Part shown: piece by piece, positions 1-41,369 of the stretch | Numbering within the stretch: position 1 is the first letter of the stretch | Layout: each line of letters opens with the position of its first letter | Notes under the pieces: model-generated | What the model saw: the letters and a program-made list of their open reading frames with translations, nothing else | Told to the model about the DNA's origin: nothing | Databases searched by the model: none | Translations under genes and position numbers: made by a program | Assembly: GCA_008632985.1 (NCBI GenBank) | Contig: QPGO01000165.1 | Coordinates: 124,001 to 165,369 of the forward strand | From: Psammoneis japonica | Lineage: Eukaryota | Direction of reading: 5' to 3' | DNA: 41,369 nt

Positions 1-553
1 TCTTGCCACTGCGTGGAATCACACTGCAAGTGGAGCTCACATCCTTGACTGGCAGATGTGTTTAGACCAATGGGCTTGACAAACTGAGAACAAAGTCAAG
101 AAATGCTCAAAGGACTGTTGCTGATTGGCTGATGAAGAAGCTGACATGCTGGATGCCACACACAACCCTCACATCATTTTCTCATCTGAAAACCCGTGTG
201 CACAAAGCCTCTTGTGCCAGCAAAGAAACACATGAGGATGCCCTTGCGGCTTGTGCACAACTTGAGGACACCTGGGAATGGAGACAAAAGGATTTTCTTG
301 TGGTGGATGGATGCAGTTGAGCAAAAACAATTGGGGCCCTGGCAAGTGCAAAGATGACTCAAACAGAAGGTTTTCATGTGTGCTGGCAAATGTGTGGGAT
401 GACAAACAAAACAGCACCAATTGGTGAGAGCAACAATGTCTGGCATGCATGTGAAGACAGACAACTCAAAGTTTGCTGTTTGTTTGAAACAAAGCCAAAG
501 CAATGGTTTCACCCTCCTGGAACAAACCAATCATGTTGCTTTCTTTCTCTTCC
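1..553 (+). repeat. 3' part of a dispersed ~1.7-2 kb decayed gene-like repeat (copy A, cut by the window start)
   Basis: Aligns by eye with ~13105-13690 and ~20065-20555 (e.g. CCACTGCGTGGAATCACACTGCAA, CCTCTTGTGCCAGCAAAGAAA, GATGCAGTTGAGCAAAAACAA, CCTCCTGGAACAAACCAAT). Similarity stops near 553. Confidence 0.9.
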
Positions 554-797
554 GGCCAAAGAAAAATCCTGCAAAACCTGCAAACTTCAGGACAGGACAT
601 TTTGACAAAAAACGTCAAGGGACACTCAATGACTTTTCTTGCATTTTTGATTCAAATTGACTGGCAAGTTTGGAATCATGTGGAACCCACATGTGAATTT
701 GTGGTGTGTTCAATCCAACTGTGTGCCTCCTGAGCTGAAACCGACTGCATCACAAGATGCGCTAAAAACAACAAACACAAAAAATTAATTGCACACC

Positions 798-2620
798 ATG
801 TCGTCTTCAAGTGATGGCAATGCCAATGGCACCAACCATGTGCCACCAACACAAGACAGTCATGCTGATTGCATGCCTTGTGATGAGGACATGGGGCTTG
901 TGCCAACCCCTCACCTCCTCAATCAAAGGCTGTTCTTGTCCCTCCATGTTTGTGATTGCAAAGAACTGTTGACAGAAGAAAAGCTGCTTGTGGGTGCAAG
1001 CATCATGTCAACGAAGGTGTCCAGCCTCAGAGCTCTTTTCCAAAAGTGCAAGCATGTTTGCAATGACAACCCCACACCCAAAAACCTTTCCACCTCAGGC
1101 AATTCTGGTGACTTGAAGAAACATCTGATGATGTGGTTCTGCGTCTTCCGGCAGGAAGGAGCACGCATTGAAAAGTGCCCCTTCAGCACTTCCAAGAACT
1201 GGAGCCAGACAGAAGATTCACACATTGTTGAGACACTTGGTGACCCTTCCTTCCAAAAACCCCTCCAGCACCTTCACCAAAAGGCTCCACATGTTGTGCT
1301 GGAGGAGGGCAACCCACCCCTTGTGGCTGTGTGCCAACAGTTCACAGTGGTTCTGTGCAACAATTTTGACAAGTGCAAACCAACATGCAGGTTTCAAGAT
1401 GACCCACTGCTGAAGGTGTTTGATCCCAATGACAAGACAATTGCTTTCCATGCTCCAGATGTCATCAAATTGAGGGTTGGCCAGCTTGGAAGCAGACTGA
1501 CAGTGGTGCACAAGCTTGGCACAAAAAGTGGCTTGGACCCAGAAGGTTTTGAAAATGCACTTGATCTGACAGATCCGCTGGACCAATCAACTCTCTGTTG
1601 GTGGAAGTCAATTGACAGCCATGGTGATTCATCTGTTCTCAACAAGTTTGTGCGCCTTCTTCCAGCTGGGTCAGGTGTGGATGCCTCGGATCCCAGCACC
1701 ATCGAACACAGCCTGAAAGCTGCCAACTCCATCTTGCGCAGCATGTGCAAGGGTGACAGCTCCTCCAGCAAGCCCAAAGTGTGTCTGAAAAAGTCCTCAA
1801 GGTGGTCAATGAGTTGAAAAGTGACATGATGGACAAGGTCAACAAAGAGAACATGTTTTTCTTGCAGCAGAATCAAGACCATGCCCAGGACAAGGTGGAG
1901 TGACTGGGCAACAAGATTCCAGCCATGATGCATGAAAAGGTTGACAACTTCAAAAAGCACAAGAGAAAGATCAAGCAGTGCAAAAAAGCCTGCAGTGAGC
2001 ACAAGGAGCTCAAGAAAGGGGCAGCAAAAGCATGAAAAGTTGAGTTGGACAACATTGACCATGACAATGCTTCTTTTCTTCTGTCTGAGTCATCCAGCAG
2101 TGGCAACAATGAGGTGAGTGCCTTGTGCATTGTCCATTTTACAGTGCCAATGATTTGTGCCAACTCAGTGTTTGTTGTCAACACAAGTGCCATCAATGCC
2201 ATGGAAGGAACAAGTCTGAGAAAGCATCTGCTGGGAACAACTCCAATGGCTGCAGTGGAAGGAATGAGTCTGCAGAGCTGGAGGAAGATGTCCAGTCTGA
2301 CAACAAGAGCAATTCACACAATGAGCCAGTGCACTGTGGCCACACAGAATGCAACAAGCCCAATGAGCTGGTTGGCACCCAAGACAAGGCACAACACCAT
2401 GATTTCAATTTCTTGGATTTGGGTTCTTGGTTGTCAAACATGTGCTGCAACTTTGGCTTTTGTGAGCATTGCTTGCATTGTGTTGGTTGAAAAGCTCACC
2501 TTGACAAAAATGACCCCACTTCCCTGACTTGTGGGTGCGATTGCTGCATTCATGGGGCACAACTTTGTGCACTTGCATTGTGTCCTGATGTGGACAACAC
2601 CGCCACAGACTGTGACATTC
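798..2620 (+). pseudogene. Decayed gene of unknown function with an N-terminal SAP-like motif and a C-terminal Cys/His-rich region
   Basis: 342-aa ORF (789-1817) contains KVSSLRALFQK...LSTSGNSGDLKKHL, resembling the SAP motif LKVxELR...LSTSGxKxDLxxRL. Coding-like sequence continues in shifted frames (Lys-rich, acidic, then CxxC clusters at ~2330-2590). Tyr is absent. End point approximate. Confidence 0.4.
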
Positions 2621-3498
2621 CAGTTGAACATTGTTTAGAGAACAACAGCTTTTTGATGGCACAACTTTTATTTCTGTGGCTCCAGCACATTTGAGTCATC
2701 ATCCAGATGTCCTGTCAACCCCGCAGTTGCATGCCCAAATCCCAGCAGAGCCTTTTGCTCAATCAAGTTGGTGTTGCTTTACAAAAACTTAGAATTGTGG
2801 CACAGTCAATGGCAACTAAATCATCTGCAGAACAAGAGCTTTCCAATGATGCCACTTTTATTTCCACGCCCCCAGAAGATCCAAATTGACATTCAGATGT
2901 CCCACACACCCGCAGCTGCACACCAAAATCTCAGTGCGTTTTGCTCAAGCAGGCGCTGCTTTACAAAAACTTGGAATTACAGCACAATCAATGGCAATGA
3001 CATCATCTGCAGAACGAGAGCTTTCCAATGATGTCACTTTTATTTCCACGCCTGCACTGCACCTGAATCATCATCCAGATGTTCTGCCGACCCCGCAGCT
3101 GTGCACCAAAGTCCCAGTGCGTTTTGCTCAAGCAGGCATCACTCCAGCTAGAGTTGGAATTGTGGGAGAATCAAAGGCAACAACGCTGTCTACAGAATGA
3201 GATCTTTCTGACAATGTGGCTTTCATTTCCATGCCTCTAGCACATCCAAATCACCATCCAGATGTCCCGCTGACCCGCACTTGCATGCCCAAACCCCAAT
3301 GCATTTTGCTCAAGTGGAGGCATTGCTTCACAAGAACTTGGAATTGTGATGCAATCAACAGCAACATCATCATCTATAGAATGATGGCTTTCTAATGACA
3401 TTGCTTTCATTGCCATGCCCCTGATGCATCCAAGTTGGCATTCAGACATCCTGCCAACCCAGCAGTTGCACACCCAAATCCCAGTGCGTTTTGCTTGA

Positions 3499-4093
3499 GG
3501 TGCCATGCACAGACTCAACTTTGCTGCGCAGAGTTCACACAGAGCCACGCAAAACTTACACCAGAGCATGTGCAGAAAAGATGCAAAATCACAGTGCTGA
3601 CCCGCAATCCAAGATTCCATCTCTGACAGTGTGAACCCCACAAAAATTCTGGATCAAACTCCTGCGTGGGACTCAACACAACATGGCTTGACTCAGAGGA
3701 GCTGGGTGACAATGATGTCTCTTTGCAAGACCCAACAAACCACACGTGCATGGAAAGATCATCAAGAGCAGATGTTGGTTGCAACAGTCAAACTGCAGCT
3801 CACACATCCATGTCCAAAGATGCCACAGATTGCAATCTAATGCCTTCTAATTTGTGATTGAGGAAATCCAATGGCATCTTTGGACATGTTGGTGTGAGGT
3901 GCAGTTTGACCCCCCAAACCTTCTTCCCAAATGTGTGCTTGAGACACTTCAACACCTCTTTCTTTGTGACACTTGACATGTTGATAAAATGATTGCCACT
4001 GAAAGTCTTTGCTCCACTCAGCAGACTCATTGCAGCTTTAGCACTGCCATCCATGGCCCACAAGCAACAGCACATGAGACTGTGTCTGATGCC
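3499..4093. mobile_element. 595-bp non-autonomous DNA transposon with GG...CC ends and TTGA (probably ancestral TTAA) target duplication; Kolobok-like
   Basis: Splits one tandem-repeat unit. TTGA occurs at 3495-3498 and 4094-4097. Imperfect TIR: GGTGCCATGCACAGACTCA versus the reverse complement of the right end, GGCATCAGACACAGTCTCA. Uninterrupted units carry TCAA at this site. Superfamily is inferred only from TSD and termini. Confidence 0.8.
3787..3910. repeat. Inverted repeat with 39-bp arms and a ~46-bp spacer
   Basis: GTCAAACTGCAGCTCACACATCCATGTCCAAAGATGCCA (3787-3825) versus the reverse complement of 3872-3910, GTCAAACTGCACCTCACACCAACATGTCCAAAGATGCCA. Confidence 0.9.
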
Positions 4094-4599
4094 TTGAGCA
4101 GGCATTGGTTTACAAAAACTTGGAATTGCAGCACAGTCAATGGCGGTGACATCATCTGCTGAACAAGAGCTTTCTGATGATGTCACTTGTGTTTCCACAC
4201 CTGTGCTGCACATCCGAGTCATCATCCAGACATTCTGCCGACCCCCCGTGTGCACCAAAATCCCACTGCATTTTGCTCAAACAGGCGTTGCTCCAGCTGG
4301 AGCAGAAATTGTGGGACAATCAAAGGCAATGACACCATCTGCAGAATGACAACTTTCCAATGGTGTTGCTTTTGTTCCCATGACAACAGCAGATTGGTTC
4401 TCCAGTTGTGGTTCAATGCCATCAACGACAGTGACGCCACATTTCTGCTGCTGCAAGGTGGGCAAACAATGTCAGCAGTTCTCAATGAATCTGAGATTTG
4501 TCACCAAATTGGACACTGCTCATGACAAACCCTTGGGGGTGGACCTTTCTTTAAGCCAACACTGGACCTGAGGATGCAAGTTGTGGTTGCATCCCATGG

Positions 4600-5700
4600 G
4601 CTTGTCTGCGGAAAGGAATGGCTCACCCTGTTGGTGCTGACCTGGCCCAGTGTTGACTGAAGGAAGATGCAATTCATCATCATCAACTCTGAGGTCTCTC
4701 AAAATGTTGTGCAAGTGAAACATTCATTGAATCACCAAGAAACACCTGCGCAACGGAAAAGGCAAGGGCCACCAAAAAATCCCAAACTTCTGGCAGACAT
4801 TGCCCCACATGCGCTCAATGCAATTGTGGCAGCCTTTGTTCAGATGACAGTTGAATGCATCCTTGCATGGCTCACAATCTGCAAGCATGGTGCCTGTCCA
4901 TGGACCTGCCTGATTTGCGCCACAGCCGCAAGCCTCATCCAAAGAGATGTGGCAGTGCCTCTCTGTGCCACGACACTTGACTTGGATTTCATTCTCCCAT
5001 CTTCTGCCCATGGCGCACAACTCCCAAGCCATCCTGTCATGAGCATTTCCTGTGGCATGGACATCCAAGACTTGGCACTTTGGGTCAGCATCTGCAATTG
5101 CTTGGATGTAAATTGCTGGAAAACCCTTTTGATTGATGCGCAACATTGGGTTCTTGCATTTGTTGCTGCACCGGGCATGCGAATTCTCACAGCATGTCCA
5201 TCCAGTGCTCCCACATGACCCAAGCACAGTTCAGGAAGATTGTTCTTGTTTGTCAAGAATTGATTTTTCCCACATGGTGCCAACATCAGCTGGAACAAAC
5301 ACCTTGAAAAAATCCAACAATGTGTCCTCCACACAAGTGTGACCCACACCAAAAGCAAACACAAGAGCCCCCAATGAACAACCTCCAGCCCCCATGCAAC
5401 TGACTTTTAATTTTTCATTGACCGCAAGTGGCCTCCTGTTGCAATCCTGTCATCCCCCCACCATGTTGGCATCTGACAACCTTGGCTTCAAATGTGGGTG
5501 TGCAATTTGTTTTGGAGACATTCTGTGGTGTGTGGGGGCATTCTGAAAACAGCGACAAATTCTCCTGAGAGCAAGGAGGCACAACATGAATTGAGCAAGT
5601 CCCAAACAATGCATTTTGCATGAGAATGCTCTTGCAATGATTCTCATGCTTCAATGGCATCAGCGTGATGACACAAAATGGCAGTGAGTTCTGCCAACAA
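4600..5700 (-). mobile_element. PIF/Harbinger (DDE_Tnp_4, HARBI1-like) transposase pseudogene
   Basis: Motifs across shifted frames: GHVGALDGHAVRIRMP, NQKGFPAIYIQAIADA, GNAHDRMAW, LDEACG, KDAFNCHL, CIERMWG...KFGIFWWPL. These match the family pattern GAxDG...NRKGF...QA...GSxHD...DxAY...FN...RxxIExxFG...FGIxWRPL. Core is 4724-5240; outer limits approximate; TIRs not found. Confidence 0.88.
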
Positions 5701-6344
5701 AGCCAGCCTCTTTTTTTTTCTTTTTCCTTGGTCTCATTGCCACTGGTGCACTGAGATCTGGTGGAGCTTCATCAAAAGAAGACATGGCAAGTTTGCATGA
5801 GCGTGATTGATTTGCTTTTTCCACCAACATCACTGGTGCTTCAGCGCTGCTCACAAGAAGATGCCTCCAAACACCATGCACTTTGCAGCTCTTGCCCATT
5901 GTGAGTGTGAAATCAGGGGACAGTCTCAGAGACACAAAAATTCAGAAAGCGACATCACATCTGACAATTTTTGAAAATGTCATTGTGCAGACTGTGCAAG
6001 GGTTTGCAAGGGCAATGGAACAGGTCAGCACCATTGTTCAGTTCCCACGCGCTGCATTGTTTTTAGCCAATCAAATTGTTTTTCAACTCCATCATGAGTC
6101 AGCAAAAGCCAAATGTGACGCATCATCACTTGACAACATCAACATCCTTTTTGGCATTTATGACATCATCACTCAAGAGATGACAAAATGGAAATGGAAA
6201 ATGGACAGATGCAGTGGTGGGAAAACTGCACATTCAGAACACACATCAACAACCACAGTCGCTGCGGCATCACCATGGCCACTCCGCTCCATTTGTGCCA
6301 TCACACTGGGACAACAAGACAGGCAAGAGCATTCATCTAAGGAA

Positions 6345-6657
6345 GTGCAAATGCCTTGAGTTTTGTGGTGGCATTTGTTGTTTGATGACTCCTCAAAGTT
6401 GTTGCATTCTTTTCCATTTTCTGCCAGTGCTGATGGTGGGTGTTTTTTCTCTTCTGCCAACAAGATCATTCATGAGTCAACTGGCACTGGCGTGATGCAA
6501 TGGGTGAGAGAACCACAAAGGCTGTGCAAACGTCTCGAGTTTGAGGGGGGCATTTGTCATTTGACAACTCCCAAAATTTGTTGTGTTCTTTTCTGTTTTC
6601 TGCTGGTGCAGATGGTTGGTGTTCTTTGTTTTGTTCACTGCCAACAACAAGATCATG
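6345..6657. repeat. Degenerate tandem duplication (~180-bp period)
   Basis: GTGCAAATGCCTTGAGTTTTG...GATGGTGGGTGTT...AACAAGATCAT (6345-6470) is repeated at ~6525-6657. Confidence 0.8.
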
Positions 6658-7067
6658 GCAAACAATCAGCCATGGAAAGACACACATTGGTGGTTGGTTG
6701 GCACCAGCAGGACTTTGCTCCTCTTTCAACACATTGAACATTGGTTGACTGCAGCATGTGTGCCGTTGCACACATGATGCTTCAGGCACTTGCACCAAAA
6801 TCATTCTCTGCTTTGACACAGATGCTTCTGGCAGATGATGCTGGCTGTGGACACATTGAATGTTGGTTGACTGCAATTCATTGGCTCTAGAAGGAACCCT
6901 CAGGTGTGAGCATGCATGACGCAACCATGTGTGCCATTTTGGACATGATGCTTCCGGCCCTTGCACCAAAATTATTCTTTTCTTTGGTGCAGACACTGCT
7001 GGCTGTAGAGTGGGGATTGCTGCCAAAATCTCACCAACAAACATTGACCACAATGCATGCACTCTCT

Positions 7068-9850
7068 CTAAAAGAATCCCGCAGTGGTTTTTGTGCATGG
7101 GAGTGCATGCACAACGTGACCACGGAGGCCGTTTTGCACACGTCTCTTCTGGCCCTCACAGCAAAATTCTTCTTCAGTTCTTCTTCTCTTCTTTGACATG
7201 GATGCTGCTGGCTCTGGAGTGGGGGTTGCCACTGCCAGATGTGCCACTTGGAGGTTGGCAGGGAAGCAAAAGGGTGATGGACTGACAAACAAACCAGTGC
7301 TTGGTTGCACCCATGGTGATGGCGGCATCAGAACTGGAAGGACAGGAGGAGGCAGTGGAGGTGCAATTGCATTTGGCTGTTGATGCCATTGGAAGTGATG
7401 GGTGCTGCTGTGTTGTGGCTGTTCTTGACTGGCAGTTTGCTGTGGTGAGTTTTTGGTCTCGATTCCAAACAAAAGGGACTCATCAGAATTGCAGACAATG
7501 ACTCATGCTCGTTGCCATTGCTGCCTTCATCACCAACAGTGCCAGAGTGTTGCTGCATTTGGACATGTGGCAGCAGCTCAGGGTTGGAAGCGCATTTGGG
7601 GCATTGACACTGACTGTTGGTTGGGTGCTTGGGATGCTGAGAGTGCCACTGTCTCTGAGACAACAAGCACTCAGAAAAGAATTCATCCCCATCATCCTCA
7701 GGTCAATCTGGAAGATTTTGGTGCTGCGGGAATTTTGAACCATGCTTTGATGCCCTGCTGTTGATTTTGCAGAGCTTGAGATGGGACAGGAACCTTGGCT
7801 CATTTTGAAAATGGCTTGGTGCTTCCTCGGCTGTCTCTGCTCCAAAAAGTTCAAGCCACAGTTTCAAATTGTGCCTTGCAGTCCCTTGCAGGTTGAGACT
7901 GTCTGCAAGCTCCCATCGCATCCCCATGTTTGCAAAGTGTGCCAGGAGATGGTGACACTTTTCAAGTGAGGACTCTCCTTTTTTGGTGATCCACGGTGAA
8001 AGCTTGTGTTTTGACTTTGCCAATGGCTTGATCTCCTGGCAGCAGTCTCCAACGATCTTGGGTGAGTGCTGGACATTCTCAATCAATGCATCCCCAATGC
8101 TTGTCTTGCCCCTGCCATGAACGGTGTCTTTCCATTGTCCAACTTGCCTTGTCCTGGTGGCTCACCTTTGGTGTTTGCAACCTTGAGCTTGCACCATCAC
8201 TCTCTCAGGTGAATCCAAGACAGCACTGTTGGGACAGAAACTTTGTGCATGAGAGAACCACAATGCTGCATCCACCTCTTGCTTTGTTTCAAATTGGACA
8301 TTTCTTGTGGGTCATGGATCTTTCCATTCACAGTTCCATCTTGTAGCACCATGACAACACCAGACTTGTTCTCTTGATTGAATGCACACAGGCAACTTAA
8401 GAACTGTTGGAGAGCTGAGTTAAAGTCCTTGTGGCTGCGACGCATGAATTTTGTGATGCATTGAATTGCATGGAAAAATCCAAGTCAACCAACAATTGTG
8501 GCACCAAAAATGATTTGGCAGAAAGGGTCAAGCTTCAGTCATGTGTTGGTGTGCACACACTTGGGTGCAAAGTTGTTTTGATGAGCCATCTGCTCAATTG
8601 TGTGGGAACAATCAGACATGGCAGTGGAGTCAACAAGACCCGTAAAGGCTGTAAATCCAGCATCAGTCGACTGCATTGCACGCACATCAGCACCCAACAA
8701 TGATGGACAATTTGCAATGATGGAGTGTGTGTGGTTGACTGTGGTTGAAGTCTTGCATCCATGTGATTGAATCTCTCACTTGTGATGATCATCATCACTC
8801 ACACCACAAGCTGTCAGATCTGACTGGTTGGCTTCAAGAGCCAAGTCAAGCAGCTGAGCACCAGAAGGAGGAAGCTGTCCATGCCATTCTTGCAAAGAAG
8901 GCAAGTCCAGAAATGCTGCATCCTGGTTGGTCTTGTCAGAGCTGCAGTGTGACAGCTTCAGCTCTTCCTGCCGGCAGTTTTGGCTTTTGAAAAGTGACCA
9001 AGAGAACCGTTGTGCACTTGATTCTGTCAATGCAGCCTCTTCCAACCAAGAAGACACCTTGTCGTGGAGCAGGAAGATGCTTGGGGTCCACTGGGAATGT
9101 GGCACAACCACAGTCTGGAAGGGCATTCAGGACATGCCCATCACTTGACCTGAAAAGAGCCTTGCAACAAGAGCACTTTAAGGTTGCGCCATGCTCCCAG
9201 TCAGTGCAGCCAACCACTCTGAACACCTGGGTTGCACTGCTTGCAAACCCTGCACCACCACACTCAACCCTTGCATGTTCAAGAGTCCCAGAGCTGCAGG
9301 CAGTGCACAACAGAGGTGCGTCGGGGAGATTGAGCTCCCACCATGTAAGATGTGTTGCAGTGCCTTGAATGGATTTGCACACAGGATCAGGAGTCACGTG
9401 GAAAGTGGTCTCGGCGCCATTTGACGCATTTGTTGCGGTCACTGCAAAGTCAAGGGCACTGCATGTGAATAAATTCAAGCAATGCCAAAATTGGGAGAGG
9501 CACTTTGACACTTTCATGAGTCAATTGAGCAGTCTCAGATGAACTCCAAGTTGCCATTGCTGCCGGCATTGCTTTCTTCAGGAGGCCAGCAGTCATTTTC
9601 TTGTGTGGAAATGGCTCAACTCCACTCTTTGGCACCTTGCTGCTTGACACATTGTGCACAATGGCTGCATTCTCTGGAGGTGTGTCCCAGAAGTCTTCTT
9701 CAACCTCCTCTTCACCATTGTCTTCAGGGGGGAACAGGCAGTCACGCGACAAAATCCTTCTTTGCATCAGATTGTTTTTGCACTCATGGGGCATTGACAA
9801 CAGAAACTTGAGCACTTTTTTCTTTAATGCTGAAATCAGCATGCTGTCTG
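7068..9850 (-). mobile_element. Decayed large DNA-transposase-like ORF (RGxSxLExxH class, DUF6729-like, possibly Mutator-related)
   Basis: Consecutive minus-strand fragments: LCTAC...LKCSCCKALFRSSDGHVLNALPD...FPVDPKH; LGFFHAIQCITKFMRRSHKDF; KGESSLEKCHHLLAHFANMGMRWELADSLNLQGTARHNLK; then a Pro-rich tail ending in KKRRR...FCC...H...C. Many frameshifts and TGA stops. Family assignment is from motif recall, not a search. Confidence 0.55.
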
Positions 9851-10239
9851 GACAAACACAGCTGTCTGTGTTGGGGTTCTTGTGACATGTCTTGTCATGG
9901 CCAAGCTTGCATGACTTGCCTTTGACACATCATTTGCACACCTTGGTGCTGAAGTCCACATGACTGGTGATTTTTTTGTGAAACTTGTTGTTGCTCCCAA
10001 GCAAGTTGCAGTTGTGATTGAATTTGTGCTCCTTCCTTTGTGCTTCCTCTTTTGCTTTTCACTTGGCTCTTGCTTCTTCTCAACCTTCTTCTGCTGGGAA
10101 GGGTTTGATTGGCTTTTGGGCCTCATTTCTTTGCAAATGAAACTGGGCATGATGACAGGAGAAAAGGCACACCAAAAGGCATTCCTTCCATGCTGAAAGG
10201 CAGTGCAAAGGGAGAGGCTTCATTTGGCTGAAGTGCGCA

Positions 10240-11760
10240 CCTCAAAACATGCAACAAGGGTTGTTCTCATTGTGGGTGCAGCTGAAGATCAAAGTGAAAA
10301 TGGTGCATGCCAACACACGTCTTTTCCACAGAGTTGTCCTGCTGTGGGGGGGATGTTGCAGGTCCCCAAATGAACTCTGTTTTGCATGGGGGCCTTGAGC
10401 AATGACAGCACCCCCCCAAAAAAATGTTGGTCTTGGGTTGTTTGCGTTCATTCAGTGCAATTTACACATTTGGTTTCACCAAGTTGGGCCCTCTCTCCAA
10501 GTGGTTGTCCACACAGATGGCATGACAGCACACATGCTGTCTCTGGCTGTGGCACTTCTGGTGCTAATTCTACAACACAGCACATGAAACAGCATGTTTT
10601 TGCACAAAAAAATCGTGCCGGCGATTGATTCGTGGCTCCAGAGGGCAACAAACTCGTTTCTTGTGTGTTCAGAAGCCTTGGAATGCTGCTGCAAATCGAT
10701 TTTCTTTGTGCATTTCACACGCCCCCATGCCCGCTGATGTTCAATGAAGCTCCATCAATGGAAAAACAATTGAGGAGCATTGGAAAAATTGTGGTGGTGT
10801 TTTGGACTGGGACATCACATTGACAGCACATTTTGTCCAAACGTGCCTTCCGCATGGACAACCACTGGCCAGAGTTAGTTCTCATAGATGGGCATCTCAT
10901 CCACAACATCTGCAGTGCCTGTGACATCAATTCTTGCACTCAACAGGCCAATTTTTTTGTGCAATGTCACGTGCAGTTTGCAAACAGACTTGGGGAAAGT
11001 GGCTGGGCCCTGCTCTCTTTTCATCCACATTTTTTGACAGATCAGTTTCTGTGTCTGCTCATGTGGCCATGCATGTTGTTGCTGTCTTTGATTGCAGAGG
11101 CACACTGGAGTTGACAATGCAAGGCACAATGGGATGTCAAGAAACCATTCATTGTCAACCCCTTTCTTTTGCACCTGAGCTGTCAGAATGGGATGATCTG
11201 GCCAGCCTGGCATCACAAGTTTTGGAGCCTGTTGCAGTGCAAACAGTTGGATCCAATCTTGTGTGCTGCTTTTGTGCCCAGCAGTTTTTTTACTTGGCAG
11301 AGACACCCAACTTTGCAAATGTCATGGAGCAAGTTCAAGCTTTTCTCAGACACTGGCGGGTGCTTCTGAGCCATCAAACACTTGAGAAAAGTGGTGGCGG
11401 AAGGTTGAACACCCATTTTTGTGAACATTGATTTCTTCAAATCTTCTTCCAACCATGACTCTTTTCCTTCATGGACAGGGCATTTGCACTCATTGTCAGC
11501 AAGAACCATGTGGAACCCAAAGAATGTGAGGAGCTGTTCATGCACAACGTCATTGGTTTTGGGATTCCCATGGCATGGAGTCCAAGCACTCGTTGCCTGT
11601 TGGGTGATTCACTCCTTGAGCCAGCACAAAGCTGATGTGAGCCTTTTCTTCTTTTTTGGCTGACACTCCAGCTTGAGGATTTGTGTGAGTGGTGTCTTCT
11701 GTTGCTGCACCCACCCATGGTGGCAAACAACTTCAAACAAACAAGAGCTGCGCCTTCATC
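10240..11760 (-). mobile_element. Possible Crypton-like (tyrosine recombinase, NDC10-type) transposon relic
   Basis: After restoring Tyr, fragments read EYQPKKK...NDVVYEQLLTFFGFH...KIGSNCL...QNL and later ...VVELAPEV, resembling the Crypton N-terminal pattern AYxPKxxEF...VTxEK...FxF. Catalytic residues could not be assigned confidently. Confidence 0.3.
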
Positions 11761-12029
11761 TCCTCCTCACTCAAGGCCACTGCAGCTGGCAAAGAGATTG
11801 CATGTTGTGATGCAAGTTCAGCTGATCCTTTTTGTGTTGTGTCAACAATTGCTTCACTCATTTTGAAATGTCTGTGCCAAAACAGGAATTTTGACAAGTT
11901 TCGATGTTTTTGAGATCTTTTTGAAAGATTGCCACTTTGTCACAGACAGTTGGGGGGATCAAGTCATGCCTTGAGTCCCACCACTTCTTTTCACTTCATT
12001 GTCACACAACACATCAGCCCTGAAAAGGC

Positions 12030-13730
12030 AACTTCACCTTTCATTCCTGCTGAACAGGGTCCTTCTGTTCAATGGAATTCCCAGCCATCACAACGTGCAG
12101 CAGTCATTTGGAGAAAAACAGTCATCAGATCTTTTTGGGGCATCTCACTGCCTGCTGTTATAAAGAACATCTTAGCTGACCCCAACACCATGAAGAAAGT
12201 GGGAGCCTTTGTTGTTGTTGCTGCTCTGGTGGTCTTTTACGCTGCTGCCATGTGTGGAACAATCCTCAGGGTGGTGTTGACAAAGAGTCCTTGTGCAATT
12301 TCCACTCCAATCAACAATGCCAAAACCTGCAGCAGGACATTGATCATGAGGATGACTGGGAACCTCTTGTTGGACACTGAAAAGGCACTCTGGGTGCGCC
12401 ACCCAGATTGGAGCTGCACCTCATGATTCATGTCTTGCCCATTTCTGGACAAGCCTTTGTGTGCAGTCTTGATCAGGGAGGTCAATTCATCCCCACCACG
12501 GCAACACAGTTCACAATCTAGACACCAATGAGATTCATTTCTTTGTTGACACCATGGATGGTGTGCACATTGGAAAGCCTGATGATGCAACTGGAAATGT
12601 GAGGATGGGAACATGGAAGCAACATGGCAGAAGCATGTCTCTAGATTGTGGTCATTGTGATCTGCCTGACAAGGAGATGAGCGTTCCTCATGAGACTCAG
12701 TTTGCAGTGGAAAAAACAGTGACAGGAGATCCAGAGATGATTTTTAGAATGGAAGGCTGTTGGCACGGCTACCCAGACAATGATGGCTCTGACCGAGATG
12801 TGCCATGTCCTCCACTGTTGGTCATCATTCAAATGGAAAAGTCAGATGACAATGTTGTGGAACCAAAGCTGTTTCTTCCCAATCTGAGTCACCTGCCAGT
12901 GCCAGCAGTGACTCAATTTTTCAAGGCACACTGGATGAAAAGGCAATGACTGGCACTGTCAAGTGTGACAGTGCAGATGCAGCATTGGCCTTGACCTTGT
13001 TGTGGAGCAATGATCATCCTAAACATGTGTTGGCAGAACAGTTTCCAAAGGAAATTGTCAACCAAGCAAAGACAATCTCACCACACTGTGCTGCAAACAG
13101 AGGTCAATCTCACCACTGTGTGGAGTCACACTGCAAATGGAGCACACATTCTTGACTGGCAGATGCATTTGGACCAATGGGCTTGACAAAACAAACTAAG
13201 AACAAAGTCAAGAACAACTCAAAGGACTGTTGTTGACTGGCTGACAAAGAAGCCAACCATGCTGGATGCCACACATGACTCCCATGTCATTTTCTTGTCT
13301 GAAAACCCGCACACAAAACCTCTTGTGCCAGCAAAGAAATGCATGACACCCTCTCAGCTTGTGCACAGCTTGAGGACACCTGGGAATGGAGACAAAAGGA
13401 TTTGCTTGTGGTGGACAGATGCAGTTGAGCAAAAACAATTTGGGCCCCAGCAAGTGAAAAGATGATTTAAACAGAAGGTTTTCATGCGTGCTGGTGAGAT
13501 GTGGTGGGATGACAAACAACACAGCACCAATCAGTGCAAGCAACAATGAATGTCTGGCAAGCATGCAAAGGCAGACAATTCAAAGTTTGCTGTTTGTTTG
13601 AAACAAAGCTAAAGCAATGGTTTCATCCTCCTGGAACAAACCAATGATGCCACTTTCTTTTTCTTCTAGCCTCCCTAAAACTGCCACTTTCTTTTTCTTC
13701 CAGCCTCCCTGAAGCCAAACAGATCTGGCT
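12030..13730 (+). pseudogene. Decayed multicopy gene (copy B) with an N-terminal hydrophobic anchor; function unknown
   Basis: ATG at 12190 begins MKKVGAFVVVAALVVFYAAAM; coding-like fragments follow (12554-12949 and onward). Colinear with 18560-20580 and, at its 3' end, with 1-553. Confidence 0.75.
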
Positions 13731-13829
13731 TTTCACAAAGCAAGGAGCAAACAATCCCCACCCTGGACATGTCTGCTCTCCTGTTCCCCACTTTGGCCAA
13801 GACATGGGCCCAGAACACTGGATGACTGT

Positions 13830-14340
13830 TGTCCTGTTTCAAAAGTTGTTGCCAATGTGCTTCCATCAACACTGAGACTGTGGCTTGATGACCCATCAGA
13901 CTTGCTTTGTCCAATGCTGTTTCTCCCCCCACATCTTTGGCATGTCCACATTGTCTCCTTTGTCCAGCAGCAGTCTGGCAACACTTTCACTGCCTGAAAC
14001 ACCTTTTTGCTTCTGACACTTGAAGCACAATGAAGAGCCGTGCCACCCAAGGAGGCTGACTTCAAATCAACGTTGGCACCATTTTGCAGTGGAAACATGC
14101 ACACATCATCACACCCATTCATCAAAGCAATGTGCAACAGTGTCAAACCACTGCTGTCAGCTTTGTCGTTGACTGCTGTGCCGTGCGATGCAAGCATGCA
14201 AGCCATGGACACATCAAGCATCCAAATGCATGCCAGGTGCAAGAGTGTTGGTCCACATGACCAATCTGTCACACACGCTCCAGCATCCAGCAAGAGTTGC
14301 ACTTTTGCATCTCAGTTGGCTGTGTCATGATGAGCAACAA
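13830..14340 (-). pseudogene. Ankyrin-repeat protein pseudogene
   Basis: QLLLDAGA, GPTLLHLAC, GLTLLHIALMNGCDDVCMFPLQNGANVD, GGTALHCAS and, after a frameshift, GGETALDKASLMGHQATVSVL: about four ankyrin repeats. Confidence 0.85.
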
Positions 14341-14399
14341 CATGAAAAAGGATGGGGGATGGAGCGCCATCACCCATTTGGTTCACAAGCATGTTTGGA

Positions 14400-17300
14400 G
14401 TGCATCTGTGCTGCCACTTTCAAGCAAAAGGCTTGACTCCAAAACTTGATCCAGGTCCACATCTAAACAGAACAGAACTGCCATCAAATTCGGTGCTGCT
14501 TTTGCTCATGGCTCATTTGCAGCATGTCCGAGCTGCTGTGCCATGCCTTCAGCACTTGGCACAGCTCACATTGGAGATGCTGCAGATGATGACAGCAGAT
14601 GGGCCAAAAGGAGACAGTGGTCTGTTCCTCCCCCCTGCAGAGCTGTGAATGCTGGATGAATCTTGCACCACTCAGGTGATGTCCATCAGTGGCGGGGCCT
14701 TGTTGCTGGTCTGCACTTTCATGACTTCAGTCACTGCAGAGGGAATGGCCACCTGGTGTGACCCAGATGTCACTGTGGCCTCAAATCTTAGTGTGTCAGA
14801 CACTGGCTCTGTTGTTGCTCCTCCAGATGGCCAGTGCACAGTGCCTGCTTTGGCTCTGGATCACATGTGCCAATTCCTTTGGCACCATTCAGTCTTGTGG
14901 CTGTTGTTTGTGTGTGGCTCTTGGTGTCCCTTAGGCTTGCCAAAGCCCTTGGATTGCTTTGCAAATTTGTCTGCTGCTTGGTCATTTGACAGTGCACGTG
15001 CCCTTGCACTGGGTGGCAGCTCCAAGTCATGCCTCAATCAGCAGAGATTGGTCCTCTCCTGGCATCTGCAGCAGGCTCCTTGCTGAGCAGCCATGTCTCA
15101 TGCTTGCCCAATGCTGTGCAGGGGAGTTTCCATTGCCCTCTTCCCTTGTGGACACTCAGGGTGAGTGGTCCCATGCATCTGCTCTCTGCCTTCTTGTCTC
15201 CAGTTGCCTGTGGGACAGATGTGGTCCCCCAACATCTCCTTGGAGGACTTTGGGGCCAGTCTTGGTGCCATGAGTCAGGATGCAGTGAGAGTGCTGTCAT
15301 CAGCATTGCAGGGCCATCCCTTTCTGGCTGTCCAAGTGGTTTGCCATGGTGTCAACCTTCTCCACAGACTTTCAAGTTCATCCAATCCCAAGATCACAGT
15401 TTGCTGCTGCATCTCTCTTGCAGCTGTCACCTCAGGACCAAACCATGATGGTCTCTCATGTCATCCAAGTCAGCTGTGCCAGACTGGGATCTCACCTTTC
15501 AGATGCATCATGATTGCATTCTCAACAAGCTCAATGACAGCTTGCACACCCAACATCTTGAGATTGCGCGAATCTTGCCTGGAGTGCAGTTTTTCCTGGG
15601 AGCACTGTCTGGGTTCTCCGCCAATGGAATGCCATTCAGATCTCTGGTTTCACACCCTCTGGCCACCAAGAAACTTTGGACCTTGAAGTGTTTTGCAATC
15701 AACACATTTGCAGTCCAATCTGTCAACCTGTTTCTGATGCAGTGCTCTCCCAAGGTTGTGAGTTTGGAATGGCCAGTGCCTCTGGTGTTGCTTGTCACCA
15801 ACAGTGACATTCAGGCTCAGATGGCCAGGAGCACCGGTGGAACCAGGGGTTGTTGCTGGTGTCAGCCAGTGAGGGCAATGACAACATTGGTGGCTGGCTT
15901 GTGAACCATTTAGCAGCCCATTGTGCATCTGTGTTTCATCAGCCTCATGTTTGTTTTGGTGCTGGGACACACAGCTTCCTCTCCTGCTTGTGGGGGTGCA
16001 TCAATGCTGTTGGGGCCCTTGCATGAGCCACCACCACCCAACTGCCTGCTGCCGCCAAGTGCACTTGAGCCTCTCACATTCAATCTCATGGTGGACACTT
16101 GGCTGCAACACCAAGCTGCCACCATCAGCCAGCACCAATCTCAACACAAGTTGGCACAGTGCACACAACTGGGGTCATGGGTGCACCCCCTGGCTTGCAG
16201 CAGTCATCTGTCTGGCAACCCACTCTGCCACTGTCAGTGAGCTGCATTTTGTTCAGCAGTCAGCCAACAGGGGTGCACATGCTGTTGGCTTCATCAGCCC
16301 AGCAGGCATCTGGCTCTACACTGTGGCATTCTGCACCTTCTGTGCCCATGACTGTTCCCTTCAAAGTCACCCCAGCAGCTGCTGTTTCCACATTGAAGGA
16401 CTGGGTTTTGTGCCCAGCCAGCAACTGATCACACCAGGCACCAAAGGTCACAGCACCATCTCTTGTCTCCTCTCCTCCTTTTGGAACCCATCTTTTTAAT
16501 GCTGCTCTGCTGACTTCACAGTGAGTGTGCTCCCAGATGAATGCAAACTGCCCCCCTGCCCACATTTGTCCAGCATTCTGTGATGCCACATTCAGTCAAT
16601 CAGCGGGGCTGGTGGCCTGTCACGCATCATGTCACAGGAGTGTCTCATGCAAACAGGTTCTTTTGGCGCCTCCTTTAAATTTGGCCTTTTCTTGTGTGGA
16701 AGCTTTTTGGGCCTGGCATCAAGTCAGTGTGGACATTCAATGCTCTGCCAACCTTTTGCAGCCCTTGACTCAATGTGTGTTCACTCTCACACTCACTCTG
16801 CCAGAATCCACCAGCCCAGTCTGCCTTCCTTGGATGGGGCTGTTGGCCACGTCCATGGAATTGCTGCTGGCACATTTTCAGTCAGTGGCTCCTGCAGCTT
16901 GGGGGGTGATGGGTCCACCAATTTAACAGCAGCAGTCTGCCATGTGAACCTTTGCAATGTGTGCTCTGCACTCTGTGATTGTGTGCTGTCCATTTGCCTT
17001 GGGAAGTTTTGGATGCCTTTTGTGTTGCCCACTCTCACCATTTTCTGCATTGTCTTGTGGAGCTTCACTTCTGTGACTCCTCTTTGTCTGGAGAGCACAG
17101 GATGGTCTGGTGCACTTGGTCTCTGAGGCCTCTGGTCAATGTTCAGCACTGCCCACTCTCAAGCACCCACCATCCTGTGCAATGGGATGAAGCAGCCAAT
17201 CACTCACATGCATTGACACTTTGGATGGAGTGCACCATGGCTTTGTTTGGGACAAACCTGCACTCTGATGCATGTCTGTGGTCCGTGCTAGCAGAGGCAA

Positions 17301-18300
17301 TCCTGGAGCACATCATGGCAACTTGTCACAAAATTTCATCTGCTCAGCTCACCACATTGGATGTGGCCACCAACAAGTGGCTGAAATTCACTGATGGCAT
17401 GCCTCGCATGAAGCAACAGGTGCTTTCTCAAGTGGAAATCTGATGCCAACACTTGCTGCTTTTGTGACCTCTTTGTCTTGGTTGAGTGCAAGCCTCCAAC
17501 AATCCAAACCATGGACCACAGGTTACAACAAACTGGCAAATGTCTGTCTTTTCCACACCAACACCGGAGGTCCAAATCCATGCTGTGCCAACAAGACCTC
17601 CCCCCTGCAGCATGTCACTGTGGGGAAAGCCAAGTGGTCATCACATCTGTTGAATGACTTTGCACGTCTTTGTTCTTGGACAGAGCAGCCAGCAGCGGCA
17701 GCAAAGTAGGAACTGACCAAGGCCTTTGCAGACACAATGATGGTGTGAAGCTCTCTCTGCACCCACCTGCTGGGATGCGCACTGTCCAACCCAGCTCAGT
17801 TCCCCATCATGCACAAGTCCAGTGGGCTCCTTGAGCTCTCCTGTGACTGGAGTGTCCCCGTTCTTAGACTCTGTGGACAAGGCAAGCTTGTCATGTCTGA
17901 ACTCAGGCTGGGCAGCTGGAGCACAGAAATCAATTTGATGTGGCACCTCAGTCACACCATTCTTGTTTGGTGGAGCTTCTCTATGAAATCCTTTGATGAC
18001 AGAATGCAGAAGCTGCTCATCATCAACACCAAAGGGCTCCATGACAATGTCTTGGAGTTCATTGCCATCACAATTGATGTGTGCAGCATGATCTGCAAGT
18101 GAAGTTCTGCGCCAATTGGAGATGCTAAATCTTGCACGCAAGCCAACAACACAAGTGCCCTCTCTTGGTTCCACTGTGCCAGTCCCTCTCATTGCCCAGT
18201 TGTTCAATGCCCAGCACATTTTCTTGACACCTTTCTCTTTGCCACTGACTTTCGGGGAGACTGGTGAGAGCAGCCATGTCAAGGGGAGCACCATCAATGA
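14400..18300 (+). mobile_element. Possible very degenerate non-LTR retrotransposon relic
   Basis: Only faint, order-consistent hints: thumb-like RLGSHLS...AWSAVFP (~15470-15600), RNase H-like LDGAVG...GTF...GDG (~16830-16920) and a Trp-spaced C-terminal segment (~17830-17980). No RT catalytic motif recognised. Confidence 0.22.
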
Positions 18301-18559
18301 GGCGGACACCCTCTCTTGCCCAGCAGACTGTCTTTCATCTGGCAGCATTCAACATCATGCAATGCTCCTGTTTGTTGACAATTCAAGTGTGCAGAGTCCC
18401 CTCAGAGATTGGTGTCATGATTTCATTGCTTGTTGAACAGGGCACAATTGTGGGCTTGTCTGGACCACCAATCACACGGCTTTTGAGTCTTGTGCTGGCT
18501 GCTTTCTTGGGCAGTGCAGCTTCAATGATGTCCACCTCTCACAACTGACTTTGACCAAA

Positions 18560-20580
18560 ATCTTCATGATCCTCAGCTGCTGTCATGCTTGGGTCTTTCT
18601 GTTCAATGGAGTTCCCAACCATCAAAATGCACCACACTTGCTTGGAGAGAAACAGCCCATCAGATCTGTTTGGGGCATCTAGCTTCTTGTTCTGCTGGAG
18701 TTCTTCTGAAGAACATCTCTGCTCTTTGCTGACAAACACCATGAAGAAAGTGGGAGTTTTTGTTGTTGTTGCTGCTCCAACGGCAGTCTTGTGTGCTGCC
18801 ACCATGTGGAACAATCCTCAGAATGGCATCAACAGAAAGTCCTTGTGCAATTTCTGATCCAATCAAAAAGACCAAAACCTGCAGCAGGACAATGATCATG
18901 AGAATGACTGGGAACCTCTTGTTGGATGCTGGAAAGGCACTCTGAGTGTGCCACCCAGTTTAGAGTTGCACATCATTTTTTGTGTCTTGCCTGTTTTTGG
19001 ACAAGACTTCATGCACAGTCTTGATCAGGGAGGACAACTGAGTTCATCCCTGCCATGGCAACATGGTTCAATCCAGACACCAACGGGATTCATGTCTTTG
19101 TTGATGCCATCAACGGTGTCTACATTGGAAAGCTTGACAATGTGGCCAAAAACAAAATGACGGGAACATGGCAGCAGCGTGGCAGAAGCATGTCTCTAGA
19201 TTGTGATCATTGCAACCCACCAAACAAGGAGATGAGTGTTCCTCATGCAACTCAATTTGCTGCAGAAAAGCAGCGATGCAATTGTTGAAATGGAAGGCTG
19301 TTGGCACGGCTGCCTGGATGATGACACCTGTGACAGAGATGCACCATGTCTTCCACTGTTGGTTGTGATTCAAGACGGGTTCCAGTCCCAGGTGGGACTC
19401 CGTGTGACATTGGGCCCGTAGAATTCTACGTGCGAGCTCCGTAGTACGAGAATTTAATTAATGAACATATTTATCTTAGACATCAAATAAACGGCCAAGT
19501 TTGTGGTACAATTATGCCTGTTGCCACTCGACGTTTTTGCAAATGCGCCTGCCCTACGCGATTCTTAAGACATTATAGAATCGCGCTGTAGCAAAAAATG
19601 TCAAAAGTTGTTGGACGGATCGCTCAATAAGTGTACCGTAAAATGACACAAAATATCGAAAAAATCACGTAGAAATGTACGTGCGCGACATACGACGTGA
19701 TTCAAAAAACTATCGATGTCACAGTTCAGCAGTACGAGGTCCCACCTAGACCTGGAACGCGTCTCAAACAGAAAAGTTGGACGACAATGTTGTGGAACCC
19801 AAGCTGTTTCTTCCTGATCAGAGTCACCTGCCCGTGCCAATTTGGTCCTTTCTGATTGATGTTGACCAGGTCAAAATTGTGCATGATGGCAGTGACTAGA
19901 TTTTCCAAGACACTCTGGGTGAAAAGACAATGATTGGCGCTGTCAAGTGCAACAACATGGATGCAGCATCTGCCTTGACCCATTTGTTGGCGGAACACTT
20001 TCCAAGCAAAGTTGAGGACTGAGCAACAGCAATCTCACCAAATCATGTGCTGCAAAGAGAGGTCAAACTTGCCACTGCGTGCAATCACACTGCAAACAGA
20101 GCTCACGTCCTTGACTTGCAAATGCATTTAAACCAACAGGATTGGCAAAATGAACAAAGTGCAAAATGACTGTCATCAACTGGCCAACAAAGCCTGCCAT
20201 GCTAGAAGCCACACAAGGCCCAACGTCATTTTTCTGCCAGAAACCAGAAACCCCACGTGCTGAAACCTCTTTTGTGCCAGCCAGGAAAATCACAAAGTGT
20301 TTGAGGGTGGACACACCTTGAGGTCTCAGTTTTGCATGTGATGGATGGATGCAGTTGAGCAAATCAAGTTCAAAACAAAGTTTTTTGACAGCAAGACAAA
20401 CAGCACAGTAGAAGTGCAGTTCAGTGTTGGTTTGAACATCTGGCAAACATGTCATGCACACAATCAAAGTTCATTGTTTTTGCAAAACAAAGCCACAGCA
20501 ACTGTCTCACATCCCTGGAACAAAGCTGTCTGGTCGCTTTCTTTTTCTTCCGGTTTTCCTGCAGCTGAACAGATCTGGCA
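18560..20580 (+). pseudogene. Decayed multicopy gene (copy C), interrupted by a MITE
   Basis: ATGAAGAAAGTGGGAG at 18741 and downstream sequence are colinear with copy B (12030-13730). The insertion 19374-19763 is absent from copy B. Confidence 0.8.
19374..19763. mobile_element. Young 390-bp MITE (family GAC-1), 4-bp TSD TCAA
   Basis: TIR GACGGGTTCCAGTCCCAGGTGGGAC versus the reverse complement of the right end, GACGCGTTCCAGGTCTAGGTGGGAC. TCAA at 19370-19373 and 19764-19767. Paralogous empty site with a single TCAA at 12829-12832. Retains TpA and CpG. Confidence 0.95.
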
Positions 20581-21091
20581 TTGACTTTTGTCAGAGCTCA
20601 AATGGTCGAAAGGAATCTTTCACATGAATTGTCAAAAATCATCATCATCACCATGAATGACCATGACATTCAGTGCCCTTGACGGCTCACTTGTTCCAAC
20701 CTTTTGGCAACACAAATGACACCATTGGAGTGGCAATCATTTGGTTTGTCATGATGGGGTCCCAATGCCAACATGAGTCACTCATGGTTGACTTGTGGTT
20801 GATTTTAGACATGGCAAGACTGCTCAGTGGCTTCTTCCAAACATTGACCATGGTGAACCCTTGTGGCAGAAACTGGGAAGAAACAACATTTCCATTGAGT
20901 CCTCCACATTGTTCATTTTGGCCATGCACGCCTCTAGTTTTGCCTCAGCCTTCAATCTGGACTCCTTGTGGTTCACTTTTGTGGTGACACGACACAAGGA
21001 CAATCCTTGTTTGCCAAATGATCTGTTGACATTCTGCTCACAAGCTGCCACAATTCATCTAATCTTTTATGATGCAGGTCAACATCGGTGC

Positions 21092-21647
21092 GACGTGTTC
21101 AAGTCCCAGGTGACGCACAAAACGACAATCGATTTTGAATATAAATTATGTATCCTCTAGTGTATGGAGCATTTTCATATAAAATACTTAAACGAATTGG
21201 CTTTTATTGGCCTCAAGAGCATGGGCATTTAATTAGTTTTTTGTGGGGTATTCAAGTCCTCATGGGATATGTATCATAAACTTCCTCAGTAGACTCAATT
21301 CTGATTGTACGTCAGTACATTTAATACTGCGATTACTTTGTAGGTAGAAAAATTACCAAGAAGCATCGTATAAAGATATATTTAGATAACGTCCAAATAA
21401 CGGCAGTAATTTCGCCGAAAATCATCCGTTGTGTTACGATTCGTTTAACGCAATGAAAAACATAAATGGCACAATAACAATGATTTTGCAACACTCACAC
21501 GAGTCTTGTTAGTGTTGCAAAACATACGAATTTGTATAAATCTATACTTTTGGTGGTGAAAATTCGTTCGTAAGTCAGAGACCGCGCAAAAATCGCGCAA
21601 ATGTCGTTTTTGTGCACGATTTGGGTCACGTGCGGCTGGAACACGTC
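21092..21647. mobile_element. Young 556-bp MITE (family GAC-2), 4-bp TSD GTGC
   Basis: Ends GACGTGTTCAAG... and ...CTGGAACACGTC. GTGC at 21088-21091 and 21648-21651. TpA-rich interior; homologous to 25553-26128. Confidence 0.93.
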
Positions 21648-22809
21648 GTGCATGTCATCGAATGCTTTGAATGGTGTGATGAAAGTGATTCACAAAAGTC
21701 ATCATAGAAGGGACTCGAAAGCGCTGTTGCATGTCTTGCATTTTTGCAGTGGAGATTCTGTCTCATTTGTGTCATGGCATAAAATCTGAACAGTCGTCTT
21801 GTGACTCGGTCTCATGCTGTGCAAAAAGACATGAAGTTGGTGCTCATGACCCAATGAATTTGTGTCTCTGATTGATGTTGCACTGCTGGTCATCTTCTGG
21901 GTCTGTTGATTGTGGCCTGTGTTGCGCCATTTCTGTGGTTCTGTGGGTCATCATTTGGCTCTTTCAAGACATGACTGCAATGTCTGTCTCTTGTGTGCTC
22001 CACATTTTTTTGCACAGCTGTGACTCTCACCACTGCCTTTTGCACCAGAAGACCCACAATCCTGTTTTTTCCAGGCTTTTGATTTTCCCAGTGGGGGTGG
22101 GGGTGGGGGGCATTGGTGGAGAGAGGTCATTCCTGCACAGACAGTGGATCACTCTCAGCATGTTTTAAATGATCATTCAAAAATGTTGCATCAGTCACAA
22201 GTGTGAAGCCAAAACAACTTTACAAGAACTCAATTGAAGTGTCCTCTGATCAACTGTGTTTTGATTTGCATGGTGAAGAGCAATGCCTTTGATTGGACAA
22301 CATTTCAACTGATTTCTTGAGAAGTTGACATTCAGATGTAGATGGACAGACAAACTGATGACAGCTGTTCTTGTTGCCCGTGGGGCTGTTCCACACAATT
22401 TCCACAAAATGACTCTCAGAGAGCCCCAGTGATTCCTGTTGGGTGCTTTTGTTGCACTGCTGGCACTTGTGGCAGTTGGAGCCTTTGTGAAGCTGATGCA
22501 TGCGGTGATTGGAGCCTCTTTGTCACACTGAATGACAGCCAAAGCAGCCAACTTCACATTGAAAATGACATGCCAAAGTTGCCATGTTGCAGCAAGCCCT
22601 TGAAAGCAGGAGCGCAGAAGCTGTTTTTGGTTTTGGGGTTGTCTCAGCCAGCAGCACATCATCAACCCCATCCAATGAGTTGCCAAATGGGCAAAGCCTG
22701 GCTGCAATGTGAGCTTTCTTGCTTGCTTGTTGGCCCCACTGGCTGTTCTTCCAAGTCTGGGGATCTTTGAGACAAGGGCTCTCTCTGACACTGCTTTGCA
22801 CAGTCAAGC

Positions 22810-23255
22810 TGCTCTCAATTTCTTGGATGACTTTTTCATCAGCAATGTCAAGGCAGCCATCAAATCTCAAACACTTCATGCTCAGTGGCAAATTAGCAAC
22901 ATTGCAAAGAAGGTTCCCAAAGATGGGGTCATTTGGAGTTCATGTTCTCCTGATGACAAGGACAATTTTCTCAAAAATGGAGCTCAATTTCTTGGATGAC
23001 TTTGTCATCAGCAATGCCAAGGCAGTCATCAAATCTCAAACACTTTGTGCTCAGTGGCAAAGGCATCATTCGTCACATGAACGAGAGCTCTCAGTCCATC
23101 CTTGCAGTCCATTTTGAGCATCAGCCACTGAAGGAAAGATGAGAGATGGTGAGACTCTCAATCAGCAACATTGCAAAGAAGGTTCCCAAAGATGGGATCA
23201 TTTGGAGTTCATGTTCACAAGATGACAAGGACAATTCTCAAGTGGAGCTCAAATT
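22810..23255. repeat. Local tandem duplication with an internal indel
   Basis: CTCAATTTCTTGGATGACTTT...GCTCAGTGGCAAA occurs at ~22814 and ~22983. AGCAACATTGCAAAGAAGGTTCCCAAAGATGGG...GGAGCTCAA occurs at ~22895 and ~23164. Confidence 0.9.
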
Positions 23256-23473
23256 CAGAAAATGGATGAAAGAGTCAAGCAATGCACACATGGAACAAGA
23301 GTGCTCAAACATGTCACAACAAAATGTGTCAGATTGTCTGTGCTTGGCTGGAATTGAAACAACTGACATTGCCCCCCACTCAAGCAAGAAAGCAATGAAC
23401 GGATTGGAGACATTTAAAAAGCAGGACAGAGAGTGATGGTGCACTTGCTCATGATCCCCAAGCACTGTTGTTG

Positions 23474-24960
23474 TCAGCAGCAAAATGTTTTGCAGTGAGC
23501 ACAGTTTAGCGTCATTTTCTGTTGATCAGTCAGCTGGTTTGAGAGCCACAAATTGGTGCCTTTTTCCAAGAATGAGTCCAGTGTGTGATGCTCCAGCTCT
23601 TTCTTGCACTTGTTGAGATGCCTTTTGTGTTCCTGCAATTTGTGGGGGTGATTTCCAAAAACCAATGTGTGCGTTGTCAGCAGTTTGGGGTGTTTGGGAC
23701 CAAGTTCCACATGAACACCAACACAGACACAGTCCGGCACTTCCATTCCCTGTGGCACTGCATCGTCATCATTGGCAATCCTCAAGTGAGCAACTCTTCC
23801 CATTTCTTGCAGCTTGACAAAGGTGTCTGCAAATTGTGCCTTGCCAACATGCGGCAAAGCAAGTGCAATGAGATGAGTCTTTTTGTCAATGCTGTTGCTC
23901 ACTGCCATGGGAGTTGCTGCCATGGCAGCCATGGCACCTCCCAAACTGTGACCTGCAAAACAAAGAGAATGCCCCTTGTGCCTTGGATCCTTGAGAAAAG
24001 TCAAAATCTCATGAACAATCTTGCTGCACTTGATCTCTCTGTTGTTGCCTTCTGGTTCAAACAAGTGCTGGTAAAAACCACAATGACTGTGATGTCAGTT
24101 CAACAAGCAACAAATGAGTGGCATCACTGCAAGATGGGAAATCAGCAAGAACAAAGCACATTGTGAACAACAGATTCTCTCCACATGCATGTGAGACTCA
24201 CATGGCGACATTGTCAAAATCATTCAGCACATCCGCAGGATTTGGAATGATTGCCAACTCCTTGAGCGTGTGGTGAATGTCTTGTTCATGGGCCTTGAAA
24301 TCTTGTCCCCAATCTCTCATGTTGGTGCTTCCCCAAAAGGCAATGGTCAGTTGCTTTGGTGCAGGACTCCTTGCCATCCCATGGATGGGTCTCGATTGTC
24401 ATCTGTGAAATCTAAGCTGGTCGTCCAACACTTCGTGTGTTGCTTCTTCATCTTCTTTTGAATTGGAGTTTTTATTGACAAGGTGCTGCAAAATTTCTAA
24501 ATCAAACTCGGGGTTGCATTTGCAAAGCAATTTCCATCTGGATTTTTTCAACCAGTCCATGTTGTGTTTGAGCCACTCCAACATTTCCAGTGCCATTCTT
24601 GGAGTTGTGCAAAAGAAATTAGGATCGTCAAGTGCACTCTTTCCATCAACAAGGTTGCTCCAATTGTTGAAGAGTGCAAAATCTTGAATCAGACAGGACA
24701 CTGCAAGCACCATTTGCACTTCACTGAAAAGCAAACGTTTTTCTTGTTGTGAATTGTCATCAACACTCTGTTGTAAATTGTCATGAGTTTCTGCCAAACA
24801 AGTTGTCGTTTCATCAACATTGGCGTTGTTGTTGCACTCCTCAACTGCATGTGCGGATTCCATTGGTGTGAAAAGCAATGAAAACAGGAGAAGTGCAAGC
24901 AGGCCCACTGGTGGAAACCACTGGTGCCCATTGGTCGTGGGCATTGTGCATGGTGGCATG
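23474..24960 (-). pseudogene. Class-3 lipase (alpha/beta hydrolase) pseudogene with a signal-peptide-like N-terminus and one intron
   Basis: Hydrophobic GLLALLLFSLLF near the start; IAFWGSTNMRDWGQDF (family VAFRGT...DW..D). A GTGAGT...CAG intron at 24087-24201 splices to NVAIHCGFYQHLF (HxGF motif). Nucleophile elbow FAGHSLGGAMA, LPHVG (PRVG) and RIANDDDAVP follow. Confidence 0.88.
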
Positions 24961-25552
24961 TGTGTCTTGGTTCTTTGACAGACTTGAAGACTGGGGAAGT
25001 CTCCAGCCATGCCAGTTTTGTTGCATCGCGTGGCAACAATTGTTTTTGACAACATTCATGAATGTGAGCCAAAACAACCAATCACATTGATGATGACATC
25101 AAAGTTGCCACATTGCAGTGTTTGAAATTTTGAACAAGAAACAATGCCAGCCAATCAAAAAGTGCACGTTGTGTCCACACGATGACTTGCGCAGGCTCTG
25201 CGCATGCCAGCTCCCATTGTAAAATTTTGAGCACGTGTCAAAATTTTGACATTTCAAGATGGTGGGGTCAACCAGCAGCAGCAACACCGTGAATGACACA
25301 CAACAGTCATGGTGCAGTGGCATCAACAGCGAATTGGCTCTGCCACTGCAGTTGCCATCTCCGTTGACTGCACCAAACAACAACAACAGATTGATGCAAC
25401 AAGAGCTGATGATGATGCACCCATTGGCTGCCACAGCATCAGCACCAGGCTCCACATTGAACCAGTTTCCAGCACCCACCGCTCCCATGACACAATCTCA
25501 TGCCTCATCCCTTTGCAGCTCAGAGCCAACAACTCTTGGCGGCCACATCCTT

Positions 25553-26128
25553 GACATGTTCCAGTTCCCCAGGGGATGCACAAAACGACAATCCGTTTTG
25601 AGCACAAATCATGCATCTCTTGTGTGCAGCATTTGAGCACAAAATGCTTGGGCGGGTGGGCTTTCACAGGTGTCTAGAGTGTGAACATCCAAATGGTTTT
25701 TTTGTTGGCACTCAACTCCTCATGGGACATGCATCACAAACTTCCTCTGCAGACTCAACACTGGTTCTGTGTCAGCACACTTTACACTGAGATTTCTTTT
25801 CAGGTGGAAAACCCACCAATGTCATCGCAGAAAGATGTGTTTGGGCAACATCCAAACAACGGCAACAATTTTGCCAAAAATCATCCATCGTGTTGCAAAA
25901 ATCATCTGTTGTGTTGCGGCTCATTTGTCGCAATGAAAAACACAGATGGCACAATGACAATGGCATTGCAACACTCACGCGAGTCTTGTCAGTGTTGCAA
26001 AACATTCAAATTTGGATGAATCCTTGCTTTTGGTGGCAAAAGCTCGTTTGTGAGTGAGAGACCACACAAAAATCACACGAATGTTGTTTTTGTGCATGAC
26101 TTGGGTCACATGCCAGCTGAAACATGTC
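25553..26128. mobile_element. Old hypermutated 576-bp MITE (family GAC-2), 4-bp TSD CCTT
   Basis: Ends GACATGTTCCAG... and ...CTGAAACATGTC. CCTT at 25549-25552 and 26129-26132. Colinear with 21092-21647, with TA and CG replaced by CA/TG. Confidence 0.92.
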
Positions 26129-26820
26129 CCTTGCTAAATGGGGCTCCTGGCCCACTCCTGTGGACAGCAACATGTTTCAACTGGCACGTGACAGATTTCT
26201 GCATGATTTCTGCATCCCTTGCACAAATTGCGCAGCCCTGCGGTGCAAATTGTCTGCCTGCCACCCCAGTCATTTGAGCTTCATTGTTCAGCTTCACGCC
26301 GCCAATCCAAAACAACACTCATCTGTCCATCTCTTTCATCTGGGAAGCTGGTTGACAGAAGAGACAAGAAAGGTCTCTTTTGCAGCTTTTGCTCTCTTGG
26401 CAATTAATTGGTTGGTTGTGAAAGCTTGTTTGTGAGTGAGAGACCGTGCAAAAACAACACAAATGTCATTTTTGTGCACGATTTGGGTCACTTGCCGGCT
26501 GGAACACGTCCCTTGCTGAGTGGGACTCCTGGCCCACTCCTGCAGACCGCAACATTTTTTAACTGGCTCGCGACAGATTTCTGCATGATTTCTGTCCCTC
26601 GCACAAATCGCGCAGCCCTGCGGCACAAATCGTCTGTCCACCACCCCAATTGTTTGAACTTCATTGTTCAACTTCATTGTTCAGCTTCACACCCGCTCAC
26701 TGTCTGGGTCTGCCAATCCAAAACAACATTCATGGGTCCATCTCTTTCATCTGGGAAGCTGATTGACAGAAGAGACAAGAAAGGTCTCTTTCATGGCTTT
26801 TGCTCTCTTGACAATCAATT
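26039..26820. repeat. Tandem duplication (~380-bp period) covering the MITE right end plus flank
   Basis: AAGCTCGTTTGTGAGTGAGAGACC...TCTCTTTCATCTGGGAAGCTG...TTTTGCTCTCTTG occurs at ~26039-26408 and ~26421-26820. The second unit carries a solo MITE end, GGAACACGTC|CCTT. Confidence 0.92.
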
Positions 26821-27309
26821 GAAATGTAAAGTGTGACGATTCAGGAAACTCGGTGCAAGTCAACACCGCAGGATTGAAGTCAAAAAGGAGGTCCGAAAGA
26901 CAACAAAACAAACAAAGAGCTGAGCCCAGTCTAAGAGAGAGTCATGATAAAACTGCAAAAAGATGCCAGCTTGATTCCTGAACAAAGGTGGCTAGATGCA
27001 AAAAATTGACACTGCTCATTGTGTGGAGTGTGCTGTGTGCTGAGTGATGAAACCCTGGCCAGTCGCACAATGCTTTGCACCTCCGACAAGAACAGTTTGT
27101 GACATGCAGTTTGCCTTGGTCTGGATGTGGAACATGAAGTGAAGGATCCACTTGTTGTGAGTGCGTGGAAGATCTCTCATGAACTCTGCCACCAACCTCT
27201 TTCAAAGCCAAGCATTGCAAAAAGATTGGCTTGTTCAAACGTCCCAATGTTTCCCCACCTGTCAACATTCCTTGAAACCAATTGATCCACCATGAATGAT
27301 GTTGTTTTA

Positions 27310-27515
27310 AACTGCACACCTTTCAGCTCTTGCTGACACCACTGCGAGAAATGAAAAAAAATCTTGTCAAACAGATCAGGGTGTCCCTTGTGTTGGCAGA
27401 TGCAGAGAGGTCTTCTCAAAACCCTTTGTCCCTGTTTGACAAAAGAAATTTCTTGCAATGCCGCACAGTTTGCCAGAGAACTCACACTCCCAACAAATGC
27501 GTGATCCGTGAGCTC
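27310..27515 (-). pseudogene. 1,3-beta-glucan (callose) synthase GT48 gene fragment
   Basis: DHAFVGSVSSLANCAALQEISFVKQGQRVLRRPLCICQHKGHPDLFDKIFF, then frameshifted ISRSGVSKS. Matches the GT48 core EHIFTGSVSSLA..MA.QE.SFVT.GQRVL..PL..R.HYGHPD.FD..F..TRGGVSK. Confidence 0.88.
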
Positions 27516-28062
27516 CACTGCTTGTGTCATCAACACACTCCAAAAAGTGAAGTGCGAGGCCCTTTTGTGGGGAAGAATCTGCGTGAAGACCAAGAAACAA
27601 ACAGAGTGAAGTGCTGGACTGCTGACGTCCGTTGAAAACACACCCACCATGAGCCGCGACGTCCAGAGCTTGCCTCGAACACTCCAAAGGTGCCCCACAC
27701 ATCAGATCCTTTCATCTGTGTTTGTTGTGAAACGAGTTGTGCACAGGTCAAGGGATGAGACGAGGGAAATGACAACAAACTCAACAAAACACACCGGAAC
27801 GGCAACAACAGCAGCACACTCACACACTGAAGGAAACAAAATCGACATTCTTGTGCGGAGCGGCACTTGTCAAAACAGCGCCAACACGCAATGGCACTGC
27901 AGGCAAATGCCAACAACATGCCGAGTGACTCACCTTGTGAAAAACGGTGACAACGACGGTGGACGCGACACAAATTTGCCGTGGTGGCTGCGCAAATTCT
28001 GCGTAGAATTTCTCGCTTTTTACCAGGAGCTAAAAAATTCGCACGGTGTGATTTTTTTTACA

Positions 28063-29038
28063 AGGTGGCACGGGTGCAAAAGTGTGCCAGATTCTACGTG
28101 CGCAGAGGTTTGCATGTTTTCTGCACAATCGCCAAAGTCACCTCGCCAACTTGAACCCTCTCCGAGATGATGGAAACCTGGACTTTTCACTTGACAAAGT
28201 GTTTGGAGCATTTCATCACACACATGTTGACTTGTTCATTGGGAGAAACTACAAGTTTTCATACATTCGTCGTTCATCAGAGCTTTCTAAATCTCGAACA
28301 TCAAGATTTTAGTGCCTTTCTGATTAGATTCGTCACATGTCTTCAGACACATGTGGAAACTTGTTGTTTCTCCCCACAAACAAGTCAAGGGGAGTGCAAA
28401 CAAGTCCTCAAAACACTCTGTCATGTGAAATGTTCAAGTTTCCATCGTCCGGGAGAGGTTTCAATGACTTTGGCGATTTGTGTAGAAAACACACTAAGTT
28501 CTGCACACCGTAAAATCTGGCCCACTTTTGTTCCCGCACATGCCACCCGTGGCACGGGCACAAAAGTGGGGCAGATTCTACGTGCGTGGAATTTAGTGCA
28601 TTTTCTACACAAATCGCCAAAGTCAACTCGCCAACTTGAACCCTCTCCCGGACGATGGAAACTTGAACATTTCACATGACAAGGTGTCCAGACTGCATGA
28701 TTGCACTCTTCTTGACTTGTTCATGGAGAGAAACTACAAGTTTCCACACGTTTTTGACGATGTGCACCGAATCTCATCAGAAAGGTGCCAAAATCACGAC
28801 GTTCGAGTTTGTCAGAGCTGCAGCAAACAAAGAATGTATGGAAACTTGCAGTTTCTCTCCACAAACAAGTCGAGGAGAGTGTGTTTGGGCAGTCTGGACA
28901 CTTTGTCATGTGAAATGTTCAAGTTTCCATCGTCCGGGAGAGGGTTCAAGTTGGCGAGGTGACTTTGGCGATTTGTGCAGAAAACACGCTAAGTTCTGCG
29001 CACGCAGAATCTGGCCCACTTTTGCACCCGCACCACCT
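28063..29038. mobile_element. Two abutting ~490-bp foldback MITE-like elements (28063-28547 and 28548-29038), each with ~200-bp TIRs
   Basis: Arm GGTGGCACGGGTGCAAAAGTG..CAGATTCTACGTGCG...ATCGCCAAAGTCA...GATGGAAAC...GAGAAACTACAAGTTT appears forward at ~28064 and ~28548 and reverse-complemented ending at 28547 and 29037. No TSD identified. Confidence 0.88.
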
Positions 29039-29399
29039 CGAGGGGGTCATTTGCTGCTTTTTTTTAGCTGACAGCTCGTGATTTGCATGATTTTTCCTGA
29101 ATTTCACCGTGCTTCACCGTGGTGAAAACATCAAGCCACAAGTCTGTGATGGAGGTGGGCCGTGCATCAACTCTCATTTGTTTTGTGTTCGTTGTGTGTC
29201 AAAGGTCACCTGCACATCAAATGTTTGCACACAGACCACTGCACTTTGGACTTGTGTTGACGTCACCGTCATGGTTGTGCTTTGATCATGGTGGCTGATG
29301 TTCTCATTTTCGTGCATGATCGGGGTGAATGTGAGTGATTTTTGTGTTCAAAAACAAACACCACAAATGTCCTCACTCAAATGCAACGGCAATTCTGGG

Positions 29400-30075
29400 G
29401 ATGGGCTCCAGTCCTGGGTGGGACTCTGTGTGACACATTCAGCCCGCAGAGTTCTGCATGCAAGCTCTGCAGTGCGAGAATTTAACCAATGGACATTTTC
29501 ATCTTCAACATCAAACAAACGGCCAAGTTTGTGGCACATTTGTGCCCATTCACACTCGATGCGTTCCAGCTCTGGGTGGGACCTCACACTGCTGACCTGT
29601 GACAAAATGTTTCAAAAATGTGCTGGGTGCATTCTTCAATGTCTGAAAAACACACCCGGGAATGACACAAACAATGCACTTCAAGTGTGAAGGAGGAGAT
29701 GCGTTCGCAAAATTGCCTCTTTTTCTGTTGGCGATCATTTGCATTTCAATTGCTGAACAATTTCACCACAGAGCTCGCACGCAGAATTCTATGGGCCAAA
29801 TGTCACAAAAAGTCCCACCTGGGACTGGAACCAATCACTCAAAGTTTTTGGAAATCTGCCTGCCCTGCGCCATTCTTAAGACATTTGCAAATGGCGCAGA
29901 AGAAAAAATGTCAAGAGTTGTTGAATGGATGGCCCAACAATTGTGCCACAAAATGACATGAAATTCCACCAAAGTCATGCAGACACGCACGTGTGCGTGA
30001 CATGCGGCATGATCCAAAAAACCATCGATGTCACAGTTCAGTGGCACGAGGTCCCACCTGGAGCTGGAACATGTC
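29400..30075. mobile_element. Old hypermutated MITE (family GAC-1), 4-bp TSD TGGG, containing a nested relative
   Basis: Ends GATGGGCTCCAGTCCTGGGTGGGAC... and ...GTCCCACCTGGAGCTGGAACATGTC. TGGG at 29396-29399 and 30076-30079. After removing 29558-29840 it is colinear with 19374-19763. Confidence 0.93.
29558..29836 (-). mobile_element. 279-bp GAC-1-related MITE nested in inverted orientation, 4-bp TSD ACTC
   Basis: Starts GATGCGTTCCAGCTCTGGGTGGGACCTC (reverse complement of the GAC-1 right end) and ends GTCCCACCTGGGACTGGAACCAATC. ACTC at 29554-29557 and 29837-29840; a single ACTC is at the matching site (~19526) of the young copy. Confidence 0.92.
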
Positions 30076-30639
30076 TGGGACAAACGCAGGGATGACCCGC
30101 CTTGAGGCAATCACAGAACCGTGTGCCAGATTGCAAGACGACTCACCTTTCTGATTTTTTTTGCACTGGAAACTTTGTGTGCGCCACACGCATCATTGCG
30201 AAAAATGGGTTGTCGCAATGACAGCAACAACAGCGACGTGTCCTCGACTGTTTGAGCATCACAGTCATTTGGTTTGTTGACTGTGAGAATGCACTCAGTC
30301 ATGAAAGTCCCCGGGTGAAGCCTCCATTCAAAAGCAAAACATCACGCCAATGCCAAGCTCTGTTTTTCAACCATCGTTTGATGCATTCGATCATGGAACA
30401 ATTGAGAGTTCATCCGGGGGACTTTCTTGATGCACTCGTGTTCCAAGGAGTGTCGCTGACAGCAAAATCCTTCTCCAGGAGCATTGCAAACGTGTTGTCG
30501 TCATTGTCAGTGTTGAGCGGCAATTTGTCAAGCAAATCGTGAATGTGGCACAACCGTCATCGCTGTCTGACATTTTGCCACTGTGTGCAACTCCTGCACA
30601 TGCCTCAAGCTGTGCCAGCTAGCCTGGCAGGTGCAGGGA

Positions 30640-31175
30640 CATGTTGCGATCCATGGGAGGTCTTCTCTTTCCCTCTTCCACACCACTCAAAGACCTCCCA
30701 GTTGGGAGTGCTTGCTCACTCCTGGATGGCCATCCCACATTTCCCGCTGATGCATGCACTGCATGCATTGAGACGATGGCGGGTGCTCGCTCATTTGCGC
30801 CATGCATTGCCAGGGCATTGTTTGAGCCGGATTTTGTCAACTTTCACACAATGCAATGCGATCACCTGTGTCATGTGAGAATCGGATCTCAAAGATCCAA
30901 AAGACATCTTGGAAGCCTGACTCAGAATTGTTTGTCTCAGCTGACTCAGGCAGACTTCGAGTGCAGGCACCGGCAGCGAACGAGTGCACGACAACACTCT
31001 TTGCAATTTTGCCTCAAGCACAGCACATCCACCTTTAGAATCACATGCACTGCAGTGCTGGCATGGTGCACTAACATGGGTTCATCTCTTTCACGAGGAA
31101 AGTTAATTGACAGGCGTGATGAAGAAGGACACTTCCATTCTTTCTATTGTCTCCAGACAACGGTCGAGTGCACCG
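30640..31175 (+). pseudogene. Decayed coding relic of an unknown multicopy family, homologous to ~26700-26835
   Basis: MGSSLSRGKLIDRRDEEGHFHSFYCL (~31075-31155) versus MGPSLSSGKLIDRRDKKGLFHGFCSL (~26730-26810) and a frameshifted copy at ~26320-26400. Confidence 0.55.
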
Positions 31176-31180
31176 ACAGC

Positions 31181-32085
31181 ATGGGAAAAACGGCGCATGT
31201 AGATACGAAATCTTTGACCGCCAGTGTACGCCGCCGAGTGAAGCGAAGCACAACAGCCTATTCCAACAGTTCAGCCGCCCACCATTCAACAACCTCAGCA
31301 GCAACCCATTCTCATTCAACAACCTCAGCCTCTATTCTTGCTGTTCAAGACCGCCCACTCGTTCCTCCTATATACAATGGCGTCAATCCCAACTATCCCG
31401 GCGTCACCATGGTGCACGGATCGCCTCCCATTTTTTCGGTCGAGAATTTTTTGACACCGCACGAGTGTGATTTTTGGTCGAGAATTTTTTGACACCGCAC
31501 GAGTGTGATTTTCTCATTGCGGCCGCATCCGATTCCTTTACCCCCGCACCCGTGGTGGGCAAGGGCAGTGGCGAAATCTCGCCGTCGCGAACCTCCTCGA
31601 CTTGTTATTTAGCACGCGAGGATGTTCCAGACTTGATGCGCAAAGTGACAGTGCTCACGGGCAAACCCGTGCACACGTGCGAATTGCCCCAAGTGGGACG
31701 GTACGAACCGACGCAACAATATTTACAACACTTTGACGCGTTTGATGTTTCCACGGAAGATGGATTGCGGTTTGCCACCAATAGTGGACAACGGACCGTG
31801 ACCGTGACCGTGCTGATTTATCTCAATGATGTTGCCAACGGAGGTGATGCACGATTTCCCTTGTTGGATCTCAATGTACAGCCTCGCAAGTGCATGGCTC
31901 TTGTCTTTTTCCCAGCCACCATTAATGGGCTCTTGGAAAAAATGGCCTTGCATGCGGCACTACCGGCGGTCGATACCAAGTTTGTTAGTCAAATGTGGAT
32001 TCGACAAGCCGAATACAAGGGACAACCCTCCAAGCGACTGGACACCATAATGGGGGTGTTGTTTGGACAAGAGGTGATGAATTAG
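31181..32085 (+). pseudogene. Prolyl 4-hydroxylase (2OG-Fe(II) dioxygenase), frameshifted by a 38-bp tandem duplication
   Basis: PPIFSVENFLTPHECDFLI, SRTSST, ELPQVGRY...QYLQHFDAF (HxD), GQRT..VLIYLNDVANGG, ALHAALP and KFVSQMWIRQ. The likely ATG at 31181 is out of frame with the catalytic domain because 31438-31475 is repeated from 31476. There is also an extra ACCGTG repeat at ~31795-31812. Normal dinucleotide composition. Confidence 0.85.
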
Positions 32086-32335
32086 AACGTGAAGAAGAGA
32101 GAAGCCAGTGTCATGTGGTTTTGGTGTTTAGAAAATGCTCCGTCGGCTACAGTTTTGGAGCTCTCGTTCATTCTGGACGAGATTAGTGTATAGTTTTTAG
32201 AGCTTTCGATCGCGGTTTCAACAGACTTTCAAGTGCTGAATTTCTGGAGAAAGACGCAACTTCGAGCAAGTAGCAAAATATCTCATAACTGTAACAACAA
32301 GCTTGATTAGTAAAGTTCGCATGCATTATCTTCCA

Positions 32336-35300
32336 TCACATGTCCATCCACGCTTGCGGAAACAAATGGTCTGGTATGCCAATTTCGTGTCGAAACGCGG
32401 ATTGTACAAACATATCGGACGTGTATTCGTCATCCACAAACTCAATGGTTCGCCGCGGAACGTCGTTACGATCCAATCGTCATTAGGGGTGCGATGCACA
32501 CGAACCACGTACACATCTTGCGGTGGAACAGTGGTGTCCGCTAGATACGGATCGCCCTCATGACGATGCAGCACTTGACAACGGTAGGCATCTTGCGTTC
32601 CAGTGCTGTACAAATGCGGAGAGTATTCCCACTTGCACTCATTGTCGTGTTTGCCCGTCCGAGTTTGCTTTTCGTCCAAATTGCCCACATAACAAATGGT
32701 TTGAAAGTTTTCGGGATATGGATCCGCTTCTTGTTCCTCGAGTGTCTTGACTGGAACGTAAAAGTCATTGTGCTCGGCCGCCGAAACGTACTCATCATCA
32801 TCATTGGGTCGCCAGTTTTGCAAATGCGTATTCCACGCATCCTCCGATTGCTGGCCATAATCCAAAAACACTTCTTCACCCTCTTGAATGTCACGGGTGG
32901 CAACCACTTCCATAATGACACCCGCGCGGTTTTCGCTCATTAGCTCCTCTACCGGTCGATCCAGCCAATCGGCCTGATTGGGCAGCTTGGATTACCGGCG
33001 TAATTCGGCATTGAATTCCGGGTGATGATGATTCAAGTAATTTGTCACGGGCGTGTATGGAAAGAGCAACAAGTTTGACTTGGGGTGGCCATAACAATAA
33101 TTGAGCAAGAGCTGTTGGCCTATCGTACACTTGCATGTGTCGACGATGCAATTGAACAAAGGGCAACGGAGCAATGATGCTGCCCTGTGCAAACGAGTCG
33201 CAAAGGCTCCCTTTCCAGCCTGTGGGAGCGTGGACGTGTCGGGGCGGATATTGTCAAGACAGACACCATTCTCCTCGAGCCATTCGGGTGAAGGCACCGC
33301 GTTTGGTACCGAGTGGAGGGCCGTGCCCTTCTTTACCACCTCTTGTACGTGAGACAACTCCCTGGGCAACGCCAAGCGGACGCGATTGCCATCATTCTTC
33401 GAATCCGTCTCATTGTACCAGAGCAATGACCACAAGTCATTGGCAAATTCCGTGTTGGGATTGTGATCAATGAGATCCCAAAATTTACGCAAATCCTTGT
33501 CGGCGTTTCTGAAATCATAACTCAAGGGAATCACACCCAACTTTTCGGCTCGGTCCTTAAACCACGTGTCTCCGTATTGCACAAAGAGTTCCATTCCAGC
33601 CTGAATGTGATTCTCCGCCGTGTACCTTACTCCATGATAGGTTGTGGAAGCACCCGTTCCAGGATCCTTGCTTCGCTCCATACCCATGGTGTCTACATGG
33701 GGTGGACGCATAAAGGCACTGACCAAGCCCGTGTGGCTATTGGCAAGCATGCCCAGGCCCGGCACTATGGATTGTACGTCATCTGCCTCGAATTCTCCAC
33801 CAGTCGTATCGGGATCCCAGTAATAGCTATGCATCAACCAATCGGGTTCCGTGTTTCTACCAATAAACTGTTTTTTGTCTTTCCATCGACGCAATTTTTG
33901 GTTGAGTTCGATATCTTCCACTTGCACCACTACGTCGGAATGGAAAATGTCGCTCTTCTCTGGAATTTCCACAGCCGTGTACATTCCCATGCCTGCGTTG
34001 GGAATGGACGATTCCGCCACATACAATTGACACGACAAAGCTTCTTTTTCTTGTTTGCTTTTTTGTTCCAAATCACGCCACGACGGGGGAATCATGTCAT
34101 TGGGTAATTCCAAGTAATGACGAAAGGCATTTCGTAAATACGAATCATTGGTATAGGGCAAATCGACAATGACAAGTGCCTGACGAGGTATACCATGAAC
34201 GACCTTTTCCGTCCACTCGTCATTGTCTTCCTCTTGCTTGTAACGAATGCGTGATGTATAGGTATTGTGCTTAGCATTGCGTTCCAACACGGTACACTCG
34301 TCCGTTTCATCCGTGTGACGATAATAGACCATGTCGGATTCTAAATCGTCCGATATGACCCAAGTGTATTCTCCATTGGTGTCGTCTGTTGAATCCTCCA
34401 ATTCATCAAACCAACAACGTGTTTCGACATTTGCGGGATATGCCGGCTGCTCGTCTTGAATGGTTCGAATGTGACGTTCCTGGTTAAAGACAGCTGCCGG
34501 TATGTAGTCTTGCGGTGATGAGCGTGGTGCCTTGCCGTAGTCCTGGACATGCTTGTCCCAAGATTCTTGCCAATCGTTACCATAATCCACCAGAATCTCG
34601 TCTCCCTTGGAAATATCGCTCGTGGCGACAAGTTCCATCATGAGTCCTGTTTTCTTGTTGTTTTCTAAAACTTGTGTGCTGGTCCAATTCAACCATTCCG
34701 GATGAGATTGACGAGAGGACCAACGAAGTTTGACATTGGCCGTCTTGTTGTCGCTACTTCCGTGATTGATTGTGTTTGTGGCGGATGCATAGGGATAAAA
34801 CACCAACGATGTAGACGGATGGCCATAGACATAATTGTACAAGAGTTGATGACCACGGTGATAAACCTTTTCTTCATCATGTTCATCAACGACCCACAAA
34901 TCCAAATGACTACGATGCAAATGAATCAAGGGTGCTGGCGTCACGACGGTGCCCTTCTGTAAATCACGAGACGCAAAGGCACCCTTGCCGGCACCGTCAA
35001 TGGTAGATTCCTTGACAGTCATGTGATCCAGACACAATCCATTTTCTTGCAACCACGCTTGGGATCGAATGACATTGGGTACCGTAAGCATGGCGGTACT
35101 ACCCTTGAGGTGAAACCAAACATGATGTGCGTCTTGATAGGTTTTGGGCAATGCCCGTTTGATGCGTGGACTGACATCGTCCCGCTCCTCAATCTCCTCA
35201 CGCCATGCATCCCAATGTCCTTGTCGTGATCCACCCACAAAATAATCACGCAACCACTTGTCGGCAATTTCAAAGTCACCACTGAGTGGCAAATCGTTTC

Positions 35301-35412
35301 CAAAAATTTCATTTCGTTCTTAAAACCATCCATCACCGTACATGGCAAAGAGTTCCATACCCGCCGGTATATTTTGATTGGCTTGAAAGGTCAATTCCGT
35401 ATTGTACGTAAA
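32336..35412 (-). pseudogene. 5'-truncated multi-SET-like-domain protein gene with stops and frameshifts
   Basis: Repeated SET-like signatures: STIDGAGKGAFASRDL...INH...ATSDISKGDEILVDYG; SSIPNAGMGMYT...LANSH...IQAGMELFVQYG; STLPQAGKGAFATR...LNH...ATRDIQEGEEVFLDYG. In-frame TAA at 35320-35322 and 32992-32994. Paired frameshifts at ~33120-33195. A frameshift at ~32463 hides the true C-terminus VPRRTIEFVDDEYTSD...AFRHEIGIPDHLFPQAWMDM* (stop 32336-32338), which mirrors the internal repeat end. Confidence 0.85.
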
Positions 35413-35759
35413 TGCTCCCGCTTGTGGAGTTGTTCTGCTGTGCCAACAAATGACAAACACGAGCTTGAGGAGGCTTGTGTGCAATTTTGCAGCTGTGGCA
35501 TTGGGGGTGCCAATGACATGAGCTCCTGCCAGCTCCAACCTTGGCCCATGGTTTTTGAAACACTGGTGTCTCTTGCTCAGCTGTGAAAAGCTGTGGCATG
35601 TGGGGTCATGCAGCCCAGGAGCCAGGCTGCCTGCACTCCTTTTTGCAGATGGTGCAAAGCGCTGTTGTGACTGCACAAGGAGGGCAATTCTTGTGGTTGT
35701 GCCAGTGTTCTGAAGGTCTGGGTGTGCCCCTGGGAAGCTGCACATGAAGAGCTCAGCAT

Positions 35760-36565
35760 TGCCACCAGCGCCAGACGTGCATTGCTGCCCTCTGTGTGTC
35801 TTGTGGTTCTGGGAGCCTGCAAACTCAAGTTGGGCATCTCAGCTGGTGCAGCTTGGCAAACCATCTTGATTGGAGCCTGGCATGCAGACAACACTGTTGC
35901 CAAGAGCAGCTCTGCAGGGGAGGAGGGAAACATGCAGAAATGTTTTGCAGGAGCCATTCTGTCAATGGTGGCTGGGGCAGCCTGGGTTGTGGGAACTTTC
36001 TTTTGATGGGAGCCATGCAGCCACAGCAAGAGAAGATGTTTTTGTGATTGAGCATCTGACAGACATGGTTTGGACACAGAGAGCTGTCCTCTGCTCAAGC
36101 TCCAGTGAGCAGCATGCTCCAAAGGTGACATTGCACACATGCTTGTGCATCAAAACATGCGCCTCTTGCTTCAGACCCCATGTGCAGCACGGCTGTGTGG
36201 AAAGGCGCTTGTTGCAGGCACATCTCACAGGAGGTTTCATGCTTGGCTCTCAACCTTGGTTTTAATTTCTCAGCTGGCAGCTCAGCAAACAGTCTCAACT
36301 GCAGCTTGGTTTGTGGGTGGCGCTGTTGCCAAGAACCACTCTGGGGGGGACAAGCAGAAGGGTTTTGCAGGAGAGCTGTTTTGTCACGAGTGCTCAGGAT
36401 GGCCTGGGCTGCCGCAGATTTTGTTGATGAAAGCCAAGCAGCCACAGTGCAAGAGAAGATGATTTTGTGATTGAGCATCTGAATGACAAAGCCCAGGCAT
36501 GTGGAGAGTTGTCCACATGATCTCAGCTCCAGCAAGCAGCAGGTTCCAAAGGCGACATTGCACGG
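35760..36565. repeat. Degenerate tandem duplication (~425-bp period)
   Basis: TCTCAGCTGG...CTGTTGCCAAGA...TTTTGCAGGAG...CAAGAGAAGATG.TTTTGTGATTGAGCATCTGA...CCAAAGG.GACATTGCAC occurs at ~35835-36138 and ~36268-36563. Confidence 0.85.
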
Positions 36566-37047
36566 GCAAGTTCGTGTGCCAACAATGAGAAGCCTCAAGC
36601 TGTGAGAGTCATGAAAAAGCCATCAACCTCCCAACCAGCTGCGAGCCAGCCAAACCATGTGCCACTTGAGGGCCCAAGGCTCAAAACAAGAGGGGTGCAT
36701 CAACTCTCTTCTTGTTTTGTGTGCTCAAGAGCCTTTTGTTCTCTCTGCAAGTCTTTGGCATGTGCTCGCCTCTGTTGAGTAGAGTGTGGATTGAAAGGAT
36801 GCTGCAATGCCAGATGGGTTGATTTGTCTTTGCTGCAAAAGGTGTGCATTGTCCATTTTGATTGGATGCCCATGCAGAGAACTGAAAACCAGCATTGTTG
36901 CGAGCATTGAATGTAGAGAGAGAAAACCAATTGACATTTCCCAATGAACATGTAAATGCTGCAGTTAACTGGTCCAGAAAACACATGATGATTTCGCATT
37001 TGACATCCTGTTTTATCCACTCGATTTGCTTGTGCCTGCAACTCTAC

Positions 37048-37195
37048 ATTGTCAACCATTTGGCTGTCTTTGTGCCGAAGTAGAAATTTTAATTAGGGGA
37101 TTTTGTCAACCATTTGGCTGTCTTTGAGCCGAAGTAGAATTTTCAATTGTGGGATGTCGTTGACCATTTAGCTTGCTTTGGCTCAAAGCAATTTG
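37048..37195. repeat. 54-bp tandem repeat, about 3 copies
   Basis: GT(CA/TG)ACCATTT anchors at 37051, 37105 and 37159. Confidence 0.85.
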
Positions 37196-37616
37196 TTGAT
37201 GTGGGTCATGGGCTTGTCGTCAACCAGCCACGATCATGAAATCTTTGCCGAAAATCCGCGATGCCCAAAAGAACGTTGAGTGGATTCAAATGCCTCAGTT
37301 TTGAATGCTTGTTTCCATTGAAAACACAACCCAGATTGCTGCACATCTGCACATGCTTGTCTTTCTCTTTACGTCGCTCACTTTGTGTTGGCACCGCGTT
37401 GCCGCGTCAGAGCGTGTTGTTTGATTTTTTGTTTTCTTTCCCTCACTTTTGGCCTGTCAAAGGGATTGCCCTTGTTAAAATTGACCATTGTGCATTTGTC
37501 AGTCTACGAACATGTGGACAAACCTTAAAATCAACGCGAAGGGCCCATTTTTTTTTTGCACTGCGTGTCACATCCCATCTGACTGGACATTTGTGTCCCT
37601 GCCCAACCCGCGCTAC

Positions 37617-37710
37617 AGGAAGGGGTCATAAAATGTCCCCGAAGGCATTTTTGTCAAAATTCCAGAATCCGGATTCTGCCGCCTTCGGGACATAAAATGC
37701 ACCCTGCCCT
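37617..37710. repeat. ~94-bp hairpin (30-bp imperfect arms) with an internal perfect 16-bp palindrome; possible mini-MITE
   Basis: AGGAAGGGGTCATAAAATGTCCCCGAAGGC versus the reverse complement of 37681-37710, AGGGCAGGGTGCATTTTATGTCCCGAAGGC. CAGAATCCGGATTCTG at 37663-37678. Confidence 0.7.
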
Positions 37711-40700
37711 CAGCCCTCAGAGGGTGAGCGCTGAAACAATCGGTGGCACGCAAACAAGGACCTCCATTGACCTTGTGATGACTTCACAACATGTTGCAGC
37801 CTTGCCACTGTGCTGAATCACAACATGGCTGATTTCATTGATCCAGAAGCAGTTGAGTTCTCAGCACCAGACAGCGAGCATTGCTGACAAGACGATGCGA
37901 AACTGACAACTGCAATGGCTGGCAAGTCACTTGGCATGAGCACTGTGTTACAAAAAGCATGTTGTTGGCAAAGTTCTCAATGGTCACACACAAAACTGTG
38001 CATGCTTTGCAGCAATGCACTGCACTGTGCAGCAAGCGCTGCAAAGTGCAAGTGACAGCACACGTTGCATTTTTGCCAAGTGGTGTTTTGTCAAATGGCA
38101 GAAGCAGCTGTGTGTTTGCTGTGCATTGTGTTTCAAACTCTGTTGTGACATCCACTTTCAGCATCAACAAGAGTGACCACAACAGAGAACAAAATTTGCA
38201 CACTCCCTTTGCTGCAAAACCAACTCCATCATCTTGCTTGTGTCGAAAACTCTTCCGATTCTTGAATGAACAGTTCCGTCCATTGTGACCGCTGTCGCTG
38301 CCACTCCTGCCACTTGTCACACAGCCACAGCAGTTGGGCCTGCCACCACTGTGACGGCTGTCACTCAATGCCATTTGCCGTTCCAGGGATTTGGGCTGCT
38401 GCTCCTGCCAAGTTGGGTGGATTGTTGATTCCATCGGCAACGCGACAGTCAAGCCCGGTGGCCCAAGCCCAGCACTCACTTCACATGCTTGATGACAAGA
38501 ACAACCTGGCAGTCTTGAGCACCTTGAGACTTTCTGGAAACAGTTGGCTGAGTGCTTGTCAATCTGTTGAGAACAAACCGAAAATGCAGCGCAAGCGTGA
38601 GAAGCATTGGTCTGTCGGTTGGCAAGTTGAGTCTCATTGTTGGCATGTGGGTGTGTGGTTGGCAAGCATCGAAACCAAAAAGCAGTTCATGTCATTGACA
38701 ATCATGGTCACGAGCAAGCAATCTTGCCATTTTTGCAAACGTTTTGAGCAACCATTTTTCTTTGTTGCAGCTGTTTGCTCGCAGCGCAGCTTCTTTTTTG
38801 GCTGGCACAGCAGCAAAGCACCTCTCCCCTCTGCCTGCATGCCAGAGAGCCCACCACAATTTGGGAGAGTTTGTCAAGAGAAGAGCTTTTTTCCCATGAA
38901 GTGTTTCCACAGGGGGCGCCACTTTTGGGCTGTTGATTGGCACACATGTCAACTTGATTGAGCACCAAGATTGGTGCCAAGCATGGCACAGCAGCACGCA
39001 ATTCCATCAGCAAAGAACATCAGGCAAAGTCAACAATGCAAGTCCACCCATGTGCTCCTCAGAGAGTGCTTTGTCTCTGCAGGGTGGATGGCTAGTTAGA
39101 TTTGGCAAAGTTGCCTGATTTTGGCAAATTGAGAATCCCCACTTCCGGGTTACTTTGGGCGGCTTGGAACAGCCTGGTTGCTTGATTTTCACACATCATC
39201 ACCACGTGTCGTACGTACGAAGATGCGCGTTTTCACAGTGCATGACATCGCAACTTGAAGTGTGCATCCAATGCAACGCTCAATGAAACAACAAAAAGCC
39301 GCATCTCCCACCATGGGACTCGAATTTTATAAATCGATGGCCGCATCGTCAAGCAAGATGAGAGCACTGTCACAACACAATGAGACAGTGCTTGTTGCGA
39401 TGGTTGTGATGGATTTCTTGGCACTGTTGGCTGTCATGCCACATTTGGACATGCCAAAAACCAGTGTGTTTGCTGATTTCTGCAGGGTTCTCACGACCGC
39501 AGCACAAACATGTCTGCAATCGCTGGGTTCATTTCTGCTGCAGATGTGATCATTGGCATCTAAGGAACACACGCGTGCGAACAGCGTCAGATGCAGAAAA
39601 TGACAATTTGATTTCCAACGTCAACAATGCACCGTGTAGCATGACATGGCAAGGAGCAATGGAGTGTTTTTTTCAAAGAGAGAACAGGAGCTGATTTGTG
39701 CAGCAAACGCAACCATTGGATGCTGCAAACAATTGTTGGCACCTGTGACTCTCCCATTCGGGTCTTGGCAGTTTTGTCAACAGATGGTGTCATGCATCCG
39801 TCTCTTCAACATTTTTTGCTTCCTCATCAAAGCGACAGTTGCAACCACAAAGCCTCGTTCCTTGTCACCCCATGGTGTCAATGCAGCTTGGCTGCGTGAT
39901 GCAGCACGTGATGTGCTTTATCACGGGACAGTGCGTGAAATCCAACAGTGCAATGGACGGGAGCTCCGAACCATCGGCGATCGGATCTGAGATCAGATCA
40001 TCGAGCTCGTTCCAAATCCGTGCTCAAATGGATCGGAGCGGCTGTCCTTCCTTGCGTCTGTACGTCGTACGTACGGAAACTAAATTGGCCATTGATGGAC
40101 ACGCCAACCGGCCAACCACCCTGCAGAAGGGCAGTTTGTCATGTGGCCAGTGGGGCCCACTTGATGGTGCTGAGCAGCACACCACACACACAGAGGCAGG
40201 TCACATGAGAGACACACACACCAGAGCCAAGCGCAAGAAGCCCCACATTCTGCCATGTGGTCATGGTGTGGAAAGAAGAAGAGCAACAAAGGGTGGAAGA
40301 AGAAGAACATGAACAGAAAATGCTTGCGCTGCTGCTCACACGCATGTGTTGCAGCCACTGCTTTGCTTGGCCAGAGGCAGAGTGGCACACTGGGGCAAGT
40401 GGGGTGGGTGGTGGCACAATTGGGGTCCCCCCCCTGCTGGTGGGAGAGTGCGCACTTCGGTGAGCAAGAGTGCTCCAGCACTGACGAGCATTGCCTGTGC
40501 ATCCCAGTGCACAGAGGGCACCCACAAATGTGCGCCATTGTCAGCAACGCTGACTCACAGGGGGCACTGCAGCTGCTTGGCAAGACCATCAGCACAGTTG
40601 CCAAGAGCCCCAAGGCCCTGCAATGTCGTCAAAAAAAAGAAGACCCCATTTTGTTTTGACAACCAATCTTTCCAGGAGGAAAGAGGGGTTAGAGAAAAGG

Positions 40701-41369
40701 TGGAGAGTTTGTGACTGAACTGCTGGATAAGAGAGATTGGAGAGCCAACTGGTGTTGAAGCCTCAGAGGCCATGGAAGAGCCAGCAGGGGTGGCCACATG
40801 AGTTGTTGTGGCCACAGCAATGGAAAGAGCTGTGAACAGAGCAAAAAGAAAAAGAGAAGTCAGCTGCAAGCAAGAACTTGCTTTCCACTCATCAACACGC
40901 AACACAGCATTGATGAAAGAGAAGACTGCAAGCTCAGCTTGCTTCAGCTTGAGCGGTGCTCATGGCCACATGCGCTGCTTCTGTGGCATCGTGCAATGCC
41001 CCCAGAGAAATGCAGTTGTGTGAACCCCCTCCCCCACTGTCTCCTGTTGGTCTCTGATCTGTGCCAAAGTTGTGTGCCCTTGTTGCAAACTGAGTCATCC
41101 CCACTCTCTGCTTGTTGCACCCACAAGATTGTGGCCCCAAACAGGAGGTGGCACTCACACAGTGGAGGCAGGACTTTCAAGCAATTGACACAATCCTCCA
41201 ATGGGGCCAACGCACACTTGCCAGTGCATGTTGGATGCAGAAACTGCTGCAATGTGAGAAAGGTGGACATGTTGTTGCTTGCAAATCCCAGATGCATTGC
41301 AGAGAAAACAAATGATGGGGATGCTCCTCCACTGAATTTGGCCACCAAGACTGCTGCACACATGCACCC

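Follow-up and report, generated by a model that had tools for sequence, protein, structure and literature searches.

Most of the window (the whole stretch of DNA analysed, 41,369 nt) has lost nearly all of its TpA dinucleotides. We read it, with a probability of about three in four, as old DNA in which almost every TpA has become TpG or CpA through a process acting in place, with a slower decay of CpG superimposed. The change at TpA is an A:T→G:C transition at the A, on either strand, which gives TpG or CpA. The conversion of CpG to TpG/CpA is a separate, slower process laid over the loss of TpA.

TpA is erased across most of the window

The window holds 399 TpA, compared to 2,817 expected from base composition (observed/expected, o/e, 0.14), together with 879 CG (o/e 0.37), 4,456 TG and 4,486 CA (o/e 1.73 each). 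An earlier sequence-only reading had described TpA as nearly absent outside a few islands. Both of its hand counts are exact (0 TA in 1201-1680; 14 TA in 34081-34320), and when TpA and CpG ratios were calculated in 500-bp bins within the window, TpA o/e fell below 0.1 in 52 of 82. TG/CA ratios in the TpA-poor DNA are ∼1.8-1.9, and the longest run devoid of TA covers 1,354 bp (786-2140). Three domains can be drawn, none assigned to a strand:

1..31035, TpA-erased domain: TA o/e 0.04-0.06, TG/CA ∼1.8, CpG 0.16-0.59
31036..35409, compositionally ordinary block: TA o/e 0.52, CG 1.05, TG/CA 1.3
35410..41369, second TpA-erased domain: TA o/e 0.05-0.08, CG 0.18-0.40

Within the first domain, TA ratios vary little between segments (0.06 in 1-18500, 0.05 in 22001-28000, 0.04 in 29001-31000) while CG ratios are 0.16, 0.32 and 0.59, respectively; TG/CA in 1-18500 is 1.85. 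Saturated loss, with TA o/e of ∼0.03-0.06, extends across ∼33 of 41 kb. TpA-poor DNA is confined to discrete regions, bordering normal DNA at 31036 and 35409, and the latter edge is abrupt, the first TA beyond it lying at 36263. Young TA-bearing inserts break up the first domain, and TA islands within erased DNA coincide with single inserted elements. In the second domain, TA is partly present in one patch (36780-37700).

Miscalls at modified bases, or errors of assembly or polishing, could in principle have written TG/CA for TA. We compared the erased DNA with the contigs, rather than the raw reads, of a public run, X1 (short contigs, 657,387 records, 140.7 Mb, word depth ∼30-50, as accurate short reads give). 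Contigs of depth 31-52 showed 0 differences over 628 bp (27186-27813), 2 over 411 bp and 6 over 1,203 bp, supporting the bases called in TA-free stretches. Since short-read-like contigs match such stretches exactly, a long-read basecalling artefact is unlikely. One caveat here is that the library kind of X1 is not on record, and X1 possibly derives from the same sample as the window's assembly, perhaps being its source. Another run, X2, covers chiefly the ordinary gene block, and we draw no conclusion from it. TA-rich and TA-free copies of one MITE-like element also lie only 4 kb apart in a single assembly, intermediate states are present, and a matching signature in Bigelowiella natans came from Illumina data, according to the available text of a preprint (bioRxiv 10.64898/2026.01.13.699255). 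Taken with these points, artefact is a very improbable explanation.

Direction and sequence context of the change

Substitutions were polarised with three copy pairs and one protein family, TA-rich copies rather than a family consensus standing in for the ancestor. The elements concerned include:

21092..21647, + strand, young MITE-like element bounded by terminal inverted repeats and still unmutated; its 44 TA fall within 21140-21571
25553..26128, + strand, old copy of the 21092-21647 element, by pairwise alignment
19374..19764, + strand, TA-bearing repeat; the summed word depth of its bins far exceeds that of all others
29400..30076, + strand, old TA-erased copy of the 19374-19764 repeat, in two pieces (29400-29559 and 29836-30076)
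4724..5230, − strand, decayed Harbinger (DDE_Tnp_4) transposase remnant, its Tyr columns reading Cys, His or Arg

With the element at 21092-21647 as reference state, none of its 44 TA is kept in the old copy (23 are CA, 15 TG and 6 other), and 18 of 28 CG have become CA/TG, with 8 kept. Over the polarised pairs, 71 TA in the TA-rich copies correspond to 35 CA and 22 TG (57/71) in the old copies, only 2 staying TA; the 57 CG yielded 33 CA/TG, and 18 remain CG. Transitions at TpA outnumber transversions 58 to 13. The frequency of A→G is 0.41 per A at TpA (58/142), compared to 0.08-0.12 at ApA (22/194), CpA (10/125) and GpA (12/104), and the difference between TpA and the other contexts combined (44/423) is highly significant (Fisher P = 2e-14), so A→G rates are unequal across NpA contexts. 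A→G outside TpA appears mildly raised at AAT (15/64) and GAT (6/28), without explanation. C→T was seen at 33/113 CpG versus 17/255 other C. These pairs record old events, so they carry more background noise than mutation-accumulation lines do. The sequence-only reading had proposed a second, TpA-specific A:T→G:C process apart from 5-methylcytosine deamination; these context rates, together with the polarity, support it.

Both strands are struck. Across 66 bins, TG and CA occur in balance (chi-square P = 0.096), and no strand clustering was seen in the polarised pairs (runs 28 versus 27.7 expected, and 21 versus 17.8).

Pairwise alignments are by themselves symmetric, and one could therefore suppose that the TA-free state is ancestral and that TA-rich copies were made by a RIP-like CpA→TpA change. 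The transposase remnant argues otherwise. It has 137 homologues, and all five of those scanned are DDE_Tnp_4. Among homologue-aligned positions, none of six conserved Tyr columns keeps Tyr; five read TGY or CAY and one reads CGC, confirming the Tyr to Cys or His polarity noted earlier and indicating that TA-rich copies represent the older rather than the derived state. The motifs named in the sequence-only reading are present, DEAC at 4928-4939 and FNCHL at 4841-4855, both on the minus strand. Cys makes up 10.7% of the remnant versus 2.7% in homologues, and no member that is both Tyr-poor and Cys-rich was found among the 137. Reverse polarity would also require CpG-creating A→G and T→C changes to account for CG↔CA/TG differences in the same alignments, and TA o/e of 0.03-0.06 over tens of kb adjoins genes at 0.52. 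We give this reading almost no credence. A metagenome scan with the Harbinger alignment returned three short contigs of ordinary TA o/e (0.51-0.83) and no further example; a solved-structure search with ORF 4840-5406, in a frame other than that of the remnant, gave nothing useful.

TpA loss precedes CpG loss

TpA loss is graded, with untouched, intermediate (TA o/e 0.2-0.3) and saturated (0-0.06) copies, and it precedes the loss of CpG. The clearest case of TpA loss without CpG loss is:

27501..28000, no strand assigned: 0 TA, 26 CG (o/e 0.80)

In all, 6 of 52 TA-free bins have CG o/e ≥ 0.5, whereas none of 11 TA-normal bins has CG o/e < 0.5. The CpG changes appear to fit 5-methylcytosine deamination, and diatoms methylate transposons at CG, as far as the available text of one study goes (PMC9998398). 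CpG→TpG/CpA occurs in the same DNA (33/57) and gives the same product dinucleotides, but deamination cannot remove TpA, and TpA is erased where CpG is kept. We therefore rejected it as the cause of TpA loss, which is separable from CpG decay: TA-free bins with near-normal CpG exist and the converse is never seen.

TpA loss and CpG loss are nonetheless positively correlated across bins (Spearman 0.56), as might be expected if deamination of 5-methylcytosine recruited a non-canonical mismatch repair in which a Pol-eta-type polymerase makes A→G errors at WA as a by-product. Pol eta does favour A→G at WA. This idea fits poorly because ApA, which WA includes, is not raised but stands level with CpA and GpA (0.11 versus 0.41 at TpA). 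The presence of TpA-free DNA in which CpG is nearly intact, and the excess of transitions over transversions at TpA, likewise make error-prone repair a highly doubtful source.

The few surviving TA are strongly biased in context. YTAR accounts for 75/135 of them versus 48/264 in normal DNA, and RTAY for 5/135 versus 84/264. TAT and TAC have fallen ∼20-25-fold in erased DNA, TAA and TAG ∼4-fold. In the polarised pairs, the preference for T-A-Y is weak (the predicted strand was struck at 19 of 28 discordant sites, P = 0.087), and YTAR sites are still mostly mutated (8/12). The survivor bias could also come from context-biased regeneration of TA out of CA/TG.

Change after duplication, and the question of a homology trigger

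The following repeats are depleted or in an intermediate state:

6..552, + strand, depleted repeat; partner 13113-13666, 85% identity, 15 CA↔TG swaps
12057..12832, + strand, depleted repeat; partner 18591-19373, 77% identity, 28 CA↔TG swaps
28065..29033, + strand, tandem duplicate (28065-28539 / 28549-29033), intermediate; TA o/e 0.2-0.3, CG ∼0.8
2585..3505, + strand, tandem array of ∼183-bp units, intermediate; copies differ by TA/CG/TG/CA at the same columns
4106..4470, + strand, two more units of the 183-bp repeat, of the same array family

Three depleted pairs (1,681 aligned columns, 286 substitutions) contain 52 adjacent CA↔TG swaps, whereas all other adjacent double transitions combined number 14. 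Across seven copies of the 183-bp array, 30 columns vary solely among TA, CG, TG and CA. The earlier observation that sister copies carry TG and CA at the same site thus holds on both counts. Since adjacent tandem copies differ by CA↔TG, they must have mutated in place after the duplication.

The sequence-only reading had called the process repeat-associated and a candidate 'reverse-RIP'; a link to repeats or a RIP-like trigger is not shown by the data. TA-bearing elements occupy bins of summed depth 13,000-89,000 versus ∼75-115 in 22336-25003 (depth here is not copy number); elements of very high summed depth still keep TA. Gene fragments at ordinary depth, apparently low-copy, are TpA-erased. 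Recent-looking arrivals are untouched, namely two transposon copies and a 4.4-kb block with a shortened copy of a SET gene. These observations lend no support to a homology trigger.

Genes and gene fragments

We scanned 195 ORFs of the window (44 + 149 + 2) against Pfam. Significant matches were to ankyrin, Lipase_3, 2OG-FeII_Oxy_3 and SET, weak ones to glucan synthase, AAR2 and DDE_Tnp_4 (E 0.085); a few others (E 0.004-0.014) were taken as chance.

31471-32085, + strand, 2OG-Fe(II) oxygenase ORF in the ordinary block; PF13640, prolyl-hydroxylase type
35439-32339, − strand, truncated SET-domain gene copy in the ordinary block, with two in-frame TAA codons
23474..24094, − strand, Lipase_3 gene fragment in erased DNA, GHSLGG motif kept
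13733..14311, − strand, ankyrin-repeat fragment in erased DNA; 0 Tyr, 13 Cys
27177..27701, − strand, weak glucan-synthase-like fragment with LANC motif; 28.3 bits versus a Pfam gathering score of 37.2

Over its 207 positions (206 aa and the stop), the Lipase_3 fragment contains a single Tyr, with 21 His and 10 Cys; a search among longer proteins found no homologues of it. In the candidate glucan-synthase fragment, whose match lies below the gathering score, LANC is at 27465-27476 on the minus strand; a solved-structure search with this fragment gave nothing useful. A homologue search with the 342-aa ORF 789-1814 returned no match, and the window contains no tRNA genes or Rfam families. The description of the genome as diatom-like comes from one gene, whose best named match is Phaeodactylum tricornutum (44% identity).

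Neither reverse transcriptase, integrase nor any viral hallmark was found in the 195 ORFs by Pfam. This bears on whether repeat transcripts were edited from A to I by an ADAR- or ADAT-like enzyme and the result fixed by reverse transcription and re-insertion. RNA-editing deaminases typically prefer a 5′ U, according to the available text of the B. natans preprint (bioRxiv 10.64898/2026.01.13.699255). The affected DNA, however, includes a Harbinger element, which is a DNA transposon, along with an inverted-repeat MITE-like element, tandem arrays and contiguous sequence of unassigned origin over 30 kb; the strands are equally struck, and adjacent tandem copies were mutated after in-place duplication. 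In B. natans, moreover, fixed single-copy loci acquired TpA mutations de novo in mutation-accumulation lines. Editing at the RNA level is accordingly very unlikely.

Comparison with known systems

In B. natans, integrated DNA of NCLDVs and virophages has been found to undergo TpA hypermutation (Mettrop et al., bioRxiv 10.64898/2026.01.13.699255); of 231 mutations in hypermutable regions, the available text gives 230 as A→G or T→C, each at a TpA. So far this is the one report of such a process, from an alga unrelated to diatoms. Given this 2026 report, the process is no longer undescribed, and the earlier statement that no such system was known is out of date. We found no diatom report of TpA hypermutation in open-access papers and bioRxiv.

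The signature in the window is the one measured de novo in B. natans mutation-accumulation lines. As far as the available preprint text goes, both consist nearly entirely of A→G/T→C changes restricted to TpA, giving TpG or CpA by strand, and both show discrete regions beside normal DNA, with TpA depletion and a gain of CpA and TpG. DDE transposase domains are enriched among TpA-poor coding sequences in B. natans, and the Harbinger remnant is affected here. The two differ in lineage (a diatom-like stramenopile versus a rhizarian) and in degree, with o/e of 0.03-0.06 over ∼33 kb compared to a Rho of 0.45 in the NCLDV region, where the genome-wide cut-off was 0.43. Targets in the window comprise DNA transposons and tandem arrays as well as dead gene fragments of host type, and no viral gene was found among the ORFs scanned. 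CpG decay is superimposed in the window, whereas the available preprint text does not contain 'CpG', 'trinucleotide', 'flanking' or 'diatom'. The B. natans events were seen de novo, whereas the window is known from old events alone. Three features are new here: loss that is saturated across tens of kb, targets that include DNA transposons and pseudogenes, and the strong bias of surviving TA to YTAR.

Fungal RIP is similar in being a dinucleotide-specific transition hypermutation that ruins both transposons and duplicated genes and leaves a strong footprint. Its direction is opposite: RIP turns CpA into TpA, raising TpA and AT, whereas here TpA becomes CpA/TpG, TpA falls and GC rises. With TpA o/e at 0.14, we rejected the window as an instance of fungal RIP. 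Many diatoms have RID-like DNMT4 genes of unknown function, according to the available text of one study (PMC9998398), but a cytosine methyltransferase homologue does not account for A→G.

Candidate agents

In the reading that we prefer, ∼33 of the 41 kb is old, probably silent DNA of a diatom-like genome, a mixture of dead gene fragments, tandem arrays and the remains of decayed DNA transposons. A DNA-level process has acted where this DNA sits, converting almost every TpA to TpG or CpA. A plausible agent, to which we give somewhat less than an even chance, is an ADAT2/TadA-like polynucleotide adenine deaminase that would act on DNA. In tRNA anticodon loops, ADAT/TadA enzymes naturally meet their target in the context U33-A34; for bacterial TadA, the sequence read is U-A-C-G. 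The likeness to ADAR/ADAT lies in A→G with a 5′ U/T requirement; these enzymes act on RNA, or on DNA only experimentally, whereas in the window whole domains of genomic DNA have changed in situ, on both of their strands. For amphioxus and Trypanosoma, the available text of the B. natans preprint (bioRxiv 10.64898/2026.01.13.699255) cites ADAT2 acting on DNA. The putative deaminase would read a 5′ T, perhaps prefer a 3′ pyrimidine (T-A-Y), and be directed to silent chromatin rather than by sequence homology. Whatever the agent, the loss of TpA turns Tyr codons into codons for Cys or His, removes TAA/TAG stops and TATA-like signals, and raises the GC content of the affected DNA.

Enzymatic modification of the T of TpA, for example to 5-hydroxymethyl- or 5-formyl-uracil by a TET/JBP-type dioxygenase, is an unlikely alternative. 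Modified T would mispair with G, so the primary event would be T→C at R-T-A. Read on the opposite strand, such a change is precisely A→G at T-A-Y, and hence sequence data cannot separate the two. In dinoflagellates, 5-hydroxymethyluracil takes the place of T, with a preference for TpA and TpC; 5-formyluracil promotes T→C. Among the matches listed for 5-hydroxymethyluracil and diatoms, however, the papers are dinoflagellate work by title, and the 2OG-Fe(II) ORF of the window is of the prolyl-hydroxylase rather than the TET/JBP type.

Beyond the preferred reading, it is conceivable, although we think it somewhat unlikely, that diatoms and chlorarachniophytes, perhaps the whole of SAR, share the process as an old chromatin-directed DNA-editing defence, in which a dedicated adenine deaminase, or else an enzyme that modifies thymine, recognises T-A(-Y) in silent DNA, whichever strand carries it. 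TpA would then be erased faster than methylated CpG decays, and transposons, viral inserts and dead duplicates would lose Tyr codons, TAA/TAG stops and TA target sites. Such a system would amount to a natural DNA adenine base editor, the mirror image of fungal RIP. A defence role is putative, and the process may or may not still be active.

Implications

TpA-erased DNA is nearly invisible to homology-based annotation of repeats and genes, as the E value of the Harbinger remnant against its own Pfam family (0.085) illustrates, and hence the repeat content and pseudogene loads of diatoms may be underestimated. The saturated state shows which TA survive at steady state, for which the 231 de novo events given in the available B. 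natans text may be too few. If true, the preferred reading would imply that a natural enzyme edits adenine, or modifies thymine, within a defined context of genomic DNA; such an enzyme would be of direct interest for base-editing technology and for mutation-rate heterogeneity. If confirmed genome-wide, this would be a second lineage, on another major branch of SAR, with TpA-specific A→G hypermutation of silent DNA, and what now looks like the peculiarity of one species would then stand as a probable class of genome defence in eukaryotes.

Patchy erasure of TpA

Across the window, 399 TpA dinucleotides are present, compared to 2,817 predicted from base composition, an observed/expected (o/e) ratio of 0.14. 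The ratio for CpG is 0.37, and those for TpG and CpA are both 1.73. Depletion is patchy rather than diffuse: TpA o/e falls below 0.1 in 52 of 82 bins of 500 bp, and the longest run without TA spans 1,354 bp. Earlier hand counts of 0 and 14 TA in two segments were both exact on recount, and the peptide motifs quoted with them (DEAC, FNCHL and LANC) were located at the places implied. The portion of the window in which TpA is nearly gone (∼33 of 41 kb, hereafter erased DNA) contains a Harbinger remnant, tandem arrays, ankyrin and Lipase_3 fragments, and weak matches to glucan synthase and AAR2. The remnant, the arrays and the gene fragments are almost without Tyr. TA-bearing DNA is limited to separate pieces of the window, as follows.

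TA-bearing pieces of the window
2585–3505 and 28065–29033, partly mutated duplicates
19374–19764, TA-bearing element
21092–21647, TA-bearing MITE-like copy, with every TA between 21140 and 21571
31036–35409, TA-bearing 4.4-kb block
near 37000, TA-bearing patch

The 4.4-kb block is compositionally ordinary, with o/e ratios of 0.52 for TA, 1.05 for CG and ∼1.3 for TG/CA. TA-bearing elements occupy the bins of highest summed word depth in X1, a run of the one public sample matching the window (13,000–89,000 at 19001–20334 and 21002–21668; ∼75–115 at 22336–25003), where depth does not equate to copy number. The elements in these two intervals may represent very abundant, recently amplified families. 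Taken cautiously, the data suggest that mutation is brought on by age or chromatin state, high copy number alone being insufficient. The graded states of TpA loss favor accumulation with time over a single burst. X2, another run of this sample whose library kind is not on record, covers 10 of 30 bins, 7 of the 10 being contiguous over 31007–35675, the ordinary gene block. If X2 represents RNA, the erased DNA would be silent.

Genes of the ordinary block

32326–35838, − strand, SET gene copy
31471–32085, + strand, 2OG-Fe(II) oxygenase ORF (PF13640)

The SET-domain ORF (775 aa) has 59 relatives, the best at 59% identity; the best named relative, from Phaeodactylum tricornutum, shows 44% identity across the whole query. 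Judged by this one gene, the window comes from a diatom-like source, which is not Bigelowiella natans. Two in-frame TAA codons interrupt the SET copy (35320–35322 and 32992–32994), one of them at a Lys position conserved in the gene's own internal repeat. Homology begins at about residue 175–202 of ∼1,200-aa proteins, exactly at the composition boundary with TA-free DNA. This copy may be a truncated pseudogene derived from a recent partial duplication. The oxygenase ORF and the SET copy are in convergent orientation. The oxygenase is of the prolyl-hydroxylase type rather than the TET/JBP type, and we draw no connection between it and the hypermutation.

Direction and context of the substitutions

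Three independent tests agree that the direction of change is TA to CA/TG. We aligned TA-rich copies, as stand-ins for the ancestor, with TA-free copies of the same element (three polarised pairs). The MITE-like element at 21092–21647 has terminal inverted repeats (TIRs) and contains 44 TA, which in the old copy (25553–26128) have become 23 CA, 15 TG and 6 other dinucleotides, leaving 0 TA. Its 28 CG gave 18 CA/TG, with 8 still CG, and TG and CA were kept at 28/36 and 31/39 sites, respectively. Over all three pairs, TA changed to CA/TG at 57 of 71 sites and CG at 33 of 57.

The second test concerns the ORF at 4724–5230 (−), for which a full HMMER search found 137 homologues; DDE_Tnp_4, the Harbinger transposase domain, was found in 5/5 homologues scanned. 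When this Harbinger remnant was aligned with its six closest homologues, it kept Tyr in none of the six columns with Tyr at half or more; the codon is TGC, TGT or CAT in five of them and CGC in the sixth. The Cys content of the remnant is 10.7%, versus 2.7% in the homologues. One Harbinger homologue, P0062 (131 aa), keeps Tyr and shows several Arg-to-His differences from its relatives; it may come from another organism, as a copy that has undergone CpG decay.

Finally, a TA o/e of 0.03–0.06 over tens of kilobases, next to genes with a ratio of 0.52, cannot represent the ancestral condition. Under the opposite, RIP-like polarity, with TA-free DNA as the ancestor, changes creating CpG would also be needed within the same alignments.

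The polarised pairs also reveal strong context dependence. A-to-G change is concentrated at TpA versus the remaining contexts (P = 2e-14, Fisher test).

A-to-G changes per A by context, polarised with the TA-rich copies as reference
TpA, 58/142
ApA, 22/194
CpA, 10/125
GpA, 12/104

Transversions at TpA number 13 in these pairs, and C-to-T change is elevated at CpG only (33/113 versus 17/255 elsewhere). Thus, two context-specific transition processes, A to G at TpA and C to T at CpG, have TG and CA as common products. In the polarised pairs (21092–21647/25553–26128 and 19374–19764/29400–30076), A-to-G change was seemingly elevated also at AAT (15/64) and GAT (6/28), compared to 0.05–0.09 in other non-TpA contexts. 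This excess could stem from noise in the alignments, from mutations in the reference copies themselves, or from a secondary effect at ApT.

A long-read basecalling artefact is an unlikely source of the pattern. The 657,387 contigs of X1 are short and have a word depth of ∼30–50, typical of accurate short reads. Compared contig by contig (X1 possibly being the assembly's own source), X1 agrees with erased DNA: a 628-bp piece (27186–27813) shows 0 differences, a 411-bp piece 2, and a 1,203-bp piece 6. Among 40 of 482 X1 differences listed, there are three TG-to-CA doublets, eight CpG↔TpG/CpA exchanges and one CA-to-TA change.

Separation from CpG decay

TpA and CpG losses are nested rather than identical. 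CG o/e is below 0.5 in 0 of 11 bins with TA o/e of at least 0.4, and is at least 0.5 in 6 of 52 bins with TA o/e below 0.1; the bin at 27501–28000 holds 0 TA yet 26 CG. This nesting, together with the survivors in the best polarised pair (TA, 0/44; CG, 8/28), indicates that TpA loss is faster, or targeted more widely, than CpG loss. Repair of deaminated 5mC could in principle mutate TpA as well, but these relations argue against such an origin, as does the lack of any rise at ApA. The depletion is real, and the central proposal of the sequence-only reading, a second, TpA-specific A-to-G process, is supported.

In the old MITE-like copy, both TIRs share a CpG change, GACGTG to GACATG in element orientation, and the two ends stay complementary after it (21092–21100/21639–21647 compared with 25553–25561/26120–26128). 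The shared change may be due to chance or a subfamily difference.

Mutation in place and a possible flanking preference

Between copies of three erased repeat pairs (1,681 columns, 286 substitutions), 52 sites show CA versus TG, compared to a total of 14 for the remaining adjacent double transitions. In a tandem array of seven 183-bp copies, 30 columns vary solely among TA, CG, TG and CA, with TA persisting in 7 and CG in 11 as survivors of either ancestor. This variation implies that adjacent copies mutated independently after duplication, and since DNA transposons are among the targets, an RNA intermediate is unnecessary. TG and CA are in balance across 66 erased bins (P = 0.096), and strand runs were absent from the outcomes ordered along the polarised copies.

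Surviving TA is biased in its flanks. YTAR accounts for 75/135 survivors in erased DNA versus 48/264 in ordinary DNA (P = 6e-14), and RTAY for 5/135 versus 84/264 (P = 3e-12). TA/(TG+CA) ratios are 0.039–0.047 for YTAR and 0–0.009 for RTAY, and the drop is ∼20–25-fold for TAT and TAC versus ∼4-fold for TAA and TAG. These values fit, on either strand, a preferred target of A with a 3′ pyrimidine. The polarised pairs back this preference only weakly, with TAC changed at 24/40 sites versus 0.30–0.36 for the remaining TAN and the predicted strand mutated at 19/28 sites (P = 0.087). Regeneration of TA with a context bias is another possible source of the survivor pattern.

Relation to known systems and possible mechanism

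The sequence-only reading knew of no description of such a system, but one appears in the available text of a preprint on Bigelowiella natans mutation-accumulation lines (bioRxiv 10.64898/2026.01.13.699255). There, 231 of 302 nuclear mutations fell within integrated giant-virus and virophage regions; 230 of the 231 were A to G or T to C, every one on TpA. Rates were ∼1000-fold over background, with events limited to some lines, and the genome carries 124 clusters whose windows are poor in TpA and rich in CpA+TpG. The signature is the same as in our window, and the process has thus already been described. By term search, CpG, trinucleotide, flanking and diatom have 0 occurrences in the available preprint text, and a literature search of open-access papers and bioRxiv found no report of TpA hypermutation in diatoms. 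Fungal RIP is the mirror image of the process in chemistry. Diatoms possess RID-like DNMT4 genes, with no function assigned in the portion of the source consulted (PMC9998398); these are cytosine enzymes, unlike the A-to-G change seen here.

Our data establish a TpA-specific, strand-symmetric, domain-limited A:T-to-G:C process that operates at the DNA level and is faster than CpG decay. For its agent, we tentatively favor an ADAT2/TadA-like adenine deaminase (probability roughly 0.4), which would deaminate adenine directly in DNA; an ADAT2-like deaminase is also what the B. natans preprint proposes. Targeting would occur through silent chromatin, with sequence homology not the guide. The main alternative, in which the T of R-T-A is modified and then mispairs, seems to us improbable, and TpA mutation as a polymerase by-product is less likely still. 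The window represents a second major lineage with a kind of process described once, in 2026, and its saturated state adds the flanking context, the relation to CpG decay and the range of targets.

Follow-up and report, generated by a model that had tools for sequence, protein, structure and literature searches.

Within the window, that is, the whole stretch of 41,369 nucleotides analyzed, the families GAC-1 and GAC-2 consist of small non-autonomous DNA transposons (MITEs) with common ends, GAC..GTTCCAG. Comparing their copies shows cleanly what DNA looks like before and after an unusual rewriting process. The young GAC-1 copy, in the 'before' state, spans 390 bp on the plus strand (19374..19763), has inverted terminal repeats with ends GACGGGTTCCAG and GACGCGTTCCAG, and lies between the target-site duplications TCAA at 19370..19373 and 19764-19767 (flanks ATTCAA and TCAAAC). 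The young GAC-2 copy, also in the 'before' state, spans 556 bp on the same strand (21092..21647), with GTGC duplicated at 21088-21091 and 21648-21651 (flanks CGGTGC and GTGCAT). The 'after' state is represented by an old GAC-2 copy (25553..26128, plus strand; CCTT at 25549-25552 and 26129-26132), which matches 21092-21647 in self-BLAST with 73.6% identity over 580 columns, and by an old GAC-1 copy in two plus-strand parts, 29400..29557 and 29837..30075 (TGGG at 29396-29399 and 30076-30079). For the latter, self-BLAST aligns 29400-29559 with 19374-19531 at 80% identity and 29836-30076 with 19525-19764 at 78%. Between the two parts lies a nested GAC-1 copy on the minus strand (29558..29836, duplication ACTC), inverted and internally deleted, which gives inverted matches to both ends of the young GAC-1. 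The right end of the old GAC-2 is duplicated at 26412..26510 (plus strand), within a tandem duplicate (26412-26821) of 26030-26410. The element limits given in the initial annotation were recovered by self-BLAST, and the eight strings it quoted are all present, at 19415, 29443, 19505, 29533, 21264, 25724, 21139 and 25602.

The assignment to MITEs is in line with the small size (390 and 556 bp), the lack of coding capacity and the many copies of both families. All five insertions have a 4-bp target-site duplication, and the terminal inverted repeats match at 21 of 25 positions in GAC-1 and 40 of 45 in GAC-2. The terminal motif common to both families occurs 15 times in the window against 3.28 expected, eleven of these occurrences being accounted for by the termini of the five copies plus the duplicated end. 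No ORF of at least 120 aa lies inside either young copy, one ORF overlaps GAC-2 over its first 69 bp only, and no transposase domain was found among the 45 window ORFs scanned. Summed contig depth, which is not equivalent to copy number, is 3e3-3.7e5 on the families (1.1e5-3.7e5 on the young GAC-1) versus about 45 on the flank.

The gene zone at 30900..35500 serves as an unmutated control, with TA at 0.4-0.67 and CG at about 1 of expectation, whereas TA is 0.03-0.1 elsewhere in the window. It holds a SET-domain gene (32326-35319, minus strand; Pfam SET, 6.9e-11) and a 2OG-Fe(II) oxygenase ORF (31471-32085, plus strand; Pfam 2OG-FeII_Oxy_3, PF13640, 2.1e-8). Depletion apparently extends to all non-genic DNA in the window, beyond recognizable repeats, and this restriction to non-genic DNA is a direct observation. 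Two tandem fold-back units with four arms (28063..29038) are in an intermediate state (TA 0.2-0.29, CG 0.76-0.81 of expectation), with 16 CA-versus-TG conflicts among the arms. In the bins at 27501 and 30001, TA is 0.0 and CG about 0.8 of expectation, so TA can be lost without CG decaying in step.

The young copies are compositionally unbiased. Observed over expected counts are 27/29.8 for TA and 29/19.2 for CG in GAC-1, and 45/55.1 and 29/19.0 in GAC-2, placing TA at 0.82-0.91 and CA+TG at 1.0-1.16 of expectation. In the host DNA on either side of and between them, TA counts are 2/28.6, 8/101.3 and 2/28.4; the old GAC-1, the nest and the old GAC-2 present 2/26.6, 1/20.1 and 2/44.7. The young copies are thus unmutated inside a heavily mutated, nearly TA-free host, as had been claimed, and being located there is not enough to set off editing at once.

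The before/after difference between young and old copies is confirmed by dinucleotide counts over three young/old alignments, with the old side limited to two full copies and two fragments. Among 71 young TA sites, the old copies present CA at 35, TG at 22, TT at 6, TA at 2, GA at 2, four other dinucleotides once each, and CG at none. Among 58 young CG sites, 19 are still CG, 18 are CA, 15 are TG and 6 are other. CA is unchanged at 51 of 63 sites and TG at 47 of 61. Transitions affect 58 of 143 bases at TA sites (41%) versus 43 of 423 other A/T sites (10%; Fisher odds ratio 6.0, p=1.8e-14), and 33 of 113 at CG sites versus 15 of 253 other G/C sites (odds ratio 6.5, p=1.1e-8). The context dependence is therefore read directly from the alignments: the A-to-G rate is 0.41 after T (58/143) versus 0.08-0.11 after A (22/194), C (10/125) and G (11/104), and the C-to-T rate is 0.29 before G (33/113) versus 0.04-0.10 before A (6/121), C (6/60) and T (3/72). 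The alignment and context count proposed in the initial annotation thus bear out a per-site excess at TA. Its statement that most differences are TA or CG changing to CA or TG holds as a strong enrichment at those sites but not as a majority, such transitions making up 91 of 205 differences (44%). Substitutions of any kind at TA or CG sites amount to 110 of 205 (54%), at sites that are 256 of 932 (27%). Some of the non-TA differences between copies may be subfamily differences.

In total, 69 of 71 TA and 39 of 58 CG dinucleotides were lost, while other sites show 58 transitions and 37 transversions in 676. By copy, the losses are 44/44 TA and 20/28 CG among the aligned dinucleotides of the old GAC-2, 25/27 and 19/30 in the whole old GAC-1, and 4/5 and 6/9 in the nest ends, where other transitions number 1 in 95 sites. 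From these loss counts, the rate of TA loss works out at about 3 times that of CG loss and at no less than about 20 times that of background transitions, a minimum estimate given that TA is saturated.

TA loss also depends on the flanking bases. The 175 TAs surviving in depleted DNA comprise 90 YTAR, 78 mixed and 7 RTAY sites, versus 33, 109 and 82 among 224 reference TAs (Fisher p=4e-23). In the young/old comparison, the kept TAs are 2 among 12 YTAR sites, 0 among 34 mixed and 0 among 25 RTAY. At mixed sites the change fell on the T-A-Y half-site 19 times and on the other half-site 9 times, which is only suggestive of a half-site preference. No strand-coordinated pattern was detected, CA and TG outcomes being interleaved (runs tests, P=0.41-0.88), nor was a locus-level strand bias in any old paralog pair. 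Runs would be expected from a processive single-strand deaminase, but saturation may have wiped them out.

That the young copies represent the state before the change, which accumulates after insertion and is not intrinsic to the element, had been proposed and is supported by recency, structural age, polarity and composition. Of the contigs in the public set X1, one of 1399 bases and single-copy depth (45) joins 19373 to 19772, and one of depth 50 connects 21087 with 21648, with 4 letters in common. Given these exact empty sites, both young insertions are polymorphic or hemizygous. An older copy of the host repeat carries the corresponding paralogous site, without the young GAC-1 insertion, at 12829..12832: 12057-12832 matches 18591-19373, 12829-12904 matches 19764-19839, and 12829-12832 belongs to both BLAST segments. 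The old copies are structurally old, GAC-1 because it contains a nested insertion that has a separate 4-bp duplication, and GAC-2 because its right end was tandemly duplicated along with the flank. Direction is also read directly from sites at which the three GAC-1 copies present TA, CA and TG, for which parsimony allows only TA as ancestor; direct polarity for TA comes from 3 such sites and the remainder is indirect. A CG/CA/TG pattern is found at 7 sites. Among old paralogs, including the tandem duplicate, 66 of 85 adjacent double-transition differences are CA-versus-TG conflicts, with the seven other classes together making up 19. The tandem copies 26030-26410 and 26412-26821 differ at 51 of 379 positions, with 43 transitions and 9 CA-versus-TG conflicts, and these differences are changes made in place after the duplication. 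Among 4026 contig pieces matching the young copies, 481 do so at 99% or more, 1075 at 95-99%, 1537 at 90-95% and 933 below 90%. Since the old copies are saturated, slow accumulation and bursts look alike.

The reading we favor, with a probability of about 0.68, is rewriting in place by enzymatic TpA editing of silenced DNA together with slower CpG decay, both ending at CA/TG. A fresh copy would land in non-genic DNA and then be rewritten there by two context-specific transition processes. The faster would remove TpA by an A:T-to-G:C change, giving TG when one strand is altered and CA when the other is; a site would cease to be a target once one base is altered, as indicated by no TA having become CG. 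This process would favor the half-site T-A-pyrimidine, so that RTAY sites go first and YTAR sites linger, and would leave live genes and the short intergenic spacer alone. The slower process would be ordinary CpG decay to TG/CA, as expected from methylated-cytosine deamination. We infer that TpA removal is the work of an enzyme whose editing is directed at silenced DNA, most likely a deaminase that acts on adenine in DNA. CpG decay co-located with TpA loss points to one compartment, presumably methylated.

It is unlikely, though with some evidence on its side, that there is no targeting at all, and that a genome-wide neutral bias against TA and CG acts everywhere, with genes kept by purifying selection and the MITE pairs serving merely as a clock. 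The breadth of the depletion across non-genic DNA would suit such a bias, as would the continuous range of contig-piece similarity to the young copies and the live genes themselves, where TA is about 0.5 and CA is raised to 1.85 at the codon 3-1 boundary; a weak genome-wide pressure on TA may exist. Yet the live SET ORF retains TA at its largely silent phases, 2-3 and 3-1 (0.51 and 0.52 of expectation), as much as at the protected phase 1-2 (0.54), and the 240-bp spacer between the SET and oxygenase genes still has TA at 12/20.7 and CG at 11/9.9. A pressure at least 20 times background would have emptied both. The bins without TA but with CG near 0.8 also count against it. In a lipase-like relic, TA by codon phase is 0.08, 0.08 and 0.00 of expectation. 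A change starting from thymine is rather improbable: the T of TpA would be modified or oxidized (e.g., to a 5-substituted uracil) and mispair with G, giving T-to-C. Given TA is self-complementary, A-to-G on one strand is indistinguishable from T-to-C on the other, and the flank preference can just as well be written from the thymine strand, as R-T-A. However, nothing in the window supports thymine modification, and PF13640, the domain of the neighboring oxygenase ORF, is presumably of the prolyl-hydroxylase type rather than the base-modifying type. Adenine deamination is moreover favored, in the main text, by the authors of bioRxiv 10.64898/2026.01.13.699255.

The two other alternatives have very little probability. 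One reverses the direction, with the CA/TG-rich state as ancestral and the 'young' copies having gained TA and CG through a RIP-like C-to-T change at CpA. A two-copy comparison is symmetric in itself, and by old-copy context 110 of 149 transitions fall at CA/TG sites. Nevertheless, it is the TA-rich copies that are the polymorphic, recent insertions; they are unbiased, whereas a RIP-like process would leave a TA excess; CG is not creatable by C-to-T; and both the three-state sites and the predominance of CA-versus-TG conflicts among old paralogs are opposed to it. The other holds that a base modification in repeat DNA causes TA sites to be systematically read with a C or G in error when the DNA is sequenced or assembled, which is scarcely credible given that the host sequence without TA is reproduced by the independent X1 contigs, with 9 letters differing in about 1.38 kb. 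A context-driven miscall would also not make two paralogs differ, one with CA and one with TG, at a shared position, and the relic ORFs show a loss of tyrosine and a gain of His/Cys.

Enzymatic TpA editing with CpG decay can be compared with several known systems. RIP, in Neurospora and other fungi, changes C to T mainly at CpA, creating TpA, and depends on homology and premeiotic timing. As in RIP, transposon and duplicated DNA is here inactivated in place by dense context-specific transitions while genes are spared, but the outcome is opposite, with TpA destroyed and CpA/TpG created. The RIP direction itself, with its TpA excess, was rejected on the old copies' TA counts (2/26.6 and 2/44.7) and on C-to-T before A (6/121). 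The young copies, whose families have a very high summed contig depth (which is not copy number), are untouched. CpG decay results from deamination of 5-methylcytosine in methylated transposons. The CG part of the change resembles it, being concentrated at CpG and confined to non-genic DNA, with gene-zone CG near 1; CpG decay covers that part only, while TA loss is faster and runs to completion. Diatom transposons are described as methylated (PMC9998398).

As to deaminases, the change resembles the activity of TadA and the adenine base editors, A-to-G with a 5' T. TadA, a tRNA adenosine deaminase with the natural substrate U-A-C-G, is the parent of the engineered editors, the early versions of which preferred Y-A-C, a preference that would fit the T-A-pyrimidine half-site. 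To our knowledge, no natural TadA-like enzyme acts on nuclear DNA as a transposon defense. ADAR, which edits double-stranded RNA from A to G and prefers a 5' U and a 3' G, is similar in its 5' preference. However, it needs an RNA intermediate, whereas the in-place changes here affect cut-and-paste DNA elements and a tandem duplicate, and its 3' preference is opposite to the T and C preferred here. ADAR is mentioned in the discussion of bioRxiv 10.64898/2026.01.13.699255.

That preprint (Mettrop et al.) describes, in its main text, TpA-restricted hypermutation of giant-virus and virophage DNA integrated in Bigelowiella natans, with A-to-G and T-to-C changes only at TpA, yielding TpG/CpA. Affected regions are clustered, with TpA depletion and CpA+TpG enrichment, while ordinary genes are spared; de novo changes arose in some mutation-accumulation lines only, at about 1000-fold the baseline rate, and the authors propose an adenine deaminase (bioRxiv 10.64898/2026.01.13.699255). 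As far as that text goes, the signature found here matches: 57 of 71 TA sites became CA or TG and none CG, CpA/TpG was gained as TpA was depleted, and mobile DNA was affected while ordinary genes were spared. The words 'CpG', 'context', 'flanking' and 'trinucleotide' have 0 occurrences in the main text. According to the same text, B. natans, a chlorarachniophyte rather than a probable diatom as here, has changes seen de novo, while ours are deduced from copies only, and the TpA Rho of its viral region, 0.45, is partial compared with the nearly complete 0.03-0.1 in the window. The affected DNA there also has almost no other type of change, whereas the old copies here additionally show CG decay (39/58) and background changes, which may reflect age rather than a different process. 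Unlike in B. natans, as described there, the DNA affected here comprises DNA transposons, gene relics and nearly all non-genic DNA, and TpA loss is accompanied by CpG decay and by a flank preference under which RTAY is lost and YTAR is kept.

Each of two MITE families, GAC-1 and GAC-2, is present in the window as a young copy (19374-19763 and 21092-21647, respectively) and an old copy (29400-30075 and 25553-26128), which serve as the states before and after mutation. The element limits and coordinates proposed in the initial annotation were reproduced by self-BLAST, and 8/8 of its quoted strings were located. The termini of both families have the form GAC..GTTCCAG, a motif with 15 occurrences against 3.28 expected, 11 of the 15 being ends of the copies discussed here. 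The terminal inverted repeats match at 21 of 25 bases in GAC-1 and at 40 of 45 in GAC-2, and 4-bp target duplications (TCAA, GTGC, TGGG, CCTT and ACTC) accompany all five insertions. Old GAC-1 itself contains a nest, an inverted and internally deleted GAC-1 copy at 29558-29836. A search with nhmmer using both young copies as queries found no additional copies within the window, and BLAST on purine/pyrimidine-recoded sequence returned mostly noise, the old copies being 92-95% alike when transitions are ignored. Two near-matches to the terminal motif, for which a partner end was not found (16481-16492, GATGGGTTCCAA, and 17303-17314, GATGTGCTCCAG, both on the minus strand), could derive from the termini of older, decayed copies. 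A metagenome scan with 20 bases taken from the terminal repeat retrieved seven contigs of 61-64% G+C, which were rejected as GAC-1 relatives given that they have 20-24 exact bases in common with it and nothing else; most likely they carry one conserved bacterial sequence with a chance likeness to the GAC-1 terminal repeat.

Across the window, observed/expected ratios are 0.14 for TpA (TA), 0.37 for CpG (CG), and 1.73 for both CA and TG. In most 500-base bins TA stands at 0.0-0.12 of expectation; the bins escaping this depletion belong to the two young copies, to a gene zone spanning about 30.9-35.5 kb, where TA is 0.4-0.67 and CG about 1 of expectation, and to a few intermediate patches. Fold-back elements of about 485 bp, present in two tandem copies with long inverted arms (28063-29038), are intermediate, with TA at 0.2-0.29 and CG at about 0.8, and a tandem array of units of about 183 bp that are 60-80% alike (2639-4423) has TA at about 0.2. 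The gene zone (30900-35500) holds a SET-domain ORF on the minus strand and a 2OG-Fe(II) oxygenase ORF on the plus strand. The SET-domain protein is the longest real ORF of the window (Pfam 6.9e-11); its best named relative, from Phaeodactylum, shows 44% identity over full coverage, and Bacillariophyta is the commonest phylum in the nearest Atlas clusters. The window is eukaryotic and, on these homologies, probably from a diatom. In all, 90 ORFs of 120 aa or more run from stop to stop in it, and 6 of the 45 ORFs scanned match a Pfam family; long spurious ORFs arise because TAA and TAG stops are almost absent from TA-free DNA.

The young copies retain TA close to expectation (27 observed against 29.8 expected in GAC-1, 45 against 55.1 in GAC-2), and the surrounding DNA has nearly lost it: 2 against 28.6 in the left flank, 8 against 101.3 between the young copies, and 2 against 28.4 in the right flank. 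The old copies resemble these flanks, with 2 against 26.6 in GAC-1, 2 against 44.7 in GAC-2, and 1 against 20.1 in the nest. Three young/old alignments give the fate of each dinucleotide. The 71 young TAs became CA in 35 cases, TG in 22, TT in 6 and GA in 2, with four other outcomes seen once each and 2 TAs unchanged; none became CG. The 58 young CGs yielded 19 CG, 18 CA, 15 TG and 6 others, and 51 of 63 CAs and 47 of 61 TGs were unchanged. Since no TA turned into CG, a change at either base of a TA ends the targeting of its partner, which is what a requirement for an intact TpA step predicts. Counted by dinucleotide context, transitions affected 58/143 TA-site positions versus 43/423 other A/T sites (p=1.8e-14), and 33/113 CG-site positions versus 15/253 other G/C sites (p=1.1e-8). 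When both strands are pooled, the A-to-G rate is 0.41 after a 5' T and 0.08-0.11 after A, C or G, and the C-to-T rate is 0.29 before a 3' G and 0.04-0.10 before other bases. The enrichment described in the initial annotation is thus borne out, yet its statement that most differences are TA or CG transitions is too strong, as these make up 91 of 205 substitutions (44%) on 27% of sites. From the stretch 31075-31138 at the gene-zone margin, 39-64 bases recur at 26320-26383 and 26731-26794, one in each half of a tandem duplicate (26030-26410 and 26412-26821), with TA and CG replaced by TG and CA; this gene fragment was dropped as a third before/after pair because the alignment is too short.

Between young and old copies, 69/71 TA and 39/58 CG dinucleotides were lost, and the 676 remaining sites show 58 transitions and 37 transversions. 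These counts put TA loss at about 3 times the pace of CG loss and at a minimum of about 20 times that of background transitions; saturation of TA makes this a lower bound. At the nest ends, 4/5 TA and 6/9 CG were lost with one other transition in 95 sites, which hints at a much larger ratio, though from few sites. TA is absent from bins 27501 and 30001 and CG there is still at about 0.8, so TA loss and CG decay are not locked together.

Four agreeing lines support TA and CG as the initial state and, as originally proposed, the accumulation of change after insertion. Exact empty sites exist for both young copies: in a public run, a contig of 1399 bases at a depth typical of single-copy DNA (45) passes from 19200-19373 to 19772 onwards without young GAC-1, and a contig at depth 50 leads from 21087 straight to 21648, the two sides having 4 letters in common, and lacks young GAC-2. 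Both insertions are therefore polymorphic or hemizygous. An empty site is also present at 12829-12832, in an older paralog of the host repeat. The old copies, for their part, bear later events, namely the nested insertion and a tandem duplication of element end plus flank. A three-copy comparison gives 3 sites with TA, CA and TG and 7 with CG, CA and TG; the former support TA as ancestral because two steps suffice only from TA. Finally, among adjacent double-transition differences in five pairs of old paralogs, one of which is the tandem duplicate whose halves can have diverged only in place, CA stands opposite TG in 66/85, the seven other classes summing to 19. Scoring the repeats as multi-copy sets gives 52 versus 34, a count that overlaps the former and is not independent of it. 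A reverse direction, i.e., TA gain of the RIP type, is rejected because the young copies are compositionally unbiased, with TA at 0.82-0.91 and CA+TG at 1.0-1.16 of expectation. Genomic copies in contigs, compared with the young reference, present A-to-G 85, T-to-C 66, G-to-A 47, C-to-T 39 and 70 transversions of all kinds, totals over 311 variable places with TA and other sites pooled, and this fits a TA/CG starting state. At 19466, T (TA, between a purine and a pyrimidine) accounts for about 70% of the summed contig depth, and young GAC-1 has C (CA); this C may be an initial hit on that copy or may go back to a variant source copy. Three to four further positions of young GAC-1 are unlike the majority of copies in the contigs.

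The surviving TAs reveal a flank preference. Among 175 survivors outside the young elements and the gene zone, 90 are YTAR (pyrimidine-TA-purine), 78 have mixed flanks and 7 are RTAY (purine-TA-pyrimidine), versus 33, 109 and 82 among 224 reference TAs (Fisher p=4e-23 for RTAY against YTAR). Counted by half-site, the base 3' of the target A among survivors is A 145, G 113, C 64 and T 28 times, versus 104, 71, 143 and 130 in the reference. The before/after pairs kept TA at 2/12 YTAR, 0/34 mixed and 0/25 RTAY sites, and at mixed sites the changed half-site was T-A-pyrimidine in 19 cases versus 9. Creation of new YTAR sites by C-to-T change at pyrimidine-C-A lacks support, as C-to-T shows no 5' preference (0.10-0.16). 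Along the old copies no runs of CA or TG outcomes were found, the two being interleaved (runs tests, P=0.41-0.88), and at conflict sites none of the old paralog pairs is biased towards one strand at the level of the locus; saturation may have erased a strand-coordinated pattern in the old copies.

Taken together, the TpA and CpG changes are context-specific, occur in place after insertion, and are confined to non-genic DNA. In the live SET ORF, TA is at 0.54, 0.51 and 0.52 of expectation in codon phases 1-2, 2-3 and 3-1, respectively, with no drop at positions where most changes would be silent, and between the two genes a 240-base spacer retains 12 TA against 20.7 expected and 11 CG against 9.9. 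Three ORFs with host-type domains lie within TA-free DNA, all on the minus strand: a class 3 lipase (23474-24094, 3.4e-14, with a GHSLGG motif), an ankyrin-repeat ORF (13733-14311, 1.7e-13) and a glucan-synthase fragment (27177-27701, 6.7e-7, below Pfam's cut-off). The lipase-like ORF has 1 tyrosine, 10% His and 5% Cys, and the other two have 0 tyrosines, versus a tyrosine content of 4.3% in the SET protein; all three resemble dead gene copies in which the TA process has rewritten the tyrosine codons. The SET phases, the TA-keeping spacer and the tyrosine loss of these relics count against a uniform neutral bias restrained only by selection, which is unlikely, although a weak genome-wide pressure may also act. 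At the codon 3-1 boundary of live genes, CA is at 1.85. TA erasure and CG decay affect the same DNA, which suggests that the TpA process may be aimed at a methylated or silenced compartment.

As for mechanism, we infer enzymatic editing for the TpA part. Deamination of adenine to inosine in DNA would fit the requirement for a 5' T, and so would the preference for T-A-C that tRNA adenosine deaminases have in common with early base editors. The 3' G preference of ADAR does not fit, and a route through RNA was set aside because it leaves unexplained the cut-and-paste elements and the tandem duplicate diverging in place. Chemistry on the thymine side, which the self-complementarity of TA allows, is a less likely alternative. 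For the CpG part, the simplest reading would be deamination of methylated cytosine; in the species studied, diatom transposons are methylated (PMC9998398). A bolder reading, to which we assign a probability of roughly 30%, is that diatoms may possess a natural DNA adenine editor of the tRNA-deaminase kind with a T-A-pyrimidine preference. It would aim at the silenced, cytosine-methylated compartment of CpG decay as a genome defence akin to RIP but opposite in chemistry, and would strip transposons and dead gene copies of all tyrosine codons and of two of the three stop codons; very recent insertions of currently abundant MITE families, such as the two young copies, would still be unedited.

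TA-free DNA is a trap for gene prediction, as spurious ORFs and tyrosine-free relics can mislead annotation. Unlike bulk dinucleotide statistics, the MITE pairs provide a known starting sequence and a per-site fate table, along with proof of no second hit, rates relative to CpG decay and background, and a flank preference testable on oligonucleotides. In the literature searched, with most subscription journals outside the search, no description of the TpA signature in diatoms was found. The same signature has been reported in integrated viral DNA of Bigelowiella natans, with an adenine deaminase proposed, in a 2026 preprint (Mettrop et al., bioRxiv 10.64898/2026.01.13.699255), whose main text gives no context beyond TpA. 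Newly added here are an internal-control pair with known starting sequence and recency verified by empty alleles, the fate table, the no-second-hit result and relative rates, an independent polarity test from CA versus TG conflicts, and a direct check of flank preference. If enzymatic, the TpA process would be a natural in-vivo A:T-to-G:C DNA editor, an activity known until now chiefly from engineered base editors. Fungal RIP would also gain a second counterpart of opposite chemistry, now in another distant algal lineage, and one may ask how common it is for eukaryotes to defend their genomes by mutation.

What the first reader, a model, noticed from the sequence alone, without database searches (positions are those of the whole stretch)
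30121..30600. TpA loss is uncoupled from CpG loss and appears to precede it
Hand count in 30121-30600: 0 TpA but about 21 CpG. In 1201-1680: 0 TpA and 2 CpG. Similar CpG-retaining, TpA-poor tracts occur at ~27600-27990 and ~38200-38800. The window therefore has three states: untouched, TA-erased only, and TA+CG-erased. This argues that TpA erasure is a separate, faster process, not a by-product of 5mC deamination.
Basis: partly seen in the sequence, partly recalled or inferred. Interest (0 to 1): 0.75.

Follow-up and report, generated by a model that had tools for sequence, protein, structure and literature searches.

The report
TA loss outruns CG loss
In the silent, gene-free DNA of this diatom-like genome nearly every TA has been rewritten to TG or CA, and this rewriting is a separate and faster process than the ordinary decay of CG, so some stretches have lost all TA while still keeping many CGs.

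Summary
The counts are exact: 30121-30600 has 0 TA (33 expected) and 21 CG, and 1201-1680 has 0 TA and 2 CG. Across the window TA o/e is 0.14, CG 0.37 and CA/TG 1.73.

Unmutated paralogues inside the window give the direction. Of 74 TA sites, 3 are kept and 61 became CA or TG. Of 62 CG sites, 20 are kept. So "TA-erased only" overstates it: where a before-copy exists, these tracts have also lost about two thirds of their CGs.

TA loss (A:T>G:C) and CG loss (G:C>A:T) run in opposite chemical directions. TA loss is at least about 3 times faster per site. No 500-bp window (0 of 82) lost CG while keeping TA. Block-level values form an ordered series from untouched to fully erased.

A strict time order is not proven. 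Weaker CpG methylation in the CG-keeping tracts remains a rival.

The only published analogue I found is TpA hypermutation in Bigelowiella (2026 preprint), which does not mention CpG.

This scan had already noted the same TA-before-CG pattern on other DNA of this genome (e1-7621614, e1-7616249). Here it was tested independently.

The parts
30121..30600 (.). Flagged tract: TA-free and CG-keeping. It is non-coding DNA upstream of the prolyl-hydroxylase gene.
   Evidence: 0 TA and 21 CG. It lies inside the TA-free run 29877-30620. There is no Pfam hit and no paralogue in the window.
29065..31036 (.). CG-keeping, TA-erased block. It runs to within about 40-75 bp of the start of the prolyl-hydroxylase coding region.
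   Evidence: TA 5 of 131.6 expected (o/e 0.04) and CG 67 (o/e 0.58). The first TA of the gene island is at 31036. Gene homology starts at 31112 and the nearest in-frame ATG is at 31076.
29400..30076 (+). TA-erased copy of the 391-bp inverted-repeat element, with a second, inverted partial copy nested inside it (about 29558-29832).
   Evidence: Self-BLAST pairs to 19374-19764 and alignment. Against the unmutated copy, TA is kept at 3 of 30 and CG at 12 of 34. Other genomic copies skip 29550-29844 (table 5).
27534..28004 (.).
   Evidence: TA 0 of 25.3 expected and CG 26 (o/e 0.84). At 27876 five other contigs read T where the window has C, so the window has CA where the other copies have TA. At 27981 fifteen contigs read A where the window keeps CG.
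37701..39093 (.).
   Evidence: TA 1 of 87.9 expected and CG 30 (o/e 0.35). At 38376-38377 the window has TG where four other contigs have CA.
25001..27000 (.). CG-keeping, TA-erased block. It holds a mutated copy of the 601-bp element (25553-26128) and a tandem pair (26030-26410 and 26412-26821).
   Evidence: TA o/e 0.07 and CG o/e 0.43. Against the unmutated copy, 44 TA sites gave 0 kept and 38 CA/TG, and 28 CG sites gave 8 kept and 18 CA/TG. In the tandem pair CG is kept in both copies at 3 sites and in one at 11, with 9 CA/TG discordant sites.
19374..19764 (+). Unmutated 391-bp element with terminal inverted repeats, inserted into fully erased DNA. It serves as the before-state.
   Evidence: TA 27 (o/e 0.9) and CG 29 (o/e 1.52). 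Sharp edges. It interrupts repeat copy B relative to copy A. Its mutated copy at 29005-30338 lies in bins of very high contig depth (table 2).
21060..21660 (+). Unmutated 601-bp element with similar ends. It is the before-state for 25553-26128.
   Evidence: TA 47 (o/e 0.8) and CG 33 (o/e 1.56). High contig depth.
31037..35408 (.). Untouched gene island with two convergent genes: prolyl 4-hydroxylase (+, about 31076-32073) and a SET-domain gene (-, ORF 32995-35292).
   Evidence: TA o/e 0.52 and CG o/e 1.05. Pfam hits PF13640 and PF00856 and tblastn. The non-coding spacer 32074-32328 keeps TA o/e 0.62 and CG o/e 1.1. TA o/e is 0.53 in all three codon phases of the SET ORF.
1..19373 (.). Fully erased domain (TA and CG both lost).
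   Evidence: For 1-19000: TA 80 of 1275 expected (o/e 0.06), CG 170 of 1100 (o/e 0.15), CA/TG o/e 1.84-1.85. A dead ankyrin fragment lies at 13736-14311.
21661..25000 (.). Fully erased block containing a dead lipase gene copy (23477-24094, minus strand).
   Evidence: TA o/e 0.06 and CG o/e 0.17. Pfam Lipase_3, E=3.4e-14. Contig depth is close to the single-copy level, and one contig matches at about 86-88% identity.
26925..27533 (-). Dead fragment of a 1,3-beta-glucan (callose) synthase gene, with both TA and CG decayed.
   Evidence: tblastn to residues of about 1000-1300 of proteins about 1700 aa long. At 6 conserved Tyr there are 0 Tyr (3 Cys, 1 His). At 11 conserved Arg there are 4 Arg, all AGR codons, plus 2 Gln and 2 Cys from CGN-type codons.
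28005..29064 (.). Partly erased block: an imperfect palindrome with arms 28063-28547 and 28549-29038.
   Evidence: TA 18 (o/e 0.23) and CG 42 (o/e 0.77). Arm comparison.
36901..37700 (.). Partly erased block.
   Evidence: TA o/e 0.27 and CG o/e 0.75.
39094..40081 (.). Partly erased block.
   Evidence: TA o/e 0.18 and CG o/e 0.84.
35409..36900 (.). Fully erased block that starts about 120 bp upstream of the SET ORF start.
   Evidence: TA 3 (o/e 0.03) and CG 16 (o/e 0.16). TA-free from 35409 to 36263.

Best explanation
Two independent mutation processes act on the same silent, gene-free DNA.

- Process 1 rewrites TpA to TpG or CpA. This is an A:T>G:C transition at the A of a TpA, on either strand. 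Once hit, the site is no longer TA and is immune to a second hit. It is aimed at domains, because it stops at gene borders and spares non-coding DNA inside a gene island. It prefers RTAY flanks over YTAR flanks.
- Process 2 is ordinary decay of CpG to TpG or CpA. This is a G:C>A:T transition, presumably deamination of 5-methylcytosine.

Both start when a piece of DNA is silenced and then run side by side. Process 1 is at least about 3 times faster per site, and in the flagged tracts probably 4-13 times or more, so it saturates first.

A tract with 0 TA and many CGs, such as 30121-30600, is therefore DNA that was exposed more recently or more briefly. The TA+CG-erased domains are the end state.

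Shown here: direction, specificity, single-hit exclusivity, relative completeness, the ordered series of blocks, and domain targeting. Inferred: the chemistry (adenine deamination is the hypothesis of the Bigelowiella preprint), the role of 5mC, and exposure time as the variable that separates the states.
For: 1. Direction and specificity. In the four alignments of unmutated against mutated paralogues, per-A change to G by the 5' neighbour is TA 60 of 149 (0.40), CA 10 of 133, AA 22 of 198 and GA 11 of 113. Per-G change to A is CG 36 of 123 (0.29), TG 6 of 129, AG 3 of 81 and GG 7 of 73.
2. Of 74 TA sites, 3 are kept, 61 became CA or TG, 10 became something else, and 0 became CG. Of 62 CG sites, 20 are kept and 0 became TA. 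Fisher p=1.4e-5. The rate ratio is 2.8 (95% interval 1.8-4.5) under simultaneous first-order decay.
3. CGs in the mutated copies are mostly ancestral: 20 of 24 are also CG in the unmutated copy. The rate of CpA becoming CpG is at background level. So the eraser does not manufacture the CGs.
4. Window-level L shape: 52, 18, 12 and 0 windows in the four quadrants, out of 82.
5. Block-level series, given as (TA o/e, CG o/e):
   - untouched elements: 0.8-0.9, 1.5
   - three partly erased blocks: 0.18-0.27, 0.75-0.84
   - four TA-erased blocks: 0-0.07, 0.35-0.84
   - eight fully erased blocks: 0.02-0.07, 0.11-0.29
6. The CG-keeping class is also at an earlier stage of TA loss. All 7 surviving TAs in the fast RTAY context lie there (7 of 66 against 0 of 108, p=0.0009). 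That is not expected if the two classes differed only in methylation.
7. CG decay is active inside CG-keeping DNA. In the tandem pair, per-copy CG survival is 0.35 at 5.2% pairwise background divergence.
8. Domain targeting rather than a universal bias. The non-coding spacer 32074-32328 keeps TA o/e 0.62, and the SET ORF has TA o/e 0.53 in all three codon phases.
9. Erasure happened independently in duplicates. CA-against-TG discordant sites number 9 of 66, 14 of 112 and 27 of 144 in mutated pairs, against 2 of 61 in the unmutated-versus-mutated control.
10. Precedent. TpA-only A:T>G:C hypermutation at about 6e-7 per site per generation, against a baseline of 3.5e-10, was measured in Bigelowiella natans (bioRxiv 10.64898/2026.01.13.699255; abstract, sections 11-12 and searched passages read).
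Against: - There are few independent blocks: about 4 CG-keeping, 3 partly erased, 8 fully erased and 3 untouched, all in one 41-kb window. The window statistics are therefore autocorrelated.
- One block lies off the path: 2501-3500 has TA o/e 0.21 and CG o/e 0.30. None of its surviving TAs is in the fast RTAY context (no RTAY TA survives anywhere in the fully erased class), and it is a tandem array.
- At nearly equal background divergence (5.2% against 5.8%) the CG-keeping tandem pair keeps CG (3 sites in both copies, 11 in one), while the fully erased pair A/C keeps almost none (0 in both, 3 in one). Either CG was lost before that duplication or CG decays faster there. The second reading favours the methylation-intensity rival.
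- The flagged tract must predate the element inserted next to it. Yet it shows at least as much CG (o/e 0.58-0.78) as that element (o/e 0.51, down from an ancestral 1.52). This fits element-focused methylation as well as it fits time.
- In the tandem pair about 4 of the 9 discordant sites are left for TA once the CG share is subtracted. Some TA loss therefore overlapped with CG loss rather than preceding it.
- No methylation data and no whole genome were available.
- The before-state of 30121-30600 itself is unknown.
Confidence: 0.6

Rival explanations
1. Different targeting, not different time. The TA-erasing process covers the whole silent domain right up to gene borders. CpG methylation is strong only on some pieces of it. 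CG-keeping tracts are then simply weakly methylated or unmethylated DNA, and may stay that way indefinitely. On this reading there is no temporal order.
For: - The flagged tract is flanking, apparently non-element DNA next to a gene start, where methylation could be low.
- CG o/e rises fairly steadily from 0.04-0.12 at 22-23.5 kb to about 0.8 at 27.5-30.5 kb as the gene island is approached from the left.
- At similar background divergence the fully erased pair A/C kept far fewer CGs than the CG-keeping tandem pair.
- The palindrome arms kept 0.75 of their CGs per copy at 12.2% background divergence, which is a slow CG decay.
Against: - CG decay is demonstrably fast inside CG-keeping DNA. Tandem-pair survival is 0.35 at 5.2% background divergence, and the mutated element copies kept 8 of 28 and 12 of 34 CGs.
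- The CG-keeping class also lags in TA loss in the fast flank context (7 of 66 against 0 of 108). A methylation-only difference does not predict this.
- On the right side of the gene island the DNA is fully CG-depleted from about 120 bp upstream of the SET ORF, so closeness to a gene does not protect CG.
Confidence: 0.27
2. Artefact of base modification. Modified bases at TpA and CpG in heterochromatin are miscalled during long-read base-calling and polishing, so the erasure exists in the assembly and not in the DNA.
For: - Motif-linked transition errors of this kind are known for modified motifs in nanopore assemblies (recalled, not from a call).
- The library types of runs X1-X3 are not on record.
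Against: - Outcomes are mutually exclusive. Of 74 TA sites, 0 read CG and only 3 read TA. Of 62 CG sites, 0 read TA. Random resolution of strand-specific miscalls should give many double and null outcomes.
- Read-derived contigs at k-mer depth 31-36 match two erased tracts with 0 differences (table 8).
- The erased DNA also carries indels, transversions, truncated genes and Tyr>Cys/His and Arg>Gln/Cys codon changes.
- The same signature appears at the ends of two metagenome contigs from another organism.
Confidence: 0.03
3. Genome-wide mutation bias plus selection. TA>TG/CA is simply the organism's general mutation spectrum. Genes keep TA by purifying selection, and the untouched elements are only very young.
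For: - Erased DNA is everything outside genes and two young elements.
Against: - The non-coding spacer between the two convergent genes keeps TA o/e 0.62 (14 TA in 255 bp).
- The 116 bp upstream of the SET ORF keeps TA o/e 0.67.
- TA o/e is the same (0.53) in the synonymous-rich 3-1 codon phase as in the other phases.
- The borders are sharp.
Confidence: 0.04
4. RNA-level A-to-I editing of double-stranded transcripts, copied back into DNA by retrotransposition.
For: - ADAR enzymes favour a U before the edited A (stated in section 12 of the Bigelowiella preprint).
Against: - The affected DNA is contiguous over tens of kb. It includes small inverted-repeat elements, host-gene fragments and intergenic DNA up to gene starts.
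- Specificity for TA over AA is about 4-fold per A, and TA loss is near total.
- No reverse-transcriptase domain was found among 183 ORFs.
Confidence: 0.02

Closest known systems
TpA-restricted hypermutation of integrated giant-virus and virophage DNA in Bigelowiella natans (Mettrop et al., bioRxiv 10.64898/2026.01.13.699255, 2026)
   Same: Both show A:T>G:C transitions confined to TpA, giving TpG or CpA. Both are local, not genome-wide. Both leave TpA depletion with CpA+TpG enrichment in clustered windows. Both affect foreign or repeat-like DNA (abstract, sections 11-12 and searched passages read).
   Different: - That case is a rhizarian alga. Here the named relatives of the flanking genes are diatoms.
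- There TpA is only partly depleted (Rho 0.45 in the viral region). Here loss is near total (o/e 0-0.07) over tens of kb.
- Here dead host-gene fragments and DNA up to gene starts are also hit.
- The preprint's main text has 0 occurrences of 'CpG', so the relation to CG decay tested here is not addressed there. Its supplements were not seen.
Repeat-induced point mutation (RIP) of Neurospora and other ascomycetes
   Same: Both are dense, dinucleotide-specific transition mutation of repeated or silent DNA. Both spare neighbouring genes and kill transposons and gene copies (RIP features from the abstract of PMC2621366 seen in the listing, otherwise recalled).
   Different: The direction is opposite. 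RIP turns CpA into TpA, so TpA rises. Here TpA is destroyed and CpA/TpG rise to o/e 1.73. Dependence on duplication or on a sexual cycle could not be tested.
CpG decay by deamination of 5-methylcytosine in methylated DNA (vertebrates, plants, diatom transposons)
   Same: The CG>TG/CA part of the signature is the same: 36 of 123 Gs after C changed to A, against 16 of 283 in the other contexts combined. Arg CGN codons were read as Gln or Cys.
   Different: It explains only the slower half of the pattern. It cannot produce A:T>G:C at TpA. Methylation itself was not measured here.

Membership tests
TpA-restricted A:T>G:C hypermutation (Bigelowiella type) | Mutations are almost only A>G / T>C and fall on TpA. 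| tested here: met
   Per-A change is 0.40 at TpA against 0.075-0.11 at CpA, ApA and GpA. 61 of 74 TA sites became CA or TG.
TpA-restricted A:T>G:C hypermutation (Bigelowiella type) | TpA depletion is coupled to CpA+TpG enrichment in clustered windows. | tested here: met
   In 1-19000 TA o/e is 0.06 with CA/TG o/e 1.84-1.85. 70 of 82 windows have TA o/e below 0.3 and they fall into a few contiguous blocks.
TpA-restricted A:T>G:C hypermutation (Bigelowiella type) | It is local: confined to particular regions (foreign or repeat DNA) while the rest of the genome has a normal spectrum. | tested here: met
   The gene island 31037-35408, including its non-coding spacer, keeps TA o/e 0.52-0.62. Borders are sharp.
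TpA-restricted A:T>G:C hypermutation (Bigelowiella type) | A de novo rate about 1000 times baseline is measured in mutation-accumulation lines, in only some lines. | not testable with these tools
   No resequenced lines are available. Only contigs of one sample were on hand.
Repeat-induced point mutation (RIP) | C:G>T:A transitions, mainly CpA>TpA, so that TpA rises and CpA/TpG fall. | tested here: not met
   The opposite holds: TA o/e 0.14 and CA/TG o/e 1.73. The direction TA>CA/TG is shown by paralogues.
Repeat-induced point mutation (RIP) | It is triggered by sequence duplication. | tested here: inconclusive
   Duplicates were erased independently after duplication. However, 22-25 kb is erased at near single-copy contig depth and has only a paralogue of about 86-88% identity. 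Two high-copy elements are untouched.
CpG decay through 5-methylcytosine deamination | CpG>TpG/CpA transitions occur far above background. | tested here: met
   Per-G change is 0.29 at CpG against 0.04-0.10 elsewhere. Tandem-pair survival is 0.35 at 5.2% background divergence.
CpG decay through 5-methylcytosine deamination | The affected CpGs are methylated. | not testable with these tools
   No methylation data are available. The runs are held only as contigs.
ADAR-type RNA editing footprint in retro-copies | It is restricted to transcribed, retro-copied sequences and has loose 5' neighbour preference. | tested here: not met
   The affected domains are contiguous and include inverted-repeat elements, host-gene fragments and intergenic DNA. 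No reverse-transcriptase hit was found among 183 ORFs.

The most novel reading that the evidence does not exclude
Silent DNA in this diatom carries two independent, chromatin-aimed mutators with very different speeds. One is a near-saturating TpA eraser, possibly a DNA adenine deaminase, that prefers RTAY flanks and reaches right up to gene start codons. The other is slower 5mC-type CpG decay. Together, the TA state (including the slow YTAR sites) and the CG state of any tract would form a two-speed clock that dates when that DNA was silenced. The TA-free, CG-rich tracts would mark the most recently captured DNA, which is where the eraser is most likely still active and could be caught biochemically.
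Probability: 0.45. Interest if true: 0.8.

Novelty: new variant of a known kind. Interest (0 to 1): 0.6.

Why it matters
- It rules out one family of models. TA loss cannot be a side effect of cytosine methylation, deamination or its repair. The two changes go in opposite directions, differ in speed, never convert one dinucleotide into the other, and separate in space.
- It puts a number on the difference: at least about 3-fold per site.
- It shows that the eraser is aimed at domains, not at the whole genome.
- It points to the TA-free, CG-rich tracts as the places to look for the active process with native-read modification calls, chromatin maps or mutation-accumulation lines.
- If the time reading holds, TA and CG states give a relative clock for the spread of silent chromatin towards genes.
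- The only published analogue I found, in a different supergroup, says nothing about CpG. Four full-text searches found no report for diatoms.

Tried and rejected
- Rfam gave 0 matches.
- Pfam on 183 stop-to-stop ORFs of at least 90 aa gave only ankyrin, lipase, a glucan-synthase fragment, SET and 2OG oxygenase, plus a few weak hits. No transposase or reverse transcriptase was found.
- The 342-aa ORF 789-1814 in the comparison tract has no homologue.
- The 283-aa ORF 37838-38686 has one hit to a repetitive 2002-aa protein, which I judged uninformative.
- An exact-pattern scan of metagenome contigs for the 391-bp element gave 0 matches.
- blastn and tblastx of all erased DNA against the 23 related metagenome loci gave no hits. 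No before-state for 30121-30600 was found.
- Look-ups in the scan's notes by sequence and by words gave nothing.
- Sequencing runs: no RNA holder is listed. Only three runs of one sample are available, held as contigs.
- The difference table of read laying shows 40 of about 1990 places. I classed those 40, and 17 fall on TA/CG/CA/TG pairs, too few to use beyond three single sites.
- Summed contig depth correlates with CG o/e among 22 TA-erased bins (rho 0.62). The tool warns that depth is not copy number, and CG loss itself lowers similarity, so I do not count this as evidence.
- Strand-coherent runs of outcomes were not found. The runs test gave P=0.41 for 38 TA outcomes and 0.68 for 18 CG outcomes. 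CA-against-TG dispersion is 1.24 in erased DNA against 1.31 in the gene island.
- The prediction that RTAR sites go to CA and YTAY sites go to TG was only half met (16:4 and 6:4, Fisher p=0.38).
- The trio alignment of the tandem units with the unmutated copy has only 1 TA site, so it has no power on order.
- Aligning the 182-bp tandem units added nothing.
Full report
**1. Observation**

- 30121-30600 has 0 TA where base composition predicts 33.2. It has 21 CG (o/e 0.78), and CA and TG at o/e 1.84 and 1.68.
- 1201-1680 has 0 TA and 2 CG.
- 27600-27990 has 0 TA and 22 CG.
- 38200-38800 has 0 TA and 20 CG.
- In 5000 shuffles of the flagged tract the minimum was 19 TA.

Over the whole window TA o/e is 0.14, CG o/e 0.37, and CA and TG both 1.73.

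For scale, I fetched 23 metagenome loci that encode relatives of the neighbouring prolyl-hydroxylase gene. In them, 295 of 298 windows of 500 bp have TA o/e of at least 0.3.

**2. What lies in the window**

No genome is held. The named relatives of the two gene families used here are diatoms or other stramenopiles. That fits the earlier notes of this scan, which call the genome a diatom.

The only intact-looking genes form one island, 31037-35408:
- a prolyl 4-hydroxylase on the plus strand, with homology over 31112-32073
- a SET-domain gene on the minus strand, ORF 32995-35292

Two small elements are sharply bounded and unmutated. Both sit inside erased DNA.
- 19374-19764: 391 bp with terminal inverted repeats, TA o/e 0.9, CG o/e 1.52.
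- 21060-21660: 601 bp, TA o/e 0.8, CG o/e 1.56.

Everything else is TA-erased. That DNA contains dead pieces of host-type genes:
- ankyrin, 13736-14311
- lipase, 23477-24094
- a glucan synthase fragment of about 600 bp, 26925-27533

It also contains repeat copies.

The flagged tract is non-coding DNA. It lies between a mutated, nested copy of the 391-bp element (29400-30076) and the prolyl-hydroxylase start. The TA-free zone ends at 31036, and the nearest in-frame ATG before the homology is at 31076.

**3. Direction and specificity, from paralogues inside the window**

Self-BLAST pairs the unmutated elements with mutated copies in CG-keeping DNA: 21092-21647 with 25553-26128, and 19374-19764 with pieces of 29400-30076.

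Summed over the four alignments:
- Of 74 TA sites, 3 are kept, 61 became CA or TG, 10 became something else, and none became CG.
- Of 62 CG sites, 20 are kept, 35 became CA or TG, and none became TA.

Per base, the changes are as follows:

| Change | Target context | Other contexts |
|---|---|---|
| A>G, by 5' neighbour | 0.40 after T | 0.075-0.11 after C, A or G |
| G>A, by 5' neighbour | 0.29 after C | 0.04-0.10 after T, A or G |

So there are two context-specific transitions of opposite direction, and both end in CA/TG.

The CGs present in the mutated copies are mostly ancestral (20 of 24). The rate of CpA becoming CpG is at background level. The TA process therefore does not create the CGs.

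In the glucan-synthase fragment, 6 conserved tyrosines are now 3 Cys, 1 His and 2 other residues. The only arginines left at 11 conserved Arg positions use AGR codons. CGN-type positions now read Gln (CAA, CAG) or Cys (TGT, TGC).

**4. Is TA loss uncoupled from CG loss, and faster?**

Yes on both counts.
- TA survival of 3 of 74 against CG survival of 20 of 62 gives Fisher p=1.4e-5.
- Under simultaneous first-order decay the rate ratio is 2.8 (95% interval 1.8-4.5). This is a lower bound, because TA is saturated.
- In the flagged tracts even the slow-context TAs are gone while CG o/e is still 0.7-0.84. If their starting CG o/e was 1.0-1.5, this implies a ratio of roughly 4-13. That last figure is my arithmetic on the values, not a fitted result.

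**5.

With cut-offs TA o/e 0.3 and CG o/e 0.4, the 82 windows split as follows:

| | CG low | CG kept |
|---|---|---|
| TA low | 52 | 18 |
| TA kept | 0 | 12 |

At the level of natural blocks the values form a series:

| State | Blocks | TA o/e | CG o/e |
|---|---|---|---|
| Untouched elements | 2 | 0.8-0.9 | about 1.5 |
| Partly erased | 3 | 0.18-0.27 | 0.75-0.84 |
| TA-erased, CG-keeping | 4 | 0-0.07 | 0.35-0.84 |
| Fully erased | 8 | 0.02-0.07 | 0.11-0.29 |

One block is off the path. 2501-3500 has TA o/e 0.21 and CG o/e 0.30. It is a 182-bp tandem array. None of its surviving TAs is in the fast RTAY context, because no RTAY TA survives anywhere in the fully erased class.

**6.

There are not three discrete states. 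Among the 61 windows with TA o/e below 0.15, CG o/e runs from 0 to 0.8, with most below 0.3.

"TA-erased only" is not CG-intact:
- The two mutated copies with a known before-state kept 8 of 28 and 12 of 34 CGs.
- Their ancestors were CG-rich (o/e about 1.5). A present o/e of 0.4-0.8 can therefore hide a loss of a half to two thirds.

Inside CG-keeping DNA the tandem pair 26030-26410 / 26412-26821 has CG in both copies at 3 sites and in one copy at 11. That gives a per-copy survival of 0.35, while non-YR sites differ by only 5.2%. CG decay there is about 40 times the background per site (my arithmetic).

The same pair has 9 CA-against-TG discordant sites. About 5 are expected from CG that was lost in both copies. 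The remaining ~4 suggest that some TA loss also came after the duplication, overlapping with CG loss. "Concurrent but faster" fits better than "strictly before".

**7. Time or targeting?**

Evidence for time (or total exposure):
- The CG-keeping class is also behind in TA loss. All 7 surviving TAs in the fast RTAY context lie there (7 of 66 against 0 of 108, p=0.0009).
- Mixed-context TAs are about twice as dense there.
- A difference in methylation alone does not predict either of these.

Evidence for targeting:
- CG o/e climbs steadily towards the gene island on the left.
- The flagged tract must be older than the element inserted beside it, yet it has at least as much CG.
- At similar background divergence, the fully erased pair A/C kept 0 sites in both copies and 3 in one, against 3 and 11 for the tandem pair.

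On the right of the island the DNA is fully CG-depleted from about 120 bp upstream of the SET ORF. Nearness to a gene therefore does not protect CG.

I cannot settle this without methylation data. I put about 0.6 on exposure time and 0.27 on targeting.

**8. The eraser is aimed, not universal**

- The 255-bp non-coding spacer between the convergent genes keeps 14 TA (o/e 0.62).
- The 116 bp upstream of the SET ORF keeps 7 TA (o/e 0.67).
- TA o/e is 0.53 in each codon phase of the SET ORF.
- Two young elements inside erased DNA are untouched. So the process is either episodic or had not yet reached them.

**9. Flank preference**

Of the 174 TAs surviving in erased DNA, 51% are YTAR and 4% are RTAY. 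In untouched DNA (224 TAs) the shares are 15% and 37%. If the survivors were regenerated at random from CA/TG, the shares would be 23% and 25% (chi-square p about 7e-16).

Reverse-complement contexts agree closely, given as the ratio of observed to predicted:
- ATAC 0.09 and GTAT 0.10
- CTAA 2.47 and TTAG 2.47
- ATAT 0

The scan had noted this rule on other DNA of this genome. I reached it here independently.

**10. Artefact check**

A base-calling artefact from modified bases could mimic TA>TG/CA. The evidence against it:
- Outcomes are mutually exclusive: 0 of 74 TA read CG, 3 of 74 read TA, and 0 of 62 CG read TA.
- The accompanying decay is real: indels, truncations and codon changes.
- Read-derived contigs match two erased tracts exactly.
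- The same signature appears at the ends of two metagenome contigs of another organism. In L012 8001-9075 and L016 5001-5689, TA o/e is 0.05-0.32, CG o/e 0-0.37 and CA/TG o/e 1.5-2.0.

The library type of the runs is not on record, so this rival is not fully closed.

**11. Comparison with what is known**

Four full-text searches found one relevant paper, the 2026 preprint on Bigelowiella natans.
- It measured TpA-only A:T>G:C hypermutation at about 6e-7 per site per generation in two integrated viral regions, in some lines only.
- It proposed an ADAT2-like adenine deaminase.
- Its main text has no occurrence of "CpG" or "diatom". I could not see its supplements.

RIP runs in the opposite direction. 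CpG decay accounts for only the slower half of the pattern.

The present finding adds to the Bigelowiella-type process a second host lineage, near-total erasure of whole silent domains, and the kinetic separation from CG decay. The scan's own earlier notes reached the same TA-before-CG reading on other DNA of this genome (e1-7621614, e1-7616249). Those notes are unchecked AI notes, and I did not use them as evidence.

**12. Verdict**

The two processes are separate and TA loss is the faster one. The "three states" are points on a continuum, the CG-keeping tracts are not CG-intact, and temporal order is likely but unproven.

Noticed in passing
31433-31513: A 38-bp tandem duplication (2.1 copies, 95% match) sits where the prolyl-hydroxylase homology jumps frame. 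The two tblastn segments overlap by about 14-35 query residues, depending on the homologue, at 31420-31486. The gene may be freshly broken, or this may be an allele or an assembly variant.
   Followed up: partly
19374-19764, 21060-21660, 29400-30076: Two families of small inverted-repeat elements have similar ends. The bins holding the unmutated 601-bp element (21001-21667) and the mutated copy of the 391-bp element (29005-30338) have very high summed contig depth (15,000-43,000, against about 130 in single-copy DNA). The 391-bp copy appears to sit between a duplicated target of about 8-9 bp, judged against the empty site at about 12829. The copy at 29400-30076 holds a second, inverted copy nested inside it.
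   Followed up: partly
whole window, erased DNA: The TAs that survive follow a flank rule. YTAR contexts persist (89 of 174). RTAY contexts are almost gone (7 of 174), and all 7 lie in CG-keeping blocks. ATAT is absent.
   Followed up: yes
L012 8001-9075 and L016 5001-5689: Two metagenome contigs carry a prolyl hydroxylase 61-71% identical to the window's. Each ends in a sharply bounded block with the same TA- and CG-erased, CA/TG-rich signature. The process is therefore probably not confined to this genome.
   Followed up: partly
23477-24884: A dead lipase-type gene copy lies in fully erased, near single-copy DNA. One contig of the same sample matches it at about 86-88% identity and may be the intact parent gene. 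Its sequence could not be retrieved.
   Followed up: no
28063-29038: An imperfect palindrome of about 1 kb (arms 78% alike) is only partly TA-erased (TA o/e 0.23). It shows slow CG decay relative to its background divergence.
   Followed up: partly
22001-30500: CG o/e rises almost monotonically from 0.04 to about 0.8 over 8 kb towards the gene island on its left. On its right there is no such gradient.
   Followed up: no
35293-35408: Only about 116 bp of untouched DNA separates the SET-domain ORF start from fully erased DNA. Either its promoter is very compact or it lies in erased sequence.
   Followed up: no
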